Shown: positions 1-64,000 of the stretch, one piece after another
How the letters are laid out: each line of letters begins with the position of its first letter
How positions within the stretch are numbered: position 1 is the first letter of the stretch
IMG/VR virus record: IMGVR_UViG_3300015608_002795
Coordinates: 1 to 64,000 of that record
Source: a virus
Taxonomy: Duplodnaviria > Heunggongvirae > Uroviricota > Caudoviricetes
Length of the DNA: 64,000 nt
Direction: 5' to 3' (one strand)
Made by a program: the position numbers and the translations under genes
Notes under the pieces: model-generated
Seen by the model: the letters and a program-made list of their open reading frames with translations, nothing else
What the model was told of the DNA's origin: nothing
Databases searched by the model: none

Positions 1-217
1 GTCATTAATTTGTTTTACCTTTGAAAAAAAGTAAAATATGATAGTAGTTTAGGTATGTGGGTTATCAATGGTCATTCACTACAAAGAACTGATGTTGATG
101 GTAAAACATTCTATGATAAAAAGAGTGCGGATGATTTTAAGAAAACCATTGATAACCAAGATTTTTACTTCTACCATGATAATAAGTAATTTTATTACCA
201 CTAACGACTGAGAATAT

Positions 218-493
218 GTGTTCGTTTTAATGACACATATTCTTTGTTATATTCAGTTTTTTACTTTGATTAAAAAATATAAAAATATGAAACAGATTAA
301 TAAAACATTTGGAGTGTTTGAAACAAAAACATCAACTTGGAATAATGGAACAAGAAGTTTTTTTGGAGATTTGATACAAGATGGATTCACTTCTATTGAA
401 GATGCGGAGTCGTTTTTAATAGAAAGGTTGAACAAAATTTCTGATGAAAATATCAGATGTTTCATATTACCTATTTATCAAAGTAAAAATTGA
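218..493 (+). CDS. hypothetical protein (91 aa)
   Basis: intact ORF in six-frame track; no recognisable motif. Confidence 0.35.
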   Translation: MFVLMTHILCYIQFFTLIKKYKNMKQINKTFGVFETKTSTWNNGTRSFFGDLIQDGFTSIEDAESFLIERLNKISDENIRCFILPIYQSKN

Positions 494-754
494 ATATAAC
501 GGCTGGGTGTATATGTAGTGATTTACACTAAACTATATTAAAAGAAATGAATATAATTATTAACAGACAAGGTTGATTAAATGTAAGAAAAAATCAGGTT
601 GGATACAACATAAAGGATGGAGACAAAAAATAAACAAACCTTAACTTTATTTTTATTGAATATAACGGTTGCAAATATGAGAAGTAAATTTTTCCTATAA
701 AAAATAGACAAATCAAAATTTATTTCTTATATTTGTTGTTATACACAGTATTTT

Positions 755-1009
755 TTGTGGTGGAAAATTATTAAAAATATGAAGCATATAAAAACAAAAC
801 AGGAATTAGAAAAGGAATCACTTTTACTTTATGGTGGTAATAATAAACAAAATCCACCATTTAATGTAGGTGATAAACTAAAACAGATATGGAGAGTTGA
901 TGACGACAATAATCTTATAAAAGATGGTAGAGAAATGGTGGAGTTTGTTGGTATGAAAGGTGATATGATGTTATTGAAGCAAAACCGCAGATTCGGGTTC
1001 GAGTCCTGA
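755..1009 (+). CDS. hypothetical protein (84 aa); 3' end overlaps a tRNA-like T-arm fragment
   Basis: ORF preceded by TAtaTTTG promoter-like motif at 731-738; C-terminus encodes 'GGTTCGAGTCC'. Confidence 0.3.
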   Translation: MWWKIIKNMKHIKTKQELEKESLLLYGGNNKQNPPFNVGDKLKQIWRVDDDNNLIKDGREMVEFVGMKGDMMLLKQNRRFGFES

Positions 1010-1066
1010 CAAGCGTACAAATAGGAATACACCCAACAGGGAATTATAAATTTAATATATAATAAT

Positions 1067-1858
1067 ATGATAATTTATAGTTTATCCTCAAGTGAAGATC
1101 CTAATAATGTAAGGTATATAGGAAAAACAAATGATATTAAAAAAAGACTAAAAAGGCATCTTTCGAAATATAATTTGATTCCAGATACGCATAAAAATAG
1201 ATGGATAAAATCCGAAATATCAAAGGGAAATAAAATAATTATCACTGAGATATATCGAATAGTAGATGATGAAAAGTGGCAAGATGTTGAAATTTATTGG
1301 ATTGATAAATATAAAAAGGAAGGATATAAACTAACAAATTCAACAAATGGAGGAGACGGAGGTGTTTTCACAAAAGAGATGTTAGAAAAAAGAAGTGAAA
1401 GTATTAGAAATAAAAATATTAAAAATAAATTAGAGGAAATTGAAAAATATAAAATAAGAGAAATAGATAGTGTGTGGTATGGGGATAGAATTTGTATTTC
1501 GTGTAAGAAAACAATAACACATAAATCTAAAGGATTAAATCAGATTATTTATTTAATAAGGAAGTTGATAAATAAAAAATGTCTTAGTTGTAAATCATTT
1601 GATAGAAAACTTACAAGTGAAGAAAAAGAAAAAATATCTCTATCTAAAAAAAATATATCAGAGGAAACTAGAAAAAAATTGTCCATAATACATAAAGGTA
1701 AGTTTATATCAGAGGAAACTAAAAGAAAGATATCAAATTCATTAACTGGTAAAAAATTATCAGATGAAACTAGAAAAAAAATGTCAAATGCTAAAAAAAG
1801 AAAAAAATATAAAATACCTAGTGGGGATTCAGCCGACAGGGAAGCTAACAATAGGTAA
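1067..1858 (+). CDS. GIY-YIG family homing endonuclease
   Basis: N-terminal 'IIYSLSSSED..VRYIGKTNDIKKRLKRH' GIY-YIG motif; repeated NUMOD-like 'KKLSxETRKK' modules. Confidence 0.85.
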   Translation: MIIYSLSSSEDPNNVRYIGKTNDIKKRLKRHLSKYNLIPDTHKNRWIKSEISKGNKIIITEIYRIVDDEKWQDVEIYWIDKYKKEGYKLTNSTNGGDGGVFTKEMLEKRSESIRNKNIKNKLEEIEKYKIREIDSVWYGDRICISCKKTITHKSKGLNQIIYLIRKLINKKCLSCKSFDRKLTSEEKEKISLSKKNISEETRKKLSIIHKGKFISEETKRKISNSLTGKKLSDETRKKMSNAKKRKKYKIPSGDSADREANNR

Positions 1859-2531
1859 CTACCTAGGTTGTTTAAAGAAAGGCCTAAGGCTTCAAGAGGA
1901 AGGGCATGATGTTACCTTCTTGATAGCAAACTACCATTCTCTAACAACTGATAGTTATACTGATGTAACTGAACAGGAATTAATTAAATTAGGTTGTAAG
2001 AATATAAAAAGACAAACTCCTGAATATACTGAGTTGTTTTTCAAATTATGTTGTAAGCTAAACTTAGGAACATTACTGAAAATGCCTCAATATAAAGACA
2101 AAAAGGAAAATGTAGAATTTGACTTGGGATTGATGTTATATCCTGTATTAATGGCAGCTGATATCATCATTAACGACCCAGATGTAGTAATTGTTGGTAA
2201 AGACCAAATAGCTCACTTAGACCTATGTAATGATATTTCTAAGAGATTTAATGGTAAGTATTACAATTATGAATTAGGTGATGTAGATAAGATTATGTCA
2301 TTGATTGACCCAACAAAAAAGATGTCAAAATCTTTGGGAGAAAGACATGTTCTTTATATTTTTGATGAAAACTATGAAGCAAAAATAAAAAAGGCAAACG
2401 CCAACGAAGAAGGTCTCGAAAATCTTAAAAAGATTGGATTAGGAGTCGGAGTCGATGTTGATAAATATGAAATGAATTCTGATTTAAAGAAGGCTATTTC
2501 AGACAAAATGAATGAAATTTTTAACAAGTAA
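1764..2531 (+). CDS. truncated tryptophanyl-tRNA synthetase-like protein (HIGH motif degenerate as TIGN, KMSKS intact, no C-terminal anticodon-binding domain)
   Basis: 'GIQPTGKLTIGNYLG' aligns to the TrpRS 'GIQPSGxLHLGNYLG' signature; 'KMSKS' present; only ~70 aa after KMSKS; alternative start ATG at 1788. Confidence 0.7.
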   Translation: MKLEKKCQMLKKEKNIKYLVGIQPTGKLTIGNYLGCLKKGLRLQEEGHDVTFLIANYHSLTTDSYTDVTEQELIKLGCKNIKRQTPEYTELFFKLCCKLNLGTLLKMPQYKDKKENVEFDLGLMLYPVLMAADIIINDPDVVIVGKDQIAHLDLCNDISKRFNGKYYNYELGDVDKIMSLIDPTKKMSKSLGERHVLYIFDENYEAKIKKANANEEGLENLKKIGLGVGVDVDKYEMNSDLKKAISDKMNEIFNK

Positions 2532-2611
2532 TAAAATGACAACAATTAAAAACATAAAAAAATCTAAAAAACGAATAAAAATGATTCGATAGATAAGCTA
2601 TTGCCTTAACT

Positions 2612-2647
2612 AACCCGAATCATTGTAAATGGTTCGGGTTTTTTATT
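2612..2647 (+). terminator. intrinsic terminator (AACCCGAA..TTCGGGTT + T-run)
   Basis: perfect 8-bp stem followed by TTTTTTATTT directly after the TrpRS-like stop. Confidence 0.6.
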
Positions 2648-2652
2648 TATAC

Positions 2653-2744
2653 GCGTCGGTTCGCTTAGTTGGCCTAAAGCATCAGACTTTTAATCTGAAG
2701 AGATAATGTTCTCAACCGTGGGTTCGAATCCCACCCGGCGTACA
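2653..2744 (+). tRNA. tRNA, class-II architecture (long variable arm GAGA/TCTC), anticodon loop CTTTTAA (UUU), A73
   Basis: hand fold: acceptor GCGTCGG/CCGGCGT (2 GU), anticodon stem TCAGA/TCTGA, T-arm GTGGG-TTCGAAT-CCCAC. Confidence 0.5.
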
Positions 2745-2750
2745 AAAAAC

Positions 2751-2838
2751 TCCTTCGTATCCGTAGCTGGTCGAACGGTCCTGACTCTTAATCAGATGTG
2801 AGAAATCACCACCGTGGGTTCGAATCCCACCGAAGGAA
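2751..2838 (+). tRNA. tRNA, class-II architecture, anticodon loop CTCTTAA (CUU), A73
   Basis: acceptor TCCTTCG/CGAAGGA perfect; variable arm GTGA-GAAA-TCAC; T-arm GTGGG-TTCGAAT-CCCAC. Confidence 0.5.
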
Positions 2839-2842
2839 CTAA

Positions 2843-2915
2843 CCTCTTGTAGCAAACTGGCAGTAGGCAACGGTCTTTTAAACCGTGGGGCCGGGTTCGA
2901 TTCCCGGCGGGAGGA
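2843..2915 (+). tRNA. tRNA-Lys (UUU), canonical 73 nt
   Basis: acceptor CCTCTTG/CGGGAGG; anticodon stem ACGGT/ACCGT with loop CTTTTAA; T-arm CCGGG-TTCGATT-CCCGG. Confidence 0.65.
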
Positions 2916-2942
2916 CAAATTTTAACTCAATGGGTAGAGTAA

Positions 2943-3704
2943 ATGATTATATATATTATTATGAATAAGGAAACACTATTAAAATATATATCTGATAATT
3001 TGTCTACTCGTGAAATCGCCAAATATGAAGGGGTGACACAATCTAAAGTTAAATATTGGATAAAAAAATATGAAATAAAAACAAAATATTCGGCTTTTGG
3101 TAAGGGAATATCACCAAAAAGAGAAAAACAAGAATTTAATATAGAAGATATAGCTATAAAAAAAGATAGAGTATATAACTATTTATATGGACTATATTTA
3201 GGCGATGGATGCTTATATAAAAGAAAGGATAGAAATGTATCAACAATAACATTTTCTTTAGATAAAAAATATCCAAATATAATTAAGCAGTGTGAGTCGT
3301 ATTTACATGATTTATTTGGTAAATTTCCATATATTTATCATAGAAAAAATTCTAATTCCGTTGATGTGAAATATACATCTATTATAGTCGATAAACTTTT
3401 TTTAAAATACGGAAGTGGGAAAAAACACATGAATGGTATTTATTTACCTAAAATATTAGTAGATAATATTCACTACGATTGTTTATTAAAAGGGTTGTTC
3501 CATTCTGATGGTTCTTATTATTTTAATAATAGATCAGGCACTTATTGTTATAGTTTTACTAATAAAAGTATTGATATACTAAATATTTTTTCAAGATGTC
3601 TAAATTTTTATGATGTAAAGCATAGTTTATCAAAAGATCATATAATGATTCAATCGAATAAGGAAGTCAAAAAATTATATAAAATATTGGAACAAAAAAA
3701 TTAA
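2943..3704 (+). CDS. LAGLIDADG family homing endonuclease
   Basis: two LAGLIDADG motifs 'LYGLYLGDGC' and 'LKGLFHSDGS'; N-terminal HTH 'LSTREIAKYEGVTQSKVKYW'. Confidence 0.85.
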   Translation: MIIYIIMNKETLLKYISDNLSTREIAKYEGVTQSKVKYWIKKYEIKTKYSAFGKGISPKREKQEFNIEDIAIKKDRVYNYLYGLYLGDGCLYKRKDRNVSTITFSLDKKYPNIIKQCESYLHDLFGKFPYIYHRKNSNSVDVKYTSIIVDKLFLKYGSGKKHMNGIYLPKILVDNIHYDCLLKGLFHSDGSYYFNNRSGTYCYSFTNKSIDILNIFSRCLNFYDVKHSLSKDHIMIQSNKEVKKLYKILEQKN

Positions 3705-3709
3705 AAATT

Positions 3710-3946
3710 ATGGAAACGCTAACAACAATAAGAGAAAGATTAGAAACACATTATGAAGGTGTTTATAGAAAGATATGGGTTCAAGGCAGTGCTCGTCATG
3801 GTCAAAATGATATTTTATTAACTCTATTTCCTTCAAATAGTGACGGATACAAAATTGTATCTATGAGAAAGCTAAGAAATATTTCATTTGAAGAAGTGTT
3901 TACAGTACTACAAAGAGAATTAAGTATTACAAATATATTAGAGTAA
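3710..3946 (+). CDS. hypothetical protein (78 aa)
   Basis: intact ORF, tightly packed after the preceding gene. Confidence 0.4.
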   Translation: METLTTIRERLETHYEGVYRKIWVQGSARHGQNDILLTLFPSNSDGYKIVSMRKLRNISFEEVFTVLQRELSITNILE

Positions 3947-3961
3947 TTTAATATATAATGG

Positions 3962-4975
3962 ATGAGGTATATCAAAAAATATGAATCTTATAATAAACTT
4001 GATGAAATATTAGATATATTTATTGACTTTGAAGAAGAAGGATATGTAGTTAATAGTTTTGAGTTAAAAATAGTTGAGGATAGGGATGATTGGGGTGGAA
4101 ATTTTATATCCGAAAAGTTAAGACATGTTTATGGTAAAAAGTTTATAAACTATCATAAAGATGTAATTATGAGTAAAGGAGAAAAAACATATAAAGCTAA
4201 AGATGCTATTATTGTTAGAATATCAAAAACAAATTATATAAAAGATTTAACGGATAGAAAAATACATTGGAAAAAATTAGACTCTGAAATGTCTAAAAAA
4301 ACAGATGTTATAAAAAATAGATCTGAGTTTTTAAACTTAAGTTTATATGGGGTCATGGCTGAATGGTATCAACTTGGAAAGGCAGTACATGATGATTTTC
4401 GAGGTGAACCATATTTTGGATATGATGTTATTAATGATTGTTATACATTTGCATTTTATCCATCCGAAAAAGTACTTGAAAAATTTTATAATCCACCGTC
4501 TGAAATAAAAGAAAAATTACATTCTATTGTAAATGATCTATTATCTAAACACGAAGGTGGTAAGCCATTTTTTGACGCATTGGATGATGCTATTAAGGAT
4601 GTTTATAATGAAGATATGATTCTTGCTTTATTAAAGGGCAATTCAAATGAATGGATAGCAGCATCTGGTGGATTTGGAGATAGGGTCTATAACCTATGGA
4701 AAAGGGGAAAATTTAGGTGTAAAGGAATAGTTGTCTTCAATGGTAAAATGATGACAAATAAAACCGGAGTAAACAATTGGTATCCACCAGATTTCGATTT
4801 ATCAAACAAGGATTATGTATATGTAGATGATTCTTATTTTTCTGGTGGAACTGCAAGAAAAATAAATGGATTTTTATCTGAACACAATTCAAAAATTAAA
4901 CACGTATCTGTTATATATGATGGATCAAAGGAAAAAAGTAAACTAGTTAAATCATTTTTTAGATACTACAAATGA
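3962..4975 (+). CDS. phosphoribosyltransferase-fold protein (PRPP-binding motif)
   Basis: 'YVYVDDSYFSGGTARKI' matches the type-I PRTase / Prs PRPP-binding loop (hydrophobic-DD-x-x-TGGT). Confidence 0.5.
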   Translation: MRYIKKYESYNKLDEILDIFIDFEEEGYVVNSFELKIVEDRDDWGGNFISEKLRHVYGKKFINYHKDVIMSKGEKTYKAKDAIIVRISKTNYIKDLTDRKIHWKKLDSEMSKKTDVIKNRSEFLNLSLYGVMAEWYQLGKAVHDDFRGEPYFGYDVINDCYTFAFYPSEKVLEKFYNPPSEIKEKLHSIVNDLLSKHEGGKPFFDALDDAIKDVYNEDMILALLKGNSNEWIAASGGFGDRVYNLWKRGKFRCKGIVVFNGKMMTNKTGVNNWYPPDFDLSNKDYVYVDDSYFSGGTARKINGFLSEHNSKIKHVSVIYDGSKEKSKLVKSFFRYYK

Positions 4976-5024
4976 AACACATAAAATTTAATCAAACAAC
5001 TCTTTATAGACCAATTAATGGTCA

Positions 5025-5309
5025 GTGATTTCTTTAAAGCATATGTCATCGCTTGATTTTAATGGAGAGCTTGGATCTATACATATAAAATTATTAGAGG
5101 ATGATGATACATATATTTTAATTTCACTAGGATATAATCATGATATGAAATTTGATATGATGACGTGGACAGATCTTGAAATATGTAAAAATGGAATTCG
5201 TGGGAAAGCATCATGGATGAGACAAGTGAGTCATGGATTAGAAGGATCTTTATTTGATAAAGTAGCAAATTATCTAACAGATAATGAATTAGTTGGCCCT
5301 ATTATTTAA
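5025..5309 (+). CDS. hypothetical protein (94 aa)
   Basis: intact ORF. Confidence 0.35.
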   Translation: MISLKHMSSLDFNGELGSIHIKLLEDDDTYILISLGYNHDMKFDMMTWTDLEICKNGIRGKASWMRQVSHGLEGSLFDKVANYLTDNELVGPII

Positions 5310-5314
5310 ATAAT

Positions 5315-5345
5315 TTTGGTGGGAATAAAAAAAATCGTATCTTTG
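5315..5345 (+). promoter_or_regulatory. Bacteroidetes-type sigma-A promoter (-33 TTTG / -7 TATCTTTG)
   Basis: 'TTTGGTGGG..(20 nt)..CGTATCTTTGTG' read in sequence; motif recurs before most transcription units. Confidence 0.55.
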
Positions 5346-5473
5346 TGAAAACAAAGGAATAAAAATATAATATATACAATTATGAAAATGGTTAATACAA
5401 ATACAAGTTCGTCACGTAGTTCTAACAGCTCGAAAATTCGAAGTTGATTGTATTCTATTGCTATACAATATTG

Positions 5474-5507
5474 AACCTCGAATTTAATTCGAGGTTTTTT
5501 GTTTTAT
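5474..5507 (+). terminator. intrinsic terminator
   Basis: AACCTCGAA-TTTAA-TTCGAGGTT stem-loop followed by TTTTTGTTTTAT. Confidence 0.6.
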
Positions 5508-5580
5508 GGTTCCATCGTCCAACTGGATAGGACATGACCCTGCGAAGGTTAAGATATGAGTTCGAATCTCATTGGGACTT
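5508..5580 (+). tRNA. tRNA-Arg (GCG?)
   Basis: acceptor GGTTCCA/TGGGACT; D-stem GTCC/GGAC; anticodon loop CTGCGAA; T-arm ATGAG-TTCGAAT-CTCAT. Confidence 0.55.
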
Positions 5581-5586
5581 CAAATT

Positions 5587-5675
5587 GGTGAGTTAAGCAG
5601 CTACATTGGAGTGGCGACCAGCTTTGAAACCTGGGTTTCGTTAAATCGGATGGGGGTCGGGTCCTCAGCTCACCG
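5587..5675 (+). tRNA. tRNA, class II, Ser(UGA)-like with C31:C39 mismatch and atypical T-loop GTCGGGT
   Basis: acceptor GGTGAGT/GCTCACC; anticodon region CCAGC-TTTGAAA-CCTGG; variable arm TTCG/CGGA. Confidence 0.4.
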
Positions 5676-5679
5676 CAAT

Positions 5680-5767
5680 GGAGGGATGGCAGAGTTGGTC
5701 TATTGCACCTGACTTGAAATCAGGAGGTCGGGCAACCGATCCGTGGGTTCGAATCCTACTCCCTCCT
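5680..5767 (+). tRNA. tRNA-Ser (UGA)
   Basis: acceptor GGAGGGA/TCCCTCC perfect; anticodon stem CCTGA/TCAGG with loop CTTGAAA; long variable arm; T-arm GTGGG-TTCGAAT-CCTAC. Confidence 0.65.
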
Positions 5768-5772
5768 CAAAT

Positions 5773-5845
5773 GTTCTTGTAGCTCAACGGTTAGAGTTTT
5801 CCGCTTCGAACGGAAAGGATGTAGGTTCGAATCCTACCAAGAATT
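5773..5845 (+). tRNA. tRNA-Arg (UCG)
   Basis: acceptor GTTCTTG/CAAGAAT; anticodon stem TTCCG/CGGAA with loop CTTCGAA; T-arm GTAGG-TTCGAAT-CCTAC. Confidence 0.65.
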
Positions 5846-5894
5846 CAAAAAAATTGAACTCACATTTTAATATATAGTGAAAATATGAGTTCAA

Positions 5895-6467
5895 ATGAAA
5901 TACACAGTATATAAAATAACAAATTTAATAAACGGTAAAATTTATATCGGAGTTCATAAAACAGAAAATTTAGACGATGGATATATGGGATCTGGTAAAA
6001 ATATAAAAAGAGCTATTGACAAATATGGAATTCAAAATTTTAAAAAAGAATATATTAAAATATTTGACAATCAAGAAGATATGTTTAAAATGGAGTCTGA
6101 GTTGGTAAATGAATTATTTTTATCTAGTCGTGAGAATTATAATATAATGAAAGGAGGTCATGGAGGATTTGAACATATAAATAAAAATTGTTGGAATAAA
6201 GAAAGTAGAAAAAATCATCTACAAAAAATATATCATTTGGTTTCAGCTGAAAAAAGAAAGGATATCGGTGCATATATGGGTAAAAACTTTGGGGGTAGTA
6301 ATAGATTAAGAGAGGATGTAATAAATTATAGATTAAAAATACTCGAAACAGTTGATATGTCTAAATATGGTTGGGTAGAAAAAGCTAGTAAATTATTAAA
6401 TATAACACATACACAAGTTAGGAGATTTGTAAATAAATATTATAAAGGAGAATATTATAGAAGATAA
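5895..6467 (+). CDS. GIY-YIG family homing endonuclease
   Basis: 'KYTVYKITNLINGKIYIGVHKT..GYMGSGKNIKRAIDKYG' GIY-YIG core. Confidence 0.8.
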   Translation: MKYTVYKITNLINGKIYIGVHKTENLDDGYMGSGKNIKRAIDKYGIQNFKKEYIKIFDNQEDMFKMESELVNELFLSSRENYNIMKGGHGGFEHINKNCWNKESRKNHLQKIYHLVSAEKRKDIGAYMGKNFGGSNRLREDVINYRLKILETVDMSKYGWVEKASKLLNITHTQVRRFVNKYYKGEYYRR

Positions 6468-6553
6468 GGAGAGTAAAGTAGCCAGGGTGCTACCACCGCC
6501 TGCTAAGCGAGTGGATCGGGTAACTGATTACGTTTCGAGTACGTTGCTCTCCG
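6468..6553 (+). tRNA. tRNA-Ser (GCU)-like, class II, anticodon stem with bulged A
   Basis: acceptor GGAGAGT/GCTCTCC; D-stem GTAGC/GCTAC; anticodon loop CTGCTAA; T-arm ACGT-TTCGAGT-ACGT. Confidence 0.5.
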
Positions 6554-6557
6554 CCAT

Positions 6558-6646
6558 GGTAAAATACCCAAGAGGATGTAAGGGGCTTGCTTGGAAAGCA
6601 AGTAGGTCGGGAAACTGGCGCATGAGTTCGAATCTCATTTTTACCG
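6558..6646 (+). tRNA. tRNA-Ser (GGA)
   Basis: acceptor GGTAAAA/TTTTACC perfect; anticodon stem CTTGC/GCAAG with loop TTGGAAA; long variable arm; T-arm ATGAG-TTCGAAT-CTCAT. Confidence 0.6.
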
Positions 6647-6660
6647 CAAAAATTAAAATT

Positions 6661-6858
6661 ATGATTTTAGAAGAAAATATAAATGGATTAGTTTTTGTTG
6701 AACAAAGGACTTTTTATATCTATAAATCAGAAGAAGATAGAAAAAAAGGAAACTATTCCTTCGTAACTTCTGATGAAAGTTTATTTTTAACTCACAAGGA
6801 AAATTTAAGAAATAAATTGTCAGTTATAAGGGATGAAAAGATAGATAAAGTTTTATGA
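6661..6858 (+). CDS. hypothetical protein (65 aa; track ORF 6487-6858 trimmed to the first ATG downstream of the tRNAs)
   Basis: upstream part of the track ORF is occupied by two tRNA genes. Confidence 0.35.
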   Translation: MILEENINGLVFVEQRTFYIYKSEEDRKKGNYSFVTSDESLFLTHKENLRNKLSVIRDEKIDKVL

Positions 6859-7145
6859 TAATAGGAAATTGTCCAATATGTGATAGAGAAATGTGGGATG
6901 ATAACTCATCTGACCGGCATCATTTTTATCCAAAATGCAAAGGCGGAAAAGAAACAGAATGGGTGCATAGAGTATGTCATAGAAAAATACATTCTATTTT
7001 TACTGAAAATGAGTTAGCTAAAACATATAATAATGCTGAGTTAATTAGAGAGCATCCCGAAATTATTAAATTCGTAAAATGGGTTTCTAAAAAAGAGCCT
7101 GATTTTTATGACAAAACTATAACACATAATAGAAAAAGGAGATAA
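6855..7145 (+). CDS. HNH endonuclease
   Basis: 'CPICDREM..DRHHFYPKCKGGKETEWVHRVCHRKIH' Zn-finger plus HNH signature. Confidence 0.8.
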   Translation: MIIGNCPICDREMWDDNSSDRHHFYPKCKGGKETEWVHRVCHRKIHSIFTENELAKTYNNAELIREHPEIIKFVKWVSKKEPDFYDKTITHNRKRR

Positions 7146-7147
7146 AT

Positions 7148-7597
7148 ATGAATCTTAAAGATTATCAAGAGCATCTTAAAAGGATGAAAGAAGATCCGGA
7201 ATATAAAATGAATTATATTAAGAAAATGAAAGAACAACAGAAGGAAGATTTTCTTAAAATAAAACCATTTGTAAATGCAGAAGATATACCAGATCTACCA
7301 AAGGTAGATGCAAAAGAGTGGAAAGAATACTTTGTTCCGATTCTTATTGAAAAAGGGGCTATTCCTAAAGTAGATTTAATAGATGGTGAGTGGTATTATG
7401 GAGACCACAGAAGATGTAATGTAGCTAAATGGAATGAAAAAGATAATCAATTTGATTATTTAAGATATAAATTTGGATATTTCTGGGATAATTGCAATCA
7501 CTTTGAAGATGATGATGGATATGCATTATTTGTTCCTATAAGAAAAGCAAATAAAGAAGAAATAGAAGAACAAGAAAAAATTAAAAATAACCTATGA
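7148..7597 (+). CDS. hypothetical protein (149 aa)
   Basis: ORF translationally coupled to neighbours (ATGA overlap). Confidence 0.5.
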   Translation: MNLKDYQEHLKRMKEDPEYKMNYIKKMKEQQKEDFLKIKPFVNAEDIPDLPKVDAKEWKEYFVPILIEKGAIPKVDLIDGEWYYGDHRRCNVAKWNEKDNQFDYLRYKFGYFWDNCNHFEDDDGYALFVPIRKANKEEIEEQEKIKNNL

Positions 7598-8055
7598 AAA
7601 AATATTACCAAACAGACGAATTGCAAAAAATGATTGACTGGGATAATATCATGAAAATGAATAGATATGCTGGTGGTCATGACGATCAAATGATTGGATT
7701 GTTTAAAGACTCTACTTTAATAGCTCATTGGAATGAAAATGACTATCAAGGTATGGTGGCTACATGTGTAATGTTGTCTAATGGTAAATTTGCTATCTAT
7801 AATGATTATTATGGATCTTGTTCAGGATGTGATTCATGGGAAGGAGCTGATGATGATTCTGTTAGATCTATGTGTATTAATTTGTCTAATGGTGCTTATG
7901 TTTTTGAAAATATAAATGATGTTGTTTTATTTTTACATGATGAAAATAAAGATGGATATTCTTGGAATGGAAATGCTTCTTCTAATTTATTATCAGAAAT
8001 ACTTAAGAATATACAGATTCTTAGGGATATAAAAATTGAAAAGATTATTCAATAA
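7594..8055 (+). CDS. hypothetical protein (153 aa)
   Basis: overlapping start/stop with the preceding ORF. Confidence 0.5.
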   Translation: MKKYYQTDELQKMIDWDNIMKMNRYAGGHDDQMIGLFKDSTLIAHWNENDYQGMVATCVMLSNGKFAIYNDYYGSCSGCDSWEGADDDSVRSMCINLSNGAYVFENINDVVLFLHDENKDGYSWNGNASSNLLSEILKNIQILRDIKIEKIIQ

Positions 8056-8443
8056 TTATTTGAATTGACTTGAATTTTGGATTTTCTAAAGCTTTTCCAG
8101 ACGGGTCATATCTATCTCCAGTTAAAGGTATTTCGTATTCGATAGGAAATTCTGTTTCATCAGAAAATTGTAATCTTCTGTTTCTTGAAATTATTTTATC
8201 TTTAACCGGCTCAATTAAAATAGTATCAATTTCGTGAGCATATACCTTTTTAGCCACTTGCTTATTCAACCATTTATAAGATTTATTTACTAGTGATGTG
8301 AAATATTCTTGAGTATATGTAACATATAAAGGTTTATCATAGTTACTATTTAATGCGAAAGCTGATAAATATACTAACTTTGATGGATCAGTATTTTTTA
8401 ACTTTATATCACCTATAATATTTTCTGCTTTCATTTGTGACAT
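8045..8443 (-). CDS. hypothetical protein (132 aa)
   Basis: first ORF of a three-gene minus-strand block. Confidence 0.5.
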   Translation of the reverse strand: MSQMKAENIIGDIKLKNTDPSKLVYLSAFALNSNYDKPLYVTYTQEYFTSLVNKSYKWLNKQVAKKVYAHEIDTILIEPVKDKIISRNRRLQFSDETEFPIEYEIPLTGDRYDPSGKALENPKFKSIQIIIE

Positions 8444-9642
8444 TTTACTATCATCATAAGAATATTTAATTCCAAAAATATTAAAGAAATATTATTATTA
8501 AAACTCCTATTAATTATATTTTTAACATCTGTCATATTAATTTTTTCACCCAATACCATATTACAATATGCCGCAACTAACTTTTTGGTATTATTTATTC
8601 GTCCTTTACCACAATAGTATAAAATAGGTTCAACAAGTAGTGGATCCTGTTCGATATAATTAATATATTGATTAGGGTTTCCTATTTTGATTTCATGATT
8701 CCATCTTTTATAATTCTTTAATAATATATCTGTGTTTGAAAATATATTTTTAGGTGGTATATCTGATATTATTATCAAGTCATAACAATCATTTAATAAC
8801 TTTATAACTTTATTATAACTTTCACCTAATTCAGATTTGTATGCATCAAATTCTTCTATTTCTAATGGGTGACCAATATGATTTTTTAATTTTCGGAACA
8901 TTTCTATAAAAACTTCCGTTAAGTTATAGTAGTTTATGTTTCTACGTCGGGTTCTTCGACCATTAGTTGCCACTGCTGTTAATGGTGTTTCAGATAATTT
9001 AGATGATGCGATAGATAATATTTTTCTAAATATATCGTCATATTTAATAATATTATTTGATTGAACAAAATCTAATAGATCATATGATGAGGTTTTAGTA
9101 GATAGATTAGAAATGTCAGGCTTTGGGACTACATTTATTACATCAAGATCAACTCCATTTTTTTCTAATAATTCTTTTGTATATGGTATAACTGATTTAT
9201 CAAAAACATCATGTGCATAAGATATCATGTTTTGACTATTTAACGTAAATCCAATTTTAAAATCACTCTCGAACCTATCTTTTGTATAGTCAAATAATAC
9301 AAATTGAGCGCCTTTAGATGTATAATTTTTAAATGTGTATGCACTAGAAACAATACACCATGACGTATCAGATCCAATTAATGATATAGATTCATGTGTA
9401 TATGTTCTAACTATTAATATATTTTCATTTTCGAAAACTAATTTTAAATCATTACTAAGTAATGCCTTAACATCATCTTTTTCAAATGATTTAGTTTTAC
9501 TACTTAGAAATCTTTCTATAGCATCCATTAATTCATACTCATCTTTATACCTCGATATTTTAGTCATAAATGGTTTATAATCAACATCATATAACTTACT
9601 TATTGATTGCTTCCAATCCGATCTCAATTCACTACCCACCAT
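8431..9642 (-). CDS. hypothetical protein (403 aa)
   Basis: long intact minus-strand ORF. Confidence 0.55.
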   Translation of the reverse strand: MVGSELRSDWKQSISKLYDVDYKPFMTKISRYKDEYELMDAIERFLSSKTKSFEKDDVKALLSNDLKLVFENENILIVRTYTHESISLIGSDTSWCIVSSAYTFKNYTSKGAQFVLFDYTKDRFESDFKIGFTLNSQNMISYAHDVFDKSVIPYTKELLEKNGVDLDVINVVPKPDISNLSTKTSSYDLLDFVQSNNIIKYDDIFRKILSIASSKLSETPLTAVATNGRRTRRRNINYYNLTEVFIEMFRKLKNHIGHPLEIEEFDAYKSELGESYNKVIKLLNDCYDLIIISDIPPKNIFSNTDILLKNYKRWNHEIKIGNPNQYINYIEQDPLLVEPILYYCGKGRINNTKKLVAAYCNMVLGEKINMTDVKNIINRSFNNNISLIFLELNILMMIVKCHK

Positions 9643-9988
9643 AAAAGAGGTCTTTTTGTTCTTTTGGAAATTGGTTAAAAATATTTTTAAATTTATACCC
9701 AGTTTGTAATTTAGCTATTTCATCAAGAATTTTTTCATACTTATCAAAATCATCAACATTTATCCTAATGTTTTTTCTTTTTAAGTCTATAACATTATTA
9801 TAAAGTGTGATCAATTCATTATATGGAACATTACTAAATAATAATTCAGTAAATTTTCCCATATACCCCATCGCATTTTCGTCAGTTAGGAATTTTTTTA
9901 ACTTTTCATAATCATCAAGCTTAGATTTTAGTATAGCTCTTGATTTATTTAAATTTTCAAATACAAACTCGTTATATCTTTTAATCAT
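9632..9988 (-). CDS. hypothetical protein (118 aa)
   Basis: overlaps the start of the 403-aa ORF by 11 nt (coupled). Confidence 0.5.
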   Translation of the reverse strand: MIKRYNEFVFENLNKSRAILKSKLDDYEKLKKFLTDENAMGYMGKFTELLFSNVPYNELITLYNNVIDLKRKNIRINVDDFDKYEKILDEIAKLQTGYKFKNIFNQFPKEQKDLFYGG

Positions 9989-10025
9989 TTTTAAAAATTA
10001 ATTTCATAATTATATATTAAAAAAA

Positions 10026-10056
10026 TTTGGTGGTAAAAAAATACATCGTATCTTTG
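10026..10056 (+). promoter_or_regulatory. Bacteroidetes-type promoter (TTTGGTGG..CGTATCTTTGTG)
   Basis: same motif and spacing as at 5315; sits 40 nt upstream of the SPFH gene. Confidence 0.55.
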
Positions 10057-10095
10057 TGTTTCATTTATTAAAATTTTTAAACAAAACAAAAAAGT

Positions 10096-11988
10096 ATGGA
10101 CTATTTAAGTTATTTAACGTCGCCGTGGGCAATCGGCATCGCTTCTGTTCTCTTTGTGCTATTTACATGGAAATGGATTCTAAGAGTATTATGTGGTATG
10201 GTGTTGATCCCCGAAGACAAAATTGGTCTTGTGACCAAAAAGTTCGTTCTATTTGGAGCAAATAAATCGCTTCCTGATGGACGAATTATCGCATTAAATG
10301 GAGAGGCTGGATACCAAGCAGACCCTCTCGCACCTGGACTTTATTTCGGGTATTGGATTTGGCAATATGATATTACTCTACAGGGATTTACAAAAATTCC
10401 TCAAGGTCAAATCGGACTTGTAATCGCAAAAGATGGTAATGAGTTACCAGCAGGTAGTATCCTCGCAAACGCAGTATCATGTGACAACTTCCAAGATGCT
10501 CGAAAATTCTTAACATCAGGTGGTAAAAAAGGTAAACAAGTTAGTTACATCAACACAGGTGTTTATCGTATTAACACATTGTTGTTTGATGTTATACCAG
10601 CTGAGATTCAAACTATTGAAGATGGTCAAGTAGGTGTAATAACTACACTCGATGGTGTTCCTCTTCAACAAGGCCAAATCGCGGGTAAAGATGTTCCAGG
10701 TCATAACAACTTCCAAGATTTTGATGTCTTTTTAAGTGGTGGTGGACAAAGAGGTCTACAAACTCAAGTAGTTCTTGCGGGTTCTTACGCTATCAACCCA
10801 TGGGCAGTTACAATTGAAAAAGTGCCAATGACTGAAGTTGGTATTGGTAATGTTGGTATCGTTATCTCCTATGTAGGTGATGAAGGTGTTGACACATCTG
10901 GTCAAGAATTCAAACACGGTAACATCGTAGGCAAGGGCCAAAAAGGTGTTTGGAAAGATCCTTTAGATCCGGGTAAATATCCTATCAACCCATATACACA
11001 CAAAATTCAAGTTGTACCAACAACTAACCTTGTGTTGAACTGGGCGGACGCAAGAACCGAGTCTCACAACTTAGATAAAAATCTAAGCACAATTACCGTT
11101 CGTTCTAAAGACGGTTTCCAATTTAACTTGGATGTATCTCAAATCATTCATATTCCTTCAACAGAAGCTCCTAAAGTAATTGCTCGTTTCGGTAGCATTC
11201 AAAACCTTGTATCTCAAGTTCTTGAACCTACTATTGGTAACTACTTCCGTAACTCAGCTCAAGATTCTGATGTTATTGCCTTCTTAAGTTCTCGTAAAGA
11301 ACGTCAAGATGCAGCAAAAGGACGTATCTCTGAAGTATTAAAAGAGTATAATGTATCTGCAGTGGATACTCTTATCGGTGACATCACACCTCCTGGTGAT
11401 TTGATGAAAACCCTTACTGATCGTAAAATTGCATCAGAGGAAGAAAAGACTTATGAAACTCAGATGAACGCTCAAAAAGTTAAGCAAACTCTTGAAAAAG
11501 AAACTGCGTTAGCTAATAAGCAAAAGGAAATCGTAGATGCTCAGCAATCAGTTCAAATCGCTGAACGTAGAGCTGAAGCTTTTGTTAAAGAAGCAGAAGG
11601 TAAAGCGAAATCAGTTAAACTTAACGCAGGTGCTGAAGCCGAAGCTACTAAACTACGTGCTGAAGCAAAAGCTTACGAAACTGAACAAGTGGGTAAGGCT
11701 GAAGCAACTAAGATTGAAAGCATTGGTAACGCAACTGCTGAAGCTTATAGAAAACAAGTTGAAGCTATGGGTAGTGATAACTTCTCCAAATTCAAAATCA
11801 CTGAAGAAATCGGAAAGAATGGTATCAAAATCATTCCTGAAGTTCTTATCACTGGTGGTGAAAATGGTGGTCCTATCTCTGGATTACTTGGATTGGAACT
11901 CCTTAAAAAGATTCAATCAGACAGTTCTACTGAAATGAAAACTGAATCGAAAGATGAAGTTAAAACAGTAGTATCAGATAAGAAATAA
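10096..11988 (+). CDS. SPFH/band-7 (flotillin-like) membrane protein
   Basis: N-terminal TM helix; SPFH-like core; C-terminal alanine/glutamate-rich coiled coil 'AEAKAYETEQVGKAEATKIES..' typical of flotillins. Confidence 0.75.
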   Translation: MDYLSYLTSPWAIGIASVLFVLFTWKWILRVLCGMVLIPEDKIGLVTKKFVLFGANKSLPDGRIIALNGEAGYQADPLAPGLYFGYWIWQYDITLQGFTKIPQGQIGLVIAKDGNELPAGSILANAVSCDNFQDARKFLTSGGKKGKQVSYINTGVYRINTLLFDVIPAEIQTIEDGQVGVITTLDGVPLQQGQIAGKDVPGHNNFQDFDVFLSGGGQRGLQTQVVLAGSYAINPWAVTIEKVPMTEVGIGNVGIVISYVGDEGVDTSGQEFKHGNIVGKGQKGVWKDPLDPGKYPINPYTHKIQVVPTTNLVLNWADARTESHNLDKNLSTITVRSKDGFQFNLDVSQIIHIPSTEAPKVIARFGSIQNLVSQVLEPTIGNYFRNSAQDSDVIAFLSSRKERQDAAKGRISEVLKEYNVSAVDTLIGDITPPGDLMKTLTDRKIASEEEKTYETQMNAQKVKQTLEKETALANKQKEIVDAQQSVQIAERRAEAFVKEAEGKAKSVKLNAGAEAEATKLRAEAKAYETEQVGKAEATKIESIGNATAEAYRKQVEAMGSDNFSKFKITEEIGKNGIKIIPEVLITGGENGGPISGLLGLELLKKIQSDSSTEMKTESKDEVKTVVSDKK

Positions 11989-12010
11989 TCCTTGTCCGTC
12001 TAAAATAGAA

Positions 12011-12042
12011 GGTTGGTTCAGAAATGAGCCAACTTTTTTTAT
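12011..12042 (+). terminator. intrinsic terminator
   Basis: GGTTGGTTCA-GAAA-TGAGCCAAC hairpin followed by TTTTTTTAT after the SPFH stop. Confidence 0.55.
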
Positions 12043-12062
12043 ATATAGACTATAAAATAAAA

Positions 12063-12093
12063 TTTGTCAACTTAATAAAAAGTTGTATATTTG
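12063..12093 (+). promoter_or_regulatory. Bacteroidetes-type promoter (TTTG..TATATTTG)
   Basis: 'TTTGTCAACTTAATAAAAAGTTGTATATTTGTAG'; followed by a 10-codon mini-ORF and a hairpin terminator at 12184-12209. Confidence 0.45.
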
Positions 12094-12209
12094 TAGTATG
12101 AAAAAAGAACAATTAACATTTTTGAAGTAAAGTCATAGACCTTATTGATATCGTCAGCGGAATTAGACTGCTGTATATCATTTAACCCAGTCTTTGACTG
12201 GGTTTTTTA

Positions 12210-12470
12210 TTGCTAAAAATTAATAAGATTAAAATGAAAATAAGTAAAGGAGATAAGGTCAAAATGAGTGAAAAGTTAAAATCAATTTTGACATCAAATG
12301 GGTGTGAAGATCACGCAATTGAATTTGGAAATTGTATAGGCATCGTTGAGGAAAGGGTATTCCCAGATATTGATGAGGCACCAGAAGTTAATGTTAGGTG
12401 GTTACCATCAGGTCTTAGATATGCCTACTTTCCTAATGAATTAAAAAAAGTTAAAGGTTATGAAAGTTAA
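12210..12470 (+). CDS. hypothetical protein (86 aa)
   Basis: intact ORF. Confidence 0.4.
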   Translation: MLKINKIKMKISKGDKVKMSEKLKSILTSNGCEDHAIEFGNCIGIVEERVFPDIDEAPEVNVRWLPSGLRYAYFPNELKKVKGYES

Positions 12471-12666
12471 AGATACAAATTGGATGAATGATAAAATCCA
12501 AGATATAAAAAAGAGAAAAAGAAAGCTCGAATTACTTCAAGATCCTGAAATGAAAAAAAGAATAAAAAAGGACTTGAAACGTGAATATCGTTCTGTAAAA
12601 AGGGGAGAACGCAATCAAAATAATATATATATGAAAAAAGAAATTGATGAATTCTATAGAAAATAA
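12460..12666 (+). CDS. hypothetical basic protein (68 aa)
   Basis: Lys/Arg-rich ORF. Confidence 0.3.
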   Translation: MKVKDTNWMNDKIQDIKKRKRKLELLQDPEMKKRIKKDLKREYRSVKRGERNQNNIYMKKEIDEFYRK

Positions 12667-13366
12667 CTTTTATGTATATGTACATATAAACAAAAATACT
12701 GATTTGCCATTTTATGTAGGATTTGGCCGAAAAAATAGAATACTTGATAAAGGAAGAAGGAGTGCTGAATGGAACGATATTGTTAGTCAATATGGATATT
12801 ATTTTGGTACACTTAAACACAATATGACGAGAGAAGAAGCCAATTTATTTGAAAAGAAATGTATAAAATTTTTTATTGAAATTGGATTCAATCTTGTTAA
12901 TAAAATCAATGGTGGGAGTGGAAATTCTAAAAGAAAGCCATATAGTGAAGAATATAAAAAAATATTATCAGAAAGAGGGAAAAAATATTGGAAATCTTTA
13001 TCCAAAGAAGAAATTGATAAATTTTCACAAAAAATGTCATCTATATTAAAAGGTAAAAAGAAGCCAAAGAGAACAAAAGAGCATTGTAAAAATCTATCAA
13101 TATCACATAAAGGACAAAAAGCATGGAACAAAGGGTTGATACTAAATTATTCAGATGATATAAAATCAAGAATGTCTGATCATTCTAAAAAGAAAGTTAT
13201 AATATTCGACTTAAATGATAATAAAATTGGTGAATTTGATTCAATATCAAATGCAGCAAAAAAAATTGGACTGACCCCCAATAAGGTTAGTAAAATTCTA
13301 ACAGGAAGAATCAAAAAGAGTGAATATAAAATTTTTTATTTAAATGAATTTGGTGAACAAAAATGA
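12644..13366 (+). CDS. GIY-YIG homing endonuclease with NUMOD3 repeats
   Basis: 'NFYVYVHINKNTDLPFYVGFGRKNR..GRRSAEWNDIV' and 'KNLSISHKGQKAWNKG'. Confidence 0.8.
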   Translation: MMNSIENNFYVYVHINKNTDLPFYVGFGRKNRILDKGRRSAEWNDIVSQYGYYFGTLKHNMTREEANLFEKKCIKFFIEIGFNLVNKINGGSGNSKRKPYSEEYKKILSERGKKYWKSLSKEEIDKFSQKMSSILKGKKKPKRTKEHCKNLSISHKGQKAWNKGLILNYSDDIKSRMSDHSKKKVIIFDLNDNKIGEFDSISNAAKKIGLTPNKVSKILTGRIKKSEYKIFYLNEFGEQK

Positions 13367-13614
13367 ATAAAAAAGTAAAAATAGTAAGAGGTAAGTCTCC
13401 TTATATAGCAGATGCTAAAAGCGTTTTAAGTGTTAGGTCTACTTATGATTCTGTGGATTTAAAATTTACCTTTAATTGTGAAAATAGAAAATTATCCATT
13501 ATAGATGAATATAGAAGAAGTCAAGATTATCTATATGGTAAAGAATATCGTGTAGAATACATGGTAGATTTACAATTAGTTAGAGAAGAACAAATTAAAA
13601 AATTATTAAAATGA
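13363..13614 (+). CDS. hypothetical protein (83 aa)
   Basis: coupled ORF. Confidence 0.4.
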   Translation: MNKKVKIVRGKSPYIADAKSVLSVRSTYDSVDLKFTFNCENRKLSIIDEYRRSQDYLYGKEYRVEYMVDLQLVREEQIKKLLK

Positions 13615-14270
13615 AAAGCTATCCTAAAATAGAACATTATAACAAAGGTCCATTTGGCCTGAACTGCTATGCCTTCTATAAGTACGATGGATCTAATTTC
13701 CGAGCAGAATGGAGTAGGAAAAGGGGTTGGTATAAATATGGAACAAGAAATGTAATGGTTGATAAAAACACCCCTATGTTTGGAGATGCAATTGATATAT
13801 TTCTTAATAAATATGGAGAAGATTTAGATGATGTTTTTAGAAAAGAGTACAAAAGGGTTGATAGCTTTGTTGTATTTGGTGAATTTTTTGGTGAACATTC
13901 ATTCGCCGGAAAACATGTAGATGAAGATAAAAAAGATATCATTCTTTTTGATGTAAATCAATTCAAAAGAGGTTTTTTACCTCCTACTGAATTCATTGAT
14001 AATTTTGGGCATTTAGATATACCAAAAATCGTATATAAAGGCATTTACGACGAAGAATTAGTTGATAGAGTTAAATCTAATCAACTTAGTTTAGAAGAAG
14101 GAGTTATCTGCAAAGGCACCATTAAAACAAAATCAGAAGGTGAAGTTGTATGGATGACAAAAATTAAAACAATAGAATGGGTCAATAAAGTTAAATTATT
14201 ATATGGTGAAAAAGCTTTATTGGAAGAATTTAATAACGATTCTAAAATACTGAATGAATATGAATACTAA
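13611..14270 (+). CDS. nucleotidyltransferase (ligase)-like protein, KxDG motif 'KYDGSN'
   Basis: covalent-NMP-ligase motif I near the N-terminus; paired with the downstream ligase-like ORF. Confidence 0.55.
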   Translation: MKSYPKIEHYNKGPFGLNCYAFYKYDGSNFRAEWSRKRGWYKYGTRNVMVDKNTPMFGDAIDIFLNKYGEDLDDVFRKEYKRVDSFVVFGEFFGEHSFAGKHVDEDKKDIILFDVNQFKRGFLPPTEFIDNFGHLDIPKIVYKGIYDEELVDRVKSNQLSLEEGVICKGTIKTKSEGEVVWMTKIKTIEWVNKVKLLYGEKALLEEFNNDSKILNEYEY

Positions 14271-14973
14271 GAAAAGAATATTTAATTTAAGAGGAATAGC
14301 ACCAGACTATCCGAGAATACCTCATTTGGATAAAAATATATCTAAAATGACACATGATGATATTCTCTCTGATAATGCTATTGTCTATCCGATCGAAGGA
14401 TATGTTCAAGAAAAAATAGACGGAGCAAATTTAGGAGTGTCTTGGTATAAAAATGGTCCTATTGTTAGAAATAGAAGTAACATTTTAAAGAAAGGTTATT
14501 CGAAAATTCATACACCATCCAAAGAGCAATTTAAATCTACCTGGAATTGGGTACATGACAATAGAAAAGACATTCAACTTATTTCAGAAATAGTAATGTC
14601 TGAAATAACAATCTATGGAGAATGGATGGTTGCACAGCACTCAATTGCATATAACGGGTTGCCTGATTGGTTTATCGCATATGATATTTGGGTTGTTGAG
14701 GATAATAAGTTTTTATCTCCGGCTAAAGTAGATGAATTATTATCCAAAACTGATATATCTTATATCAAACCATACAAAGCAACTTTAAATAGTGTTTCTG
14801 ATGTTATTAGATGGGCTGAAATGAGGTCTGACTATACAAATGGCGTCAGAGAAGGTATAGTAATTAAGACCGTAGAAGGTGATTTTGTAAAAGATACTTA
14901 CAAAGTGGTAAATAAACACTTTGATAGAAGAGAGAATTTTAATGATAAATTAATTAAAAATAAATTAAAATAA
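14254..14973 (+). CDS. RNA ligase-like protein, motif I 'KIDGANLGV'
   Basis: KxDGxN lysine-adenylylation motif; size and context fit phage Rnl-type enzymes. Confidence 0.6.
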   Translation: MNMNTKKRIFNLRGIAPDYPRIPHLDKNISKMTHDDILSDNAIVYPIEGYVQEKIDGANLGVSWYKNGPIVRNRSNILKKGYSKIHTPSKEQFKSTWNWVHDNRKDIQLISEIVMSEITIYGEWMVAQHSIAYNGLPDWFIAYDIWVVEDNKFLSPAKVDELLSKTDISYIKPYKATLNSVSDVIRWAEMRSDYTNGVREGIVIKTVEGDFVKDTYKVVNKHFDRRENFNDKLIKNKLK

Positions 14974-15056
14974 AAAGAGTCAATAAAACTCGTATATTTG
15001 TAATATAGTGTCCGATATCTACAAGTGAAGAATTAGAATTATAAATTAATTAAAAA

Positions 15057-15419
15057 ATGATAAAGAACTTACAAGGAAAAGAATTAGAACAATTTAAAGA
15101 TAACTTTAAAATTATAAGTTATTGGGCACCAACCATATTCACATCACCAATAGACAATCAAAAATATGCCATTGCAATAGGATCCCCTTGGATTCCTATT
15201 CCACATGCAATGACTCTACAAGAGGTAAGTGAAAGGTGGATTAAAAAAGAACTTAAGAAACCAGAAATCATTCAAAGAGTTCCTTCTAAAAGAGGAAAAG
15301 GAAAATACACGGTGACCTTTGATAAATCTTGGAAGTGTACTTGTTCTGGATATAAATTCAAAAGAAATTGTAGTCATATTGATGATGTAAAATCAAAACT
15401 AAAACTCAAATTGAAATAA
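15057..15419 (+). CDS. SWIM zinc-finger protein
   Basis: 'WKCTCSGYKFKRNCSHIDDV' CxC..CxH SWIM signature. Confidence 0.5.
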   Translation: MIKNLQGKELEQFKDNFKIISYWAPTIFTSPIDNQKYAIAIGSPWIPIPHAMTLQEVSERWIKKELKKPEIIQRVPSKRGKGKYTVTFDKSWKCTCSGYKFKRNCSHIDDVKSKLKLKLK

Positions 15420-15420
15420 A

Positions 15421-15909
15421 ATGCATTGTGTAAATTTAATACTAATTAGAAAAGCCGAATTAAGGAATTCGAAAATTTCATCTATAATTGATGGTGGTGA
15501 TTTTCCAAAATCAGATATTCCATATATAATTTTACCACAAGATATTATAGCATTTCCAACTCTGGAAAAAGCAGACGTGTGTAAAAATTTTGGTGGTGGA
15601 GTCACCTTCATAGCAATTAATACTGACTATTTTGGCTTATCCAACAGGTATGGACCTGGCGATCAGTCTGCTAGTTTAAATGAAACCATTATCTATGGTG
15701 ATAATTTTCATTATAAGACAATTAAAGTAAATCACGAGTTTAATGCTATTGATAAAATTTTATCAGAATATGGTGTTATTCGGGAAAATGGACAAGATGA
15801 ATTTGATTCGATACATTTAGGTAGGTATAGAAGTAATGAAGAATATATTAAAAAATATAAAAAAATAAAACTCATTAATCAAATCCTTGTTACAACTCCA
15901 AAGTTCTAA
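15421..15909 (+). CDS. hypothetical protein (162 aa)
   Basis: intact ORF. Confidence 0.45.
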   Translation: MHCVNLILIRKAELRNSKISSIIDGGDFPKSDIPYIILPQDIIAFPTLEKADVCKNFGGGVTFIAINTDYFGLSNRYGPGDQSASLNETIIYGDNFHYKTIKVNHEFNAIDKILSEYGVIRENGQDEFDSIHLGRYRSNEEYIKKYKKIKLINQILVTTPKF

Positions 15910-16376
15910 CCAATGTGAATAGTAATATCTTGTGGTGCTGGTTTATTTCCACCAAAAAATGGTCTAAGTAAATATTGAAAAAGCTTTTTATTGGAATGGT
16001 CAATTGAAACTGTAATATTATTTACGGTGAATTGATAATTACTATCGCCAATCTCTATAGTATAATTATAGATTTCATTAATATTGACAGATGTTATAAA
16101 CTCCACAGTACGAATAGACTTTACATAACAATAGGCATATACATCTACTCGATCTTTTTGATTATTGTATACCCATCCAAATCTAATACTATCAGCCCAT
16201 ATATGGGGTAACCATCCAATTCCTACTAATTTATTTATATCATAATTATCATCGTCTTTAAAATCATATTTACAGGAATCATCAAATTTAATAGGCCATG
16301 TAAATAATCTTTTACCAAACCAAAGTTTGATTTTTAGCTGTGAGTAGTGATTTCCCTTTTTAATTTTAAATATCAT
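15906..16376 (-). CDS. hypothetical protein (156 aa)
   Basis: minus-strand block. Confidence 0.5.
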   Translation of the reverse strand: MIFKIKKGNHYSQLKIKLWFGKRLFTWPIKFDDSCKYDFKDDDNYDINKLVGIGWLPHIWADSIRFGWVYNNQKDRVDVYAYCYVKSIRTVEFITSVNINEIYNYTIEIGDSNYQFTVNNITVSIDHSNKKLFQYLLRPFFGGNKPAPQDITIHIG

Positions 16377-16378
16377 AA

Positions 16379-16999
16379 CTATTTTAAATATTGTCTTATA
16401 TTATATCCAAGTCTCTCTTCGAGAGAGCCAATTGTTTCGTCAGTTACAGTAGCTTCTGATTCACTATTCTCAAACCAAAGACAATATATAATTACTTTTT
16501 TTGATAGTGAATAGACCACTTTCCAACAATGCTCTGGAACATATACTCCATTTCCTATTGTTTTATTATATTGATTTCCACCACCAATTATTAACAGTGA
16601 ATCATTTTGTGATACTTTTCTTATAATAAATTCGTACATTTTCCAGACTCCCCGATTTAAATTTTGTGTTTGTGGTATTACATTATAAAATCTAAAAGTA
16701 GATTCTGCTGATTCACAATCAAGTGCAAAATCTTCAAAATTAGCAATGTGTCCTTGATCATACCCTGACTTATAATAGTCATCTGAGGTTGCTGATGATT
16801 TAAGACCCCCTGTTTTAAAAGACATGCCTTTTCTACTACAAGGGCCGCCTCCTTTATAAAGTTTATAAGACACATATATAGGTTGTTTCAGTTCATAATT
16901 GTAATAAGATTTGTAAATACCAGCGTTTATGACTGTATCGATTTTTTGTGCGTAACAAAAAGCAGGAATTAATAGGAATAAAAATATAATATATTTCAT
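16379..16999 (-). CDS. secreted DNA/RNA non-specific endonuclease (signal peptide, 'GYDQGHI' motif)
   Basis: N-terminus 'MKYIIFLFLLIPAFCYAQ' is signal-peptide-like; 'SGYDQGHIANFEDF' matches the Serratia-nuclease DRGH active-site motif. Confidence 0.65.
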   Translation of the reverse strand: MKYIIFLFLLIPAFCYAQKIDTVINAGIYKSYYNYELKQPIYVSYKLYKGGGPCSRKGMSFKTGGLKSSATSDDYYKSGYDQGHIANFEDFALDCESAESTFRFYNVIPQTQNLNRGVWKMYEFIIRKVSQNDSLLIIGGGNQYNKTIGNGVYVPEHCWKVVYSLSKKVIIYCLWFENSESEATVTDETIGSLEERLGYNIRQYLK

Positions 17000-17003
17000 T
17001 AAC

Positions 17004-17363
17004 TTAGTTTATTTTCATGTCTGTAACTATTTGTATTTTAATTCCTAATTTACTACCCTCGATTTCCATATCGGACCATTTTGTTTCGGAGTAATTAATA
17101 TTTTGGTTATCAAATGATACCGGTTGAGGACCATTCATTCGACGATACCTTTCTTCTTGTATTCTTCTTTGTTCTGTTTCTTGATTTCTAATCATATCTT
17201 CAAAAGATTGTGGATTTTGATAAGGGTTTGGGGTAGGTGAAGGAGTATGGTTTTGTTTGTACCCATATTTTGCTAATAGATAATCCGCCTCTGATTGATC
17301 AATATCAGGATTTGCGGAAGTAACTTGTTGATTGTCTATTATTCTAACTTCTGGTCTTTGCAT
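17004..17363 (-). CDS. hypothetical protein (119 aa), Pro/Gln-rich
   Basis: intact ORF. Confidence 0.45.
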   Translation of the reverse strand: MQRPEVRIIDNQQVTSANPDIDQSEADYLLAKYGYKQNHTPSPTPNPYQNPQSFEDMIRNQETEQRRIQEERYRRMNGPQPVSFDNQNINYSETKWSDMEIEGSKLGIKIQIVTDMKIN

Positions 17364-17365
17364 AT

Positions 17366-17698
17366 TTAATTTTTACATTTTTTAATAATACTAGAAACGG
17401 CAGATTTTATCTTGCCTAATTCTGTATATTTAAATTCATCTACAAATTTTTCACCTTTTGCTTTTACACCAACATAATCATTACGAAACATAACTTGAGC
17501 AACTACATCACCACGAAATAAAATTTCTAAATCGTTGCCAACTTCCTTGGTTTCTAATCTTTGTGATTTAACATGATTTTTAATTTGAATTTTAAAATCA
17601 ACCTTTTTATCAGCATCCCATACTTTCTTAGGATATAATTTTTTGGTGTCTTTGAAGGTCTTTCCTTCAAAAAGTTTAAAATTTATAATGTGTTTCAT
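17366..17698 (-). CDS. hypothetical protein (110 aa)
   Basis: intact ORF. Confidence 0.45.
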   Translation of the reverse strand: MKHIINFKLFEGKTFKDTKKLYPKKVWDADKKVDFKIQIKNHVKSQRLETKEVGNDLEILFRGDVVAQVMFRNDYVGVKAKGEKFVDEFKYTELGKIKSAVSSIIKKCKN

Positions 17699-17777
17699 AA
17701 TCTACTTTTATATTTTAAGTATATATTAAAATAATTTTTATTTATATATGGGAGTGAAACGGAATAATATATAATAT

Positions 17778-18497
17778 ATGAACAATAAAAGAAAATTGAA
17801 TAAGATTTTAATCTTTGCAAAAAAATTGCGTGGAATAAATATATTGGGTGGATCCTGTAAAAGATGTGGCGAGACAAACATACATAAATTATGCTTTCAT
17901 CATATAAACCCAGAAGAAAAGGAAGACACATTTAATAATTTAAAATATAATAGATGGACAATTATTAAAAATGAAATTGATAAGTGTGAGGTGTTGTGCC
18001 ATAACTGTCATACTGAACTGCACTATCTTGATAAATCAGCGAGGTATTCAAAAAAAGAAAAAAATAAACATATCTATCTGGAATATAAAGGTATAGATAA
18101 ATGTGAAATTTGTGGATATAAATCTTGTATAGATTCTCTACAATTTCATCATCTGTTAAATAAAAAAATAGAATTTAGAAACATCCAAACCACTTTTAAT
18201 TCAATTATAGATTTGACAAATAATATAAGGGAAGAATTAGATGTTTGTAAGGTTATTTGTAATAATTGCCATGTAGAACTACACACAGACACTATTTTTT
18301 TTAACAACAATCTTAGAATAATTATTGATAAGTCAATCAATATGAGAGAAAATTCAAAAAGCATAGATGAAGATAAAGTTAAAGAAATGATGAATAATAA
18401 TTTAAGTATAAAAGAAATGATGAGTATTTTAAGTTGTAAAAAAAGTGCAATTTATGATTGTGTCAAAAAAATAAGAAAAGATAAAACAAAGGAATAA
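17778..18497 (+). CDS. HNH endonuclease with duplicated HNH Zn-finger modules
   Basis: 'CKRCGETNIHKLCFHHINP..CHNCHTELH' and 'CEICGYKSC..HHLLNK..CNNCHVELH'. Confidence 0.75.
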   Translation: MNNKRKLNKILIFAKKLRGINILGGSCKRCGETNIHKLCFHHINPEEKEDTFNNLKYNRWTIIKNEIDKCEVLCHNCHTELHYLDKSARYSKKEKNKHIYLEYKGIDKCEICGYKSCIDSLQFHHLLNKKIEFRNIQTTFNSIIDLTNNIREELDVCKVICNNCHVELHTDTIFFNNNLRIIIDKSINMRENSKSIDEDKVKEMMNNNLSIKEMMSILSCKKSAIYDCVKKIRKDKTKE

Positions 18498-18521
18498 TTT
18501 TTTTATATATACATTTACATT

Positions 18522-18594
<73 letters not shown>

Positions 18595-18606
18595 CAAAAA
18601 ATTAAA

Positions 18607-18638
18607 TTTGGTGAACAAAAAGATACTTCGTATCTTTG
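18607..18638 (+). promoter_or_regulatory. Bacteroidetes-type promoter (TTTGGTG..CGTATCTTTGTA)
   Basis: drives a 30-codon mini-ORF (18657-18749) and the downstream tRNA cluster; hairpin terminator at 18771-18804. Confidence 0.5.
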
Positions 18639-18813
18639 TATTCAAATATTAAAGAAATGAACAAGAATTTAGAAATATCAGTTACTATCTCTTATGAGGG
18701 ATATTATTATGAGGAGGAAACTCGCTCAGTAGGACTGGCATTTCTATAATGAAGATAGAAGATGTTTTAAAAAGCCGGTTCCTACAAAGAATCGGCTTTT
18801 TTTATGCGAATTT

Positions 18814-18896
18814 GGGTAGGTATGCAAGTGGTTAAAGCAAACGGTCTGTAAAACCGTCCTCTTCGGAGTTCGTGGGTTCAACTCCCACCTTACCCA
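18814..18896 (+). tRNA. tRNA-Tyr (GUA), class II
   Basis: acceptor GGGTAGG/CTTACCC; anticodon stem ACGGT/ACCGT with loop CTGTAAA; long variable arm; T-arm GTGGG-TTCAACT-CCCAC. Confidence 0.65.
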
Positions 18897-18902
18897 CACT
18901 TG

Positions 18903-18980
18903 GGAGTATAACGCCAGCGGCACGTAAGCCGCCCCTAATCAAACAGGCGTACGGACGGTAAGTATGGTTCAAATCCTGCT
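18903..18980 (+). tRNA. tRNA-like element, non-canonical fold (acceptor GGGAGTA/TACTCCC, internal GCGGC/GCCGC hairpin, T-loop-like GGTTCAAATCC)
   Basis: terminal stems and a T-loop motif present but no cloverleaf fits; possible pseudo-tRNA. Confidence 0.25.
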
Positions 18981-18992
18981 ACTCCCACAAAT

Positions 18993-19063
18993 GGTCTTGT
19001 CGGCTAATGGTAGGCTTCGTGGTTTTCACCCACGAGACGCGGGTTCGAATCCCGTCGAGACTA
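18993..19063 (+). tRNA. tRNA-Glu (UUC)
   Basis: acceptor GGTCTTG/CGAGACT; anticodon stem CGTGG/CCACG with loop TTTTCAC; T-arm GCGGG-TTCGAAT-CCCGT. Confidence 0.6.
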
Positions 19064-19068
19064 CAAAT

Positions 19069-19140
19069 GGTCCCGTCGTCTAATGGTTAGGACGTATCCC
19101 TTTCACGGATAAAATGCGAGTTCGATTCTCGTCGGGACTA
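19069..19140 (+). tRNA. tRNA-Glu (UUC), paralogue
   Basis: acceptor GGTCCCG/CGGGACT; anticodon stem TATCC/GGATA with loop CTTTCAC; T-arm GCGAG-TTCGATT-CTCGT. Confidence 0.6.
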
Positions 19141-19152
19141 CAAAGATTAAAT

Positions 19153-19228
19153 GCTGCCGTCGACTAGTGGTTTATGTCGCAAGACTTTCAATCTTGTGAG
19201 CCGAAGGGCTCTCGCGGGTTCGAATCCC
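19153..19228 (+). tRNA. tRNA, class-II architecture (variable arm GAGCC/GGCTC), anticodon loop CTTTCAA (UUC), A73, 3-bp D-stem
   Basis: acceptor GCTGCCG/CGGCAGT; anticodon stem CAAGA/TCTTG perfect; T-arm GCGGG-TTCGAAT-CCCGT. Confidence 0.55.
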
Positions 19229-19412
19229 GTCGGCAGTACAAAAGTAGTTATCAAAATATCCATTCGGTCAATGGTGACAGGCAATAGACCCTGATACTCC
19301 ATAATGAACGAGTAAAGCTACCTCAAAAGACGTTTTGAGACGCATCGCTTCCGATAGATAACTCACAAGTACTATTATATCATCCATTATGGGGTTTTGG
19401 GTACTTAAATTG

Positions 19413-19504
19413 GGTGGCGTTGCTACATCAGGTCTGTAAAACCTGTCTGCGTTAACAAAATGGTAGCTGGTCTGCAGTTTAGAGGTTCGATTCCTTCGTC
19501 ACCC
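19413..19504 (+). tRNA. tRNA-like, class-II length, GUA-type anticodon hairpin (CAGGT-CTGTAAA-ACCTG), irregular D region
   Basis: acceptor GGGTGGC/GTCACCC; T-arm AGAGG-TTCGATT-CCTTC; about 35 nt between anticodon and T stems. Confidence 0.3.
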
Positions 19505-19508
19505 ACAT

Positions 19509-19590
19509 GGATTGTTAGCAAAGCGGCAAAGTCGGGTGGCTGTAACCCACCTCCCTTCGGGGTCCGTAGGTTCGAGTCCTACACAATCCA
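19509..19590 (+). tRNA. tRNA-Tyr (GUA), class II
   Basis: acceptor GGATTGT/ACAATCC perfect; anticodon stem GGTGG/CCACC with loop CTGTAAC; T-arm GTAGG-TTCGAGT-CCTAC. Confidence 0.6.
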
Positions 19591-19595
19591 CAAAT

Positions 19596-19678
19596 TGGTA
19601 GATGGGCGAGTGGTTAATGCCGACAGTCTGTAAAACTGTTCTCCTTGGAGTTCGGGGGTTCAAATCCCTCTCTACCAA
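19596..19678 (+). tRNA. tRNA-Tyr (GUA), class II, T1:A72
   Basis: acceptor TGGTAGA/TCTACCA; anticodon stem ACAGT/ACTGT with loop CTGTAAA; T-arm GGGGG-TTCAAAT-CCCTC. Confidence 0.6.
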
Positions 19679-19744
19679 CCATACGTTGAAAAACAGCAGA
19701 TTTTTGGTCCGCAATGTTTAATATATAAAATAAAAATATTATAT

Positions 19745-20160
19745 ATGAAACAAAATCACAAGGATAAAATTTCTGATGATATTATTCTAAACTACTATAA
19801 AAATAATAAAACTTTACATGAATCTGCTTCTGAATTATCAATGACTGTTGTAAGTCTATGGAGGAGAGCTAAAAAGTTAAACATAAAATGGTCTGATAAA
19901 AAAAGACCAGCTCATAATAGAATTACTCTACAATAGACGGAAAAAAGCCTGATTATCAAACATTTAAATTAAAAAACCGTTTAATATCTGAAGGAATAAA
20001 AGAAAATAAGTGTGAAGTGTGTGGAATATTTGAGTGGAACAGCAGACCACTAATAATGCAATTAGATCACATAGATGGTAATTCACATAATCACTTACTA
20101 GAGAATTTAAGACTAATTTGTCCAAATTGTCACGCTCAAAGCGAAACATATTGTGGTAAA
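19745..20160 (+). pseudogene. HNH endonuclease split between two frames (HTH ORF 19745-19936, HNH domain 19921-20160)
   Basis: N-terminal HTH ORF ends ITLQ*; the +2 frame continues as '..CEVCGIFEWNSRPLIMQLDHIDGNSHNHLLENLRLICPNCHAQ', homologous to the intact HNH gene at 34131. Confidence 0.55.
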
Positions 20161-20210
20161 AATAAATAAAGTCAATTTTTTTTGTTATATTTACATGAAA
20201 AGTAAATAAA

Positions 20211-20939
20211 ATGGCAACATTCGAACAAAAAGATGTTATAGATACACTAATTGGATTTAAACACTACATTAAAAATACATCATTTTTAGGTGGCAAAGAT
20301 GTTATTAAACAAATATGCACGACTAAAGAATTAAATGACACTCTCGTTTACATTTTTAATCCTGATAAAATCACTTCTATATATAACTCTGATATTGAAA
20401 AATTCAATCGTATAAAATTTGAAAATATTGAAGAGTTTACAAATGAAACATACTTCAATAAAAAATTCCTCTATATAAAAGAATGTAACTATAATCTTAA
20501 AAAAATTGATTGTATATTCACACTAATGGATATAGAACCAAATTTTAGGAACTTATATCACACCTACTATAAACTAAAACATCTAGTATGGAATAGCACC
20601 GATGATATCAAAGATAATTTGATAGAATTTAGTGATGAAGCATACCGATATAATATATCATTGGTATCAATATCCGAACCAGTTGAACATACAGCTTGGA
20701 AAATTGTTGTCAAACAAGATAGAACAGATATTACCTTTCATACTCATATAATTAACACAATTAATCAAATCTCCAAAAGAGTAAATGGATATTGCTCAAT
20801 GAAAATATCTGATAATGCTTACGTATTCTATATACATCATATTAACTCAGATACAATTGCTCCTAATTGGAAATTCAAAAATCTATCACAACCCATATCC
20901 GACTGTATACCTGATTGGTATTATGATGGTGATAAATAA
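20211..20939 (+). CDS. hypothetical protein (242 aa)
   Basis: intact ORF. Confidence 0.5.
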   Translation: MATFEQKDVIDTLIGFKHYIKNTSFLGGKDVIKQICTTKELNDTLVYIFNPDKITSIYNSDIEKFNRIKFENIEEFTNETYFNKKFLYIKECNYNLKKIDCIFTLMDIEPNFRNLYHTYYKLKHLVWNSTDDIKDNLIEFSDEAYRYNISLVSISEPVEHTAWKIVVKQDRTDITFHTHIINTINQISKRVNGYCSMKISDNAYVFYIHHINSDTIAPNWKFKNLSQPISDCIPDWYYDGDK

Positions 20940-20965
20940 TTATAGTATATTTTAATATATACATT

Positions 20966-21442
20966 ATGAAATATTTATCATCATTTAAAATTTTTGAAGG
21001 AAAAAAGGTCACTTGTAAATGTGGTTGGGAATGGAATTTAGAAGAAGGAGGCAAAGATCCATACACCTGTCACAAATGTGGTAAGGTTAATGAGAAAATG
21101 AAGTGGACTAAATTTTTTAAAATTCTATCTTTTAAATATAGTTTTTTTGAAAATGATTATCGAATAATTACAGAAAAGGATCCAGAATTTAATGATTGTA
21201 TCTATGATTGCATTCTTTCAAAATATGAAAAAGATATAGTAGAAATCTATTCAGTAAAAAGGTTATCAGATGGTGAAATATTTACAGTAGGTGATCAACT
21301 ATTACTCGGTGGTGAAGATTATGTAAAAATTGATAAAATTTGGCCGTCATTTGATCAAATGAGAGCAGATAGTGGTAGACTAGGTTTGGCATTAAATAAT
21401 AAATTCCTTACCGTGTGGCATTTCAGCCGTAAAAAAAAATAA
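20966..21442 (+). CDS. hypothetical protein with zinc ribbon (CKCG..CHKCG)
   Basis: 'VTCKCGWEWNLEEGGKDPYTCHKCGKVN'. Confidence 0.5.
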   Translation: MKYLSSFKIFEGKKVTCKCGWEWNLEEGGKDPYTCHKCGKVNEKMKWTKFFKILSFKYSFFENDYRIITEKDPEFNDCIYDCILSKYEKDIVEIYSVKRLSDGEIFTVGDQLLLGGEDYVKIDKIWPSFDQMRADSGRLGLALNNKFLTVWHFSRKKK

Positions 21443-21481
21443 ACAAAAAGGGAAAATAAAAATATAATATATACATTTAAA

Positions 21482-21513
21482 TTTGGTGGTATAAAAAATC
21501 CACCGTATATTTG
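21482..21513 (+). promoter_or_regulatory. Bacteroidetes-type promoter (TTTGGTGG..CGTATATTTGTAA)
   Basis: precedes a non-coding stretch ending in twin terminator hairpins. Confidence 0.5.
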
Positions 21514-21626
21514 TAAAATAAAATTAAAATAAAATGAAACAGATACATAACATATCAGCGAAAATAGGGGGCGGCGCCGGAGCGTCTGTCAGTGGCTGAG
21601 CTATGTTATGATTTAAGATAATATAA

Positions 21627-21686
21627 AACCCAGTCACAAAAATGACTGGGATTTTTTTTACCCAGTCACCAAATGACTGGGTTTTT
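21627..21686 (+). terminator. tandem pair of near-identical terminator hairpins (CCCAGTCA..TGACTGGG, twice)
   Basis: 'AACCCAGTCACAAAAATGACTGGGATTTTTTTT' immediately followed by 'ACCCAGTCACCAAATGACTGGGTTTTT'. Confidence 0.55.
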
Positions 21687-21767
21687 CGATTTCGGCGGGT
21701 ATCGAGCCAAGCTTATACCTTGGATATTCGTAGCGGGAAATGGAAGACGTGGGTTCGAATCCCACCC
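21682..21767 (+). tRNA. tRNA (candidate UAU anticodon hairpin CCAAG-CTTATAC-CTTGG); D region irregular
   Basis: acceptor CGGCGGG/CCCGCCG perfect; T-arm GTGGG-TTCGAAT-CCCAC. Confidence 0.4.
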
Positions 21768-21791
21768 CGCCGACAAAAATAATTTTTAGAA

Positions 21792-22277
21792 ATGAAAATT
21801 TGCACAAATTGTAATAAAGAGAAAAGTGTTAGTGAATTTTATTTTAAAAAGAATAGGAATTCTTATGAATCATCTTGTAAAAAATGTAGACAATTATCAG
21901 TTAAAAATTATTTAGAAAAAAATAACAATCTTAAAAAAATATTTTATACAAGAGTAAGAAATATTTTAAAAAGATCTAATGTAGTAGATATCGATTTAAG
22001 AAACTATCTAATACAATTATGGGAGGAACAAGAAGGAAAATGTTACTATACTGGTATTAAAATGTCTCTAAAGGGATATAGTAAAAATGAAAAAACAGCT
22101 ATGACTGTAGATAGAATTGATCCAAATGGTGGATATACTAGAGGTAATATAGTTCTATGTTGTTCAATTGTTAATAAAATTAAACAAAACTTATCAATTA
22201 ATGAATTATTAGAATGGTGTAATTTAATAAAAATATCAAGCGAGTATCGTATAATGGAAGCGAAAGCTATATTATAG
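21792..22277 (+). CDS. HNH endonuclease
   Basis: 'CTNCNKEKS..SCKKCR' Zn ribbon; 'GKCYYTGIKM..VDRIDPNGGYTRGNIVLCCSIVNKIK' HNH core. Confidence 0.7.
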   Translation: MKICTNCNKEKSVSEFYFKKNRNSYESSCKKCRQLSVKNYLEKNNNLKKIFYTRVRNILKRSNVVDIDLRNYLIQLWEEQEGKCYYTGIKMSLKGYSKNEKTAMTVDRIDPNGGYTRGNIVLCCSIVNKIKQNLSINELLEWCNLIKISSEYRIMEAKAIL

Positions 22278-22339
22278 GTGCCTTCCAAGCATCGGATGTC
22301 GGTTCGATTCCGACTATTCGCTCAAAAAATAAAGTAAAA

Positions 22340-22546
22340 ATGAGTATTTACGCAACAAATTTTATCATAGATGAAGAGACAGGAGAAGCAAAACTTGTTA
22401 AACATCTAAATAAAAAAAGAATTGATCGATGCACGGCTTCAATACCACCAGGTGGCTGGAATAAAAAAGGATCAAAACAAAAAGAAAAAAAATTTTGGAA
22501 TAGAGGCAAAACAAAAGATTTAACAAATTACTCAAAGAATTGTTAA
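22340..22546 (+). CDS. hypothetical small protein (68 aa)
   Basis: intact ORF. Confidence 0.3.
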   Translation: MSIYATNFIIDEETGEAKLVKHLNKKRIDRCTASIPPGGWNKKGSKQKEKKFWNRGKTKDLTNYSKNC

Positions 22547-22695
22547 ATAAAATTGACTAAAATATGGGGGTTGGGACTGCAGCAGGAGTGGTCACTTGAC
22601 TTGCAATCAAGAAATCAGATGGTATCGTCCACCATAACCTCCACCATAGGGTCTGAGGGAGTCCCTTAAACGGATAAATAACGTGTCCCTCTCCA

Positions 22696-22769
22696 GCGGG
22701 TGACGCATAAATGATGGTGCACCAGATTGCCATTCTGGAACAGAGCCGGTTTGATCCCGGTCACCCGCA
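22696..22769 (+). tRNA. tRNA-Gly (GCC)
   Basis: acceptor GCGGGTG/CACCCGC perfect; anticodon stem CCAGA/TCTGG with loop TTGCCAT; T-arm GCCGG-TTTGATC-CCGGT. Confidence 0.65.
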
Positions 22770-22818
22770 CAACCGAAAATAGGGAAACGCTCATAATTAA
22801 TATATAAAAATAAAAATT

Positions 22819-23463
22819 ATGAGATGGTCCCAATTAGAAGTAGAAAATATTATAGAATTAATTAAATGTGGAAAAAGCTATAAAGAAATATCAAGTATTG
22901 TAAATAGAACAGAGTCTAGTATAAGAAACAAAGCAAATGAAATTCAAATTATAACTTCACAATATTATCAAGTTAAAATTGTTAATAAATCTTGCTTAGA
23001 GTGTTCTTCAACTTTTGATTCTTTAGAGTATGAAAATAGAAAATTTTGCTCAAAATCTTGTAGCATAAAACACAATAATAGGTTAAGAAAAAAAAGTAAA
23101 TTTTGTTATAATTGTAAAAATATTTTATCAATAAGACAAAAAAAATTTTGTTGTAGGGAATGTAATAATTCATACAACAAGAATAAAATTTTTGAAAGAA
23201 TATCAAATGGCGACACATCAATATACTTTCAACAATATAAAAAATATTTAATTGAAAAATATGGTGAAAAATGTATGAAATGTGGATGGTCTGAAAGAAA
23301 TCCAATAACAAAAAAAGTTCCTATACAAATGGAACATATAGATGGAAATTCAGAAAATAACAGTATAGAAAATTTAGAATTATTATGTCCAAATTGTCAC
23401 TCATTAACACCAACATTTGGGGCCTTAAATAAAGGCAGAGGAAGAAAAAATAGAAAAAGATAA
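22819..23463 (+). CDS. HNH homing endonuclease (N-terminal HTH, Cys-rich middle, C-terminal HNH)
   Basis: 'MEHIDGNSENNSIENLELLCPNCHSLTPTFG'; paralogue of 32586-33254. Confidence 0.8.
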   Translation: MRWSQLEVENIIELIKCGKSYKEISSIVNRTESSIRNKANEIQIITSQYYQVKIVNKSCLECSSTFDSLEYENRKFCSKSCSIKHNNRLRKKSKFCYNCKNILSIRQKKFCCRECNNSYNKNKIFERISNGDTSIYFQQYKKYLIEKYGEKCMKCGWSERNPITKKVPIQMEHIDGNSENNSIENLELLCPNCHSLTPTFGALNKGRGRKNRKR

Positions 23464-23544
23464 ACCAGGAGAGTAAATCCTATACTGAGAATGTTCCGGG
23501 TGTGGTTGCCTAGTTCGATGGTGTAAGTGTAGGGATCTCCATTT

Positions 23545-23610
23545 GGGGGATTAGCTCAGTTGGCTAGAGCACCTGCCTTGGGTCATCGGTTCGAATCCGA
23601 TATCCTCCAC
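23545..23610 (+). tRNA. truncated tRNA-Pro(UGG)-like gene (3' half of anticodon stem and variable loop missing)
   Basis: GGGGGAT-TA-GCTC-AGTTGGCTA-GAGC-A-CCTGC-CTTGGGT then directly T-arm CATCGG-TTCGAAT-CCGAT and ATCCTCC; 63 nt instead of about 73. Confidence 0.4.
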
Positions 23611-24486
23611 TATGAAAGGAGAAATCATGCGGGACGCATAAACGTCACAGAGGAGTATAAATCTTTCTGTGACTCAAAAGGAATCAAATTCCAAATGGAT
23701 GATAATGTAAAATCCTATGATGATACAACACTATTTTGTCCAGCTGGAATGCAACAGTTTAAGTCTAAGTTTAAAGACTTAAGCTACAAAGGAACAATAT
23801 CAAATATTCAATCTTGTTTAAGGTTGAATGATATAGAAGAAATTGGTGACGGAACACATTTACTCTACTTTAACATGATTGGACTTTTTTCATTCAGAGA
23901 GTTGAGTCTATCAGAAACAATTGATTTTTGGATAGAATTTTTAAATAAAATAGGAATAATTCCTGACTATGTAACAATCCATCCTAATAAATTAAATTGG
24001 GGAGAGTGGTATAAAAAACATAATGTAGAAATAAGAATAGACGAGGAATGTAAATGGACAGATGGTGAAATAGGTGGTTACTGTACTGAGTTTTATAAGA
24101 ATGGTATTGAAATAGGAAATATTGTAAATACCATGGATAATTGTATAGATGTTGGATTTGGATTGGAAAGAATTGAAATGGTATTAAATGGTAAAGGAAA
24201 ATCTAAAGAGGAAACCCTTACACAAACAATACTTAAAATAATTGAAAGTGGATTTAAGCCAACATACAATAAACAAGGTTCTTTATTGCGTAGGTTATTG
24301 AGGATATGTTATTTACAAAATATTGAAATTAATCATCAATATTATTTGGATGAAATAAAAAGGCAGGAAAGGATATTAGAAAAGTGGAATAGGTTAAAGG
24401 ATAAGCATAAAGACAAGTCAAAAGATTGGTGGTGGAATACACATGGAATTGACATAAATCAAATAGAAGATGGAGACATTATATAA
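23560..24486 (+). CDS. alanyl-tRNA synthetase catalytic (aminoacylation) domain only, ~300 aa; start codon unclear
   Basis: 'TTLFCPAGMQQFK', 'RLNDIEEIGDGTHLLYFNMIGLFSF', 'DGEIGGYCTEFY' and 'IDVGFGLERIEMVL' align with AlaRS motifs; no editing or C-Ala domain; the only in-frame ATG lies inside the truncated tRNA. Confidence 0.65.
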   Translation: MARAPALGHRFESDILHYERRNHAGRINVTEEYKSFCDSKGIKFQMDDNVKSYDDTTLFCPAGMQQFKSKFKDLSYKGTISNIQSCLRLNDIEEIGDGTHLLYFNMIGLFSFRELSLSETIDFWIEFLNKIGIIPDYVTIHPNKLNWGEWYKKHNVEIRIDEECKWTDGEIGGYCTEFYKNGIEIGNIVNTMDNCIDVGFGLERIEMVLNGKGKSKEETLTQTILKIIESGFKPTYNKQGSLLRRLLRICYLQNIEINHQYYLDEIKRQERILEKWNRLKDKHKDKSKDWWWNTHGIDINQIEDGDII

Positions 24487-25190
24487 TATAAATAGTTTAG
24501 TTTTTTGGGAAGAAAAAGATATTAGAATAAGAAGATTTATTGAAGATTCGATCAAAGAAGAAATGAAATCTATTCTTCTTTCTCAAAATTCAGCGTGGAA
24601 ATTTTATCAAATTGAAGCACCTTGTTTGATTCCAATTGATTTAATCAATCCGAATTATACGAGTGAAGATATATGGATTCAAGAGGATAAGGAGTTAGTT
24701 TTAAAACCAGAGACTACACCAAGTTCTTACGTATATGCTCAACACCTACTTAATTCTAATAGATGCTTACCACCACTTGTGGTTTGGCAAACATCTAAAT
24801 CATTTAGAAGAGAGCAAGATCAGGTTCTTAAAAACATGAGACTGAAGGAGTTTTATCAACAAGAGTTTCAATGTATATATGCTTCTGATACTTTGAATGA
24901 CTATCAGGAAAAGGTATTAGAACCTTCTAATTGCTTTGCCAGCAAGAATTGTTGAAAGTGATAGATTACCCTCTTATAGTTTAAGAACGATGGATATTGA
25001 AGTTTTTAATGATGATAAATGGATGGAAGTTTGTTCAATATCGAAGAGGACAGATTTTCCACAAAAAGCTAGAATTCATGTAAAAGATAGAGTTATAGAA
25101 AAAGACTTATTAGTACTTGAAATAGCTTTAGGTTCGGATAGGTTATTGTATAATTATTTGGAGAGAACAAAAAAAAGTCGTATATTGTAA
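24470..25190 (+). pseudogene. class-II aaRS-like catalytic core interrupted by a frameshift (ORFs 24470-24955 and 24936-25190)
   Basis: 'LKPETTPSSY..LPPLVVWQTSKSFRREQDQVLKNMRLKEFYQQEF' resembles class-II motif 2; the downstream frame carries the motif-3-like 'EIALGSDRLLY'. Confidence 0.45.
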
Positions 25191-25191
25191 T

Positions 25192-25419
25192 ATGAAATTA
25201 TACAAGGTAACATTTGACGACGGTGGGTGGCACACCAATTTACCAAGTTACACTATTGTAGCAGAAAGTAAAGAAGATGCTATGAAAAAAGCAAGAGAAG
25301 ACACTCACTATAATCAGTGGGACTGTTGGGCTTATGAGTTTAAAATTGAAGGATATGTAATCGAGGTGTATGATGAAAAGTCATATAACCGCGATAAAAA
25401 AATTAAAGAAGTATTATGA
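25192..25419 (+). CDS. hypothetical protein (75 aa)
   Basis: intact ORF. Confidence 0.4.
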   Translation: MKLYKVTFDDGGWHTNLPSYTIVAESKEDAMKKAREDTHYNQWDCWAYEFKIEGYVIEVYDEKSYNRDKKIKEVL

Positions 25420-25637
25420 ACAAGAATGAACTTAAAAAATTTTTATATTTGAATAAACCAGTCGCTGTTTTTCAATATATGAGAAAAGGATCAGCTTATT
25501 ACAAATCAGTAGTTGGTGATGTTGAATTAATTTACAACATTCCATTTGAGGACATGGCAGGAGATGCAGATTTTCTACCAGAAATGGAGGGTAAATTTTT
25601 AGCAAGGTGGGTTGATGAAAGTTTAAGCACTACTTAA
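25416..25637 (+). CDS. hypothetical protein (73 aa)
   Basis: coupled ORF. Confidence 0.4.
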   Translation: MNKNELKKFLYLNKPVAVFQYMRKGSAYYKSVVGDVELIYNIPFEDMAGDADFLPEMEGKFLARWVDESLSTT

Positions 25638-25648
25638 TAAATAAAAAA

Positions 25649-25721
25649 GCGGAAGTAGCTCATTTGGTAGAGCACCGTCCTTCCAAGTCGGGGGTGGCCG
25701 GTTCGAGCCCGGTCTTCCGCT
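25649..25721 (+). tRNA. tRNA-Gly (UCC)
   Basis: acceptor GCGGAAG/CTTCCGC perfect; anticodon stem CCGTC/GTCGG with loop CTTCCAA; T-arm GCCGG-TTCGAGC-CCGGT. Confidence 0.65.
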
Positions 25722-25844
25722 CCAAAACGGATTTGCAACCCGTTATTTTTAAAAACATATCATTTTTCTTTGTCAAAAGGAGGATAAAAAGATTCTCTAG
25801 GAGAACGAATTAATTTAATATATAATGTTAAATTAATTCGTTCT

Positions 25845-26564
25845 GTGATATTACAAGATATATCCAATTTAAAAGTCGTTGATGTAGTTGATGTTATTTG
25901 TGATAATTGTAATCTACAATTCACAAGAACTTTAAAAAATATTAAATCATTTCGCCCAAAGTGGGATGGTAAAGATATTTGTAGAAACTGCTCTTTTATT
26001 TTGTCTGCACATAAAAAGCCACAGTGTAATAAGGAATATTGGAAGGACTCAAATGTTAAATCTAAGCACGGATTATCTATTAAATCAAGTGATATTTATT
26101 ATGAGTCTATAAAAAATAGACCAAGTATATGTGGAAAAGACAATCCAATGTATGGTAAAAAAATGTCAGATACTACTAAAAGTAAAATGTCACTTGCTAG
26201 AACAGGTAAAATAGGTGAGAATGCTACGGCTTGGAAAGGTGGTAAAGTTTCTATCACCAGACTGGTAAAAGGATTTCAAAATAGAAATGGTTGGTATAAA
26301 AAAATATATGAGAGAGATGGATTTAAATGTGTTTATTGTGGTTCTAAAGATAAAATAGAAGCTCATCATAAGATTCCGATTAAAAATATCATAGATTTAC
26401 ACAAGCTCGAATTTAATAATAATGAAGATTTATATAAATTTTTAATATCCTTGGATATAATATTAGACTCTAATTTAGAAAATGGTATTACTTTATGCAG
26501 AGAGTGTCATAAAAAAGAACATATTAATTTTGGTAGTCGCTACCCAATTGTTAAACACCAGTAA
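25845..26564 (+). CDS. HNH homing endonuclease with NUMOD3 repeats
   Basis: 'CGKDNPMYGKKMSDTTKSKMSLARTGK' and 'CVYCGSKDKIEAHHKIP..NGITLCRECHKKEH'; start flanked by a perfect 15-bp inverted repeat. Confidence 0.75.
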   Translation: MILQDISNLKVVDVVDVICDNCNLQFTRTLKNIKSFRPKWDGKDICRNCSFILSAHKKPQCNKEYWKDSNVKSKHGLSIKSSDIYYESIKNRPSICGKDNPMYGKKMSDTTKSKMSLARTGKIGENATAWKGGKVSITRLVKGFQNRNGWYKKIYERDGFKCVYCGSKDKIEAHHKIPIKNIIDLHKLEFNNNEDLYKFLISLDIILDSNLENGITLCRECHKKEHINFGSRYPIVKHQ

Positions 26565-26658
26565 CTCATAACCGGGTTTTATTTATTAGGTTATAAGATT
26601 AAAAATTAGTCAACGTGAGATCGAAAACAAAAAAATAAACAACTGTACTATTATACAG

Positions 26659-27333
26659 GTTGGTGATTTCGGTATTGGGACTACTAGCAGAGATAATTGT
26701 GATAGAATACTTAAAGATTTAAATGATTTTTTAAATCTTTATGATATTACTATGTATGTTATTCGTGGAAATCATGATGATCCATTTTACTTTAAGGGAG
26801 ATCATATTTTTAGTAATCTTAAATTATTACCCGATTATACTCAAATAGAAGTTGATGGTTATAACATCCTTTTTGTTGGTGGTGCAGTTTCTGTAGATAG
26901 AAAAGTAAGCCTATCCAAAATGCAACTTGCAGCTAGTGTGGGAATAAAACAAAATCTATACTGGTTTGATGAGGCATTTGTACTAGATGAAAATAAGTTA
27001 AAGGACATCAAAAATGTTAATATGGTTGTAACACATACTGCTCCTGAATGGTGTTTTCCAGATAATCGAAGCGGATTCAATGATTTTGTTCTTGGTTTTT
27101 CTGATCGTGATGATAGATTGCTTGATGATTTAAAACATGAAAGAGCTATAGTAACTAAAATGTTTAAGATTCTTAAAGAGAATGGAAATAATATTATCAA
27201 ACATTATTATGGACATTTTCATAGAAGTGAAATAACTTTAAATGGATATACTGAACATATTTTACTTGGAGTTGGTGAATTTCAAATGGTTGACCAACCA
27301 ACTGAGCAAGACTATGAAGCATTATTTAACTAG
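26659..27333 (+). CDS. calcineurin-like metallophosphoesterase (no in-frame ATG before the GDxG motif)
   Basis: 'VGDFGIG', 'IRGNHDD', 'VTHTAP' and 'GHFH' motifs; the frame is open from 26590 but the first ATG is at 26752. Confidence 0.65.
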   Translation, partial: VGDFGIGTTSRDNCDRILKDLNDFLNLYDITMYVIRGNHDDPFYFKGDHIFSNLKLLPDYTQIEVDGYNILFVGGAVSVDRKVSLSKMQLAASVGIKQNLYWFDEAFVLDENKLKDIKNVNMVVTHTAPEWCFPDNRSGFNDFVLGFSDRDDRLLDDLKHERAIVTKMFKILKENGNNIIKHYYGHFHRSEITLNGYTEHILLGVGEFQMVDQPTEQDYEALFN

Positions 27334-27342
27334 AAATATAAA

Positions 27343-29274
27343 ATGAAAAAATCTATTTTATTGCTTTGCCTTCTTATTGGGGGCAAAGCTTTTTCACAAG
27401 AGAAAAGTGATACAGGTCAAATTACTCAACTTGATCGAGTAATTGTTATGGGAATTAGAGGTGATAAAAAAACACCAATAACACAAAAGACAATTTCAAA
27501 GAAAGAAATCACACAATTTTATCAAGGGCAGGAAATTCCAATACTGCTAGATAAAACTCCATCTATAACTTCTCAAACCGATGGAGGTCATACACAAGGA
27601 TATACCTATTTTCGAATTAGGGGAATTGATCAAACAAGAGTTAATATGACACTAAACGGAGTTCCTCTAAACGAACCAGAAGATCAAGGTGTTTATACCT
27701 CTAACTATCCAGGGTTCGCTAATGTAATTCAATCGGTTCAAGTTCAAAGGGGTGTAGGAACATCAAGTAATGGTGTTGCCTCATATGGTGGGTCAATTAG
27801 CTTTTTGAGTCAAAGTGGTATTAATAGGGGTTCTGAAATTGATTTAGGGTATGGATCGTTTAATACTAAACGACTTAACTACTCAAATAGTACAGGATTA
27901 AGTAGAAAAAACCTCTCCTTATTTACCAATTTATCATTATACTCAAGTGATGGATATAGGTATAATTCAGGGGGAAAAGGATATTCATTATTTATGAGCG
28001 GAGGTTACTACAAAGATCTTAATATACTTAAGTTTACAGCATTTACTGGTATGTCAACTAATCAAATGGCATGGCTTGCTGTTTCTGAAGATGATATTAA
28101 ATACGATAGAAAAACTAATTATAATAAAGGTGATGCTGATGATAAATTCAACCAAACTTTTGCTCAATTACAATGGACTAAAATTGTAAATAAAAATTCT
28201 AAATTTTCTTCTAATTTATTCTATAATAGGCTTGATGGCTCTTATGATTTACACTTCATATCACCGGGAACAAGAACTTTATTTTTATCATCTAATTTTT
28301 ATGGACTAGTTAGTAATTATTTATATCATAAAAATAGTGTTAAAATTAATATTGGTGCCAGTATATCTGGATATAATAGGAATCACAGCAATGACACTCT
28401 AGGGTACACAAATACTGGATATAAAAGTGAAATTAATATCTTCTCGAAGTTAAATTATGATATTCAAAAAGTAACATTTTTTGGAGACATTCAATATCGT
28501 TATACAGATTTTAAATATCATGGTGATGTTAAGTTAGATAGACTCAAATGGAATTTCTTCAATCCGAAGGCAGGTATTATTTATACAAAAAATAAATTTT
28601 TAAACTATTATTTTTCAGTGGGGACTACAAAAAGAGAGCCAACAAGAACTAACTTATTTAGTGGTGGTGATAATTTAATATCATTAAATAAGATTGATCC
28701 GGAGAAAGTTATTGATTATGAATTGGGTGTGAATTTCAAAGATGATAAATTATCTATTCAGGGCAATTTGTATTATATGAATTTTCGTAATGAAATTACT
28801 CCAATTGGGCCAATGGGTGCAAACAGTCTTCCACTAATGATTAATGTCGATAAGAGTCTTAGAAGTGGTGTGGAAGTTGATTTTACATATATATTTAATG
28901 ATCTTACATTTTATACGAATCTCAATATATCACATAATAAGGTAAATAATAAAGGAAGTGAATTCAAGCCACTCTATACGCCTAATTTTGTTATGAATCA
29001 ATCCATTACATTTAACTATAATCAACTATCATTTGGCATCAATAGTAAGTGCCAAGGAAAATCTTATATTAGTTTTGATAACAACTATTCAATACCATCA
29101 TTTATCATATTTGGTTTCAATATTAGTTACGAACAAAAATCATACACCTTTGTACTACAAGGAAATAATTTAACAGATAATAAATATTATACAAGCGGGT
29201 ATGTTGATTCGAGAGTTAGATATTATACAAATGCATTATCAAACTTTTATCTCACTATTAAAAAGAAATTTTAA
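27343..29274 (+). CDS. TonB-dependent-receptor-like outer-membrane beta-barrel protein (signal peptide, C-terminal Phe)
   Basis: 'MKKSILLLCLLIGGKAFSQ' signal peptide; plug-like N-terminal region; alternating beta-strand pattern with Tyr/Asn/Gly richness; terminal '..KKKF'. Confidence 0.6.
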   Translation: MKKSILLLCLLIGGKAFSQEKSDTGQITQLDRVIVMGIRGDKKTPITQKTISKKEITQFYQGQEIPILLDKTPSITSQTDGGHTQGYTYFRIRGIDQTRVNMTLNGVPLNEPEDQGVYTSNYPGFANVIQSVQVQRGVGTSSNGVASYGGSISFLSQSGINRGSEIDLGYGSFNTKRLNYSNSTGLSRKNLSLFTNLSLYSSDGYRYNSGGKGYSLFMSGGYYKDLNILKFTAFTGMSTNQMAWLAVSEDDIKYDRKTNYNKGDADDKFNQTFAQLQWTKIVNKNSKFSSNLFYNRLDGSYDLHFISPGTRTLFLSSNFYGLVSNYLYHKNSVKINIGASISGYNRNHSNDTLGYTNTGYKSEINIFSKLNYDIQKVTFFGDIQYRYTDFKYHGDVKLDRLKWNFFNPKAGIIYTKNKFLNYYFSVGTTKREPTRTNLFSGGDNLISLNKIDPEKVIDYELGVNFKDDKLSIQGNLYYMNFRNEITPIGPMGANSLPLMINVDKSLRSGVEVDFTYIFNDLTFYTNLNISHNKVNNKGSEFKPLYTPNFVMNQSITFNYNQLSFGINSKCQGKSYISFDNNYSIPSFIIFGFNISYEQKSYTFVLQGNNLTDNKYYTSGYVDSRVRYYTNALSNFYLTIKKKF

Positions 29275-29389
29275 TGTCTTTAATAGAGGTTATAGCGGTT
29301 GCTTTTAGTTTTCTATCAATAGTATATACTGTTAATAAAAGTATTTTGAGTTTTATAAAATAATATATACTTAAAACATATTAAATTTA

Positions 29390-29905
29390 ATGAAACATCT
29401 ACAAAAATTTAACGAAATGGCGATTAGGATAAGAAAAAAAGAAGCAAAAAAGTCTAAGAAAACAGATCCACATTATATACTTAAATATAATTATATGATT
29501 GGTGATGCAAATGGAGATACTAGCGAAAAAGTAAAAATATCAAAGGATAATCCATTTCTTGAAAGATATTATAAACTTCTGAATTCACTAAAACCTACTC
29601 AAGGAACATGGGGGATTATATTAGACCGTGAAACGATATATAAAACATATGAAGAAAAACAAATAACCAAAGATGATTATTATTTTCTTATGAGAATAAT
29701 GTTTGAAGAATATGAAGAAGAGGATATGGAATCTCCTAATCCAAAAGAGCCAAAATTCAAAGTAGATAAGAAGGATGAGAAATATGCTAACGAATTCTTT
29801 GAAGGTGTGAGATCTGAAACAGAATATTCCTTTCTAGTCTTTGAAGGATTAAGTTTGAAGTATGTTGATGAAAATGGAAAGAAACATGATGCTGATGTTG
29901 ATTAA
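29390..29905 (+). CDS. hypothetical acidic protein (171 aa)
   Basis: intact ORF. Confidence 0.5.
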   Translation: MKHLQKFNEMAIRIRKKEAKKSKKTDPHYILKYNYMIGDANGDTSEKVKISKDNPFLERYYKLLNSLKPTQGTWGIILDRETIYKTYEEKQITKDDYYFLMRIMFEEYEEEDMESPNPKEPKFKVDKKDEKYANEFFEGVRSETEYSFLVFEGLSLKYVDENGKKHDADVD

Positions 29906-29908
29906 AAA

Positions 29909-29940
29909 TTTGGTCGAAACAATTAAAATAAATATATTTG
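29909..29940 (+). promoter_or_regulatory. Bacteroidetes-type promoter (TTTGGTCG..TATATTTG)
   Basis: upstream of ORF 30025. Confidence 0.45.
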
Positions 29941-30024
29941 TGTAATAGTCGTTAATCTATTCAAAATTAACTGGTGGCGTTATAGAAGTTCACGATAGTA
30001 TCTTCCTAAAATAAATATTAGGAA

Positions 30025-30240
30025 ATGAAAAAGTTACTAGAGTTAATTGAACAACTCAAAATTGCCGAAAAAGAACAAAAGGAAATTCGACAAATTGTTT
30101 GTAGAAAATCAAAAAGTAAGGATGTACAACAATGGATTAGAATTTGTAAACATTATGGACTATATGAACATAGTGAAAAAATAAAAAGTCTTAAACATAA
30201 GATAAATCAACTTCGATTGAAATATTGGTATTGGAAATAA
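30025..30240 (+). CDS. hypothetical protein (71 aa)
   Basis: intact ORF. Confidence 0.4.
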   Translation: MKKLLELIEQLKIAEKEQKEIRQIVCRKSKSKDVQQWIRICKHYGLYEHSEKIKSLKHKINQLRLKYWYWK

Positions 30241-30253
30241 AAAATCTTAATTT

Positions 30254-30490
30254 ATGATATATAAAAACATTATTGATTTCATTAAGGGAGAAAATTTAGA
30301 AAATGAAATTACTGACCTGACTGGCCGAAAAACAATTAAAGATTTTGAAGATTATTTGGATGACTACTCTGATAGAGATATTGTTGCTTCAGTAGTAAAT
30401 GATCTAGAAAATTCTGGAAAAATAAACGGAATCGTTAAGGTCGGGAGAAATAGGAATTGGAGAAGGCAAACTATTAATCTAAAAAAATAA
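30254..30490 (+). CDS. hypothetical protein (78 aa)
   Basis: intact ORF. Confidence 0.4.
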   Translation: MIYKNIIDFIKGENLENEITDLTGRKTIKDFEDYLDDYSDRDIVASVVNDLENSGKINGIVKVGRNRNWRRQTINLKK

Positions 30491-30521
30491 TTTGGTGGAA
30501 ATAAAAAAAGTTGTATCTTTG
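30491..30521 (+). promoter_or_regulatory. Bacteroidetes-type promoter (TTTGGTGG..TTGTATCTTTGTG)
   Basis: precedes a non-coding leader, the terminator at 30726-30762 and the large tRNA cluster. Confidence 0.5.
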
Positions 30522-30765
30522 TGTAACAAATCCCGAAAAAAGTAAAAAGGGACTTTAAACTTTTAATATATAACTTAATATAATAATTTCAATGAAACTG
30601 AATACAAGAAATATGACAATTATGAATCTCAACGTGGTGAATACGTTATGTATTAGACCTTGTTCGGGTATTGCTATTTCTAATTCAGATGGACTAGATG
30701 GATAAAAAGAATTAAGATAAAAGCAAGACCCGAACTCAAAAAGTTCGGGTTTTTTTGTTTTATAT

Positions 30766-30855
30766 GGCTCTGTGGCGAAATTTCGGTAGCACGCGTCAGG
30801 CTTAAACCCTGATGGACAGAAAAAGTCCGTGTCGGTTCGACCCCGACCAGAGTCA
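30766..30855 (+). tRNA. tRNA-Leu (UAA), class II
   Basis: acceptor GGCTCTG/CAGAGTC; anticodon stem TCAGG/CCTGA with loop CTTAAAC; long variable arm; T-arm GTCGG-TTCGACC-CCGAC. Confidence 0.7.
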
Positions 30856-30861
30856 CAAATT

Positions 30862-30941
30862 GGCCGAGTGGTGGAATGGTAGACACGCTAGTCTAAGAAG
30901 CTAGTACCTTCGGTGTGAGAGTTCGAGTCTCTCCTTGGTCA
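30862..30941 (+). tRNA. tRNA, Leu-like body with anticodon loop CTAAGAA (AAG?)
   Basis: acceptor GGCCGAG/CTTGGTC (2 GU); anticodon stem CTAGT/GCTAG; T-arm GAGAG-TTCGAGT-CTCTC. Confidence 0.45.
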
Positions 30942-30949
30942 CAAAAAAT

Positions 30950-31029
30950 GCTCCCGTAATCGAGTCTGCCTTCTAAGCAGTTAATCGTAACGGATATTGA
31001 AAATGAGGGTTCGAATCCCTCCGGGAGTT
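30950..31029 (+). tRNA. tRNA-like, D-arm apparently absent, UCU anticodon hairpin, long variable region
   Basis: acceptor GCTCCCG/CGGGAGT; anticodon stem TCTGC/GCAGT with loop CTTCTAA; T-arm GAGGG-TTCGAAT-CCCTC; only 8 nt between acceptor and anticodon stem. Confidence 0.35.
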
Positions 31030-31187
31030 CAAATATCGTCAAGATTCTATATCTATGAGAGTTTCTAGGACAATCATAAGATGAAATGGAAGAATTAAAA
31101 ACCACAGAATTTGATTTATAAATATTCTAGAAAGATTTATAAGTTGATGGTGGGTAGTAGGTTCGAATCCTACCTTGATGTCGAAAT

Positions 31188-31258
31188 GGGAATTTAGTTC
31201 AATGGAAGAACAAGGAGCTGTTAACTCTTAGACATCGGATCGTTACCGGTAATTCCCG
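31188..31258 (+). tRNA. tRNA-Asn (GUU)
   Basis: acceptor GGGAATT/AATTCCC perfect; D-stem GTTC/GAAC; anticodon stem AGGAG/CTCTT with loop CTGTTAA; T-loop ATCGTTA. Confidence 0.6.
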
Positions 31259-31289
31259 CAAATAACGAATACATAGTAGAAATACTATG

Positions 31290-31360
31290 TGGGATATACA
31301 TCAGTGGTAGATGGCCCTCGCGAAAGGGGGTAGGCAGTGGTTCGATTCCACTTATCCCAA
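31290..31360 (+). tRNA. tRNA, Phe(GAA)-like with GCGAAAG anticodon loop (C33)
   Basis: acceptor TGGGATA/TATCCCA perfect; D-stem CATC/GATG; T-arm AGTGG-TTCGATT-CCACT; preceded by a perfect 8-bp hairpin ACATAGTA-GAAA-TACTATGT. Confidence 0.45.
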
Positions 31361-31366
31361 CTAAAT

Positions 31367-31439
31367 TGTCAGTTAGCTCATTTGGTAGAGTACCTGTCTG
31401 ATACACAGGAGGTGCCGGGATCGTAACCCGGACTGACAA
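31367..31439 (+). tRNA. tRNA-Ile (GAU)
   Basis: acceptor TGTCAGT/ACTGACA perfect; anticodon stem CCTGT/ACAGG with loop CTGATAC; T-arm CCGGG-ATCGTAA-CCCGG. Confidence 0.65.
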
Positions 31440-31445
31440 CAAAAA

Positions 31446-31526
31446 CGGCGTGTAACCCTCAATCCTGATAAGATTGCTACGGGTAATTGGTAAGTGAAAA
31501 TGCTGGTTCGATTCCAGTCACGCCGA
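31446..31526 (+). tRNA. tRNA-like, D-arm apparently absent, GAU-type hairpin CAATC-CTGATAA-GATTG
   Basis: acceptor CGGCGTG/CACGCCG perfect; T-arm GCTGG-TTCGATT-CCAGT. Confidence 0.35.
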
Positions 31527-31532
31527 CAAATT

Positions 31533-31618
31533 GGGAGATTAGCTCAGCTGGTCAGAGCAAGATCCTGTTAAGATCGAGGCGTGAATAACGATTTCATAGG
31601 TTCGAATCCTATCTCCCG
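31533..31618 (+). tRNA. tRNA, class-II architecture, anticodon loop CTGTTAA (GUU), G73
   Basis: acceptor GGGAGAT/ATCTCCC perfect; D-arm GCTC-AGCTGGTCA-GAGC; 19-nt variable arm (CGT/ACG stem); T-arm ATAGG-TTCGAAT-CCTAT. Confidence 0.5.
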
Positions 31619-31661
31619 CTTATTGAGTGATTTTCGAAAATTATATTTTAATATATAATTT

Positions 31662-32315
31662 ATGGAATCAAAATATATTTGTGAAGAATGTGGTAATGAA
31701 TTTTTTCCATTAAAAAGGAATGTTCAATACTCAAAGCTGAAAGGATTAAATAGAATAAGATTTTGTTCTAAACAATGCTCCGGTAGAAATTCTAAAAAAG
31801 AAATATTACTAGAGTGTGCAAATTGTGGGAAACAAGTCTATAAAAAAAGAAAAGAGAGAAAAAAGAGTAAAAGTGGAAATATTTTTTGTGGTAAGAGCTG
31901 TTCAGCATCTTTTAATAACAGAAATAAGTCTACTGGAACAAGAAGAAGTAAGTTAGAGTTATGGATAGAGAAAGAATTGAAAAGTGAATATAAATTTGAA
32001 ATTATTTTTAATGGAAAAGAAATCATAAATAGTGAATTAGACATTTATATACCAAGCTTAAAATTAGCATTTGAGTTAAATGGTATATTTCACTATGAAC
32101 CTATTTATGGAGAAGAAAAACTTAAAAATATTAAAAATAATGATGATAGAAAATTTCAAGCCTGCTTAGAGAAAAATATAGAACTTTGCATAATAGATAC
32201 GTCAGGTTCTAAAAACTTTAAGTCAGAAAGAGACAAAAAATATTTTAACATCATTAGTAATATAATAAATGCACGGATGGTTCGAGTGGTTGAAGACACT
32301 AGTCTGCAAAACTAG
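31662..32315 (+). CDS. DUF559 / very-short-patch-repair-like endonuclease with N-terminal zinc ribbons (homing-endonuclease-like)
   Basis: 'CEECGNEF..CSKQCSG' and 'CANCGKQV..CGKSC' Zn ribbons; C-terminal 'IYIPSLKLAFELNG..EKNIELCIID' PD-(D/E)xK-like core; 3' end overlaps the next tRNA by about 45 nt. Confidence 0.5.
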   Translation: MESKYICEECGNEFFPLKRNVQYSKLKGLNRIRFCSKQCSGRNSKKEILLECANCGKQVYKKRKERKKSKSGNIFCGKSCSASFNNRNKSTGTRRSKLELWIEKELKSEYKFEIIFNGKEIINSELDIYIPSLKLAFELNGIFHYEPIYGEEKLKNIKNNDDRKFQACLEKNIELCIIDTSGSKNFKSERDKKYFNIISNIINARMVRVVEDTSLQN

Positions 32316-32357
32316 AAGCCGTAAGGTTCATCGTGAGTTCAAATCTCACTCCGTGCT
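32271..32357 (+). tRNA. tRNA with GCA (Cys) anticodon and 17-nt variable arm
   Basis: acceptor GCACGGA/TCCGTGC perfect; anticodon stem CTAGT/ACTAG with loop CTGCAAA; T-arm GTGAG-TTCAAAT-CTCAC. Confidence 0.55.
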
Positions 32358-32362
32358 CATAA

Positions 32363-32448
32363 TGTCTCGTAGCTCAGTGGTTTAAGAGCACCGCCCTTAC
32401 AAGGCGGAGGCGAATAGGATACCGTCAGTTCGATTCTGACCGAGACAA
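32363..32448 (+). tRNA. tRNA-Val (UAC) with 16-nt variable region
   Basis: acceptor TGTCTCG/CGAGACA perfect; anticodon stem CCGCC/GGCGG with loop CTTACAA; T-arm GTCAG-TTCGATT-CTGAC. Confidence 0.6.
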
Positions 32449-32456
32449 CAAAAAAT

Positions 32457-32541
32457 GCCTGGTTCGCATAGTGGACGATTGCACCTGCCTTGTAAGCAGG
32501 ATCTTAAAAAGGCGACGGGGGTTCGAATCCCTCACCAGGCT
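32457..32541 (+). tRNA. tRNA-Thr (UGU) with 16-nt variable region
   Basis: acceptor GCCTGGT/ACCAGGC perfect; anticodon stem CCTGC/GCAGG with loop CTTGTAA; T-arm GGGGG-TTCGAAT-CCCTC. Confidence 0.6.
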
Positions 32542-32585
32542 CAAAGTAGGAAGGCTCATATTTTTAATATATAAAAATAAAAACT

Positions 32586-33254
32586 ATGAGAATTTCAAAA
32601 GAAATATTAATTGAACTAGTTAATAGAGGACTATCAAATAAAAAAATATCAGAGGAATTAAATGTTTCTAGATCAACTATTGTTAGAGAAAAGTCTAAAT
32701 ATAATTTGAATTCAAAGTATTATGAAATTAAAAGTGAAATTAAAAAATGTGAGTTTTGTAATGAAGAATTTAAATCAATAAAGAGTGATAATAGAAAATT
32801 TTGTTCAAGGGAATGCTCTATTAATAGTCAGAAAAAGTCAAATGAATTAAAAATATGTGAGTTTTGTAATGAAGAATTTATAATAAGTGGGAGAAACATA
32901 TCAAAAAATAGAAAATTTTGCTCAACTGATTGTCATAAAAAGTATGTAGAAGATTCAAGATTTAAAAAATTAGAATATAACGGTGGAGTAAGTAACAAGA
33001 CAGCTAGGTTGTACCTAATAAAAAAATTTGGTGAAAAATGTATGAATTGTGGATGGGATAAGAAGAATACAGTTAGTGGAAAATGTCCGATAGAACTAGA
33101 ACATATAGACGGTAACTCAGAAAATAACAACTTAGATAATTTAAAATTACTTTGTCCAAATTGTCACTCATTAACACCAACATATAAATCTTTGAATAAG
33201 GGAAAAGGAAGACATAAAAGAAGAGAAAGGTATAAAGAAGGTAGAAGTTATTAA
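32586..33254 (+). CDS. HNH homing endonuclease (HTH + Cys-rich + HNH), paralogue of 22819-23463
   Basis: 'LEHIDGNSENNNLDNLKLLCPNCHSLTPTYKSLNKGKGR'. Confidence 0.8.
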   Translation: MRISKEILIELVNRGLSNKKISEELNVSRSTIVREKSKYNLNSKYYEIKSEIKKCEFCNEEFKSIKSDNRKFCSRECSINSQKKSNELKICEFCNEEFIISGRNISKNRKFCSTDCHKKYVEDSRFKKLEYNGGVSNKTARLYLIKKFGEKCMNCGWDKKNTVSGKCPIELEHIDGNSENNNLDNLKLLCPNCHSLTPTYKSLNKGKGRHKRRERYKEGRSY

Positions 33255-33255
33255 T

Positions 33256-33328
33256 TGGGGATTAGCTCAAATGGTAGAGCGTTTCTGTGACATGGAAAAG
33301 GTAGTGGGATCGTTACCCACATCCCCAA
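33256..33328 (+). tRNA. tRNA-Val (GAC)?
   Basis: acceptor TGGGGAT/ATCCCCA perfect; anticodon stem TTTCT/GGAAA with loop GTGACAT; T-arm GTGGG-ATCGTTA-CCCAC. Confidence 0.5.
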
Positions 33329-33333
33329 CAAAG

Positions 33334-33378
33334 TAGTGATGGTGATGATGTAACCCCATCATCCGGGTTCATCACTAT
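33334..33378 (+). ncRNA. tRNA-minihelix-like hairpin (7-bp terminal stem AGTGATG/CATCACT enclosing a 7-bp hairpin)
   Basis: AGTGATG-G-TGATGATG-TAACCC-CATCATC-CGGGTT-CATCACT; sits between two tRNA genes. Confidence 0.3.
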
Positions 33379-33451
33379 GTGGGAGTAGCTCAGTTGGTAA
33401 GAGCACCTGCATCGAGGCAGGCGGTCGGTGGTTCAAGTCCATCCTCCCATA
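33379..33451 (+). tRNA. tRNA with 6-nt anticodon loop ATCGAG (Arg UCG-like, one nt short)
   Basis: acceptor GTGGGAG/CTCCCAT; canonical D-arm GCTC-AGTTGGTAA-GAGC; anticodon stem CCTGC/GCAGG perfect but loop only 6 nt; T-arm GGTGG-TTCAAGT-CCATC. Confidence 0.45.
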
Positions 33452-33495
33452 CAAATCTTTAGTCTGATCAACTATTGACTGGATGGTTCGAAACA
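33452..33495 (+). ncRNA. tRNA top-half minihelix (acceptor-like stem TGATCAA/TTGATTA + T-arm GGATG-GTTCGAAA-CATCC)
   Basis: about 43-nt element with a T-loop consensus and a 7-bp terminal stem but no D or anticodon arm. Confidence 0.3.
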
Positions 33496-33496
33496 T

Positions 33497-33569
33497 CCGA
33501 TTGATTATGGTGTAAAGGGCACACCCGACGAGGGAGGTTTAAGGTTCGATTCCTTATTAATCAACAAAA
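33497..33569 (+). tRNA. tRNA-like, irregular anticodon region
   Basis: acceptor TGATTAT/TTAATCA (6 of 7); T-arm TAAGG-TTCGATT-CCTTA; D-stem GTG/CAC. Confidence 0.3.
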
Positions 33570-33570
33570 T

Positions 33571-33642
33571 GCCGTAGTCGTATAATTGGTATTACGCAAC
33601 GTTGGTATCGTTGTAACAGCGGATCGTAACCGCTCTATGGCT
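33571..33642 (+). tRNA. tRNA-Thr (GGU)
   Basis: acceptor GCCGTAG/CTATGGC; anticodon stem CAACG/CGTTG with loop TTGGTAT; T-arm AGCGG-ATCGTAA-CCGCT. Confidence 0.65.
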
Positions 33643-33760
33643 CTATAAGCATGGTAGTAGCCCTTATTTGAATGAAAATTTATCTTGACCGCAAGCAAAA
33701 TAGATAAAGAAGTAAGTAAAAAATAAAAAATCTACCCATCACTTGCGGGTGATGTTTTTT

Positions 33761-33850
33761 GCCCAGATGTTGGAATTTAGGGAGACATCACCGTCTTAGA
33801 AGCGGTGGCGAAATAATAGTAGCGTACGGGTTCGATCCCCGTTCTGGGCA
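33761..33850 (+). tRNA. tRNA-Leu (UAG), class II
   Basis: acceptor GCCCAGA/TCTGGGC perfect; anticodon stem ACCGT/GCGGT with loop CTTAGAA; 19-nt variable arm; T-arm ACGGG-TTCGATC-CCCGT; preceded by the terminator hairpin at 33737-33760. Confidence 0.65.
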
Positions 33851-33858
33851 CGAATAGT

Positions 33859-33992
33859 TTGTATTATGGCGAAGCTGGGATTGATTTCGGGTAAACTCCA
33901 AAATCTTCTACTCAAGAACGAAAACCGCCATCCTGATGTACGAGGTAGATAGTATAAGGGATCATAGGTTCGAGTCCTATTAATACAAACAT
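33859..33992 (+). tRNA. tRNA-like with about 60-nt internal insertion (acceptor TGTATTA .. T-arm ATAGG-TTCGAGT-CCTAT .. TAATACA)
   Basis: perfect 7-bp terminal complementarity and canonical T-arm, but 134 nt end to end. Confidence 0.25.
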
Positions 33993-33994
33993 TA

Positions 33995-34070
33995 TGGCAT
34001 GGCTTAGAGGAAAAGAGCGGTCTCTCATAAGGACTGTCAAGTGGGTTCGAACCCCACGCATGCTACTAAT
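33995..34070 (+). tRNA. tRNA (CAU anticodon hairpin GGTCT-CTCATAA-GGACT); acceptor pairing imperfect
   Basis: T-arm GTGGG-TTCGAAC-CCCAC; D-stem GCT/AGC. Confidence 0.35.
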
Positions 34071-34130
34071 TCGGATTGGAAATTACCACTTCGGACTTTT
34101 AATATATATATAATAAAAATTAAAAAAGAA

Positions 34131-34733
34131 ATGTGTAATTATGGATGGAGTAACGGATTAGACTCCGCAAATGACAATAGAATTAGAAGTAAATATAAAT
34201 ATATAGCACTTTGTGAAAATTCAAATATTCACAGAGGAGTTTTAAGAAATAAAATAATTAAAGAGGGATTAATATTATATAAATGTTCAGAATGTGGAAT
34301 TACCAATGAATGGAATGGGAAAAAAATAATTTTAGAACTGGATCATATAAGCGGTGATAGTACTGATAATAGAATTGAAAATTTAAGATTTTTGTGTCCA
34401 AATTGTCATTCTCAAACACCAACATTTAAAGGTAGAAATAAACCGAAGTCAGAAAAAGAAATAAAAATAAGAAAAGAAAAGAAAAAAAAGGAGAGGAGAA
34501 AAAAAATAAAAAATAAAAAATGCAATAATTGTAGTAAAATGTGTAGCTTTAATGCGGATGTTTGTAGGGACTGTTACAAAATATTACAAAGAAAATATGA
34601 TAGACCAGATGATCAAATATTATTAAGACAGGTTAAAGAATTTGGATATACAAAAACATCAAAAATATATGGAGTTTCTGATAAAACTATTAAAAAATGG
34701 TTTGAGGATTTATCGGATACACCGAAAGATTAA
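34131..34733 (+). CDS. HNH homing endonuclease (track ORF 34041 trimmed to the ATG downstream of the tRNA)
   Basis: 'CSECGITNEWNGKKIILELDHISGDSTDNRIENLRFLCPNCHSQTPTF'; C-terminal HTH-like 'YGVSDKTIKKWF'. Confidence 0.75.
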   Translation: MCNYGWSNGLDSANDNRIRSKYKYIALCENSNIHRGVLRNKIIKEGLILYKCSECGITNEWNGKKIILELDHISGDSTDNRIENLRFLCPNCHSQTPTFKGRNKPKSEKEIKIRKEKKKKERRKKIKNKKCNNCSKMCSFNADVCRDCYKILQRKYDRPDDQILLRQVKEFGYTKTSKIYGVSDKTIKKWFEDLSDTPKD

Positions 34734-34736
34734 AAA

Positions 34737-34819
34737 GGCCCAATGGCGTAACGGTAGCCGCGGCAGGCTCAAACCCTGCTGACCTAAAAGTCGTGTAGGT
34801 TCGACTCCTACTTGGGTCA
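34737..34819 (+). tRNA. tRNA-Leu (CAA), class II
   Basis: acceptor GGCCCAA/TTGGGTC; anticodon stem GCAGG/CCTGC with loop CTCAAAC; long variable arm; T-arm GTAGG-TTCGACT-CCTAC. Confidence 0.7.
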
Positions 34820-35046
34820 CTATGAAAATACACGGTATTGATAAGTCTTTATATAAATTTAGTGCTTTAAAAGATAATAAAAAAGTGGCTACTATAAAAG
34901 TTGTAGCCTATACTAAATTTCAAGCTTATTATGAGTGTGTTAAATATTTTCCAGAACAATGGATACACCTACGAACATATTCGATTTGCGGAAGATGATG
35001 AAGAGTGTGGTCCAATTTTAACAAAAAATGATATTAAAAGAAAGAT

Positions 35047-35658
35047 ATGATATTTAAAGAGTTTCCAAAAATAGCAAGATTATCAAGAGAGATAATCATC
35101 ACTGAAAAAATAGATGGTACTAATTCATCTGTTTTTATTCAAAGTGCTGCTTTGGAAGAGGGCAGTAACCCCGAAATAATTGAGAATGTCAATGGTCTTA
35201 CTGTTAGAGCAGGTAGTAGAACTCGTTGGGTTACACCAACTGATGATAACAAAGGATTTGCTCGTTGGGTAAAAGAAAATGCCGAAGAATTGGTAAAGCT
35301 CGGTGAGGGTCATCACTTTGGTGAATGGTGGGGTAATGGTATTCAAAGGGGATATAATCTACCAAGAGGTGATAAAAGATTTTCGCTATTCAATGCAGGT
35401 AGATGGAGAATAAATTCCTTTGAAGAAAAAGGATTTGAGTGTCCACCAAAATGTTGTTCAGTAGTTCCTGTATTATATACTGGTATTTTCGATACCAATG
35501 CAATACAAGATACTCTTAACGAACTTATTGAGCATGGTAGTTATGCAGCTCCGGGTTTTATGAATCCTGAAGGAATTGTAATTTATCACATTGCTGGTAA
35601 TTTAGGATTTAAAAAAACTATTAAAAATGACGATAGACCAAAATCATTAATAGAATAG
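35047..35658 (+). CDS. ATP-dependent RNA/DNA ligase-like nucleotidyltransferase, motif I 'KIDGTN'
   Basis: 'REIIITEKIDGTNSSVFIQ' lysine-adenylylation motif about 20 aa from the N-terminus (Rnl2/Lig-like arrangement). Confidence 0.6.
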   Translation: MIFKEFPKIARLSREIIITEKIDGTNSSVFIQSAALEEGSNPEIIENVNGLTVRAGSRTRWVTPTDDNKGFARWVKENAEELVKLGEGHHFGEWWGNGIQRGYNLPRGDKRFSLFNAGRWRINSFEEKGFECPPKCCSVVPVLYTGIFDTNAIQDTLNELIEHGSYAAPGFMNPEGIVIYHIAGNLGFKKTIKNDDRPKSLIE

Positions 35659-35683
35659 TTGTATAATTAATATATATATTTTA

Positions 35684-36094
35684 ATGGTAAAGAAGTACTA
35701 CGAATATTATAAATCATCATTTATTCAAATATCTAATAATGATTATCGTTCTCTAATGGGTGAAACTAACGAGTATGGATATCTTATTAATCTAAATAGG
35801 ATTTCAAATTTTGATGAAAGAGATACTATACTGATAAAATCATTAGGATTTGATATTGCTTTTTCTGATATCGATAGTCAAAAAAGCAACTACCGTAAAT
35901 CATCTATACTTTTTAAAAAGGGTGAGGTTGTTCCGACACTTATAATAACTAAAATCGAGGATGAATATTTTATCGTAAATGTTATATTGAAAAATGATAA
36001 AAAAAGATCTTATTTTGATCCAGCATATATAAATGAATATTATAAGTGCGACCAAATAGATGGATTAATATCCTGTTTAAAAGATATTTTATGA
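35684..36094 (+). CDS. hypothetical protein (136 aa)
   Basis: intact ORF. Confidence 0.45.
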   Translation: MVKKYYEYYKSSFIQISNNDYRSLMGETNEYGYLINLNRISNFDERDTILIKSLGFDIAFSDIDSQKSNYRKSSILFKKGEVVPTLIITKIEDEYFIVNVILKNDKKRSYFDPAYINEYYKCDQIDGLISCLKDIL

Positions 36095-36957
36095 TTCAGA
36101 TTAGAATTGATAATGATGCAAATTATAAGTCTATTTTTTTCAATGGTAAAACCATAAGACAAAAAATAAACGGAAATATTCCAATTACCTCACCAAAATT
36201 TGCAGAAATAGAGGATGTTGCTATAAACAGTAAATGTTTTGCTAATTGTAATTATTGTTATGTGTCTGCTCTATCATCTGGAGAAAATTTTGATAATATT
36301 GTGGAGAAATCTATAGACGTTTGGGGATCCGTTAGTCAAAATAGTCGACCATTTCAAATTGCTATAGGAGGTGCTGGTGAACCAACTCTACATCCACAAT
36401 TTATAGACTTCATAAAATCTGTTAAGGACTTAGGAATAACACCTAATTATACAACAAATGGTATGCATTTATCTTCTGATATATTAGAATCCACAGAAAA
36501 ATATTGCGGGGGTGTGGCACTTAGTTATCATCCGCATATAAAAAAAGTATTTGATATTGCAATAAAAAAGTTAAAATCTATTAAAACAAAACTCAATATT
36601 CATATAATATTGGGAACTGATCAATCATTAATTGATGTAAAAAATTTGTACGAAATACATAAAGATGATATTGAATATTTTGTGATACTACCATATCAAG
36701 CATCAGGAAGAGGAAAGGAAATAGAAACTTCTTTAGTATGGAATAATTTTTTTAATTTTATATACTCACTACCAGAAAGATATCAATCCAAGTTTGCATT
36801 TGGTGCCTTATTTTATAAGTGGATTAATGAAAATGATATCAAATTAGATATAGATATATATGAGCCAGAAATATATTCTGGATATAGAATAATGGATGAC
36901 TCATATAAAACACTAAGAATATCAAGTTATAATACAAATCCTAAAAATAATATATAA
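36091..36957 (+). CDS. radical SAM enzyme (CxxxCxxC)
   Basis: 'CFANCNYCYV' cluster-binding motif about 50 aa from the ATG at 36091. Confidence 0.6.
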   Translation: MIQIRIDNDANYKSIFFNGKTIRQKINGNIPITSPKFAEIEDVAINSKCFANCNYCYVSALSSGENFDNIVEKSIDVWGSVSQNSRPFQIAIGGAGEPTLHPQFIDFIKSVKDLGITPNYTTNGMHLSSDILESTEKYCGGVALSYHPHIKKVFDIAIKKLKSIKTKLNIHIILGTDQSLIDVKNLYEIHKDDIEYFVILPYQASGRGKEIETSLVWNNFFNFIYSLPERYQSKFAFGALFYKWINENDIKLDIDIYEPEIYSGYRIMDDSYKTLRISSYNTNPKNNI

Positions 36958-36961
36958 ATCT

Positions 36962-37420
36962 ATGAAGAAAATATTTGAATTTAATGTAGATAATACAATA
37001 GATATAATAACGAATTCATCTTCTGAACTATTTGTTCTAAAGGGAAAGACTAAAGAAATAGTAGAAGAGATGATCAGAGAAGTCTATCCGTCATTTGAAG
37101 ATGAGTACAAGCTAGTAACAATAGAAGAGTGTGATGAGGATGATTTATCTACATATATAAACAGTGTCTTTTTAAAATATGATAGTGATGATTTTGCTAT
37201 GTGTAAAAAACTAAATGTCCGACCAAATATCTTATACAAAAATTTTGGAATGTATGGTATTGAAAATTATTGGAGCGGAGAATATTCTAAAGAGGGTAGA
37301 GAAATTTTACTAAATAATATTCCAAAGAATACCTATTTATTATTCTCCTTAGATGAAAATCCTAATTGGGATATGCAGGAGCGTTTAATGACTATTGCAT
37401 CTAGATATCATCTTGGATAA
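36962..37420 (+). CDS. hypothetical protein (152 aa)
   Basis: coupled to the radical SAM gene. Confidence 0.5.
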   Translation: MKKIFEFNVDNTIDIITNSSSELFVLKGKTKEIVEEMIREVYPSFEDEYKLVTIEECDEDDLSTYINSVFLKYDSDDFAMCKKLNVRPNILYKNFGMYGIENYWSGEYSKEGREILLNNIPKNTYLLFSLDENPNWDMQERLMTIASRYHLG

Positions 37421-37422
37421 TT

Positions 37423-37453
37423 TTTGGAATATAAAAAAAATATAGTATATTTG
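37423..37453 (+). promoter_or_regulatory. Bacteroidetes-type promoter (TTTGGAAT..TAGTATATTTGTAA)
   Basis: followed by the terminator hairpin at 37537-37566 and then the ArgRS-like gene. Confidence 0.5.
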
Positions 37454-37588
37454 TAATATGAAATTAATGGTAAATAATAGGAATAGAGAAACAGATTCAG
37501 TCTGATTGGATATTCCTTGCTAAAAAATAACAAGATAACCCGTCAGAAATGACGGGTTTTTTTGTGCTAAAAATTAAAAATTAAAAAA

Positions 37589-38758
37589 ATGAAAATTGAT
37601 ATAAACAAAATAAAAATAACACCAGAAAAACTTGGATTTAATTTCTGCCAATTTGGTGAATTAACAGAAGAAGTAAAATCTTGGGTTGATTTTTGGAAAT
37701 TTAAAACAGAAAAATCAGGACCATTTACTAACATAATAGTTGGTGATATAGATTTTGAATTAATATTCAATGAATCAGTCAGTTACGACTATGTAGATGG
37801 ATTTAGTCCTAACCTAAATAAACATCTTCATGTTGGACATTTATCAAATCTTGTTATTGCAAATGCAATGCAGAAATTGGGAATAGGAAAAGAGTTCATT
37901 GCAATATTAGGTGATACCTTAGATGGTGAGGTAAATAAGTCAGATGCACTTTCATCATACCAAAAATATTGTCAAGAATTCAATTATAAAGTAGATAAAA
38001 TTTTTTACGCTTCTGACATGAAATTAAAGGATGATATTTTAAAAGAGGGAGAAGGTGACTACTTAGGATCAAAAGTATTTGATTTAGGTGATGAAAAAAT
38101 AGTTGGAATAAAGAGTTCTGGATTAACATCTTACTTTTATCAAGATGTTGCCTTAGCTCAACACTTAAATTCATCGACTCTTTATCTGACTGGTTTTGAA
38201 CAGGATAATCACTTCAAATCATTAAAGAAGCTATTTCCATCGACAAACCATATAGGTTTAGGATTAGTTCTTCTAAATGGTAAGAAAATGTCAAGTAGTG
38301 AAGGTAATATCATTCTATTAAAAGATTTTATAAACCAACTATTAGAAATGTTTAATGATATAAAATTGGTTTATAATATTTTAGCTGGTCAAATTTTAAA
38401 ATCAGCACCAGGTAGTAGTAAATCAATTGATATGAAACTAATTAGTAATCCTAAATTATCACTTGGGTTATATTTAAGTTACACTATGGCACATATTAAA
38501 AGTTGTGGAGTAGAAACAAAAAAAATTAAAAATTATGTATCAGAGGAATTACAATTTGCAGAACTAAAATCAAAAGTAAATTTAAGTCCTAATTTATTAT
38601 TTGAATCTCTAGTAAAACACTGTAAGTCAATTAATAAGTTATATGAGACACATTATATAAAAAACAACAAAGAAAATATAGAACTTTTCTCTACACTAAT
38701 CTCTGATTTAGAGTTAGGAATGAGTAAATTAGGTATGTTTTCCATTGATAAAGTATAA
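37589..38758 (+). CDS. class-I aminoacyl-tRNA-synthetase-like catalytic core (ArgRS-like: 'LHVGHLSN' HIGH and 'KMSSS'), no anticodon-binding domain
   Basis: 'FSPNLNKHLHVGHLSNLVIANAMQKLG' resembles the ArgRS/CysRS HIGH region; 'KMSSSEGN' is KMSKS-like; 389 aa versus more than 550 aa for a full ArgRS. Confidence 0.55.
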   Translation: MKIDINKIKITPEKLGFNFCQFGELTEEVKSWVDFWKFKTEKSGPFTNIIVGDIDFELIFNESVSYDYVDGFSPNLNKHLHVGHLSNLVIANAMQKLGIGKEFIAILGDTLDGEVNKSDALSSYQKYCQEFNYKVDKIFYASDMKLKDDILKEGEGDYLGSKVFDLGDEKIVGIKSSGLTSYFYQDVALAQHLNSSTLYLTGFEQDNHFKSLKKLFPSTNHIGLGLVLLNGKKMSSSEGNIILLKDFINQLLEMFNDIKLVYNILAGQILKSAPGSSKSIDMKLISNPKLSLGLYLSYTMAHIKSCGVETKKIKNYVSEELQFAELKSKVNLSPNLLFESLVKHCKSINKLYETHYIKNNKENIELFSTLISDLELGMSKLGMFSIDKV

Positions 38759-38847
38759 AAATTAAAATTATGAAAGGTTGGATAAAGTCAATAAGACAAT
38801 CAAAAGGATCGTAACTTAACGGAAAAATCACAAAAAATCTAACTATT

Positions 38848-38922
38848 GATAAATATCACTGTAGTTCAACTGAATAGAATTGAGGTTTCCTAAACTTCGG
38901 ATGTGGGTTTGATTCCCACCAG
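38848..38922 (+). tRNA. tRNA-like (acceptor ATCACTG/CAGTGAT perfect, T-arm GTGGG-TTTGATT-CCCAC, aberrant anticodon region)
   Basis: lies at the 3' end of the minus-strand HNH gene. Confidence 0.3.
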
Positions 38923-39630
38923 TGATTCATAATATTTAATCCATTTCCTTATGGAGTTATCACTAACCCCATATTTTCTACCCGTGCCACAGTACCCTAA
39001 TCTTTTCACATCATCTAATATTACATCATAATTTGGCCTTTTTACTTTTCTTGTTTGTGATTTATCTTGTTTATTAAAACATTTTAAGCACATTTTAGAG
39101 TGTTTTAATATTTTCATACCACAAACACAATATGTATTTTTTTTATTTAATTTATTAAATAAATATTCATCATAATCAAAATCAAAAATATTTAAATTCT
39201 CCTTATTTATATTTTCTATTATTGTTTTTATGATGTCTTTATTAAAGCAAACAGAAAAATGTATTTCGTATAATTTCCAGTTTGATTTTTCTATTATATC
39301 ATGCCTATTTTGATAATAGGCTTTCAAATTACCATTTTTTTCATAATGTTGGTTACCATTTATTTCTATTCCAACTTTTTTATTAGGAAAGGCAATATCT
39401 ATTGAAAAATGTCTATCAGTAAGTGGTGTAAATTCTTCAACATATAAAATATTCATTTCATATAGAGCTTCTTTGAATTTATTACAAGGTATTGATTTGA
39501 ATTTTTCTTTTGATTTCCAGTTATGTTTGTCGGGGTTATTTTTATAAAATTCTTTTCTTGAGTTTGATATTTTTAATTTTGTAGATTCTGATATTTTTTT
39601 ACCACGCTTTGTTAGTCCAATATTTCCCAA
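38890..39630 (-). CDS. HNH-family homing endonuclease-like protein; separate HTH mini-ORF upstream in another frame (39639-39719, minus strand)
   Basis: C-terminal HTH 'YGVSDNSIRKWIKYY' as in the 34131 HNH; the upstream 26-codon ORF 'MNEIVIKLRKSGKSIREIAIDIGVFA' is an HTH. Confidence 0.6.
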   Translation of the reverse strand: MGNIGLTKRGKKISESTKLKISNSRKEFYKNNPDKHNWKSKEKFKSIPCNKFKEALYEMNILYVEEFTPLTDRHFSIDIAFPNKKVGIEINGNQHYEKNGNLKAYYQNRHDIIEKSNWKLYEIHFSVCFNKDIIKTIIENINKENLNIFDFDYDEYLFNKLNKKNTYCVCGMKILKHSKMCLKCFNKQDKSQTRKVKRPNYDVILDDVKRLGYCGTGRKYGVSDNSIRKWIKYYESLVGIKPTSEV

Positions 39631-39828
39631 TCCATTTTCTACGCAAATACTCCTATATCAATGGCAATTTCACGAATAGACTTCCCACTTTTTCTCAATT
39701 TAATTACGATTTCATTCATGTATTATATATTAAATATTCGAACCTACATATATGATTTTTTTATATACTAATTAAGGTATGTTCGAATCACTCCGGGACT
39801 TCTTAAAAAATTTTTAATATATACTCCT

Positions 39829-40428
39829 ATGGATAAAGTCTTTTCTATAAAAGAATTCATCGGGAGTCAAGTTTATAATGGTGAATTATTAGATATTAAA
39901 ATCTTTAAACAAAGTGATGATTCTCTTTGTGGTCCGGCATCTATAAAAATGATACTTGATTTTTATGGAAACAATATTACCGAATCTGAAATTGCAAAAT
40001 TATGTAATCATACTTATGAATTAGGAACTGATGATGTTCATATGAAACAAGCATGTGAATCTCTTGGGTATGAAGTTTTCATTAAAAATGAATCTACATT
40101 TGATGATATAAATAATTTTCTTAGAAAGGGAATACCAGTTATTGTAGATTGGTTCGCAGGTGTTAAATTAGATGATGAAGATGTATCTGAAGGATTTGTA
40201 TATGATACAAAATTACCAACCGATGTAGGTGTTCCAAATGGTCACTCTTCTATAGTTGTTGGATTAGATGATGCTTATATTTATTTAATAGATCCTGAAA
40301 TTGCTGAAATTAGGAAAATAAGAAAAGAAGATTTTATCAGGGTGTGGTTTGATTTTAGAAATCCATACATTATGAACTGGGAAGAAATGATTTTAAGACA
40401 AATTTTTGTTATTTTACCAAACAAATAG
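39829..40428 (+). CDS. C39-like papain-fold cysteine peptidase
   Basis: 'QSDDSLCGPASIKMILDFYG' matches the peptidase-C39 catalytic Cys region; a conserved His lies downstream. Confidence 0.55.
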   Translation: MDKVFSIKEFIGSQVYNGELLDIKIFKQSDDSLCGPASIKMILDFYGNNITESEIAKLCNHTYELGTDDVHMKQACESLGYEVFIKNESTFDDINNFLRKGIPVIVDWFAGVKLDDEDVSEGFVYDTKLPTDVGVPNGHSSIVVGLDDAYIYLIDPEIAEIRKIRKEDFIRVWFDFRNPYIMNWEEMILRQIFVILPNK

Positions 40429-40485
40429 TATATTTGTATTTATGAACGTCACCAGACGGGAAATCCGAAGTAAAAACCTACTTGA

Positions 40486-40851
40486 TTAAGTATCTCCGTA
40501 GTGATCGATACAGGAATATATCAAAACCTCGGATTCACTAACTTTATATTCTAATCTTACTTTCTTATTTATTCTCTTCGAACATCTACCATCACCTTTT
40601 AAATGTTCTGACCTTCCTAGCCCAGCACTTTGTGGTCTCCACAATTCGGGATTTCTAGCCATATCATTTATCAACGAAACTACTTTTTTATAATCATTTT
40701 TATTTAATTGAAGCATCTCATTAAATTCCTCAAATGCTTTTTTAGTAAAGGAAATTTTCCTCTCGACCTTCTTACTAGGATCAGAGTTATTAGATATATG
40801 AGCATGCATTCTATAGCTCTCATTCACAAAATTTTCGAATCTTGTAATCAT
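40486..40851 (-). CDS. hypothetical protein (121 aa)
   Basis: intact ORF. Confidence 0.45.
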   Translation of the reverse strand: MITRFENFVNESYRMHAHISNNSDPSKKVERKISFTKKAFEEFNEMLQLNKNDYKKVVSLINDMARNPELWRPQSAGLGRSEHLKGDGRCSKRINKKVRLEYKVSESEVLIYSCIDHYGDT

Positions 40852-40861
40852 ACTTTATATA

Positions 40862-43135
40862 TTATAAATTTTCCTTATTAATTTCACCTCTTATTATACT
40901 AGTATCAGCCTGATTTAATGGATAATTAGGTAGTGTTAGCCTCATATTTGCATTATCTGCGAATATTAAGTACCTATAATCCTCTCCAATTATTGCTTGA
41001 TTTAATAATTTACTATGTTCTGACTCAGGAACAATATCATTAAACAATCTAATATTCGTAATCTTCATATCAGACCCTAATATTGTAGCATTTGTATTTT
41101 CCAATTCAAAATTAACTATTGTTAAATCATTCTCTTGTGAATATACTTTCTTTAGTATGGTAGAATCTATTGAAGAAGCATCTGATTCAACATCAGTATT
41201 TCTTTTATAAATCCATTGGTTTATTTTTCGTTGTCTTTGATCAACATTCACAAGATATGAGTACCACGTTCCTTCCTGTAAAGCGTTAGCATTTCCAGTA
41301 ACTCCTATAGCAAAATTATAACTATCTGTATTTAATGTAAATGATATCACATCAGATTCTAGATTTATTTTAAATCCTAAACTATTTGTATCATCATAAT
41401 ATTTTATGAAATTATAACTATCATTAACGGTATAGTTATTTATATTAAACCATAACATGAAGCTAAAATTATCAGACACTTTGAAATAATCTCTGAAGTT
41501 TCTATATGTAACACCAGTAGATTGATAAGTAATACTATTTAAATCATAATTGGACTTACTAATAATGTTAGTAGAGTTTTCAATTAACTCTTTATCAATA
41601 TCAACAAGAATTTCAGTTCTTAGAACATCTCTTGTAAGTGGTCTAAATTGTTCCTTGTTAGCGACATCTTTCTTATCTAGAGAATTTTCAAGTCCAAATA
41701 GTTCATCAATAGTAGAATTCTTAGTAAGTTCTTTAACTTTATCAGTGATTGTCTGATTAACACCAATAATATTGGATTTTTGTACATATTTTTTAAGCAT
41801 AACCTTATAGTATAAAGCAGAGTTGTTAAAATTTCTAAATTGTTGAGCATGCTCTACTTGAAACATTCTGTTTAAATTACAAAACCACAAAAAATCTTCT
41901 TTACTTGGTCTTTTTTCAACCCCAAATGCCTTTTTAAACATTTCTTTTGGTATGTGAACTTCAAAACTATCAAATAAAGAAAGGTCAAATTGATTCATTG
42001 CTATTTGATTATCAGGAAAATTATTTCCATCAACCGCTATTTTCATCATCTCACTACACACATAATTGTATAATTGATATTCGTGGAAGGTAAAATCTAT
42101 TCCTTTCTTATCAGGATCGGTTAGAAAATAAACTACATCGTGTCCAAACATTTGGGTCGAATCATTACTTAATTGATTAAGTAAATTTACTGCCTGTGTT
42201 TGTTGATATGGTTGAAATAATTTCGATATATCATCAGGGGTTAATGGTTTTAATGGACTAGCATCACAACTAGATCCATCTAAAAGACCGCTTGTAGAGT
42301 TAGAATCACTAGCTGTTCCACCAACAATGCCTAACATTAGACAACTACAATTTTCTCTGACACCATATAAATTTGTTTTTTGTGCATCAAGTGTAACGTT
42401 TTGGAAGTCACCAATTAAATTAATATCAAATATTTTAACAATTGATGATCCACTATATTCTATTAAATATTCAATTTGAAAAAATCTTACTGGATTTATT
42501 CTAACAGTTGATATATTTTCTTTAGTTAATGGTTCCCATTGTGATACAGTTCTACCATAATCCTGTGAGAATCTATACTTTATATTAGCATTGGTAATAT
42601 CACCACTTGATAGAATTTCTATATCATCAATTTTAAAGACCTTATAAATATAAGGTGGCTTAATAACAATAGATGTATTTGTAGTATTTAAGGTGATAAT
42701 ACTCTCACCATCGGTTATACTTCTAGCAACTGCCCCATTTAATGTATAATCGAGAAGTTTAATAGTTCCAATGTCAGATGTCCCTGCTCTTTCCCATTTT
42801 ATATCGATATACATCGGATCTTTTGGATCAACTGTTTGAAAATTAAGTATGGTACTATTCAATTCAGACCATCCAGTCCATGTTGTATTATTCCTTGATA
42901 TTCTATAATATGTATTTAGGTATCTAGAATTGCTTGTTCCAGAAGAATTATAATCAAAGGTTTTGAATTTCTCAATATCTGATAAGTTTAATATTGATTG
43001 TATATAGGTATCACCAATACCCACAAACTGCGGTTCTTCTCCTGTTGCAAATGTTTCAGTTATTGAAATAACTCCAGTAAGTGTGTTTTTATCTACAGAA
43101 TACATAATATGATATATATTAAAAATGTATTTCAC
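40862..43135 (-). CDS. large hypothetical protein (757 aa), probable virion structural or receptor-binding protein
   Basis: long Asn/Ser/Thr/Tyr-rich beta-rich sequence typical of tail fibre/lectin-like proteins; promoter-like TATATTTG just upstream on the minus side. Confidence 0.55.
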   Translation of the reverse strand: MKYIFNIYHIMYSVDKNTLTGVISITETFATGEEPQFVGIGDTYIQSILNLSDIEKFKTFDYNSSGTSNSRYLNTYYRISRNNTTWTGWSELNSTILNFQTVDPKDPMYIDIKWERAGTSDIGTIKLLDYTLNGAVARSITDGESIITLNTTNTSIVIKPPYIYKVFKIDDIEILSSGDITNANIKYRFSQDYGRTVSQWEPLTKENISTVRINPVRFFQIEYLIEYSGSSIVKIFDINLIGDFQNVTLDAQKTNLYGVRENCSCLMLGIVGGTASDSNSTSGLLDGSSCDASPLKPLTPDDISKLFQPYQQTQAVNLLNQLSNDSTQMFGHDVVYFLTDPDKKGIDFTFHEYQLYNYVCSEMMKIAVDGNNFPDNQIAMNQFDLSLFDSFEVHIPKEMFKKAFGVEKRPSKEDFLWFCNLNRMFQVEHAQQFRNFNNSALYYKVMLKKYVQKSNIIGVNQTITDKVKELTKNSTIDELFGLENSLDKKDVANKEQFRPLTRDVLRTEILVDIDKELIENSTNIISKSNYDLNSITYQSTGVTYRNFRDYFKVSDNFSFMLWFNINNYTVNDSYNFIKYYDDTNSLGFKINLESDVISFTLNTDSYNFAIGVTGNANALQEGTWYSYLVNVDQRQRKINQWIYKRNTDVESDASSIDSTILKKVYSQENDLTIVNFELENTNATILGSDMKITNIRLFNDIVPESEHSKLLNQAIIGEDYRYLIFADNANMRLTLPNYPLNQADTSIIRGEINKENL

Positions 43136-43158
43136 AAAGAATCTGTATATTTGTAATT

Positions 43159-43386
43159 ATGAAGATTTATCCAAAAGAAGATATTAAAAATGGATTTGAT
43201 CAAATCATATGGTATAAAAATAAATCATATGAATGCACACAAATAGAAGAGAATAGAGACCTTTGGGTAGTTACATGTGAACTCATTGCTAATGAATACC
43301 CACTACTTAAAATGAGTGAAATACTTTTACGATTCTATACTATTGAAGATCAAAGAGATATGAGGATAGATGATGTCCTAAAATAA
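43159..43386 (+). CDS. hypothetical protein (75 aa)
   Basis: intact ORF. Confidence 0.4.
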   Translation: MKIYPKEDIKNGFDQIIWYKNKSYECTQIEENRDLWVVTCELIANEYPLLKMSEILLRFYTIEDQRDMRIDDVLK

Positions 43387-43387
43387 T

Positions 43388-43418
43388 TTTGTTTATTCCG
43401 AAAATGTTCGTATATTTG
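43388..43418 (+). promoter_or_regulatory. Bacteroidetes-type promoter (TTTGTTTATTCC..CGTATATTTGTAA)
   Basis: 18 nt upstream of the peptidase gene start. Confidence 0.5.
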
Positions 43419-43435
43419 TAAAAAATTATTGTATA

Positions 43436-44641
43436 ATGAACATAAAAGAAACATTTTTAAGATTGACAAGTAAGACTTATCCACATGGAAGTGAGTCTGA
43501 ACTGTACGATCTATTAATCGACGGATTGGAATTTGACGAGTTTGGTAACAGATACATACAAGTTGGCGAAAGCACCTGTATGTTTACTTCTCACCTGGAT
43601 ACAGCCACATCTGCTAAGACAGATGTTAATCATGTTTTTGAAGGTAATATTATTAAGACAGATGGTACATCAATTTTAGGCGCAGATGATAAGGCAGGTG
43701 TTACTATCATGTTTTATATGATTGAGAATAAAGTGCCTGGTCTATATTATTTCTTCTTAGGTGAAGAGGTTGGTTGTATCGGATCTAAGAAACTATCTAC
43801 TAAATTAAATACTACAAAAGAATATCCATTTGATAAGATCAATAAGGTTATTTCATTTGATAGGCGTGGATATGACTCTGTTATCACCTATCAAGCAAGT
43901 AGCAGATGCTGTTCTGATGAATTCGCTCAAGCTTTAGCAGATGACCTAAATAAGTGTGGTGTAGCTTTTAATTATAAGCCAGATCCAACAGGTATCTATA
44001 CGGACTCTGCTCAATTTACACGAATTTATCCAGAATGTACCAACATTTCAGTTGGATATAAGTCTGAGCACACTTTCTCTGAAAATCAAGATATTGATCA
44101 CTTAGAAGAATTAGGCAAAGCTTGTTTAAACGTTGAATGGGAAAAACTGCCTGTAACAAGAGATCCAAGCAAGTATGAATACAGAAGTTATAGTTATGGA
44201 TACGGTGATTGGGAGTCTGAATGGGAAGATTATTATGGATATGGATCTTATGGAAATAGATCTAGAATGATTTCCAACGCAGCATCCGCATCATCATATA
44301 CACCGCCTGAAAAAGATGAAACTTTACACTTCTATGATGAAGAATACCAATTTGTATCTTCTCTTAAGAAGAATAAGCTTAGTGATAGATTAATTTCTGT
44401 AGATTTTGCACCTGAAAGAATTGATGATGAAAAATCATCCATCATTGAAATACTTGAATCACTTGAAGTAGATTATAAGGCGGTCAAATGGGATGGATTC
44501 AAACTTGTGGTCAAACACAATGAGCCAGCAGATCATACTACAGAATGCTTGAGAGCTGATCTAACTGAATTCTTACCAAATCTTGATTTCTGGAAAAAAG
44601 AAATTGAAGATTATAAAGGAGTTAGTGATAAGATTTATTAA
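43436..44641 (+). CDS. M20/M28/M42-family metallopeptidase-like protein
   Basis: 'HLDTATSAKTDV' and 'GADDKAGVTIM' metal-ligand motifs. Confidence 0.55.
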   Translation: MNIKETFLRLTSKTYPHGSESELYDLLIDGLEFDEFGNRYIQVGESTCMFTSHLDTATSAKTDVNHVFEGNIIKTDGTSILGADDKAGVTIMFYMIENKVPGLYYFFLGEEVGCIGSKKLSTKLNTTKEYPFDKINKVISFDRRGYDSVITYQASSRCCSDEFAQALADDLNKCGVAFNYKPDPTGIYTDSAQFTRIYPECTNISVGYKSEHTFSENQDIDHLEELGKACLNVEWEKLPVTRDPSKYEYRSYSYGYGDWESEWEDYYGYGSYGNRSRMISNAASASSYTPPEKDETLHFYDEEYQFVSSLKKNKLSDRLISVDFAPERIDDEKSSIIEILESLEVDYKAVKWDGFKLVVKHNEPADHTTECLRADLTEFLPNLDFWKKEIEDYKGVSDKIY

Positions 44642-44651
44642 AAATATTAAA

Positions 44652-45116
44652 ATGAAAACATTAGCAATATACGCTGGATCATTTAATCCATTTCACATTG
44701 GTCATTTGAATATTTTGGAAAAGGCAGAAAAAATTTTTGGAAAAGGAAATGTACTAGTTGCCATGGGTGTAAATCCAGCTAAATTGTCGTTAGATGAAGT
44801 AAGAAAAGGAGCCTTAGAAAAAATGTCTCTTTTAGAGAATAAGATTGGAAGAAAGGTTGAAGCCTATTTTTCCTTTCTACATGAGTTTATTGAACAAAAA
44901 GAGAAAGAAGGATACGATGTTGTATTAGTTAGAGGTCTAAGAAATGGTGATGATCTCGCTTATGAAAATAATCAATTGAGTTTCATACATGACTTTAAAC
45001 CTGAGGTTAAATCAGTGTTTATTATGTGTGATAAGCAATATGAACACGTTTCATCTTCTTCTATTCGTCAATTGGAATCTTTTATTCCAGGTAGTGGGTC
45101 CAAATATTTAGTATGA
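44652..45116 (+). CDS. nucleotidyltransferase of the NMNAT/PPAT (cytidylyltransferase-like) family
   Basis: 'IYAGSFNPFHIGHLNIL' is the (H/T)xGH adenylyltransferase signature (GxFxPxHxGH). Confidence 0.65.
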   Translation: MKTLAIYAGSFNPFHIGHLNILEKAEKIFGKGNVLVAMGVNPAKLSLDEVRKGALEKMSLLENKIGRKVEAYFSFLHEFIEQKEKEGYDVVLVRGLRNGDDLAYENNQLSFIHDFKPEVKSVFIMCDKQYEHVSSSSIRQLESFIPGSGSKYLV

Positions 45117-45487
45117 TATTTATTCGTTTTATTTTATTATTATCATCTATCTATATAATATATAGGTCAACACATATGATATTTGATATCATAATTAGTC
45201 ACTCTTCCTATAATAAAGCATTCAAAAGGTATAATGATATTAATAATAAGATTGCAAACTTTTTATACCAATCTGATAATATCAATAAATATAGAAGTCA
45301 AACATCTGAGTATTTAAAAATAACTTATGATAATTTAAAAGAGTTCACTGAAATTGTGTCGATGAAGGATTACACGATGTATTACATTAAATCTTATAAA
45401 GAACTATATGATTTATTTAAAGATATTATACCTGAACTAGTTCAGGAGGAAAGAGAAAAAAAATTAAATAAAATTTTGTTGGTTTAA
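45113..45487 (+). CDS. hypothetical membrane protein (124 aa)
   Basis: hydrophobic N-terminus 'MIFIRFILLLSSIYIIY'. Confidence 0.4.
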   Translation: MIFIRFILLLSSIYIIYRSTHMIFDIIISHSSYNKAFKRYNDINNKIANFLYQSDNINKYRSQTSEYLKITYDNLKEFTEIVSMKDYTMYYIKSYKELYDLFKDIIPELVQEEREKKLNKILLV

Positions 45488-45505
45488 AAAGATTTCGTAT
45501 CTTTG
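45475..45505 (+). promoter_or_regulatory. Bacteroidetes-type promoter (TTTGTTGG..TTCGTATCTTTGTG)
   Basis: followed by a leader, the terminator hairpin at 45676-45713 and the 3' tRNA super-cluster. Confidence 0.5.
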
Positions 45506-45716
45506 TGTAACAAAAGAAAAAATAAACTAAAAGGGACAATTAAAATATAATATATACTATTATGAAATTATTTATTAACATACAAGTTCAGCCGACTCAA
45601 CAACCCGATCAGGATCCTGATAAGGGAAAGGCTATCTGTATGTTATAAACGATTTAAAATTAATTCAAAATAACTACCCATTTAGCCTAAACTAAATGGG
45701 TTTTTTTGTTTTATAT

Positions 45717-45790
45717 CGGGTAGTGTGGACAATTGGGAGTCTCCTCCGTCTGGACCGGAGTGAATGCAGGTTCGAGCCCTGTCTACCCGA
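45717..45790 (+). tRNA. tRNA-Pro (UGG)-like (C33 in loop TCTGGAC)
   Basis: acceptor CGGGTAG/CTACCCG perfect; anticodon stem CTCCG/CGGAG; T-arm GCAGG-TTCGAGC-CCTGT. Confidence 0.5.
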
Positions 45791-45849
45791 CTGATTGAGA
45801 CTGTTATTAATTCATAGACCGCATAAAAGGGAATCATAGAATTAAAAAA

Positions 45850-45924
45850 CGAGAATGTGTTGTAAACCGGTTGCATACTTCCCCTGGAAGGAAGAGGAGT
45901 GGTTCGAATCCAACATTTTCGACA
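45850..45924 (+). tRNA. tRNA-like (UGG hairpin CTTCC-CCTGGAA-GGAAG), weak T-stem
   Basis: acceptor CGAGAAT/ATTTTCG (1 GU); T-loop TTCGAAT present. Confidence 0.3.
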
Positions 45925-45966
45925 GGTCTAGTTAGATTTCTAGCGTGTAATAATAAAAAATCAAAC

Positions 45967-46041
45967 GGTGCCATCCATCATTGGTCAGGGCTACCTCACT
46001 GTCTATGAGTGTAGGTGCGGGTTCGAATCCCGTTGGTACCG
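45967..46041 (+). tRNA. tRNA-Asp (GUC)? (loop CTGTCTA; an alternative register would give CUA)
   Basis: acceptor GGTGCCA/TGGTACC; T-arm GCGGG-TTCGAAT-CCCGT; anticodon stem only 4 bp in either register. Confidence 0.45.
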
Positions 46042-46052
46042 CAAAAAGGAAA

Positions 46053-46123
46053 GGTCTATTAGTTTAATGGTAAAATGTCAGCTTGTCACGCTGATGTCAC
46101 GAGTTCGATTCTCGTATAGACCG
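46053..46123 (+). tRNA. tRNA-Asp (GUC)
   Basis: acceptor GGTCTAT/ATAGACC perfect; anticodon stem TCAGC/GCTGA with loop TTGTCAC; T-arm ACGAG-TTCGATT-CTCGT. Confidence 0.65.
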
Positions 46124-46156
46124 CAACAGGGCTGCGTCTGTATAAAGCAGGCATTG

Positions 46157-46229
46157 GGTCGTTTAGGGGAGAGGTCGTCCCTGCCGGCATGTGGGCCGGA
46201 GAGCGGTGGTTCGAATCCATCAGCGACCG
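46157..46229 (+). tRNA. tRNA-His (GUG)-like with 6-nt anticodon loop ATGTGG and extra 5' G(-1)
   Basis: acceptor GGTCGTT/AGCGACC preceded by G; D-arm GGGG-AGAGGTCGT-CCCT; anticodon stem CCGGC/GCCGG perfect; T-arm GGTGG-TTCGAAT-CCATC. Confidence 0.5.
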
Positions 46230-46284
46230 CGATTCCCTGATGAAGGGACTAGTTAGACTTCTAAGGTTATCAAAAAGTCAGGAT

Positions 46285-46355
46285 TGTTCAATGGTGTAAC
46301 GGTAGCACAACAGGTTTTGGTCCTGTTAGTCGTGGTTCGAATCCACGTTGAATAA
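46285..46355 (+). tRNA. tRNA-Gln (UUG)
   Basis: acceptor TGTTCAA/TTGAATA; D-stem GTG/CAC; anticodon stem ACAGG/CCTGT with loop TTTTGGT; T-arm CGTGG-TTCGAAT-CCACG. Confidence 0.65.
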
Positions 46356-46361
46356 CAAGTT

Positions 46362-46445
46362 GGTCCCGGCGCATAATGGCTGGTGCAGCGGATTGTCACT
46401 CCGTGGATTTAAAAACCGTAGTGGGTTCGATTCCCATCGGGACCG
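46362..46445 (+). tRNA. tRNA with GUC (Asp) anticodon and 16-nt variable region
   Basis: acceptor GGTCCCG/CGGGACC perfect; anticodon stem GCGGA/TCCGT with loop TTGTCAC; T-arm GTGGG-TTCGATT-CCCAT. Confidence 0.55.
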
Positions 46446-46452
46446 CAAATAA

Positions 46453-46529
46453 CGAGATGTTGGGGAGTCCGGTTACCCCGCCTGCTTTGGGAGCAGGAGA
46501 ACTCGCAGGTTCGAATCCTGCCATCTCGA
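46453..46529 (+). tRNA. tRNA-Pro (UGG)
   Basis: acceptor CGAGATG/CATCTCG perfect; D-stem GGGG/CCCC; anticodon stem CCTGC/GCAGG with loop TTTGGGA; T-arm GCAGG-TTCGAAT-CCTGC. Confidence 0.7.
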
Positions 46530-46543
46530 CAAAAATTAAAAAA

Positions 46544-46600
46544 TGAGAATCGTAATATCATATCAGCAACAGCAACAACAAATTGATCGAACAGATTGAT
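46544..46600 (+). CDS. 18-codon mini-ORF with a run of six Gln codons (MRIVISYQQQQQQIDRTD)
   Basis: ATG with upstream A-rich leader; CAG/CAA x6; followed by the terminator at 46621-46659; embedded in a tRNA-Gln-rich array. Confidence 0.3.
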
Positions 46601-46620
46601 AAGGAGTTGTATTGCTAAAC

Positions 46621-46659
46621 TAACCCCACTCAATTTGTTTTGAGTGGGGTTTTTTATTT
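46621..46659 (+). terminator. intrinsic terminator (AACCCCACTCAA..TTGAGTGGGGTT + T-run)
   Basis: 10-bp stem and TTTTTTATTT. Confidence 0.6.
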
Positions 46660-46663
46660 AAAT

Positions 46664-46734
46664 TGTCTCGTGGTGAAGTGGTATCACGGCGGTCTTTGGT
46701 CCCGCAGGTCCTGGTTCAATTCCAGGCGAGATAA
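46664..46734 (+). tRNA. tRNA-Gln (UUG), T31:C39 mismatch
   Basis: acceptor TGTCTCG/CGAGATA; D-stem GTGA/TCAC; loop CTTTGGT; T-arm CCTGG-TTCAATT-CCAGG. Confidence 0.55.
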
Positions 46735-46741
46735 CAAATAT

Positions 46742-46812
46742 TTTAGGGTCATCTAACGGCAGGATGGGAAGCTTTGAACTTTCAAATGCTGGTTCGAATC
46801 CAGCCCCTAAAA
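46742..46812 (+). tRNA. tRNA-Gln (UUG), T1:A72
   Basis: acceptor TTTAGGG/CCCTAAA perfect; anticodon stem GGAAG/CTTTC with loop CTTTGAA; T-arm GCTGG-TTCGAAT-CCAGC. Confidence 0.55.
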
Positions 46813-46817
46813 CACAT

Positions 46818-46899
46818 TGAGATGTAGCGTAATGGTAACGCATCCGCCTTTGAAGCGGTGGAAGAAATTCCCCTGTAGGTTCGACCCCTACCATCTCAA
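46818..46899 (+). tRNA. tRNA with UUG (Gln) anticodon and 15-nt variable arm (GGAA/TTCC)
   Basis: acceptor TGAGATG/CATCTCA perfect; D-arm GCG-TAATGGTAA-CGC; loop CTTTGAA; T-arm GTAGG-TTCGACC-CCTAC. Confidence 0.5.
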
Positions 46900-46902
46900 C
46901 AT

Positions 46903-46976
46903 TGCTCTATTGTATATGGGTTTGATTACGTCTGTCTTTGAAGCAGAAGAGCTTGGTTCGAGTCCAAGTGGAGCAA
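46903..46976 (+). tRNA. tRNA-Gln (UUG)
   Basis: acceptor TGCTCTA/TGGAGCA; anticodon stem TCTGT/GCAGA with loop CTTTGAA; T-arm CTTGG-TTCGAGT-CCAAG. Confidence 0.55.
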
Positions 46977-46982
46977 CTAAAT

Positions 46983-47055
46983 TGACTTGTCGTATAACGG
47001 TTAATTACACTCGCCTCTGAAGCGAAAAATATTGGTTCGAGTCCAATCAAGTTAA
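46983..47055 (+). tRNA. tRNA-Gln (CUG)
   Basis: acceptor TGACTTG/CAAGTTA; D-stem GTA/TAC; anticodon stem CTCGC/GCGAA with loop CTCTGAA; T-arm ATTGG-TTCGAGT-CCAAT. Confidence 0.6.
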
Positions 47056-47065
47056 CATTTTAGTT

Positions 47066-47305
47066 TTGATATATATAGTAAAGATGAAAAAATATTATGT
47101 AGATCAAAAGGTTTTGTTAAGAAAAAATTTATTACTAGGTCAAGTCGTTAGAATACTACCTAATGGTAATCTTTTGGTTTCATTTTATGAAAATAACATC
47201 TTTAAATATGAAGTTGTAACTGATGATGCTGAAATTGTTGAGGAAAAAGAATATGAAGTTATACGTCATAGGATCAACACTATCAATAAATTACTTGGAG
47301 ATTAA
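47066..47305 (+). CDS. hypothetical protein (79 aa)
   Basis: intact ORF. Confidence 0.4.
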   Translation: MIYIVKMKKYYVDQKVLLRKNLLLGQVVRILPNGNLLVSFYENNIFKYEVVTDDAEIVEEKEYEVIRHRINTINKLLGD

Positions 47306-47369
47306 AAATTCATATCCTTTATCATATTTCTAATGTTGGTAGGTTTTTAAGTGTATCATAAATTATATA

Positions 47370-47750
47370 TTAAATTCCTAAATCATTAAGTCTTTTTTGT
47401 CTTGTTTCTTCCTCACCACATTCTTCCTTATAAAAAATATAATATTTTTCTATAGCATCTGCAATTAATATATCAAACATTTTTAAAAATTCATAACCCT
47501 CATCAACCGTCTCATTTATTCTTTTTATTGAAAAATAGAATTTCTTTTGAAATAACTCCTTATCATTATAGCAAACATCATTATTTTCGGTATATGAAAC
47601 GTCTAGCTTTAACCCATTATTAGTCAATTTAATGGAGGCATCTAGCAATTCAGAATAGCTTTTACATTGAATAGTAATTGGTGCAAATTGGTAAATATCA
47701 TACTTAACATTTTTAATGATAACCATACTATATTGATTTTTTAATAACAT
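47370..47750 (-). CDS. hypothetical protein (126 aa)
   Basis: isolated minus-strand ORF. Confidence 0.45.
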   Translation of the reverse strand: MLLKNQYSMVIIKNVKYDIYQFAPITIQCKSYSELLDASIKLTNNGLKLDVSYTENNDVCYNDKELFQKKFYFSIKRINETVDEGYEFLKMFDILIADAIEKYYIFYKEECGEEETRQKRLNDLGI

Positions 47751-47812
47751 GTAACATCATGATATATATACTAATACATATATATAAAAATCAACTTCTT
47801 AATATATAAAAT

Positions 47813-48262
47813 ATGAATATAGGATTATATAAAATATCATTTAACACTGATATACCTTACCTAAACGATATATATGGGTTATTAACTGATATAGAAAAGG
47901 AAAGAATACAATCGTTCTCTATTTTATCATCATTTTATTACAACTCTAATAATAAGTATATTGGATATTTAATCATTCCACATAATGAAATGAAAGAGTA
48001 TGAAAATATTCTAAATAACAATTTAATTCCTTACCTTTGTGAAGACTATAGTGATTTAGTTATAAATAATGAAATAAATTTAGAACTCGATTTAGAATAT
48101 TATATTGATTTTTATAATTATATTGATTATGATAACTTTTTATTTGAATTGAATTCGTGGATATTAAAAAATTTAAATTTGGATTCTATTTTAGACAGAA
48201 TCAATTTATACGGAGTTGAAACTTTAAGACCTATAGATAAAGAATATTTAAAATCAGTCTAA
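47813..48262 (+). CDS. hypothetical protein (149 aa)
   Basis: intact ORF. Confidence 0.45.
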   Translation: MNIGLYKISFNTDIPYLNDIYGLLTDIEKERIQSFSILSSFYYNSNNKYIGYLIIPHNEMKEYENILNNNLIPYLCEDYSDLVINNEINLELDLEYYIDFYNYIDYDNFLFELNSWILKNLNLDSILDRINLYGVETLRPIDKEYLKSV

Positions 48263-48296
48263 AACATTTTATCTATTCACCAATAAAATTAAGAGA

Positions 48297-48629
48297 ATGA
48301 CAATTGTTTTAAATAAAATTTACCCGAAATTAGATTTAAGGAGACTAATAGTTAATAGGATTAATGTTTTAGTCTATACTTATAAAAGGGAATTAGATAT
48401 TGAATCTATTTACTTCAATACACCAATTGATGGAATAAAATTCTATAAATTATTCCCTCATTATACAGAAACAGATTTTGTCTCGGATTGGTTTTCAAAA
48501 AGAATTAGTGGTAGTACCCTATTAAAAATTTTAGATTGTTTAAAAAATCGAGATTTTTATGGTTATTGTAGAACTACAACAAACCAACTTGTAAAAATCA
48601 CACCTAGAAAAAAAATTAAAAATGTTTAA
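48297..48629 (+). CDS. hypothetical protein (110 aa)
   Basis: intact ORF. Confidence 0.4.
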   Translation: MTIVLNKIYPKLDLRRLIVNRINVLVYTYKRELDIESIYFNTPIDGIKFYKLFPHYTETDFVSDWFSKRISGSTLLKILDCLKNRDFYGYCRTTTNQLVKITPRKKIKNV

Positions 48630-49338
48630 AAAAGATTATAAATATAGTATAAATTACGAAACAGAAGGAAACACTGATTGCAAAAATCATGGATGTGATG
48701 ATGAAGGAATATGCCGTTGTTTTCGCATAACAAATGTTGTAATAAGAGATATTGATGTTCTATACATATCAAATTCTATTTTTAGTGAAATATTTAACAC
48801 AAAATCCACGCAATATAAGAGGGATAATAAATTAAATCAAATTTTGTACGGATTTAATCAAGAAATTGATCTTTACTGTATAGATAGAATATTGAGGATT
48901 AATAAATTATGGGATCCAGAAAATTGGGATCCTCATTGGAGTAGTGGGTACTATGGTGATGAAGTAGATTCAATAGAAATTTCTGATGTAGTTTATCAAA
49001 AAATATGCACAGATATTGATCATATTTTATCTCTTCCAAATTTAAAAGAAAAAATTGAGTATCTACTAATTCTAGAATATGGATATTTATTAGAAAAAAT
49101 AAAAACACGAAACTATGAAGTTATTGAAGTAAATAAATCAGATATAATTTTTGGACAAGACTTCTATCGAAAAAAAGTTGACAATGAATTAGAGTATTAT
49201 ACGGATAATCATTTCGATTTAATAAAGGGAGTATGTTTATTGGATGATGGTAAATGGAGGGTAATAGATGGATATCATAGATTATTAAGTAGTAAAAAGG
49301 ATAAGGTAAAAATTATAAGTATATATGAAAACAAGTAA
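48622..49338 (+). CDS. protein with C-terminal ParB/sulfiredoxin-like nuclease motif
   Basis: 'WRVIDGYHRLLSS' resembles the ParB-like 'DGHHR' box; Cys/His cluster near the N-terminus. Confidence 0.5.
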   Translation: MFKKDYKYSINYETEGNTDCKNHGCDDEGICRCFRITNVVIRDIDVLYISNSIFSEIFNTKSTQYKRDNKLNQILYGFNQEIDLYCIDRILRINKLWDPENWDPHWSSGYYGDEVDSIEISDVVYQKICTDIDHILSLPNLKEKIEYLLILEYGYLLEKIKTRNYEVIEVNKSDIIFGQDFYRKKVDNELEYYTDNHFDLIKGVCLLDDGKWRVIDGYHRLLSSKKDKVKIISIYENK

Positions 49339-49696
49339 TATTGTGTCAGAGTCAGATATACATTTATATTTAGACTATTTTAAAAAACTAAATGAAGATC
49401 AAATACAAGATGAAATATCATTATGGGAAAATAGAATTCAAAATGATGATTATACACACTATGAATTTTTAACTTTTTTAAAAGTTCTAGAGTTATTAGA
49501 AGTAGATTCTATTAACGATATACAAACAGTTGATTTTTTAAGTAATACAATTGAGGAATTAAAGGATTTGTCTGATTGTACACTAGATAAATATGAAGGA
49601 TCAGAGAGTCAAACAAAGTTATTAGATGATATAAATAAATCATTAACAGAATGTGAATTGTTATATAAATATTACAACGAAAAAATTATTAATTAG
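49325..49696 (+). CDS. hypothetical acidic protein (123 aa)
   Basis: intact ORF. Confidence 0.4.
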   Translation: MKTSNIVSESDIHLYLDYFKKLNEDQIQDEISLWENRIQNDDYTHYEFLTFLKVLELLEVDSINDIQTVDFLSNTIEELKDLSDCTLDKYEGSESQTKLLDDINKSLTECELLYKYYNEKIIN

Positions 49697-50260
49697 ATGG
49701 TATCAAATAGAGAAACAAAGTACAAAGGGCATTTCAAAGTTGATGAATTAACCCTTAAATCCAGAAGTGGGAAAGAAATCAAAAGAGAAGTAATGGTTCG
49801 TAAAGATGCTGTTGCAGCGATTGTTTATGATACTAAAAAAGATAAATTTATTTTTGTCTCACAATGGAGGCCTGGTAGCAATTCTGATATTCTTGAAATT
49901 GTAGCAGGTACATTGGATGTACCTGGTGAGGACCCAAGGGAAGCTATGATAAGAGAAATTGACGAAGAAATTGGATATAAAACAGACTCAATTGTTTTAA
50001 TTGATGAATGTTATATGTCACCAGGCGGTACTACTGAGGTAATTAGTATTTACTATTGTGAAGTGTCAGAACAAACACATGTAGGTGGTGGATTAGAAGA
50101 TGAGGATATTGACATTGTTGTAATGGATTTAAAAGAGGTTCTTTCAACTAGATTTAAAGATGCTAAAACAATTATTGGTGTGAACTACATCAAATATAAT
50201 CAAGGTAAATTTTCAGTAAAATTTATACCTGCTACTAAAAATAATAAAAATGATGATTAA
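49697..50260 (+). CDS. Nudix hydrolase (ADP-ribose pyrophosphatase-like)
   Basis: Nudix box 'GTLDVPGEDPREAMIREIDEEIGY' (Gx5Ex7REUxEExGU). Confidence 0.8.
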   Translation: MVSNRETKYKGHFKVDELTLKSRSGKEIKREVMVRKDAVAAIVYDTKKDKFIFVSQWRPGSNSDILEIVAGTLDVPGEDPREAMIREIDEEIGYKTDSIVLIDECYMSPGGTTEVISIYYCEVSEQTHVGGGLEDEDIDIVVMDLKEVLSTRFKDAKTIIGVNYIKYNQGKFSVKFIPATKNNKNDD

Positions 50261-50957
50261 AGAATATTCTGAATATTCGGGTAAAAGTGTTGATATACTT
50301 GAATCTAATATATCTATTTGTAATAAATTAATTACTGAAGAAATCAGTTCATATCAAAAAAATAGAGAAAAAAGCACAATCGATATATTAGTAGATTCAA
50401 AAAATTTAATCTATGATATTATCAGGTATCCATTTAATATTGACAAAGCTCATTTACTTGCTAAGTATCAATTATTTTCACCATATATGATGAATATGAT
50501 TATATCGTCTGGATATACATCTTTTTTAGAATATATGGGTGGTGTGGGTGTTTTGTCTGAAATCATAAAAGAAAATTTAATTAACTCAAAAGTAACATTT
50601 AATAGTATCAACAATGAGATTTTTCATTTCTCAAAATGGAGGTTTGAGAAAAAAGGATTAGATATATCAACTATAGGATACATTGATAAAGATAAGAATT
50701 ATGATGTTGTTGTATCCGATGGATTTTTACAATATTTAGATTCCCCTGATCAAGAATATTTAGTTCAATCAATGATTGATATTACATCTAAAAATGGTTT
50801 ACTATGTCTACTTGTTGATATCAGTGGAGAAAATCCAGAATCTCCACTAAAGAAAAATGTTGATATCTTAAGAATACATTCTATTCTTGAGCAATCTGAT
50901 ATGGTTTGTATTTATGGAAAAAATACATTTTCATCACTATGGAAGAAAATGATTTAA
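50250..50957 (+). CDS. SAM-dependent methyltransferase-like protein
   Basis: glycine-rich motif I 'FLEYMGGVGVLS' and acidic 'VVVSDGFLQYL'; paralogue of 55479-56195 with a shared C-terminus 'YGKNTFSSxWKK'. Confidence 0.5.
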   Translation: MMIKEYSEYSGKSVDILESNISICNKLITEEISSYQKNREKSTIDILVDSKNLIYDIIRYPFNIDKAHLLAKYQLFSPYMMNMIISSGYTSFLEYMGGVGVLSEIIKENLINSKVTFNSINNEIFHFSKWRFEKKGLDISTIGYIDKDKNYDVVVSDGFLQYLDSPDQEYLVQSMIDITSKNGLLCLLVDISGENPESPLKKNVDILRIHSILEQSDMVCIYGKNTFSSLWKKMI

Positions 50958-51307
50958 AGGAATTACTGGAATATATGAGAGAGGAACTTAAAGATGATCT
51001 GTTTTCTAAGAAATTTTTCGTATCTTTGGTTAAGAATGTTATATTCTATAATGTAAAAAAAGATAAAATATATTCTTTTAAAAAATTATCAGTATTGGGA
51101 TTTTCGATATTAATATCTCAATATAGAACCAAAGAATTTTTCAAAGATGATGATAAATATGATTATATGAGGTTTTTTAAACTAAATTCTAAAGAACTAG
51201 ATTCGGATTCAGTGAAGGGATTTATTATTTTGAAAAATAATATCGAAAATTTAGAATATATAAAGAGTATATCAAGAGATAACAAATTAAAAAAGATAAT
51301 AGAATGA
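50939..51307 (+). CDS. hypothetical protein (about 122 aa from the ATG at 50939)
   Basis: track ORF 50906 overlaps the methyltransferase end; internal ATG chosen. Confidence 0.4.
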   Translation: MEENDLKELLEYMREELKDDLFSKKFFVSLVKNVIFYNVKKDKIYSFKKLSVLGFSILISQYRTKEFFKDDDKYDYMRFFKLNSKELDSDSVKGFIILKNNIENLEYIKSISRDNKLKKIIE

Positions 51308-51795
51308 ATGTAAATAAATTAAAAGAACCTTATGTCCTAATTTTAATTGGACCTCCATTGGTTGGTAAAACAACATGGATAAAAAAGAATTTTGCTAATA
51401 AGGATGTAAAACTAATAAGTCGAGATCAGATAGTTTTAGATGTATATGGTAGTGATGATTATGACGAAGCATTCAAAAATGTTGATCAGAAAAGGGTTAA
51501 TAATGTATTAGAATCAACACTATTAAAAGCCTCGGATAATGGTGAGAATGTTATTGTGGATATGACAAACTTAACTTCTAAAAGAAGAAAACACACACTA
51601 AGTTATTTTGATGATAACTACAGTAAGATTGCGGTTATTTTTCCACCTGTTGATTGGGATGAGATTCAAAAAAGAAATGAAAAAAGGAAAAAAGAAGAAA
51701 ACAAAAATATTCCTGAACACGTATTAAAAACTATGTTATCTTCTTATCAACCAGTTTCACATGAAGAAGGATTCGATAAAGTTGTTTCATTATGA
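51304..51795 (+). CDS. P-loop kinase (polynucleotide-kinase-like kinase domain)
   Basis: Walker A 'LILIGPPLVGKTTWIKK' at the N-terminus and a Walker-B-like 'VIVDMTN'; 163 aa. Confidence 0.6.
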   Translation: MNVNKLKEPYVLILIGPPLVGKTTWIKKNFANKDVKLISRDQIVLDVYGSDDYDEAFKNVDQKRVNNVLESTLLKASDNGENVIVDMTNLTSKRRKHTLSYFDDNYSKIAVIFPPVDWDEIQKRNEKRKKEENKNIPEHVLKTMLSSYQPVSHEEGFDKVVSL

Positions 51796-52322
51796 ATGAA
51801 CTAGAAATATTATATAAAGAAGCTATGGAAAGGCTTGAGTGGCTAGAAAATGAATTAAAACGCCGGCCGTCTGATGTTATTAATGGTAGGATCTTAGAAT
51901 TAAATAATATCATTATTAAAATTCAACAAATATTAATATCAAAGATTAAATAATTATCGTACTTCAGGTGCCTTGTTTGTTATCATATCAGATATAATTT
52001 TCCTAATTAGGAAAACTAAACCCTCAAATTGATCACTTTTAAATAAAAAATTTGGATTTCTATCATAGTTATTAATATTTCTAACTTCTATTAAAAACCA
52101 TTCATCTTTTATTTTCGAAATATCTATTTCCTTTTTTCTAACTTTTAGTCGAATAAGACTATTATATATTTTTTCCAATTTAGAATTAATGTCAAAATTA
52201 TTAATTATATCTTTGATAGTATTAATTTCATCATCAGTGAAATTATCTATATCATAATTGTATATATTATTTTTTGAAATTTGAATAAAAATTTGTATAT
52301 TTAATTACAAAATAATCTAATT

Positions 52323-52940
52323 ATGACTAAGTATGATAAGATGAAAATTTCTCTACGTTATTGGTTATTGGGAATGGCTCAATCAAATCCTGATTATCTG
52401 AAATGTGTTGAGGCTTTAGAATTCGCATCTAAGTTTCATACCGGAAAACGTAAGGATGGTGTAACAAACGAATTTGAGCACCAATTAACAATTACACATT
52501 ACATCAGAAGTCTTATTAACAACTTGGAATATCCATCTGAAACAATTTGTGTTTCATTATTACATGATGTTCCAGAAGATTATGACGTTTCGTTTGATGA
52601 ACTTACTCAAAAATTTGGACCTATTGTAAGTGGATCTACTGAAAAATTAACTAAGTTTTATAGAGGAGTAAAGAAGACTAACGAGGTTTATTTTAGTGGA
52701 ATTGCATCTGACCCAATTGCCTCAATTGGAAAAGGTGGTGATAGGATTCATAATTTACAATCAATTGTTGGAGTTTTTACCAAAACAAAACAAGAGGAAT
52801 ATGTTAAAGAAGCCGAAGATTGGATTTTACCATCATTAAAAGAAGCAAGAAGATTATTTCCTAAACAAGAACTCGCTTATGAAAATATAAAACTTATGAT
52901 GAAATCACAAATAGAATTAATAAAATATACTTGGAATTAA
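52323..52940 (+). CDS. HD-domain phosphohydrolase
   Basis: 'EHQLTITHYIR..LLHDVPEDYD' His..HD..D metal-binding pattern (SpoT/MazG-like HD). Confidence 0.6.
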   Translation: MTKYDKMKISLRYWLLGMAQSNPDYLKCVEALEFASKFHTGKRKDGVTNEFEHQLTITHYIRSLINNLEYPSETICVSLLHDVPEDYDVSFDELTQKFGPIVSGSTEKLTKFYRGVKKTNEVYFSGIASDPIASIGKGGDRIHNLQSIVGVFTKTKQEEYVKEAEDWILPSLKEARRLFPKQELAYENIKLMMKSQIELIKYTWN

Positions 52941-52949
52941 AAATAAACT

Positions 52950-53645
52950 ATGCCGAATTACGTAATTAATACAATCAAAGTTGAAGGTGAACAATCCATT
53001 ATTGATGAATTAATGTTCTCTGTTAAATCAGATGAATCTAATTTTGACTTTGAAAAAATTATTCCATCGCCAGAGTCTATGAAAATAGAGTCTGGTACTA
53101 ATACTGATATCTCCTTAGCTATTTATGAATTTGAAAAAACTGGATCAGATATTAGATTAGTAAATTATCTATCATATCCTTGGGTAAAGACAGAAAATAT
53201 AACAAATACATCCGAACTCTGTGAATACATTAAAAAGTGTAATAGATACAGTAAAGAATTAGGTAGACTTGCCTATGAAAATATAATCCAATATGGATGT
53301 AAAGATTGGTATGAGTGGAATTGTAAATACTGGGGCACAAAATGGAATTCTTCTGATTCTTCATCTTGTGGAAATACTATATCATTTCAGACAGCATGGT
53401 CTACTCCATATCCTGTTATTGAAGAGTTGTCAAAAAAGTACCCTACAATTAGCTTTACTATAAATTATGCAGATGAAGATATTGGTAGTAATTGTGGAAC
53501 TTATAAATTACAAAATGGTAATCTATTAGAAAATATAAAAGGAGATACTGTATTTGCTTGTGAAATGTGGGGATATGATCCCGCAGACTATGATGAAGCT
53601 TATGCGAGAGATAAAAGAATTGATGAAATAATTGAAGAAAAATGA
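52950..53645 (+). CDS. hypothetical protein (231 aa), Cys-rich
   Basis: intact ORF. Confidence 0.5.
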   Translation: MPNYVINTIKVEGEQSIIDELMFSVKSDESNFDFEKIIPSPESMKIESGTNTDISLAIYEFEKTGSDIRLVNYLSYPWVKTENITNTSELCEYIKKCNRYSKELGRLAYENIIQYGCKDWYEWNCKYWGTKWNSSDSSSCGNTISFQTAWSTPYPVIEELSKKYPTISFTINYADEDIGSNCGTYKLQNGNLLENIKGDTVFACEMWGYDPADYDEAYARDKRIDEIIEEK

Positions 53646-54109
53646 TAACACTAATTGCAGCATGTTCGAAAAATAGAGTTATTGGTAAGGATAATCAATT
53701 ACCATGGCATCTGTCCGAGGACTTAAAAAGATTTAAAAAAATTACGACTGATAAGGTTGTTTTAATGGGTCGTAAAACATATGAATCTATTGGAAGACCA
53801 CTTCCAAATAGAACTAATCTTGTCTTAACAAGAGACAGGACATTTGCACCACAAGGTGTTTATGTCTATAATCATTTAGAAGAAGTTTTACCAATATTCA
53901 ATGATATTGTTGTTATTGGTGGTGGTGAAATTTATAAACAAATGATTAAAAGAGCAGATGTTATAGAACTTACTTTAGTTGATAAAGAATTTGATGGAGA
54001 TGCCTATTTTCCAGAAATTGATGATACGTGGGAAGAAGAAAGTAGAGAAACGTTTAATAACGGTGATTTTGATTATCATTTTATAACTTATAAAAGAAAA
54101 TATGCTTAA
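53642..54109 (+). CDS. folA: dihydrofolate reductase
   Basis: 'MITLIAACSKNRVIGKDNQLPWHLSEDLKRFKKIT..VLMGRKTYESIG..NLVLTR' canonical DHFR N-terminal motifs; 155 aa. Confidence 0.85.
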   Translation: MITLIAACSKNRVIGKDNQLPWHLSEDLKRFKKITTDKVVLMGRKTYESIGRPLPNRTNLVLTRDRTFAPQGVYVYNHLEEVLPIFNDIVVIGGGEIYKQMIKRADVIELTLVDKEFDGDAYFPEIDDTWEEESRETFNNGDFDYHFITYKRKYA

Positions 54110-54485
54110 GAGTAAAACATTATATAGTGTAGACCCCAAAGACTATCTTAGAGGTAATATTCAAGTAACACTTAGGGTTATTGGTGTTTTTGATACGAAT
54201 AAGGTACATTGGTCATATTATGCTGTATCTACTACTACATCAGTATCAACTAACACTTTAAATATGACAGATGATATTGGAAGCGGTAAGGGAATAATTT
54301 CTTGTAATACTGATTTTGTAAGTCTACTCTTATTTTATCCGAATTTATACGGTGTTAAATTTGCTGATATGGATTCTGCCAAAAAATACATAGATGATTT
54401 TAAAATAAAATGGGAAACAGGCTCGAATAACACGATCCAAGAAGTTCGTGATCAAAAATTAAAAGAACTAACAGATGAAAGCTAA
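54102..54485 (+). CDS. hypothetical protein (127 aa)
   Basis: coupled ORF. Confidence 0.45.
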   Translation: MLKSKTLYSVDPKDYLRGNIQVTLRVIGVFDTNKVHWSYYAVSTTTSVSTNTLNMTDDIGSGKGIISCNTDFVSLLLFYPNLYGVKFADMDSAKKYIDDFKIKWETGSNNTIQEVRDQKLKELTDES

Positions 54486-55482
54486 TATATGGTTTCTCAT
54501 GCCATCAACTGATGCTCCAACTGGTGGTATAAATAACTGCTATAGATTATGTCAAATAGCAGACGAATTGGGGATAAAAGCAAGGGTATTAAGTGAATAT
54601 CCATATGATTTTTGTGATCCAACTGATCTAATAAAGTATTGGGTAGAAATACCAAATGTTGGATTTAGATATGATAAGTATAATCTACCTTGTATTCAAG
54701 AAGGTGATATCGTCGTTTTACCTGAAATTTACGGATGGAGACCACACTTTGATGTTCCTGTTAGAAGAGTTACATATTTACAAAACTGGGCTCTAATGAG
54801 TGAACACTCTTGGGAAAATCACTATTGGACATATAACAATTGGACACATTTATCATATTGTATAGAGGCAGCTCATTATGAGAGATATCAACATCGAACA
54901 AGATTACCAATTGATAGACCAGTAGATTGGCCAGATACTGCTATGATGGTGGGAAAGAAAAAATTAAAATGGACATCCGTTACACCTTATTTCGACTTTG
55001 AAAATTATTCAACCGGGATCAATGACCCAAATAAAATATTAATGCTGCCTAGAAAAATGGGTAATACAATGGATATTTTTAAAAAGGCGTTTGGTGATAA
55101 ACTTGTGGTAGTAGATAATGTAACACCAAAAGAACTACGAGATATCTACAAGGATGTAGGCACTCTTATTATACCTTCTCCAGCTGAAGGATTATCATTT
55201 CCTATGGTGGAAGCCTTGTTATCCGGATGTTGTGTTGTATCTTGGGAATGTGGAGCACCTGAGGAATATCTAATTCATGGAGTTACATCTATGATGGCTG
55301 AGTTCGGTGATATACATGGATTAATAAATCACACTAAATATTTAGTTAGTAATCCGGATGAAATGAAAAAAATGTCGGAACAAGGAAGAAACTTAGTAAC
55401 CAAATTATATACAAAAGAAAAGACAAAGAATGAAATGTATATTGCTTATTATTCATCATTAAAAATCAATCCAGAGTTATGA
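54475..55482 (+). CDS. glycosyltransferase, GT1-like (GT-B)
   Basis: C-terminal 'PSPAEGLSFPMVEALLSGCCVVS' fits the GT4/GT1 'EGFGLxxxEAMAxGxPVI' nucleotide-sugar binding motif. Confidence 0.55.
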   Translation: MKANIWFLMPSTDAPTGGINNCYRLCQIADELGIKARVLSEYPYDFCDPTDLIKYWVEIPNVGFRYDKYNLPCIQEGDIVVLPEIYGWRPHFDVPVRRVTYLQNWALMSEHSWENHYWTYNNWTHLSYCIEAAHYERYQHRTRLPIDRPVDWPDTAMMVGKKKLKWTSVTPYFDFENYSTGINDPNKILMLPRKMGNTMDIFKKAFGDKLVVVDNVTPKELRDIYKDVGTLIIPSPAEGLSFPMVEALLSGCCVVSWECGAPEEYLIHGVTSMMAEFGDIHGLINHTKYLVSNPDEMKKMSEQGRNLVTKLYTKEKTKNEMYIAYYSSLKINPEL

Positions 55483-56195
55483 TAGGAGAATTTAGAAATA
55501 GCCAAATGATAAATGATTATGTGGAGTTTAGTGGTGAGAACATGACTAACTTAGTCAATAAACTATCAAATTATCAATTGATAAACAAAACCGAGTTTCA
55601 TAAATATCAGAATAGTTTTGACTTTTATGAGGAATCTGATACATATATTTATGACCTATTATCCAATAATACAAGTAAAGATAAATTAATTAGTAAGATT
55701 AATTTATTTTCACCATTCTTATTTAAGACAGTTATTAATCCAAATTATAAATCATTTTTAGAATTTGGTGGTGGATTAGGATTATTCTGTGAGATTATTA
55801 AAATGATGAGGCCAGATATGTCAGTTAATTACGCAGATATAAAATCAAAAATATCAGATTTTGCTAAATGGCGATTTGAAAAAAGAAATATTGATGTTAA
55901 TCAAATAATCATACCACAAAATGATTTTGAATTTCCTCAAAAATATGATGTTATTTTTACAGATGCTGTAATAGAACATTTAGAAGAAGAACAACAAGTA
56001 AGGTATATGCAAAAATTAGCATCTTATGTAAGTAACAATGGGGTTTTAATACCACTTATTGATCTTACCGGAAAGGAAGAAATTATGCCAATGCATAATG
56101 ATGTTAATATTATAAATTTACATAACGTTTTAGAAAATTCTGGAATGTATTGTTTATATGGAAAAAATACTTTTTCATCAATATGGAAAAAATAA
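55479..56195 (+). CDS. SAM-dependent methyltransferase-like protein (paralogue of 50250-50957)
   Basis: 'FLEFGGGLGLFC' motif I; C-terminus 'CLYGKNTFSSIWKK' nearly identical to the paralogue. Confidence 0.5.
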   Translation: MIGEFRNSQMINDYVEFSGENMTNLVNKLSNYQLINKTEFHKYQNSFDFYEESDTYIYDLLSNNTSKDKLISKINLFSPFLFKTVINPNYKSFLEFGGGLGLFCEIIKMMRPDMSVNYADIKSKISDFAKWRFEKRNIDVNQIIIPQNDFEFPQKYDVIFTDAVIEHLEEEQQVRYMQKLASYVSNNGVLIPLIDLTGKEEIMPMHNDVNIINLHNVLENSGMYCLYGKNTFSSIWKK

Positions 56196-56202
56196 AAATA
56201 AT

Positions 56203-56922
56203 ATGAGAGAACAATTAATAAGAGTATTTACCGATACAGTAAGTCATATAGAAAATGGAGAGTATAATAAAGATCTTCATTGTAGTAAGAATAGATTGAG
56301 TTCAATTGAATTGGATTCCGATATAATAAAGAAACCAGGAATTATCACAGTTGAGAATCTTGATTGTATTGAGGTTGCGAGTCGCCTATCAAAAGAAGGA
56401 AAGACATGTATGCTTAATATGGCATCTTATAAGAAGCCGGGTGGTGGAGTTAAAAGTGGAGCAATGGCTCAAGAAGAAGAATTGGCTAGAAGGTCTAATT
56501 TAATGTATGGATTACCACAAGAATTTTATCCATTAAGTATTGATGAATATATTTATACACAAGATGTTACCTTTTTCAAAAATAAATATTATCAGGTAAT
56601 ACCATCATTTGATTGTGATATTATTACAATTGCTGCTATTAATAGAAGTGAATCAACACCAGCTAACTATGAGGAAATCATGGAAGAAAAAATATCTAAT
56701 ATGCTATACATACCATATAAAAATGGATGTAAGAATTTAGTACTTAGTGCATTTGGATGTGGAGTGTTTAAAAATGATCCACACTTTGTATCTGAGTTAT
56801 TTAAGAGTCTTTTGGATAGTGGGTTTTCTTCACTTTATAGTAGAGTATCATTCGCTATATTAAATGATAGAAACTCGGTTGGTAGTAATTATCAAATTTT
56901 TAAAGAAACATTATTGAATTAA
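56203..56922 (+). CDS. DUF2263/bacterial-type poly(ADP-ribose) glycohydrolase-like macrodomain protein
   Basis: 'MASYKKPGGGVKSGAMAQEEELARRS' matches the PARG signature GGG-x6-8-QEE. Confidence 0.6.
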   Translation: MREQLIRVFTDTVSHIENGEYNKDLHCSKNRLSSIELDSDIIKKPGIITVENLDCIEVASRLSKEGKTCMLNMASYKKPGGGVKSGAMAQEEELARRSNLMYGLPQEFYPLSIDEYIYTQDVTFFKNKYYQVIPSFDCDIITIAAINRSESTPANYEEIMEEKISNMLYIPYKNGCKNLVLSAFGCGVFKNDPHFVSELFKSLLDSGFSSLYSRVSFAILNDRNSVGSNYQIFKETLLN

Positions 56923-57069
56923 TCAAATCCCTTATATTAAAGGTAAATATAAACAATTGAATATCAATAAAATTATAAACAAATCAAGCCCTGCTTGAAA
57001 AAAATCTTAAATTTTTTAAAACCTTTGATTTTTCAAGCATATAATACTTAAACAATAAAAACAAATATT

Positions 57070-57345
57070 ATGAACAAATCAGATTTAATTAATCAAGTAG
57101 CATCATCCACTGGCCTAACAAAAACTAAAGCTGGTGAAGTTATTGACTCTATCACAGAATCAATGAAAACAGCATTATCTAATGGTGATAAAGTAACTCT
57201 TGTTGGATTCGGATCATTTTCCGCATCAAAGCGTAAAGCTCGCAAGGGTCGTAATCCAAAAACAGGTCAAGTTATTTCTATCCCTGAAAAAGTGGTTGTT
57301 AAGTTTAAATCAGGTTCTTACTTATCCGAATCTGTAAATGCTTAA
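57070..57345 (+). CDS. hup: HU/IHF-family DNA-binding protein
   Basis: 'MNKSDLINQVA..GLTKTKAGEVID..VTLVGFGSFSASKRKARKGRNPKTGQVISIPEKVVVKFKSG' HU fold with beta-arm RNP motif; 91 aa. Confidence 0.85.
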   Translation: MNKSDLINQVASSTGLTKTKAGEVIDSITESMKTALSNGDKVTLVGFGSFSASKRKARKGRNPKTGQVISIPEKVVVKFKSGSYLSESVNA

Positions 57346-57365
57346 TTTTTCTTAGAAAACTATAA

Positions 57366-57403
57366 AAAAGTCGGTTAATTTTATTTTTAACCGACTTTTT
57401 TAT
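57366..57403 (+). terminator. intrinsic terminator
   Basis: AAAAGTCGGTTAA..TTAACCGACTTTTTTA after the HU-like gene stop. Confidence 0.6.
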
Positions 57404-57447
57404 TTAAGTATCAATTTAATTACTTAATTTTGTAAAAACATCTAAGA

Positions 57448-57954
57448 ATGAAATTAGAAATAGAAAAAAAATTCTTGCTAAAAGCGTTGCCTAATAAAAA
57501 ATATGATGATAAGTATTTAATTGACCAATATTATTGGAAAAATAAAAGTAATATATGGGAAAGAGCAAGAACATATCATTCTGAAATAAGCGGAGATAGT
57601 TATATACATACAATTAAAAAATCTGTCTCCAAAAGTGTAAATATCGAAGATGAGAAAGAACTTACAAAAGATGAATTTGAGATATTTAGAAATAAATGTA
57701 TTAGGGATCCAAATTCTAGATTTATATCTAAGGAACGATACATATATAAATATGGAGATCTAAAATGGGAGGTTGATAATTTTGATAATGGATATAGACT
57801 AATAGTTGCTGAAATAGAAATTCCTAAGAAGAGCTATCGAGTAGTTATACCAGATTATATTTCAGATGTCTTACTCATGGAAGTAACTGGTTTGAAACAA
57901 TTCAGTAATAGGAATTTATCTATTGCTATGAAAGAAGTTAATAAAATACAATAA
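57448..57954 (+). CDS. CYTH-domain (triphosphate tunnel metalloenzyme) protein
   Basis: N-terminal 'MKLEIEKKFLLKALP' is the CYTH 'ExExK' signature; acidic strands downstream. Confidence 0.55.
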   Translation: MKLEIEKKFLLKALPNKKYDDKYLIDQYYWKNKSNIWERARTYHSEISGDSYIHTIKKSVSKSVNIEDEKELTKDEFEIFRNKCIRDPNSRFISKERYIYKYGDLKWEVDNFDNGYRLIVAEIEIPKKSYRVVIPDYISDVLLMEVTGLKQFSNRNLSIAMKEVNKIQ

Positions 57955-57959
57955 ATAAT

Positions 57960-58463
57960 ATGGAAAAATTAGAATTGAGAATGTATGGACTCGTTCCATA
58001 TAATATAAGTCCGATTCAACAAGGTATTCAATTTGGACATGCTGTAGTTGAATATGGGCTAGAATATCACTCTTCACCAATATACCAAGATTGGGCCAAA
58101 AATTGGAAAACATTTATTATATTAAATGGAACTACTACTAATTTAAATCCGGATAGATTAGGTGGTTTAAATAGGCATCTACAGAATTTAAGAGATGCAG
58201 GTGTTTATGTATCTACCTTTCATGAGCCTGATTTAGGAGACCAACTAACAGCATTTGTTTTTATCGTTGATGAAAGGGTATTTAATAGAGAAAAGTATCC
58301 AGATTATAACGGAAATGATCCTGATTTTTTAGACACATCATTGGCTGATGAAAAGTCAGATTATGATGAGTGGAAATTACAATTTAATGATACCGAAGAA
58401 AATATAAATAGGATTCTATTCTTACGTGATTACCTTCATCCTAAGAACATACGAATGGCATAG
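57960..58463 (+). CDS. hypothetical protein (167 aa)
   Basis: intact ORF. Confidence 0.45.
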   Translation: MEKLELRMYGLVPYNISPIQQGIQFGHAVVEYGLEYHSSPIYQDWAKNWKTFIILNGTTTNLNPDRLGGLNRHLQNLRDAGVYVSTFHEPDLGDQLTAFVFIVDERVFNREKYPDYNGNDPDFLDTSLADEKSDYDEWKLQFNDTEENINRILFLRDYLHPKNIRMA

Positions 58464-58514
58464 AACTTTAGAGTAATAAATAAATATAAATAAAAACTAA
58501 TAAAACTAAAAACA

Positions 58515-60632
58515 ATGGATAAATACTTTGAAAAAGAAACACCTGAAGAATTGAAAAAAATCAATGAAGTAAAAATGTCAATTGATGAAGACGATGATGA
58601 TGAGGGTGATAGTAAGTTTAAAGGTGGTAAAAAAAGTGCTGATCCTAAATCAAAGACACCAGTACTTGATACTTTTAGTAGAGACTTAACAAGACAAGCT
58701 CAAGATGGAAAAATTGATCCAATCGTTGGCCGCGAAAAAGAAATTGAAAGAGTCTCACAGATTTTATCAAGAAGAAAGAAAAATAATCCAATACTAATTG
58801 GAGAGCCGGGAGTGGGTAAATCAGCAATTGCTGAAGGACTTGCTTTGAGAATCGGACAAAAGAAAGTTTCCCGTGTTCTCTATAATAAAAGAATTGTGAT
58901 GTTAGACCTAGCTTCTATGGTTGCTGGTACTAAATATCGTGGACAATTCGAGGAAAGGATGAAGGCGCTTATGGCTGAACTGGAAAAAAACCCGGACGTT
59001 ATTCTTTTCATTGATGAAATACACACTATTATTGGTGCGGGTGGAGCATCTGGATCTTTAGATGCCTCTAATATGTTTAAACCAGCACTTGCTCGAGGCG
59101 AAATTCAAATTATCGGCGCTACAACACTTGATGAATATAGAAAGCATATTGAGAAAGATGGAGCTTTAGAAAGAAGATTTCAAAAGGTGGTGGTAGAGCC
59201 TGCTTCGGAAGAAGAAACTTTACAAATTATACAAAATATTAAAGATAAATATGAATCACATCATAACGTAGAATATAGTCTTGAGGCAGTACAAGCTTGT
59301 GTAACACTAACCTCTCGTTATATGACGGATCGATTTCTTCCAGATAAGGCAATTGATGCTTTAGATGAAGCCGGAGCAAGAGTGCATATTTCAAACATTA
59401 TAGTTCCTAAAGAAATTACTGACATTGAATCTAAAATGCTCGAGGTTAAGGAAAAGAAGAATGAGGTAGTTAGAAGTCAACGATATGAAGAGGCTGCTAA
59501 ATTGAGAGATGTTGAAAAACAACTTACAACTAATCTTGAAGAAGCTAGGAGAAAATGGGAAGAAGACCAAAAAAATCACAAACAATTAGTTAGTGAGGAT
59601 AATGTTGCTGAAGTTGTTTCGATGATAAGTGGTATTCCTTTACAAAAAATTAACCAGAAGGAAAATGATAGACTTTCTAAAATGGGATCTGTTCTTACTG
59701 GAAAGGTAATTGGTCAAGATGATGCTGTTTCAAAAGTTGTAAAAGCGATTCAAAGAAGTCGAATTGGATTAAAAGATCCAAATAAACCAATTGGAACCTT
59801 CTTATTCTTAGGTCCGACCGGCGTGGGAAAAACCCAATTAGCTAAGATATTGGCAATATATATGTTTGATTCAGAAGATTCTTTAATTAGAATTGATATG
59901 AGTGAATACATGGAGAAATTTACTGTATCTCGACTGGTAGGAGCTCCTCCAGGATATATTGGTCATGATGAAGGTGGTCAACTAACTGAAAAAATCAGAA
60001 GGAAACCTTATTCAGTAGTCTTATTAGATGAAATTGAAAAAGCACATCCTGATGTATTCAACATCTTACTTCAGGTATTGGACGATGGACAATTGACAGA
60101 TTCGATGGGTCGAAAGGTAAGCTTTAAAAATACTGTCATTATTATGACATCAAATACTGGTTCAAGACAGTTAAAAGACTTTGGAACAGGTATGGGATTT
60201 CTAACTAAAAGTAGAGAAAACAAAGGTGATGAAGAATCTAAAGCAGTTATTGAAAAGCAATTAAAGAAAACATTTGCTCCTGAATTCCTCAATCGTATTG
60301 ATGATATTGTCACATTTAATTCTTTAACAAAAGATAATATTAATAAAATTATTGATATTGAGTTAGAGGGTCTTATTACAAGAGTACAGGGTCTCGAATA
60401 TGAGCTTGAATTAACAAGTGATCTTAGAGACTACATTGTTGATAAAGGATTTGATATTGATTATGGAGCAAGACCTTTAAAGCGAGCTATCCAAAAATAC
60501 ATTGAGGATACTCTAACAGAGGAAATCATATCTAATAATCCAGAAAAGGGAATTAAACTGGTTATGGATTATGATAAAGATGCTGATAAAGTGATTTTCA
60601 AGGAAGAAAAAAAGAAGGCTAAGAAGAAATAA
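58515..60632 (+). CDS. ClpC/ClpA-like two-AAA+ Clp ATPase lacking the N-terminal Clp_N domain
   Basis: Walker A '[15 protein letters not shown]' (D1) and '[12 protein letters not shown]' (D2); UVR-like coiled-coil '[18 protein letters not shown]'; ClpB/C signature '[15 protein letters not shown]'. Confidence 0.85.
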
Positions 60633-60656
60633 TATTGGTATTAAATCAGTAATAGA

Positions 60657-60692
60657 AAAAGAGAAAGTTAAACTTTCTCTTTTTTTGTTTTA
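60657..60692 (+). terminator. intrinsic terminator
   Basis: AAAAGAGAAAGTTAAACTTTCTCTTTTT + TTGTTTTATA after the Clp gene. Confidence 0.6.
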
Positions 60693-60713
60693 TAAACATA
60701 AAAGAGTATCTAT

Positions 60714-61439
60714 ATGAATAGATTTGTATTTATAATACCATTCCGAAATGTAAAAGAGTTTATTAAACAATGTTATGAGTCACTATTGGCTCAAAATAAT
60801 CAAAATTGGATAGCTATATTCTGTGATGATGTGTCTGATGATGGAACCTTAGATGACCTACCAAATGAACCCAGATTCGTTATAAAACGAACTTCTGAGA
60901 GAATAACCGCATTACCAAATATACATTATGGAATAATGGAAAGCAATTTAAATGATGATGATATCATCTGTATTTTAGACGGGGATGATTTCTTATTTAG
61001 AAAAGATGCTATTGATATTATTGATAAATTATATAATGATAACACACTATTAACATATGGTCAATATGCTTGGCCAAATGGATCACCTGGACACTGCATT
61101 GAATATAACCCAACATCATTTGCTAGTCTTAGAAGAGGTGGATATTGGGCATCACATTTAAGAACATTCAAGTATAAACTTTATAAGCAATTATTAGTGG
61201 AAGATCCTAATCTTGATTGCTATAAAGATGCAAATGGAGAATTCTATAAAACTTGTTATGATATAGCTATCATGACACCACTAATGGAAATGGCTGGACT
61301 AGAAAACATTAAATTTAATAATATACCAATTTATTACTATAGACTACACCCCAACAATGACCATTCTTTATATGGAAAATTACAAAAAGATACCGAAAAA
61401 GAGATATTCAATAAGAAACCTTTTAAAAGGGTTTTTTAA
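60714..61439 (+). CDS. glycosyltransferase family 2-like
   Basis: 'FVFIIPFRNVKEFIKQCYESLLAQ..IAIFCDDVSDDGT' GT-A N-terminal DxD-region. Confidence 0.6.
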   Translation: MNRFVFIIPFRNVKEFIKQCYESLLAQNNQNWIAIFCDDVSDDGTLDDLPNEPRFVIKRTSERITALPNIHYGIMESNLNDDDIICILDGDDFLFRKDAIDIIDKLYNDNTLLTYGQYAWPNGSPGHCIEYNPTSFASLRRGGYWASHLRTFKYKLYKQLLVEDPNLDCYKDANGEFYKTCYDIAIMTPLMEMAGLENIKFNNIPIYYYRLHPNNDHSLYGKLQKDTEKEIFNKKPFKRVF

Positions 61440-61455
61440 GAAAAAAAAAGTTAGT

Positions 61456-63067
61456 ATGAAAATAGGGGTTGTTTTTTATCATAAAAATATATCACAATTA
61501 TATCCAAAGAGATGGATAGAGGAGTGTGTTAAGTCTATCTTAGGACAGACTCATCAAGATTTTGCCATATACGAATTGAATTATGGTGATGATAATTTTA
61601 GACTACATAAGGAATTCGAAATAGATAAAGAATATCATTATTATAAAAATCCATTTGATAATCATGCACAAGCCATGAACTTCATTTTAAATAAAGCAAT
61701 TGAAGATGGTTGTGACGCCGTGTTTAATACAAATATGGATGATAACTATAGTTTGAATAGATTTGAAATACAACTTGAGTACATTAATAAAGGATATGAT
61801 ATAATTAGTTCTAACTTTGTTTATATAGATGAAAATAGTGTAGAGATTAGGGAAATGGATTTTTCCAAAATTGATATCGCAGAAAATTTAGAAAAAGATC
61901 ATAATGTAATAGCTCACCCATCTGTTTGTTATTCAAAAAAGTTCTTAGAAGAAAATTTATATATCCCAGAAGAAATTCCAAGAGAGGATTTACTATTATG
62001 GAAAAGAACTGTTAATGATTATAGGTTTCATATATGTGATAAAATTTTACTAAATTATAGAATACACAAAGATCAGGTTTCAAGAAAGAGAGAAGAAGAG
62101 ATATCTGAAACTGATTCTATAATAGAGGTCAAAGAAGCTAGAAAAAAATCAAAAAAACATTCTAAAAAAGTTGGTTTGCTTTTGATTGCTACAAATAAAT
62201 ATATCGAATTCTTAGATGAATTGATATCTACAGCAGATGAATATTTCTTAAAGAATCAAGAAGTCACATATTTTGTTTTTACCAATGAAAAAATAAATTT
62301 GAATACAGATAGAAAGGTGGTTAGGATAGAAACAGAACACAAAAAGTGGCCTTGGATGACTCTAGGAAGATATGAGATATTCCAAAATTCTTCAGATATA
62401 TTATCATCAATGGACTATTTATACTATTGTGATGTTGATATGAGGTTTGTATCAGAAGTAGGTGATGAAGTGTTAGGCGATCTTGTTGGAACTTTACATC
62501 CGGGATATTGGAACAGAGAAGACGGATCCGGAACACCCGAAAGAAATTCCAAATCATTAGCTTATATTCCGGTTGGATCAAAAAATAAATATTATGCTGG
62601 GGGATTTAATGGGGGTACATATAAAAGATTTATGAAAATGTGTTTTAGGCTAGATCATAACATAGAAACAGATCATAGAAACAATATAATAGCAATTTGG
62701 CATGATGAGTCACATTTAAATAAATATTTATTTGAAAACCCACCTACAATATCACTAGATCCAGGATATTGTTATCCAGAGGATAACAAAGCCTTTTTTC
62801 AAGGAAATTCAGATGTTCCATTTAAAGCTAAGTTAATAGCACTCAATAAAGATCACAATCTATATAGAGATATAACAGATAAAAAAGTCGAAAAAAATTT
62901 AGTAGTTCCTACTCAGGAATTTGAAGAAGCACTTAGGATACAAGAAGAAAGAGATAGAATGGAAAAATGGCTGAAATGGAAAAGATCCGAACCAACTTGT
63001 TCAAAATGTGGTGAAAGAAAAGATCCGAAAAGATTTAACTCATGTCCAAAGTGTGGACAGTTTTATT

Positions 63068-63069
<2 letters not shown>
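61456..63069 (+). CDS. fusion glycosyltransferase: N-terminal GT2-like domain + GT6 (ABO/alpha-1,3-Gal-transferase-like) domain + C-terminal zinc ribbon
   Basis: N-terminus 'IGVVFYHKNISQLYPKRWIEECVKSILGQTHQDF'; GT6 motifs 'YFVFTNEK', 'YCDVDMRF', 'GTLHPGYW', 'AIWHDESHLNKYL' (near-identical to the ABO transferase 'WHDESHLNKYLL'); 'CSKCGERKDPKRFNSCPKCGQ'. Confidence 0.75.

Positions 63070-64000
<931 letters not shown>

Follow-up and report, generated by a model that had tools for sequence, protein, structure and literature searches.

The window, i.e., the whole 64,000-nucleotide stretch of DNA that was analysed, very likely carries a tRNA and aminoacyl-tRNA synthetase region of a Mahaphage-clade huge phage that is densely populated by free-standing homing endonuclease genes (HEGs) of four or five nuclease superfamilies. 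The type of arrangement is already known from SegB of phage T4, and the present island is an unusually dense example. The placement in the Mahaphage clade rests on sequence comparison: a 757-aa protein (40862-43135, minus strand) matches LR756502 (642 kb) at 55% identity across 97% of its length, and the tRNA arrays and a TrpRS-like gene are syntenic with that genome.

Scanned with Pfam and PHROGs and searched for paralogues, 1-40 kb of the window yielded 14 HEG-type genes: three GIY-YIG, one LAGLIDADG, eight HNH/EndoVII-type, and two PD-(D/E)xK. The original prediction had counted about 17 HEGs, about 12 of them HNH; its dense set is real, at these lower numbers. The genes are the following.

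1067-1858, plus strand (cassette 1042-1747): GIY-YIG and NUMOD3 HEG (Pfam GIY-YIG, NUMOD3)
2943-3704, plus strand: LAGLIDADG HEG (Pfam LAGLIDADG_3)
5895-6467, plus strand: SegB-like GIY-YIG HEG (PHROG 314, E = 2e-37), flanked by tRNA-Arg(tcg) and tRNA-Ser(gga)
6855-7145, plus strand: small HNH-motif protein, the weakest HEG call (motif and weak PDB match only)
12644-13366, plus strand: GIY-YIG-motif and NUMOD1 HEG without an adjoining tRNA (Pfam NUMOD1, I-HmuI NUMOD-like)
17778-18497, plus strand: double-HNH HEG (PHROG HNH families matched over two stretches, E = 3e-28), with tRNA-Met 24 bp downstream
19745-20160, plus strand: HTH-HNH HEG, split into two frames by a 7-bp deletion
21792-22277, plus strand: EndoVII/HNH-type HEG (PHROG 'endonuclease VII', E = 2e-26), flanked by Ile(tat)-like and Gly(tcc)-like tRNAs
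22819-23463, plus strand: HTH-HNH HEG (Pfam HNH; phmmer paralogue links)
25845-26564, plus strand: NUMOD3-HNH HEG (Pfam NUMOD3, HNH), with tRNA-Gly(tcc) 121 bp upstream
31662-32315, plus strand: candidate HEG with a zinc finger (TRASH-like) and a PD-(D/E)xK motif (PHROG homing-endonuclease families; PD-(D/E)xK at motif level)
32586-33254, plus strand: HTH-HNH HEG (Pfam HTH families, weak HNH match; paralogue of 22819), flanked by tRNA-Thr and tRNA-Val
34131-34733, plus strand: HNH HEG with a C-terminal HTH (Pfam HNH), tRNA-Leu(caa) 4 bp downstream
38890-39719, minus strand: DUF559-type PD-(D/E)xK HEG, split (homology to the DUF559 HEG of contig L036)

The genes at 6855-7145 and 31662-32315 are putative HEGs, called at motif level. 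The former gave no match in Pfam and PHROG searches; its weak match (E = 2e-4) is to a group II intron maturase/reverse transcriptase chain of 562 aa, of which it covers residues 501-548, and its orthologues in related contigs L027 and L058 have 67-79% identity. The latter has a catalytic-motif match to the L036 DUF559-type HEG. The gene at 16379-16999 (minus strand) was rejected as a HEG, being a secreted non-specific nuclease.

The HEGs are generally small self-contained cassettes at 0 to ~120 bp from a tRNA gene. A promoter-like motif of the phage's own, TTAATATATA, lies just 5' of nine of the 14, and several HEG ORFs extend into the adjacent gene before reaching a stop codon; 31662-32315 shares 45 nt with tRNA-Cys, and the 3' end of 38890-39719 runs antisense into tRNA-Arg. 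As had been noticed beforehand, almost all HEGs abut tRNA clusters: a tRNA lies within 250 bp of 12 of the 14, as against 11 of 72 other genes (Fisher p = 6e-7). Two observations run counter to tRNA targeting, namely a tRNA array without any HEG (45.7-47.1 kb) and HEG 12644-13366, which is ~5 kb from any tRNA; tRNA proximity is therefore neither necessary nor sufficient.

Both observations would suit a permissive landing pad, in which dispensable, intergenic-rich tRNA arrays tolerate HEGs of any specificity and tRNA sequence is not the target. The occurrence of four or five unrelated nuclease families at the same sites, the small unknown ORFs that the arrays also house, and the intergenic insertion points (1 nt after tRNA-Lys, 26 bp after tRNA-Trp) also fit such tolerance, which is nevertheless somewhat doubtful given the very strong tRNA enrichment. 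Moreover, SegB, a homologue of 5895-6467, recognises a T-arm motif of tRNA genes (the T-psi-C stem-loop) and carries flanking tRNA genes along (PMC2330249), and the segB-tRNA association holds across phages with p = 1.4e-50 (PMC13096335). A family of four HNH paralogues (19921, 22819, 32586, and 34131; phmmer) likewise fits a tRNA-linked target, each member standing at the same offset (44-66 bp) 3' of a different tRNA.

Occupancy of the arrays varies between relatives, and HEG positions differ among contigs L013, L022, L024, L025, L026, and L056. No homologue of 12644-13366 was detected in LR756502 between the orthologues of g12460 and g13611, nor, in L056 and L058, one of 21792-22277 between the orthologues of its flanking tRNAs. 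L013 and L058 have no HEG directly 5' of tRNA-Leu(caa), and the preceding tRNA-Leu is just 76-100 bp away, while a homologue of 31662-32315 occupies another array position in L013. The tRNA-related features that bear on this turnover are the following.

980-1018, plus strand: 5'-truncated tRNA-Trp(cca), from mid-anticodon to the 3' end (identity to L024 tRNA-Trp)
2653-2916, plus strand: tRNA-Lys trio, with 91-nt and 89-nt long-variable-arm forms and one of 74 nt (ARAGORN, Rfam)
21693-21773, plus strand: tRNA-Ile(tat)-like gene that lacks a D-arm and has 22 nt in its variable region (Rfam alignment, 41 bits)
22240-22322, plus strand: full-length tRNA-Gly(tcc)-like gene, its D-loop enlarged by an 11-nt insertion (Rfam 45.8 bits)
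23545-23609, plus strand: internally deleted tRNA-Pro(tgg), 65 nt (Rfam alignment)
38855-38928, plus strand: intact tRNA-Arg(cct) (ARAGORN, Rfam 50.4 bits)
39733-39800, no strand assigned: intergenic 8-bp inverted repeat (ATTCGAAC / GTTCGAAT), with two GTTCGAAT motifs only

The tRNA-Lys site is occupied by the LAGLIDADG gene in the window and by a DUF559-type HEG in L036. It is empty in L038 and holds only tRNA-Lys genes in L024, which has an HNH_3-like ORF (by motif) 5' of its tRNA-Lys array. The alleles of the window, L036, and L038 have ~99% identity over the aligned flanks. The window's tRNA-Lys trio goes with the LAGLIDADG allele; L036 and L038, without LAGLIDADG, have three tRNA-Lys genes of 72-74 nt. 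The LAGLIDADG stop codon falls within the final ~6 nt of the sequence that is tRNA-Lys(ctt) in L024, and the L036 DUF559 gene is a clean 966-bp insertion located 1 nt 3' of tRNA-Lys(ctt). SNPs relative to L038 and L036 are concentrated at the cassette (~30 in 3689-3999 and ~10 in 2600-2656) and are near zero over the following 4-11 kb. As read from these aligned alleles, the different tRNA-Lys content and the flank SNP clusters form the pattern characteristic of homing with co-conversion.

The tRNA-Trp locus has a different history. The tRNA fragment predicted at 985-1015 is genuine: positions 980-1018 are identical (39/39) to positions 34-72, the 3' 39 nt, of the tRNA-Trp(cca) that is intact at the same locus in L024 (5844-5915), and upstream of 980 the similarity to this tRNA is at chance level, no better than shuffles. 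The adjacent GIY-YIG cassette has the TTAATATATA motif at 1052, and its ORF extends 95 nt into the TrpRS-like gene. The 706-bp segment 1042-1747 is missing from L024 between tRNA-Trp and the TrpRS start, and next to its intact tRNA-Trp L024 retains the GIY-YIG gene's final NUMOD3 repeat. Because of this remnant, the 'empty' allele of L024 is probably a case of HEG loss, and the truncation of tRNA-Trp is probably an event separate from HEG arrival. The proposal that HEG invasion remodels the tRNA arrays is upheld by the HEG turnover at the tRNA-Lys site, and the tRNA-Trp truncation is not explained simply by HEG insertion.

Among the five tRNA fragments that had been placed at HEG borders, only tRNA-Trp and the internally deleted tRNA-Pro withstand scrutiny. 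Missing from the latter are the variable loop and the 3' strand of the anticodon stem (7 nt against 15 model positions in Rfam), as alignment to other tRNA-Pro genes also shows, and it has no cloverleaf fold. The supposed fragment at 22286-22314 is the 3' part of the full-length tRNA-Gly(tcc)-like gene, which folds into a cloverleaf with an extended D-arm, aligns to the L056 tRNA-Gly (5986-6058), and shares 38 nt with the 3' end of HEG 21792-22277. That at 38848-38922 is the intact tRNA-Arg(cct), and 39733-39800 is not tRNA-like: it has no T-stem and no cloverleaf, matches no tRNA of the library, and folds with a z-score of -0.8. The tRNA-Ile(tat)-like gene has orthologues of 74-75 nt in L055, L056, and L058 (ARAGORN). 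Structurally odd tRNAs are no commoner at HEG borders (~41%) than elsewhere in the arrays (~37%; tally over ARAGORN/Rfam calls), and they are also present in the HEG-free array.

Two HEGs do have their HTH and nuclease domains in different frames, as described originally, and recent decay or frameshift-controlled expression had been offered as causes. In 19745-20160, a 7-bp deletion has removed GATATCT after 19933; the intact 143-aa allele is found in L015 and L022, an intact orthologue is at the same position in L056, and seven other contigs have the same deletion. The minus-strand gene 38890-39719, formerly taken for an HNH gene, is DUF559-type by homology to the L036 HEG, a protein with DUF559/MTES_1575/RAP Pfam matches (33% identity, E = 2e-28). 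It has a 22-bp deletion after 39650, common to L004, L007, L008, and L009; the intact 283-aa allele is found in L001, L005, L006, and L010, and L002 has the 22 bp without a gene call. Several independent samples yielded each of the alleles, split or intact. Among contigs that align to the window at 97% identity or higher, small indels of at least 3 bp occur at just six positions, two of which are these HEG-inactivating deletions. Programmed -1 ribosomal frameshifting could in principle join the HTH to the nuclease domain, since both splits part an N-terminal HTH from the nuclease and require a -1 shift. Such expression is highly improbable and was rejected, as neither overlap window holds an X XXY YYZ slippery heptamer and other samples, as well as a more distant relative, carry intact single-frame alleles. 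By sequence comparison both splits are recent decay, polymorphic in nature, in line with the earlier view that intact genes in other isolates would imply simple mutation.

A homing mechanism modelled on known systems would accommodate these data. Related phages would co-infect a cell, and the nuclease would cut the allele that lacks the HEG. The cut would probably fall in or close to conserved tRNA sequence, the precedent being T4 SegB with its cut at the T-arm. Repair would then copy the HEG plus flanking tRNA genes, giving mosaic arrays, swapped cassettes, and now and then a tRNA gene that is truncated or lost; cutting may in this way underlie the tRNA truncations. Once fixed, a HEG would no longer be selected and would degenerate; the split genes are deletion alleles still segregating with intact alleles in natural populations.

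Alternatively, the HEG-type genes may be partly domesticated, either excluding co-infecting relatives or driving segmental tRNA amplification against tRNA-cleaving host defences, as SegB does in T6, where tRNA-Tyr amplification counters Septu (PMC13096335). Isoacceptor genes recur in many tandem copies in the window, e.g., three each for Lys, Glu, and Tyr, and the small HNH gene at 6855 is conserved in distant relatives. This is unlikely, however, since two HEGs are being lost via frameshifting deletions that reach high frequency, HEG content changes between close strains, and the most duplicated array (six tRNA-Gln) is without a HEG.

Homing remains the preferred reading, and known systems resemble it in different respects. 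Goddard and Burt (1999) reportedly described a cyclical life history of invasion, fixation, degeneration, and loss for an intron-encoded HEG of yeast mitochondria. Empty, occupied, swapped, and frameshifted alleles similarly co-occur in the window phage population, whereas its HEGs belong to a phage and are not intron-encoded. Phage T5, a large lytic phage, has the HNH endonucleases F-TflI, II, and IV in its tRNA region. By description, not sequence, the two are alike in that a number of site-specific nucleases of HNH type lie scattered among the tRNA genes, but T5 has far fewer, of one family. Among the Mahaphage-clade huge phages (Al-Shayeb et al. 2020, PMC7162821, a paper whose main text nowhere uses the word 'homing'), LR756502 shares the syntenic tRNA arrays and TrpRS-like gene. 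Its syntenic 40 kb shows only about four HEGs by homology, against 14 in the window. In the HEG islands at genetic-exchange boundaries (Barth, Dunham and Seed 2023, PMC10448857), cargo genes are also flanked by HEGs, with mosaic, polar homology between strains and no discrete element ends, the evidence on the window side being from metagenomic populations only. Their cargo consists of core life-cycle genes, in contrast to the tRNA genes of the window, some of them structurally non-canonical. In the SegB system of T4 and T6 (PMC2330249; PMC13096335), a free-standing GIY-YIG HEG likewise lies amid tRNA genes that vary between HEG-bearing and HEG-less genomes, and 5895-6467 has 41% identity, across 95% of its length, with the T4-type HEG inside the tRNA cluster of a Tequatrovirus. 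Unlike that system with its one HEG, the window has fourteen from four or five superfamilies, in a Mahaphage huge phage with a predicted Bacteroidetes host.

Fourteen homing-endonuclease-type genes (HEGs) lie within 1-40 kb of the window according to Pfam, PHROGs and paralogue searches, and the original prediction of about 17, of which about 12 were HNH, is thus an over-count. A six-frame search using every HEG family found no additional copies. The 14 genes cover 8.9 kb (22% of the first 40 kb), and none is located between 40 and 64 kb. Nuclease domains are supported by Pfam, PHROGs or homology in 12 of them, while the calls at 6855-7145 and 31662-32315 are motif or weak matches. The families are as follows.

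1067-1858, GIY-YIG, with NUMOD3
5895-6467, GIY-YIG
12644-13366, GIY-YIG, with NUMOD1; GIY motif seen by eye only
2943-3704, LAGLIDADG
17778-18497, HNH superfamily, two HNH modules
19745-20160, HNH superfamily
21792-22277, HNH superfamily, EndoVII-like
22819-23463, HNH superfamily
25845-26564, HNH superfamily
32586-33254, HNH superfamily
34131-34733, HNH superfamily
6855-7145, HNH superfamily, small and weakly supported protein
38890-39719, minus strand, PD-(D/E)xK, by homology to a DUF559-type protein of a sister strain
31662-32315, PD-(D/E)xK, catalytic-motif match only

The minus-strand gene 38890-39719, earlier labelled HNH, shares 33% identity (E = 2e-28) with a sister-strain protein of 314 aa in which Pfam matches DUF559, MTES_1575 and RAP, and is therefore a DUF559-type enzyme. 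PDB sequence searches with both PD-(D/E)xK candidates returned nothing helpful.

The predicted proximity of HEGs to tRNA genes is borne out. A tRNA is found no more than 250 bp away for 12 of the 14 HEGs but only 11 of the 72 remaining genes (Fisher p = 6e-7), and a thirteenth HEG is 48 bp from a tRNA remnant. Four paralogous HTH-HNH genes are each found 44-66 bp downstream of a different tRNA. The HEG at 12644-13366 has its nearest tRNA 5 kb away, and the tRNA array at 45.7-47.1 kb is without any HEG.

The HEG reading frames are intergenic and outside any intron or intein, and no group I or group II intron family scores above the Rfam threshold. The motif TTAATATATA precedes nine of the 14 HEGs. 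It has 19 occurrences where 2.2 are expected, mostly at 5-30 bp before a start codon (1052, 3948, 5867, 10011(-), 17720(-), 19718, 20952, 22797, 25815, 30563, 31648, 32564, 34099, 35667, 39724(-), 39814, 43113(-), 47364(-) and 47799), and is probably a promoter or initiation-region element of this phage. Since it also precedes ordinary genes, the HEGs look like self-contained cassettes carrying the phage's own promoter-like signal.

The window has a G+C content of ~30% and ~47 tRNA genes, every one on the plus strand, along with shortened aminoacyl-tRNA-synthetase-like genes, RNA ligases and a TonB-dependent receptor. The 757-aa product of 40862-43135 (minus strand) is 55% identical over 97% of its length to a protein of LR756502 and 51% identical to one of LR745206. 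These 642-kb and 635-kb genomes, named 'uncultured phage', belong to the Mahaphage clade with predicted Bacteroidetes hosts (PMC7162821). Synteny with LR756502 extends to the tRNA arrays and the TrpRS-like gene. Against INPHARED, a megablast of 17-40 kb gave tRNA-sized matches only and no close cultured relative, and a search with the 20211-20939 protein found no viral relatives. Independent samples contributed more than 40 metagenomic contigs with matches to parts of the window, the majority at ~99-100% identity across the aligned segments, which give a population-level view of the region. Related contigs and loci are designated L001-L058; L011 and L012, found via the ArgRS-like protein, are non-syntenic and have no nearby tRNAs.

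Comparison with the related contigs supports the view that HEG turnover remodels the tRNA arrays. The clearest case lies between the TrpRS-like gene and the gene at 3710-3946, where the following alleles occur.

Window, L037 and L040: LAGLIDADG gene with three tRNA-Lys, of which two are long-arm forms (91 and 89 nt) and one is 74 nt
L036: three normal-length tRNA-Lys and a DUF559-type HEG
L038: three normal-length tRNA-Lys, no HEG
L024: a NUMOD4/HNH_3-like reading frame (motifs by eye) upstream of four tRNA-Lys

The HEG of L036 is a clean 966-bp insertion 1 nt past tRNA-Lys(ctt). The LAGLIDADG cassette stands in place of three tRNA-Lys of L024, and its stop codon falls within the last ~6 nt of tRNA-Lys(ctt). 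The tRNA-Lys content co-varies with the HEG allele. Between these alleles, ~30 SNPs are present in 3689-3999 and ~10 in 2600-2656, and almost none in the next 4-11 kb. The SNP clusters extend ~300 bp rightward and ~50 bp leftward from the variable cassette and then give way to near-zero divergence for kilobases, the pattern expected of co-conversion.

Other sites vary as well. The GIY-YIG cassette at 1042-1747 is missing in L024, which keeps the last NUMOD3 repeat of the gene; L024 is therefore probably a loss allele, and the truncation of the neighbouring tRNA-Trp is probably a separate rearrangement. The HEGs at 34131 and 21792 are absent at the orthologous sites of L013, L056 and L058. Upstream of 19484, L022 has an additional minus-strand GIY-YIG gene and a different tRNA set, and L013, L025, L026 and L056 carry the same HEG families at other array positions. 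The syntenic region of LR756502 has only about four HEGs by homology; there, the Ile(tat) and Gly(tcc) genes measure a normal 72-74 nt and no HEG separates them.

The five tRNA fragments proposed at HEG borders were a mixed group. Because Rfam at E <= 10 gave no match at 985-1015 or 39733-39800, homology was used to test them. The first is a genuine 5'-truncated tRNA and not a chance motif: 980-1018 is identical at 39/39 positions to residues 34-72 of an intact tRNA-Trp(cca) in L024, which is immediately followed by the TrpRS-like orthologue (98% protein identity). The identity ends mid-anticodon. A 5' half that had merely diverged is rejected because the upstream alignment score equals the shuffle mean, and replacement of this half is preferred. 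Only 980-1018 combines an intact homologue at the same locus of a relative with a sharp breakpoint. Contigs bearing the GIY-YIG gene are short, several stopping near window position 839, and the reading frame 776-1009 has no exact protein match on record. The tRNA-Pro(tgg) at 23545-23609 is internally deleted as judged by the Rfam model; it is without the 3' anticodon-stem strand and the variable loop, so that a cloverleaf is impossible.

The remaining three are not fragments. The stretch 22286-22314 is the 3' portion of a full-length tRNA-Gly(tcc)-like gene at 22240-22322 (45.8 bits) that, compared to the L056 relative, has an 11-nt D-loop insertion and anticodon-stem base changes with pairing preserved. 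Likewise, 38848-38922 represents an intact tRNA-Arg(cct), full length at 38855-38928. The stretch 39733-39800 is just an 8-bp inverted repeat on a TTCGAA palindrome, with no T-stem, no match in the tRNA library and no significant fold. In a control scan, 49 structured T-arms were found on the plus strand and 0 on the minus strand, against a chance expectation of 0.5. Seven are outside called tRNAs; for most of these a 5' acceptor strand matches, at an odd spacing (70-145 nt). The arrays are therefore rich in non-canonical tRNA-like genes and not in fragments. An excess of aberrant tRNAs beside HEGs was considered and rejected, as non-canonical forms make up ~41% of HEG-flanking tRNAs and ~37% of the others.

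Both predicted frame breaks, in the HTH-HNH gene at 19745-20160 and in the DUF559-type gene at 38890-39719 (minus strand), exist as described. Compared to sister strains, the former has lost 7 bp (GATATCT) after 19933 and the latter 22 bp after 39650. An intact 143-aa HTH-HNH gene is present in L015 and L022, and L056, a relative at ~80% identity, has it unbroken at the same position; the 7-bp deletion is common to L014, L016, L017, L019-L021 and L023. Similarly, the intact 283-aa gene is found in L001, L005, L006 and L010, and the 22-bp deletion is common to L004 and L007-L009. L002 keeps the 22 bp with no gene call there, and L003 has an assembly gap exactly at the deletion point. Recent decay and frameshift-controlled expression had both been proposed. 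Programmed -1 ribosomal frameshifting is ruled out by the absence of a slippery X XXY YYZ heptamer from the overlaps 19921-19936 and 39657-39639 (minus strand) and by the single-frame alleles, which show that the two-frame arrangement is not conserved. The split genes are decaying fixed selfish genes. The two deletions segregate independently among samples and account for two of the only six positions with small indels of at least 3 bp in contigs at least 97% identical to the window.

Further variation was seen elsewhere. At 35894/35895, inside the gene 35684-36094, L002 and L010 have a 12-bp or 15-bp insertion and L003 an assembly gap. At 45831, just upstream of a weak tRNA (45851-45921), L002 and L004 have a 7-bp deletion. 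About 158 bp at 5099-5256, inside the reading frame 5025-5309, are inverted with small junction deletions in L037, L040, L041 and L044 (four samples). No convincing inverted repeats flank this segment, and the inverted allele breaks the reading frame, so it is not an obvious switch.

Within the tRNA arrays of this huge phage, natural populations display every stage of the HEG life cycle: empty site, invasion, cassette swap and frameshift decay. Paired alleles with and without each HEG are ready-made substrates to map new endonuclease specificities. The results also call for caution: what passes for a 'fragment' or a 'frameshift' in such regions is in many cases a non-canonical tRNA or an ordinary deletion that segregates.

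The tRNAs themselves are the more unusual material of the region. Those of 83-94 nt have Lys, Glu, Asn, Cys, Val, Thr, Asp and Gln anticodons, and relatives (L013, L024-L028, L032-L034, L054, L056 and L058) add Trp, His, Ile and Pro. The long tRNAs of the window are as follows.

2653-2743
2751-2839
19153-19239
31532-31619
32271-32358
32363-32449
32457-32542
46362-46446
46818-46900

In most, the extra length is a predicted class-II-type variable arm with a 3-5 bp stem and often a GAAA-like tetraloop, and most are beside or near a normal-length isoacceptor of the same array. The stem sequences vary between relatives with pairing kept, and the feature is clade-wide, including LR756502. A literature search for such long-variable-arm tRNAs found no description. 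Possible roles are altered charging identity, or resistance to or decoying of host tRNA nucleases.

Other tRNA-like elements inside the arrays, all on the plus strand, are missed by standard callers.

31037-31181
33860-33988
30950-31029
33996-34065
45967-46041
about 22567-22650

Their T-arm is canonical and their 7-bp acceptor stem matches, but they are 129-145 nt long or odd in the core; in one, which is Cys(gca)-like, the T-loop is non-canonical and the CCA end is encoded (by eye). The tRNA-Ile(tat)-like gene at 21693-21773 is without a D-arm, and its 22-nt 'variable' region resembles displaced D-arm sequence (GTAGCGGGAAATGGAAGAC); in L055, L056 and L058, ARAGORN calls orthologues of 74-75 nt. 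The high-scoring tRNAs at 33379-33452 and 46157-46230 (Rfam 56 and 43 bits) receive a 2-nt anticodon ('???') from ARAGORN, which indicates a non-standard anticodon-loop size. A comparable Lys-like case is present in L025.

An unlikely, speculative reading is that HEG cassettes are vehicles moving non-canonical tRNAs, with long variable arms or D-loop insertions, between huge phages, the islands being a diversification-and-exchange engine for a phage translation or anti-defence toolkit. If so, the cargo could include tRNAs resisting or decoying host tRNA-cleaving defences, and the LAGLIDADG allele, with two long-arm tRNA-Lys replacing normal-length ones, would be such a transfer caught in a natural population.

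Several other genes of the window were annotated.

1764-2531, 23695-24486, 24470-25190 and 37589-38758, short aminoacyl-tRNA-synthetase-like genes
27343-29274, TonB-dependent receptor with Plug and beta-barrel, N-terminal signal peptide apparent by eye
39829-40428, C39 peptidase
40486-40851, minus strand, YoeB-family toxin
16379-16999, minus strand, Endonuclease_NS-family non-specific nuclease with an apparent signal peptide

The synthetase-like genes include a TrpRS-like catalytic core of 255 aa adjoining the tRNA-Trp remnant, an AlaRS N-terminal fragment, a class II fragment formed by two reading frames that are separate in L055 and L056 too, and an ArgRS-like protein with weak Pfam support whose gene adjoins tRNA-Arg(cct).

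Among the HEGs, 5895-6467 is a candidate SegB-like GIY-YIG enzyme by homology and by its position inside a tRNA cluster. With E = 1e-33 and 41% identity across 95% of its length, it resembles the T4-type HEG that Tequatrovirus phiC600P9 carries between tRNA-Gly and tRNA-Ser, which is the segB position. It matches PHROG 314 (E = 2e-37), and its Pfam GIY-YIG and SegE_GIY-YIG scores are slightly under the cut-offs. By analogy with SegB, cleavage of HEG-less alleles by the enzymes of the window would probably fall in or close to tRNA sequence during co-infection, and the ensuing repair would copy the HEG together with neighbouring tRNAs. Under the main rival explanation, tRNA arrays would simply be landing pads that tolerate HEGs. 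Cleavage directed at or near tRNA sequence has a counterpart in SegB, whose target is a 27-bp site including the T-psi-C stem-loop motif and which drives the inheritance of surrounding tRNA genes (PMC2330249). Across phages, segB homologues show an association with tRNAs (p = 1.4e-50) and are able to amplify tRNA segments (PMC13096335), and exchange islands bounded by HEGs are known from other phages (PMC10448857). Taken as a whole, the original prediction is partly confirmed in its observation and partly supported in its interpretation. The region reveals no new kind of system; it is a dense, multi-family and population-resolved case of a known phenomenon in a new lineage, the huge phages. 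The SegB-type link between HEGs and tRNAs, known from T4-like phages, is extended to the Mahaphage clade and to four or five nuclease families at work together.

Follow-up and report, generated by a model that had tools for sequence, protein, structure and literature searches.

Four genes for miniature aminoacyl-tRNA synthetase (aaRS) homologues, of the Trp, Ala, Gly, and Arg types, are present in the viral DNA analyzed here (positions 1 to 64,000 of IMG/VR record IMGVR_UViG_3300015608_002795, hereafter called the window), and their sequence features suggest that they most likely encode working miniaturized phage synthetases. Phage-encoded synthetases as such are already known. The systematic miniaturization of the synthetases of this phage clade, in small forms that are old, widespread, and under selection, is undescribed in the literature searched.

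The phage of the window belongs to a clade of uncultured huge phages of 0.6-0.7 Mb represented by LR756501-4 and LR745206, which are its sole DNA or protein relatives within the phage collection. The window contains part of the translation island of this clade, with over 45 tRNA genes along with RNA ligases, homing endonucleases, and the miniaturized aaRS set (Table 1). In both the window phage and its relatives, aaRS genes lie beside tRNA genes for the matching amino acid. The original prediction that aaRS homologues much shorter than the cellular enzymes reside in a phage tRNA island was borne out. All four ORFs lie at the positions it gave, profile searches (Pfam, NCBIfam) upheld the family assignments (Trp, Ala, class II, and Arg), and the quoted motifs LTIGNYLG, KMSKS, HVGH, and KMSSS were confirmed. 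A fifth synthetase gene, a remnant at 38770-38811, had been overlooked.

Table 1. Synthetase-like genes, tRNA genes, and a leader ORF in the window
Feature	Position	Strand	Description	Basis
Mini-TrpRS gene	1764..2531	+	ORF of 255 aa; family core ~237-240 aa	Pfam, PDB, hhalign
tRNA-Gly(UCC)	22240-22322	+	14-nt D-loop insertion; upstream of the Ala/Gly synthetase pair	Rfam alignment
tRNA-Gly(GCC)	22696-22769	+	Upstream of the Ala/Gly synthetase pair	Rfam alignment
tRNA-Ala(UGC)	23545..23609	+	Clean 9-nt deletion; just upstream of the AlaRS-like gene	Rfam
Leader ORF	23612..23641	+	MKGEIMRDA, then stop; out of frame with the AlaRS-like gene	Sequence read directly
Mini-AlaRS-like gene	23638..24486	+	~282 aa; no canonical in-frame start codon	
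GlyRS-like class II core	24470..25190	+	Family ~246 aa; split into ORFs of 161 aa and 84 aa	
tRNA-Gly(UCC)	25649..25724	+	Downstream of the GlyRS-like gene	ARAGORN, Rfam
Mini-ArgRS gene	37589..38758	+	389 aa; HVGH, KMSSS, compact catalytic domain, predicted C-terminal helical domain	
Class IIb Asn/AspRS-like remnant	38770..38811	+	12 codons, then GS and stop	tblastn, DNA alignment
tRNA-Arg(CCU)	38855..38928	+	Adjoins the ArgRS-like gene	

Family lengths and selection

The standard lengths of the four families are approximately 240 (TrpRS-like), 276 (AlaRS-like), 246 (GlyRS-like), and 390 (ArgRS-like) amino acids. We found 1050 homologues of the AlaRS-like protein (238-311 aa), 913 of the GlyRS-like protein (~246 aa), and 640 of the ArgRS-like protein (~390 aa). 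Relatives of the TrpRS-like protein measure 237 and 239 aa, and representatives of its 50%-identity clusters, which spread down to ~40% identity, span 236-257 aa and align up to the last residues of the query. Hundreds of 90%-identity clusters, drawn from many samples and from contigs of up to 687 kb, show the short forms as the rule. The same truncations do occur in related phages, as the original prediction had proposed to check, and its refuting condition of full-length versions in relatives fails for the genes of the Trp, Ala, and Arg types. The four genes are not random truncations; each is as long as is usual for its large, conserved family carried by these huge phages. Furthermore, the aaRS genes are under strong purifying selection (pN of 0.08-0.18 versus pS of 0.6-0.78), with pairwise dN/dS values of ~0.09 overall and 0.10 for the TrpRS-like gene.

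Catalytic cores and tRNA-binding modules

It had been proposed that all four proteins lack anticodon-recognition modules. This holds for the AlaRS-like and GlyRS-like proteins, which are the only two truly without the usual tRNA-binding modules, but not for the ArgRS-like protein and largely not for the TrpRS-like protein. All four also score far below their NCBIfam equivalog cut-offs, which counts against their being active enzymes.

The TrpRS-like ORF matches Pfam tRNA-synt_1b (PF00579; E of 1.9e-38), trpS (TIGR00233; E of 2.6e-36, 125.6 bits, below the equivalog cut-off of 176.75), and TrpRS chains in the PDB (E of ~1e-28, with an identical TIGNY). Its TIGN motif had been read as a degenerate HIGH sequence. 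We reject this reading because TIGN is a normal bacterial TrpRS signature; the same TIGNY occurs in the active enzymes 6dfu, 5dk4, and 1i6k, and relatives of the gene carry HIGN. The suggestion of a non-catalytic paralogue rested on this misreading and is unsupported, given that the catalytic motifs are near-invariant across the family. Specifically, HIGH/TIGN, KMSKS, GxDQ, and YPxLMAxD vary little or not at all; GNY, YPxLMxxD, GxDQxxH, and KMSK are kept, with KMSK invariant; and Y119, P120, L122, M123, D126, G138, D140, Q141, and H144 are invariant among 19 diverse members. KMSKS is intact as predicted, and 66 residues follow it. Because the hhalign match of the family spans positions 4-290 of the 334 in canonical TrpRS (probability 100), a trimmed helical domain is retained, and what is missing is mainly the last ~44 residues plus some loops. 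The alignment ends at position 290, and so the full-length architecture with its C-terminal helix is not present. In relative L002, tRNA-Trp(CCA) genes flank the orthologous gene.

The ArgRS-like protein has a Rossmann catalytic domain with HxGH, and its best structural match is ArgRS. Both HxGH and KMS are kept in the family. In the predicted model, 350 of the 389 residues superpose on ArgRS and residues 244-380 form helices, which indicates the presence of a C-terminal helical (DALR-type) anticodon-binding domain; no Pfam DALR_1 match was reported. Only ~65 residues precede HVGH, versus ~110-130 in aligned ArgRS chains, and the N-terminal Add-1 (D-loop-binding) domain is reduced or lost. Scores are 32.9 bits against TIGR00456 (argS; cut-off of 261.65) and 21.4 bits against PF00750, just below the cut-off of 23.3.

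Dimeric GlyRS is the best match of each half (24470-24955 and 24936-25190) of the GlyRS-like class II core, and the family profile also matches GlyRS best (8sld; E of 5e-12). All GlyRS-type motifs tested (RPET, FRNE, RTxDIE, RTDF, and motif 3) are present, and PETT, FRRE, TxDxE, RxDF, and the DR of motif 3 are invariant in the family. These proteins stop ~12 residues past motif 3 and carry no C-terminal class IIa anticodon-binding domain. The score against PRK04173 is 28.7 bits (cut-off of 312).

The ORF at 23560-24486 was correctly assigned to the AlaRS family (tRNA-synt_2c, E of 1.8e-17; alaS TIGR00344, 66 bits against a cut-off of 457). However, its first ~26 codons derive from the tRNA-Ala gene, and homology begins at 23638. 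The predicted absence of editing and C-Ala domains was confirmed, as the protein ends at ~282 aa. Its catalytic core carries three internal deletions, and the rest of the protein consists of the first tRNA-recognition-domain helices and a helical tail of ~50 aa. The family has motifs 2 and 3 as well as the Asn and Asp that bind alanine, and in it the motif-2 Arg, the Asn of EIGNIVN, and IDxGxGLER are invariant. The segment PSNxKQGYVLRKLLR aligns with P301-R312 of the Escherichia coli enzyme, and the segment expected to hold D400, which together with N303 reads G3:U70 in that enzyme, is deleted or unalignable. A resemblance of WWWDTHG to LYDTYGFP is not significant.

Several features of the AlaRS-like protein count against an active enzyme. 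The equivalent of E. coli N303 is Tyr in the window (PTYN rather than PSN); most of 76 cellular homologues have PGN at this position. The C-terminal 50 residues give no significant alignment to AlaRS, and the ancestral start codon, ATG in relatives, is ATA here. In E. coli AlaRS, a fragment of 368 residues makes only the adenylate and charging needs 461 residues. To our knowledge, every AlaRS fragment that can aminoacylate exceeds the 276 aa of the phage form. The leader ORF upstream contains AGGAGA (23617-23622) located 4 nt upstream of an internal ATG (23627), and its stop codon overlaps the ATA (as AUAA); equivalent leader ORFs are found in relatives L003 and L014.

Erosion of the set in one strain

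The aaRS set is under erosion in the strain of the window. Fresh damage includes a 20-nt deletion in the GlyRS-like gene, the 9-nt deletion in tRNA-Ala, the reduction of the Asn/AspRS-like gene to a stub, and the ATA start of the AlaRS-like gene. With the tRNA-Ala deletion, the anticodon loop is partly missing and the anticodon stem has lost its 3′ strand, leaving an anticodon arm of 7 nt rather than 15. The gene is otherwise near-identical to the tRNA-Ala gene of L003, which differs in having 'CACGCAGGA'. It scores 46.3 bits against the Rfam tRNA model, was not called by ARAGORN, and retains foldable acceptor and T arms. It also keeps G3:U70 and A73, as does every phage tRNA-Ala gene examined. 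The Asn/AspRS-like gene is intact (392 aa) at the same position in the closest distinct relative, and in L099 an intact copy begins 11 nt after the ArgRS-like gene. The remnant is identical at 33 of 36 nt to the copy in L004, which matches Pfam tRNA-synt_2 with an E of 1.1e-61.

The original prediction described motif-2- and motif-3-like segments of a class II core in two frames. The core and its segments are real, and the two frames are the product of the deletion after position 24924, which also removes 6-8 core residues. An intact 246-aa ORF is present in L003. The label 'degenerate' therefore suits this recently frameshifted gene, whose relatives are intact at 246 aa, but not the Trp, Ala, and Arg genes. 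The deletion occurs in all contigs of the strain. The identical broken ORF recurs across several samples and two assemblers, in no fewer than 24 contigs, and is therefore a real allele rather than an artefact.

Such damage raises the question of whether the genes were ordinary phage synthetases of full length that became pseudogenes by recent truncation, or that only look truncated through assembly artefacts. In addition to these lesions, ATA occupies the ancestral start of the TrpRS-like gene as well (1809-1811, where relatives use ATG; in-frame ATGs at 1764 and 1788 lie within an overlapping GIY-YIG ORF), and the AlaRS-like gene is broken in two as well in a single contig of low coverage (L013). 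However, besides the prevalence of the short forms, the low dN/dS values, and the reality of the broken allele, the C-termini of the aaRS families are conserved to the last residues and the predicted structures of the mini-aaRS proteins fold with high confidence. We consider this explanation of the set very improbable. The length distributions refute it where the Trp, Ala, and Arg genes are concerned, and it holds for the GlyRS-like and Asn/AspRS-like loci only.

Perhaps the split GlyRS-like gene still functions, with programmed +1 ribosomal frameshifting near 24920-24955 joining the two frames, or with two polypeptides together making up the enzyme. Identity to intact relatives is 80-88% for the two halves, and the 84-codon downstream piece is still open and conserved like the upstream piece (80-84% versus 84-88% identity; pN of 0.097 versus 0.080). 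Moreover, the two ORFs overlap by 20 nt, the second contains a TTG at 24936, and the allele is fixed across many samples. However, the shift comes from a deletion that costs core residues, there is no recognizable slippery or shifty motif at the junction, and the split form occurs in no other family member among the 120 matches listed. Contigs with the broken gene are also 99.9-100% identical over the compared locus and therefore represent one recent lineage, in which decay has had no time to show. Continued function of the split gene seems improbable.

The repeated loss of genes of this set in one strain shows that they are dispensable, which counts against the proposal that they encode active enzymes.

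Proposed functions and known systems

The four families are probably active synthetases that would charge phage and/or host tRNAs during infection and so make translation less reliant on host synthetases. Mini-ArgRS and mini-TrpRS, with their trimmed anticodon-binding helical domains, probably read the anticodon. Mini-AlaRS, in which the editing domain and C-Ala are gone and little of the tRNA-recognition domain is left, would rely on the acceptor-stem G3:U70 pair, a reliance common to all AlaRS enzymes; the phage tRNA-Ala genes carry this pair. Mini-GlyRS, as a bare class II core, would need acceptor-end contacts or a partner. We tentatively raise the further possibility, which we hold to be rather unlikely, that the conserved aaRS kit of huge phages consists of the smallest tRNA-charging enzymes found in nature. 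Its ~276-aa AlaRS and ~246-aa GlyRS, lacking any canonical tRNA-binding module, would recognize the acceptor end only, perhaps preferring the structurally unusual tRNAs of the phage as a natural, partly orthogonal 'operational code', and their counterparts on Rhizobiales plasmids might serve as toxin-resistant spares. For the possible orthogonal or regulatory system of the original prediction, the one observation that bears on it is the synteny with cognate tRNA genes.

It is also conceivable, but unlikely, that the AlaRS-like and GlyRS-like proteins, as paralogues of synthetases, have been co-opted for tasks other than charging tRNAs. Candidate roles include an AcmF-like aminoacyl-tRNA-dependent transferase, an amino acid:carrier-protein ligase, a tRNA-independent adenylate-forming or Ap4A-making enzyme, and a decoy or spare part against translation-targeting toxins. 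Proteins of the same families and lengths, with ~50% full-length identity, are encoded on Rhizobiales plasmids, where PGAP names them 'Alanine--tRNA ligase-related protein' or 'aminoacyl--tRNA ligase-related protein'. A non-translation role is possible because these relatives are solitary genes on cellular replicons without adjacent tRNA genes. In contrast, the phage genes sit among tRNAs, and tRNA-Gly and tRNA-Ala genes surround the Ala/Gly pair in the window, L003, L014, L015, and L016. No paper on the function of the plasmid proteins was found in the literature searched. AcmF (PMC12945691), which serves ascamycin biosynthesis as an AlaRS-like aminoacyl transferase, is likewise a truncated AlaRS homologue missing both the editing domain and C-Ala. 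However, AcmF keeps the whole tRNA-recognition domain, has lost ATP- and alanine-activation residues (N219Q, D232E), and is non-activating, whereas the Asn and Asp mutated in AcmF are both invariant in the phage AlaRS-like family.

TrpRS and LeuRS 'urzymes' and N-terminal AlaRS fragments are laboratory-made catalytic cores of low activity that act on acceptor-stem substrates and have been linked to an operational RNA code. Like urzymes, the phage mini-aaRS proteins are catalytic cores in which the anticodon-binding module is small or absent, but their reduction is natural, conserved, and less extreme, as CP1 and a shortened helical domain persist in mini-TrpRS.

A supporting precedent is the Tupanvirus enzyme TuAlaRS (Antika et al. 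2023, PMC10036535), which lacks editing and C-Ala domains but is still able to charge tRNA-Ala as well as microhelices. For TuAlaRS, the acceptor stem alone suffices, without the canonical G3:U70-reading N and D residues (PMC10036535). Both proteins are virus-encoded AlaRS forms without these two domains. However, TuAlaRS has 461 aa and a complete tRNA-recognition domain, while the phage protein has ~276 aa, only the first recognition-domain helices, and three further catalytic-domain deletions.

The window phage belongs to the same clade as the huge phages of Al-Shayeb et al. (2020, Nature 578:425, PMC7162821), for which per-genome maxima of 15 aaRS and 67 tRNAs were reported and phage charging of its own tRNA variants was proposed. 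The portions of that paper that were searched contain no description of domain loss or conserved miniature lengths. The aaRS families in PHROGs v4 are of full-length type only (368, 897, and 592 profile positions) and all unannotated, and this collection has no family for the GlyRS-like protein.

The three independent lesions in this strain show that the aaRS genes are accessory and turn over fast, and this strain-level erosion bears on any claim that a charging system of their own is something huge phages need. If the miniature proteins are active, they would define natural lower size limits for AlaRS, GlyRS, TrpRS, and ArgRS, permit a direct test of tRNA selection by catalytic cores via the acceptor stem alone, and offer compact candidate parts for engineered translation systems.

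Short TrpRS and ArgRS families

The original prediction described four truncated or degenerate aminoacyl-tRNA synthetase-like genes, all without anticodon-recognition modules. The observation of the genes is real, but both general claims, as well as several details, are wrong. Related phages encode TrpRS-like, AlaRS-like, GlyRS-like, and ArgRS-like proteins of the same lengths, and the four genes are best explained as a conserved phage set of miniaturised, probably active synthetases (mini-TrpRS, mini-ArgRS, mini-AlaRS, and mini-GlyRS).

The TrpRS-like ORF is present where predicted, and a profile search confirms its family (PF00579, E 1.9e-38). Its LTIGNYLG segment had been taken for a damaged HIGH motif, but it is the normal signature of bacterial TrpRS. 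Three crystallised enzymes (6dfu, 5dk4, and 1i6k) carry the identical TIGNY and align with the window protein through it, and HIGN is found in the orthologues of LR756502 and LR756501. These orthologues (239 and 237 aa) and the window copy share one end point. Among 1.8 billion cluster representatives, an exhaustive search recovered a distinct group of 236-257 aa, with identity down to ~40%, that aligned through the query's last residue; ordinary TrpRS of ~330 aa ranked after this group and aligned to query residues 17-215 only. GNY, YPxLMxxD, GxDQxxH, and KMSK are invariant in 19 diverse members. When its profile was compared with that of 20 canonical TrpRS, the mini-TrpRS family aligned to canonical positions 4-290 of 334 (probability 100). 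Therefore, the helical domain after KMSKS, rather than being absent as the claim of a missing anticodon module implied, is trimmed; several loops and the final ~44 residues are missing.

The ancestral ATG of this gene is replaced by ATA at 1809-1811 in the window. In-frame ATGs at 1764 and 1788, within the overlapping GIY-YIG endonuclease ORF, can be used as starts. A cyclodipeptide synthase was also considered for the 255-aa ORF and excluded: both HIGH and KMSKS are intact, and TrpRS identity is ~35%.

The ArgRS-like ORF is likewise present, and its family assignment by profile search rests on weak sequence matches, with similarity to ArgRS limited to three collinear patches (the HVGH, 'TYFYQDVA', and KMSSS regions). 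Among 640 family matches, the best 120 all have a length of ~390 aa and an identity of at least 64%, on contigs of up to 640 kb. A confident AlphaFold2 model from 23 family members (pLDDT 91.7, pTM 0.90) has seven helices at residues 244-380, C-terminal to KMSSS. The protein is therefore a compact ArgRS that has kept its anticodon-binding domain, and the claim that this domain is missing is wrong. The reduction concerns the N-terminal Add-1 domain (~65 residues before HVGH) and catalytic-domain insertions.

A fifth synthetase locus, absent from the original prediction, is an Asn/AspRS-like remnant identical to LR745206 at 33 of 36 nt. An intact 392-aa gene occupies that position in the closest distinct relative (locus L099), whose ArgRS-like protein is 92% identical.

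The AlaRS-like and GlyRS-like pair

The location and family of the AlaRS-like ORF hold (PF01411, E 1.8e-17), and the lack of an editing domain and C-Ala was borne out. Its 5' part does not stand, in that the ORF start at 23560 falls inside tRNA-like sequence, and similarity to both AlaRS and the family is seen only from 23638 on. The best 120 of 1050 family matches span 238-311 aa, which reflects differing start calls. By hhalign with three real AlaRS N-terminal regions, residues 1-235 align with AlaRS 1-323 with three internal deletions in the core (~18, 12, and 28 residues), and 'PSNxKQGYVLRKLLR' corresponds to E. coli P301-R312. The motif-2 arginine, the EIGNIVN Asn, and the IDxGxGLER Asp are invariant in the phage family, whereas the latter two positions are mutated in AcmF, a non-activating AlaRS-like enzyme (PMC12945691). 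By comparison, the Tupanvirus 'mini-AlaRS', which charges tRNA-Ala and microhelices, has 461 aa (PMC10036535), far more than the ~276 aa of the phage protein. A conserved helical stretch forms the last ~50 residues, for which neither HMM searches nor local hhalign gave a confident AlaRS placement. Two weak and mutually exclusive placements, 'LYDTYGFP' by eye and 'NIKVDEAGFEAAMEEQ' (probability 2.5%), were not accepted.

Where AlaRS homology begins, most family members have ATG-AAY, and the window, LR745206, and a third contig have ATA, ATT, and GTA, respectively. In these three, a short out-of-frame ORF with an ATG has a stop that overlaps or abuts this codon. Purifying selection on the main ORF leads us to regard this as a functional initiation arrangement, possibly involving a frameshift or re-initiation at a near-cognate codon, rather than as decay. 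Separately, a 1-nt gap in one low-coverage contig of the same strain (L013, 461-1250) breaks the gene into ORFs of 75 and 201 aa; this gap may reflect either an additional lesion or an error in sequencing.

The third ORF is, as predicted, a class II core; its profile matches are of the G/H/P/S/T type, and dimeric GlyRS is the best profile match for both halves. Its LR745206 counterpart is a single 246-aa ORF. Of 913 homologues, the best 120 are nearly all 240-260 aa, and the family profile has dimeric GlyRS as its top match (E 5e-12), with GlyRS-type motifs invariant. The protein ends ~12 residues past motif 3 and therefore is without the class IIa anticodon-binding domain. The window copy is frameshifted by a 20-nt deletion after 24924. 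At least 24 contigs, which come from several ENA samples plus a single JGI sample and from two assemblers, encode the identical 161-aa product and share 99.9-100% identity across the locus; an assembly error is thereby excluded, and the deletion represents a genuine allele of a single strain. The two halves are equally conserved relative to intact relatives, which fits a recent event. A near-identity DNA search found no match to the Ala/Gly locus in the phage collection, and protein-level tblastn was used for its relatives there.

Selection, tRNA synteny, and strain erosion

Against the nearest sequenced relatives, pN is 0.08-0.18, pS is 0.6-0.78, and dN/dS is ~0.09 (Nei-Gojobori); dN/dS was not computable in two comparisons because dS was saturated. 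For the ArgRS-like gene against the more distant LR756504 (53% identity), pN is 0.32 and dN/dS is 0.22.

Cognate tRNA genes accompany the synthetase genes. The Ala/Gly pair in the window has two tRNA-Gly genes upstream and one downstream, plus a tRNA-Ala. In three of the four metagenomic contigs inspected, the AlaRS-like gene is preceded by Gly and Ala tRNAs, and such tRNAs flank the LR745206 pair on both sides. A tRNA-Arg adjoins the ArgRS-like gene, and the LR756501 TrpRS-like gene has tRNA-Trp on both flanks. Gene order in the Ala/Gly and Arg/Asn pairs varies among relatives.

Every tRNA-Ala gene compared has G3:U70 and A73. The window tRNA-Ala(UGC) differs from its LR745206 counterpart by two substitutions and a clean 9-nt deletion in which the anticodon and the 3' strand of its stem are lost. 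G3:U70 and A73 remain, as does the ability of the acceptor and T arms to fold. Alongside the Asn/AspRS-like remnant and the frameshifted GlyRS-like gene, this is one of three independent lesions in one strain's charging kit. In the window strain, the GlyRS copy is freshly broken and neighbouring elements are eroding.

Coordinates of features in the window and in related loci
Feature	Sequence	Position	Remark
TrpRS-like ORF	window	1764-2531	
AlaRS-like ORF	window	23560-24486	
GlyRS-like gene	window	24470-25190	
ArgRS-like ORF	window	37589-38758	
GIY-YIG/NUMOD3 homing endonuclease ORF	window	1067-1858	95-nt overlap with TrpRS-like 5' end
Homing-endonuclease-type ORFs (LAGLIDADG, GIY-YIG, NUMOD, HNH)	window	2943-3704, 5895-6467, 12644-13366, 22819-23463, 25845-26564, 34041-34733, 38890-39630(-)	
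RNA-ligase-family ORFs (n=3)	window	13611-14270, 14254-14973, 35047-35658	within tRNA island
tRNAs of 80-91 nt	window	2653-2743, 2751-2839; also e.g. 19153, 31532, 32271, 32363, 32457, 46362, 46818	
Odd tRNA-like gene, Ile(UAU)-like	window	21693-21773	no D arm; 22-nt extra region
Odd tRNA-Gly(UCC)	window	22240-22322	14-nt D-loop insertion
Odd tRNA-like genes	window	33379-33452, 46157-46230	two-base 'anticodons' per ARAGORN
tRNA-Ala(UGC), damaged	window	23545-23609	directly upstream of AlaRS-like gene; no ARAGORN call
Conserved short out-of-frame leader ORF	window; L003 (LR745206); L014 (metagenomic relative)	23612-23641; ~2977-3000; ~2019-2036	5' of AlaRS-like gene
Class IIb Asn/AspRS-like remnant	window	38770-38811	12 codons ('MKGWIKSIRQSKGS') then stop; 11 nt past ArgRS-like stop codon
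Intact Asn/AspRS-like gene	L099; L004 (LR745206)	5182-6360; 1288-2466	
AlaRS-like gene	L097 (Rhizobium leguminosarum pRL4b5)	7004-7849	solitary; adjoins RES-Xre toxin-antitoxin pair
GlyRS-like homologue, 53% identity	L098 (Devosia neptuniae plasmid)	6001-6756	solitary; adjoins HipBA (HipA-HipB)

The tRNA island and cellular homologues

The window is AT-rich (GC ~30%), with 41 tRNA genes by ARAGORN and 43 Rfam tRNA matches, six of them at sites without an ARAGORN call. Long variable arms in bacteria are normally confined to Leu, Ser, and Tyr tRNAs. Here, tRNAs with Lys anticodons have long stem-loop variable arms on inspection of their structures, and those with Glu, Asn, Cys, Val, Thr, Asp, and Gln anticodons, by length only, are 83-88 nt versus the usual ~76 nt. 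Within the phage collection, its relatives are limited to LR756501-4 and LR745206, uncultured phages of 635-735 kb. They belong to the clade of Al-Shayeb et al. 2020, who reported up to 67 tRNAs and up to 15 synthetases per genome (PMC7162821).

Among the other genes of the window, many homing-endonuclease-type ORFs are scattered between the tRNA and synthetase genes, three RNA-ligase-family ORFs possibly function in tRNA repair, and one gene encodes a ClpB-like ATPase. A TonB-dependent receptor (Plug and beta-barrel domains, 27343-29274) is also phage-encoded; such cargo is unusual and might point to a Gram-negative host. No further synthetase gene was found in a scan of 30 of the other window ORFs of at least 190 aa.

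With each bacterial or archaeal species represented by one genome, a scan found 76 loci with full-length AlaRS-like proteins at ~45-60% identity, mostly in Rhizobium, Neorhizobium, Inquilinus, and Caulobacteraceae. The Rhizobium plasmid gene is annotated 'alanine--tRNA ligase-related protein'. No comparable plasmid copies were found for the ArgRS-like family. Literature searches turned up nothing specific on miniature phage synthetases, on the Rhizobium AlaRS-related protein, or on the Devosia GlyRS-like homologue. Given the solitary plasmid homologues, the two class II proteins, mini-AlaRS and mini-GlyRS, may have a role other than plain tRNA charging.

The analysis establishes the family membership and conservation of the mini-synthetase genes and the presence of the lesions in this strain. 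Catalytic activity, tRNA specificity, and any orthogonality are inferences, and the mini-TrpRS, mini-ArgRS, mini-AlaRS, and mini-GlyRS families are probably active as synthetases.
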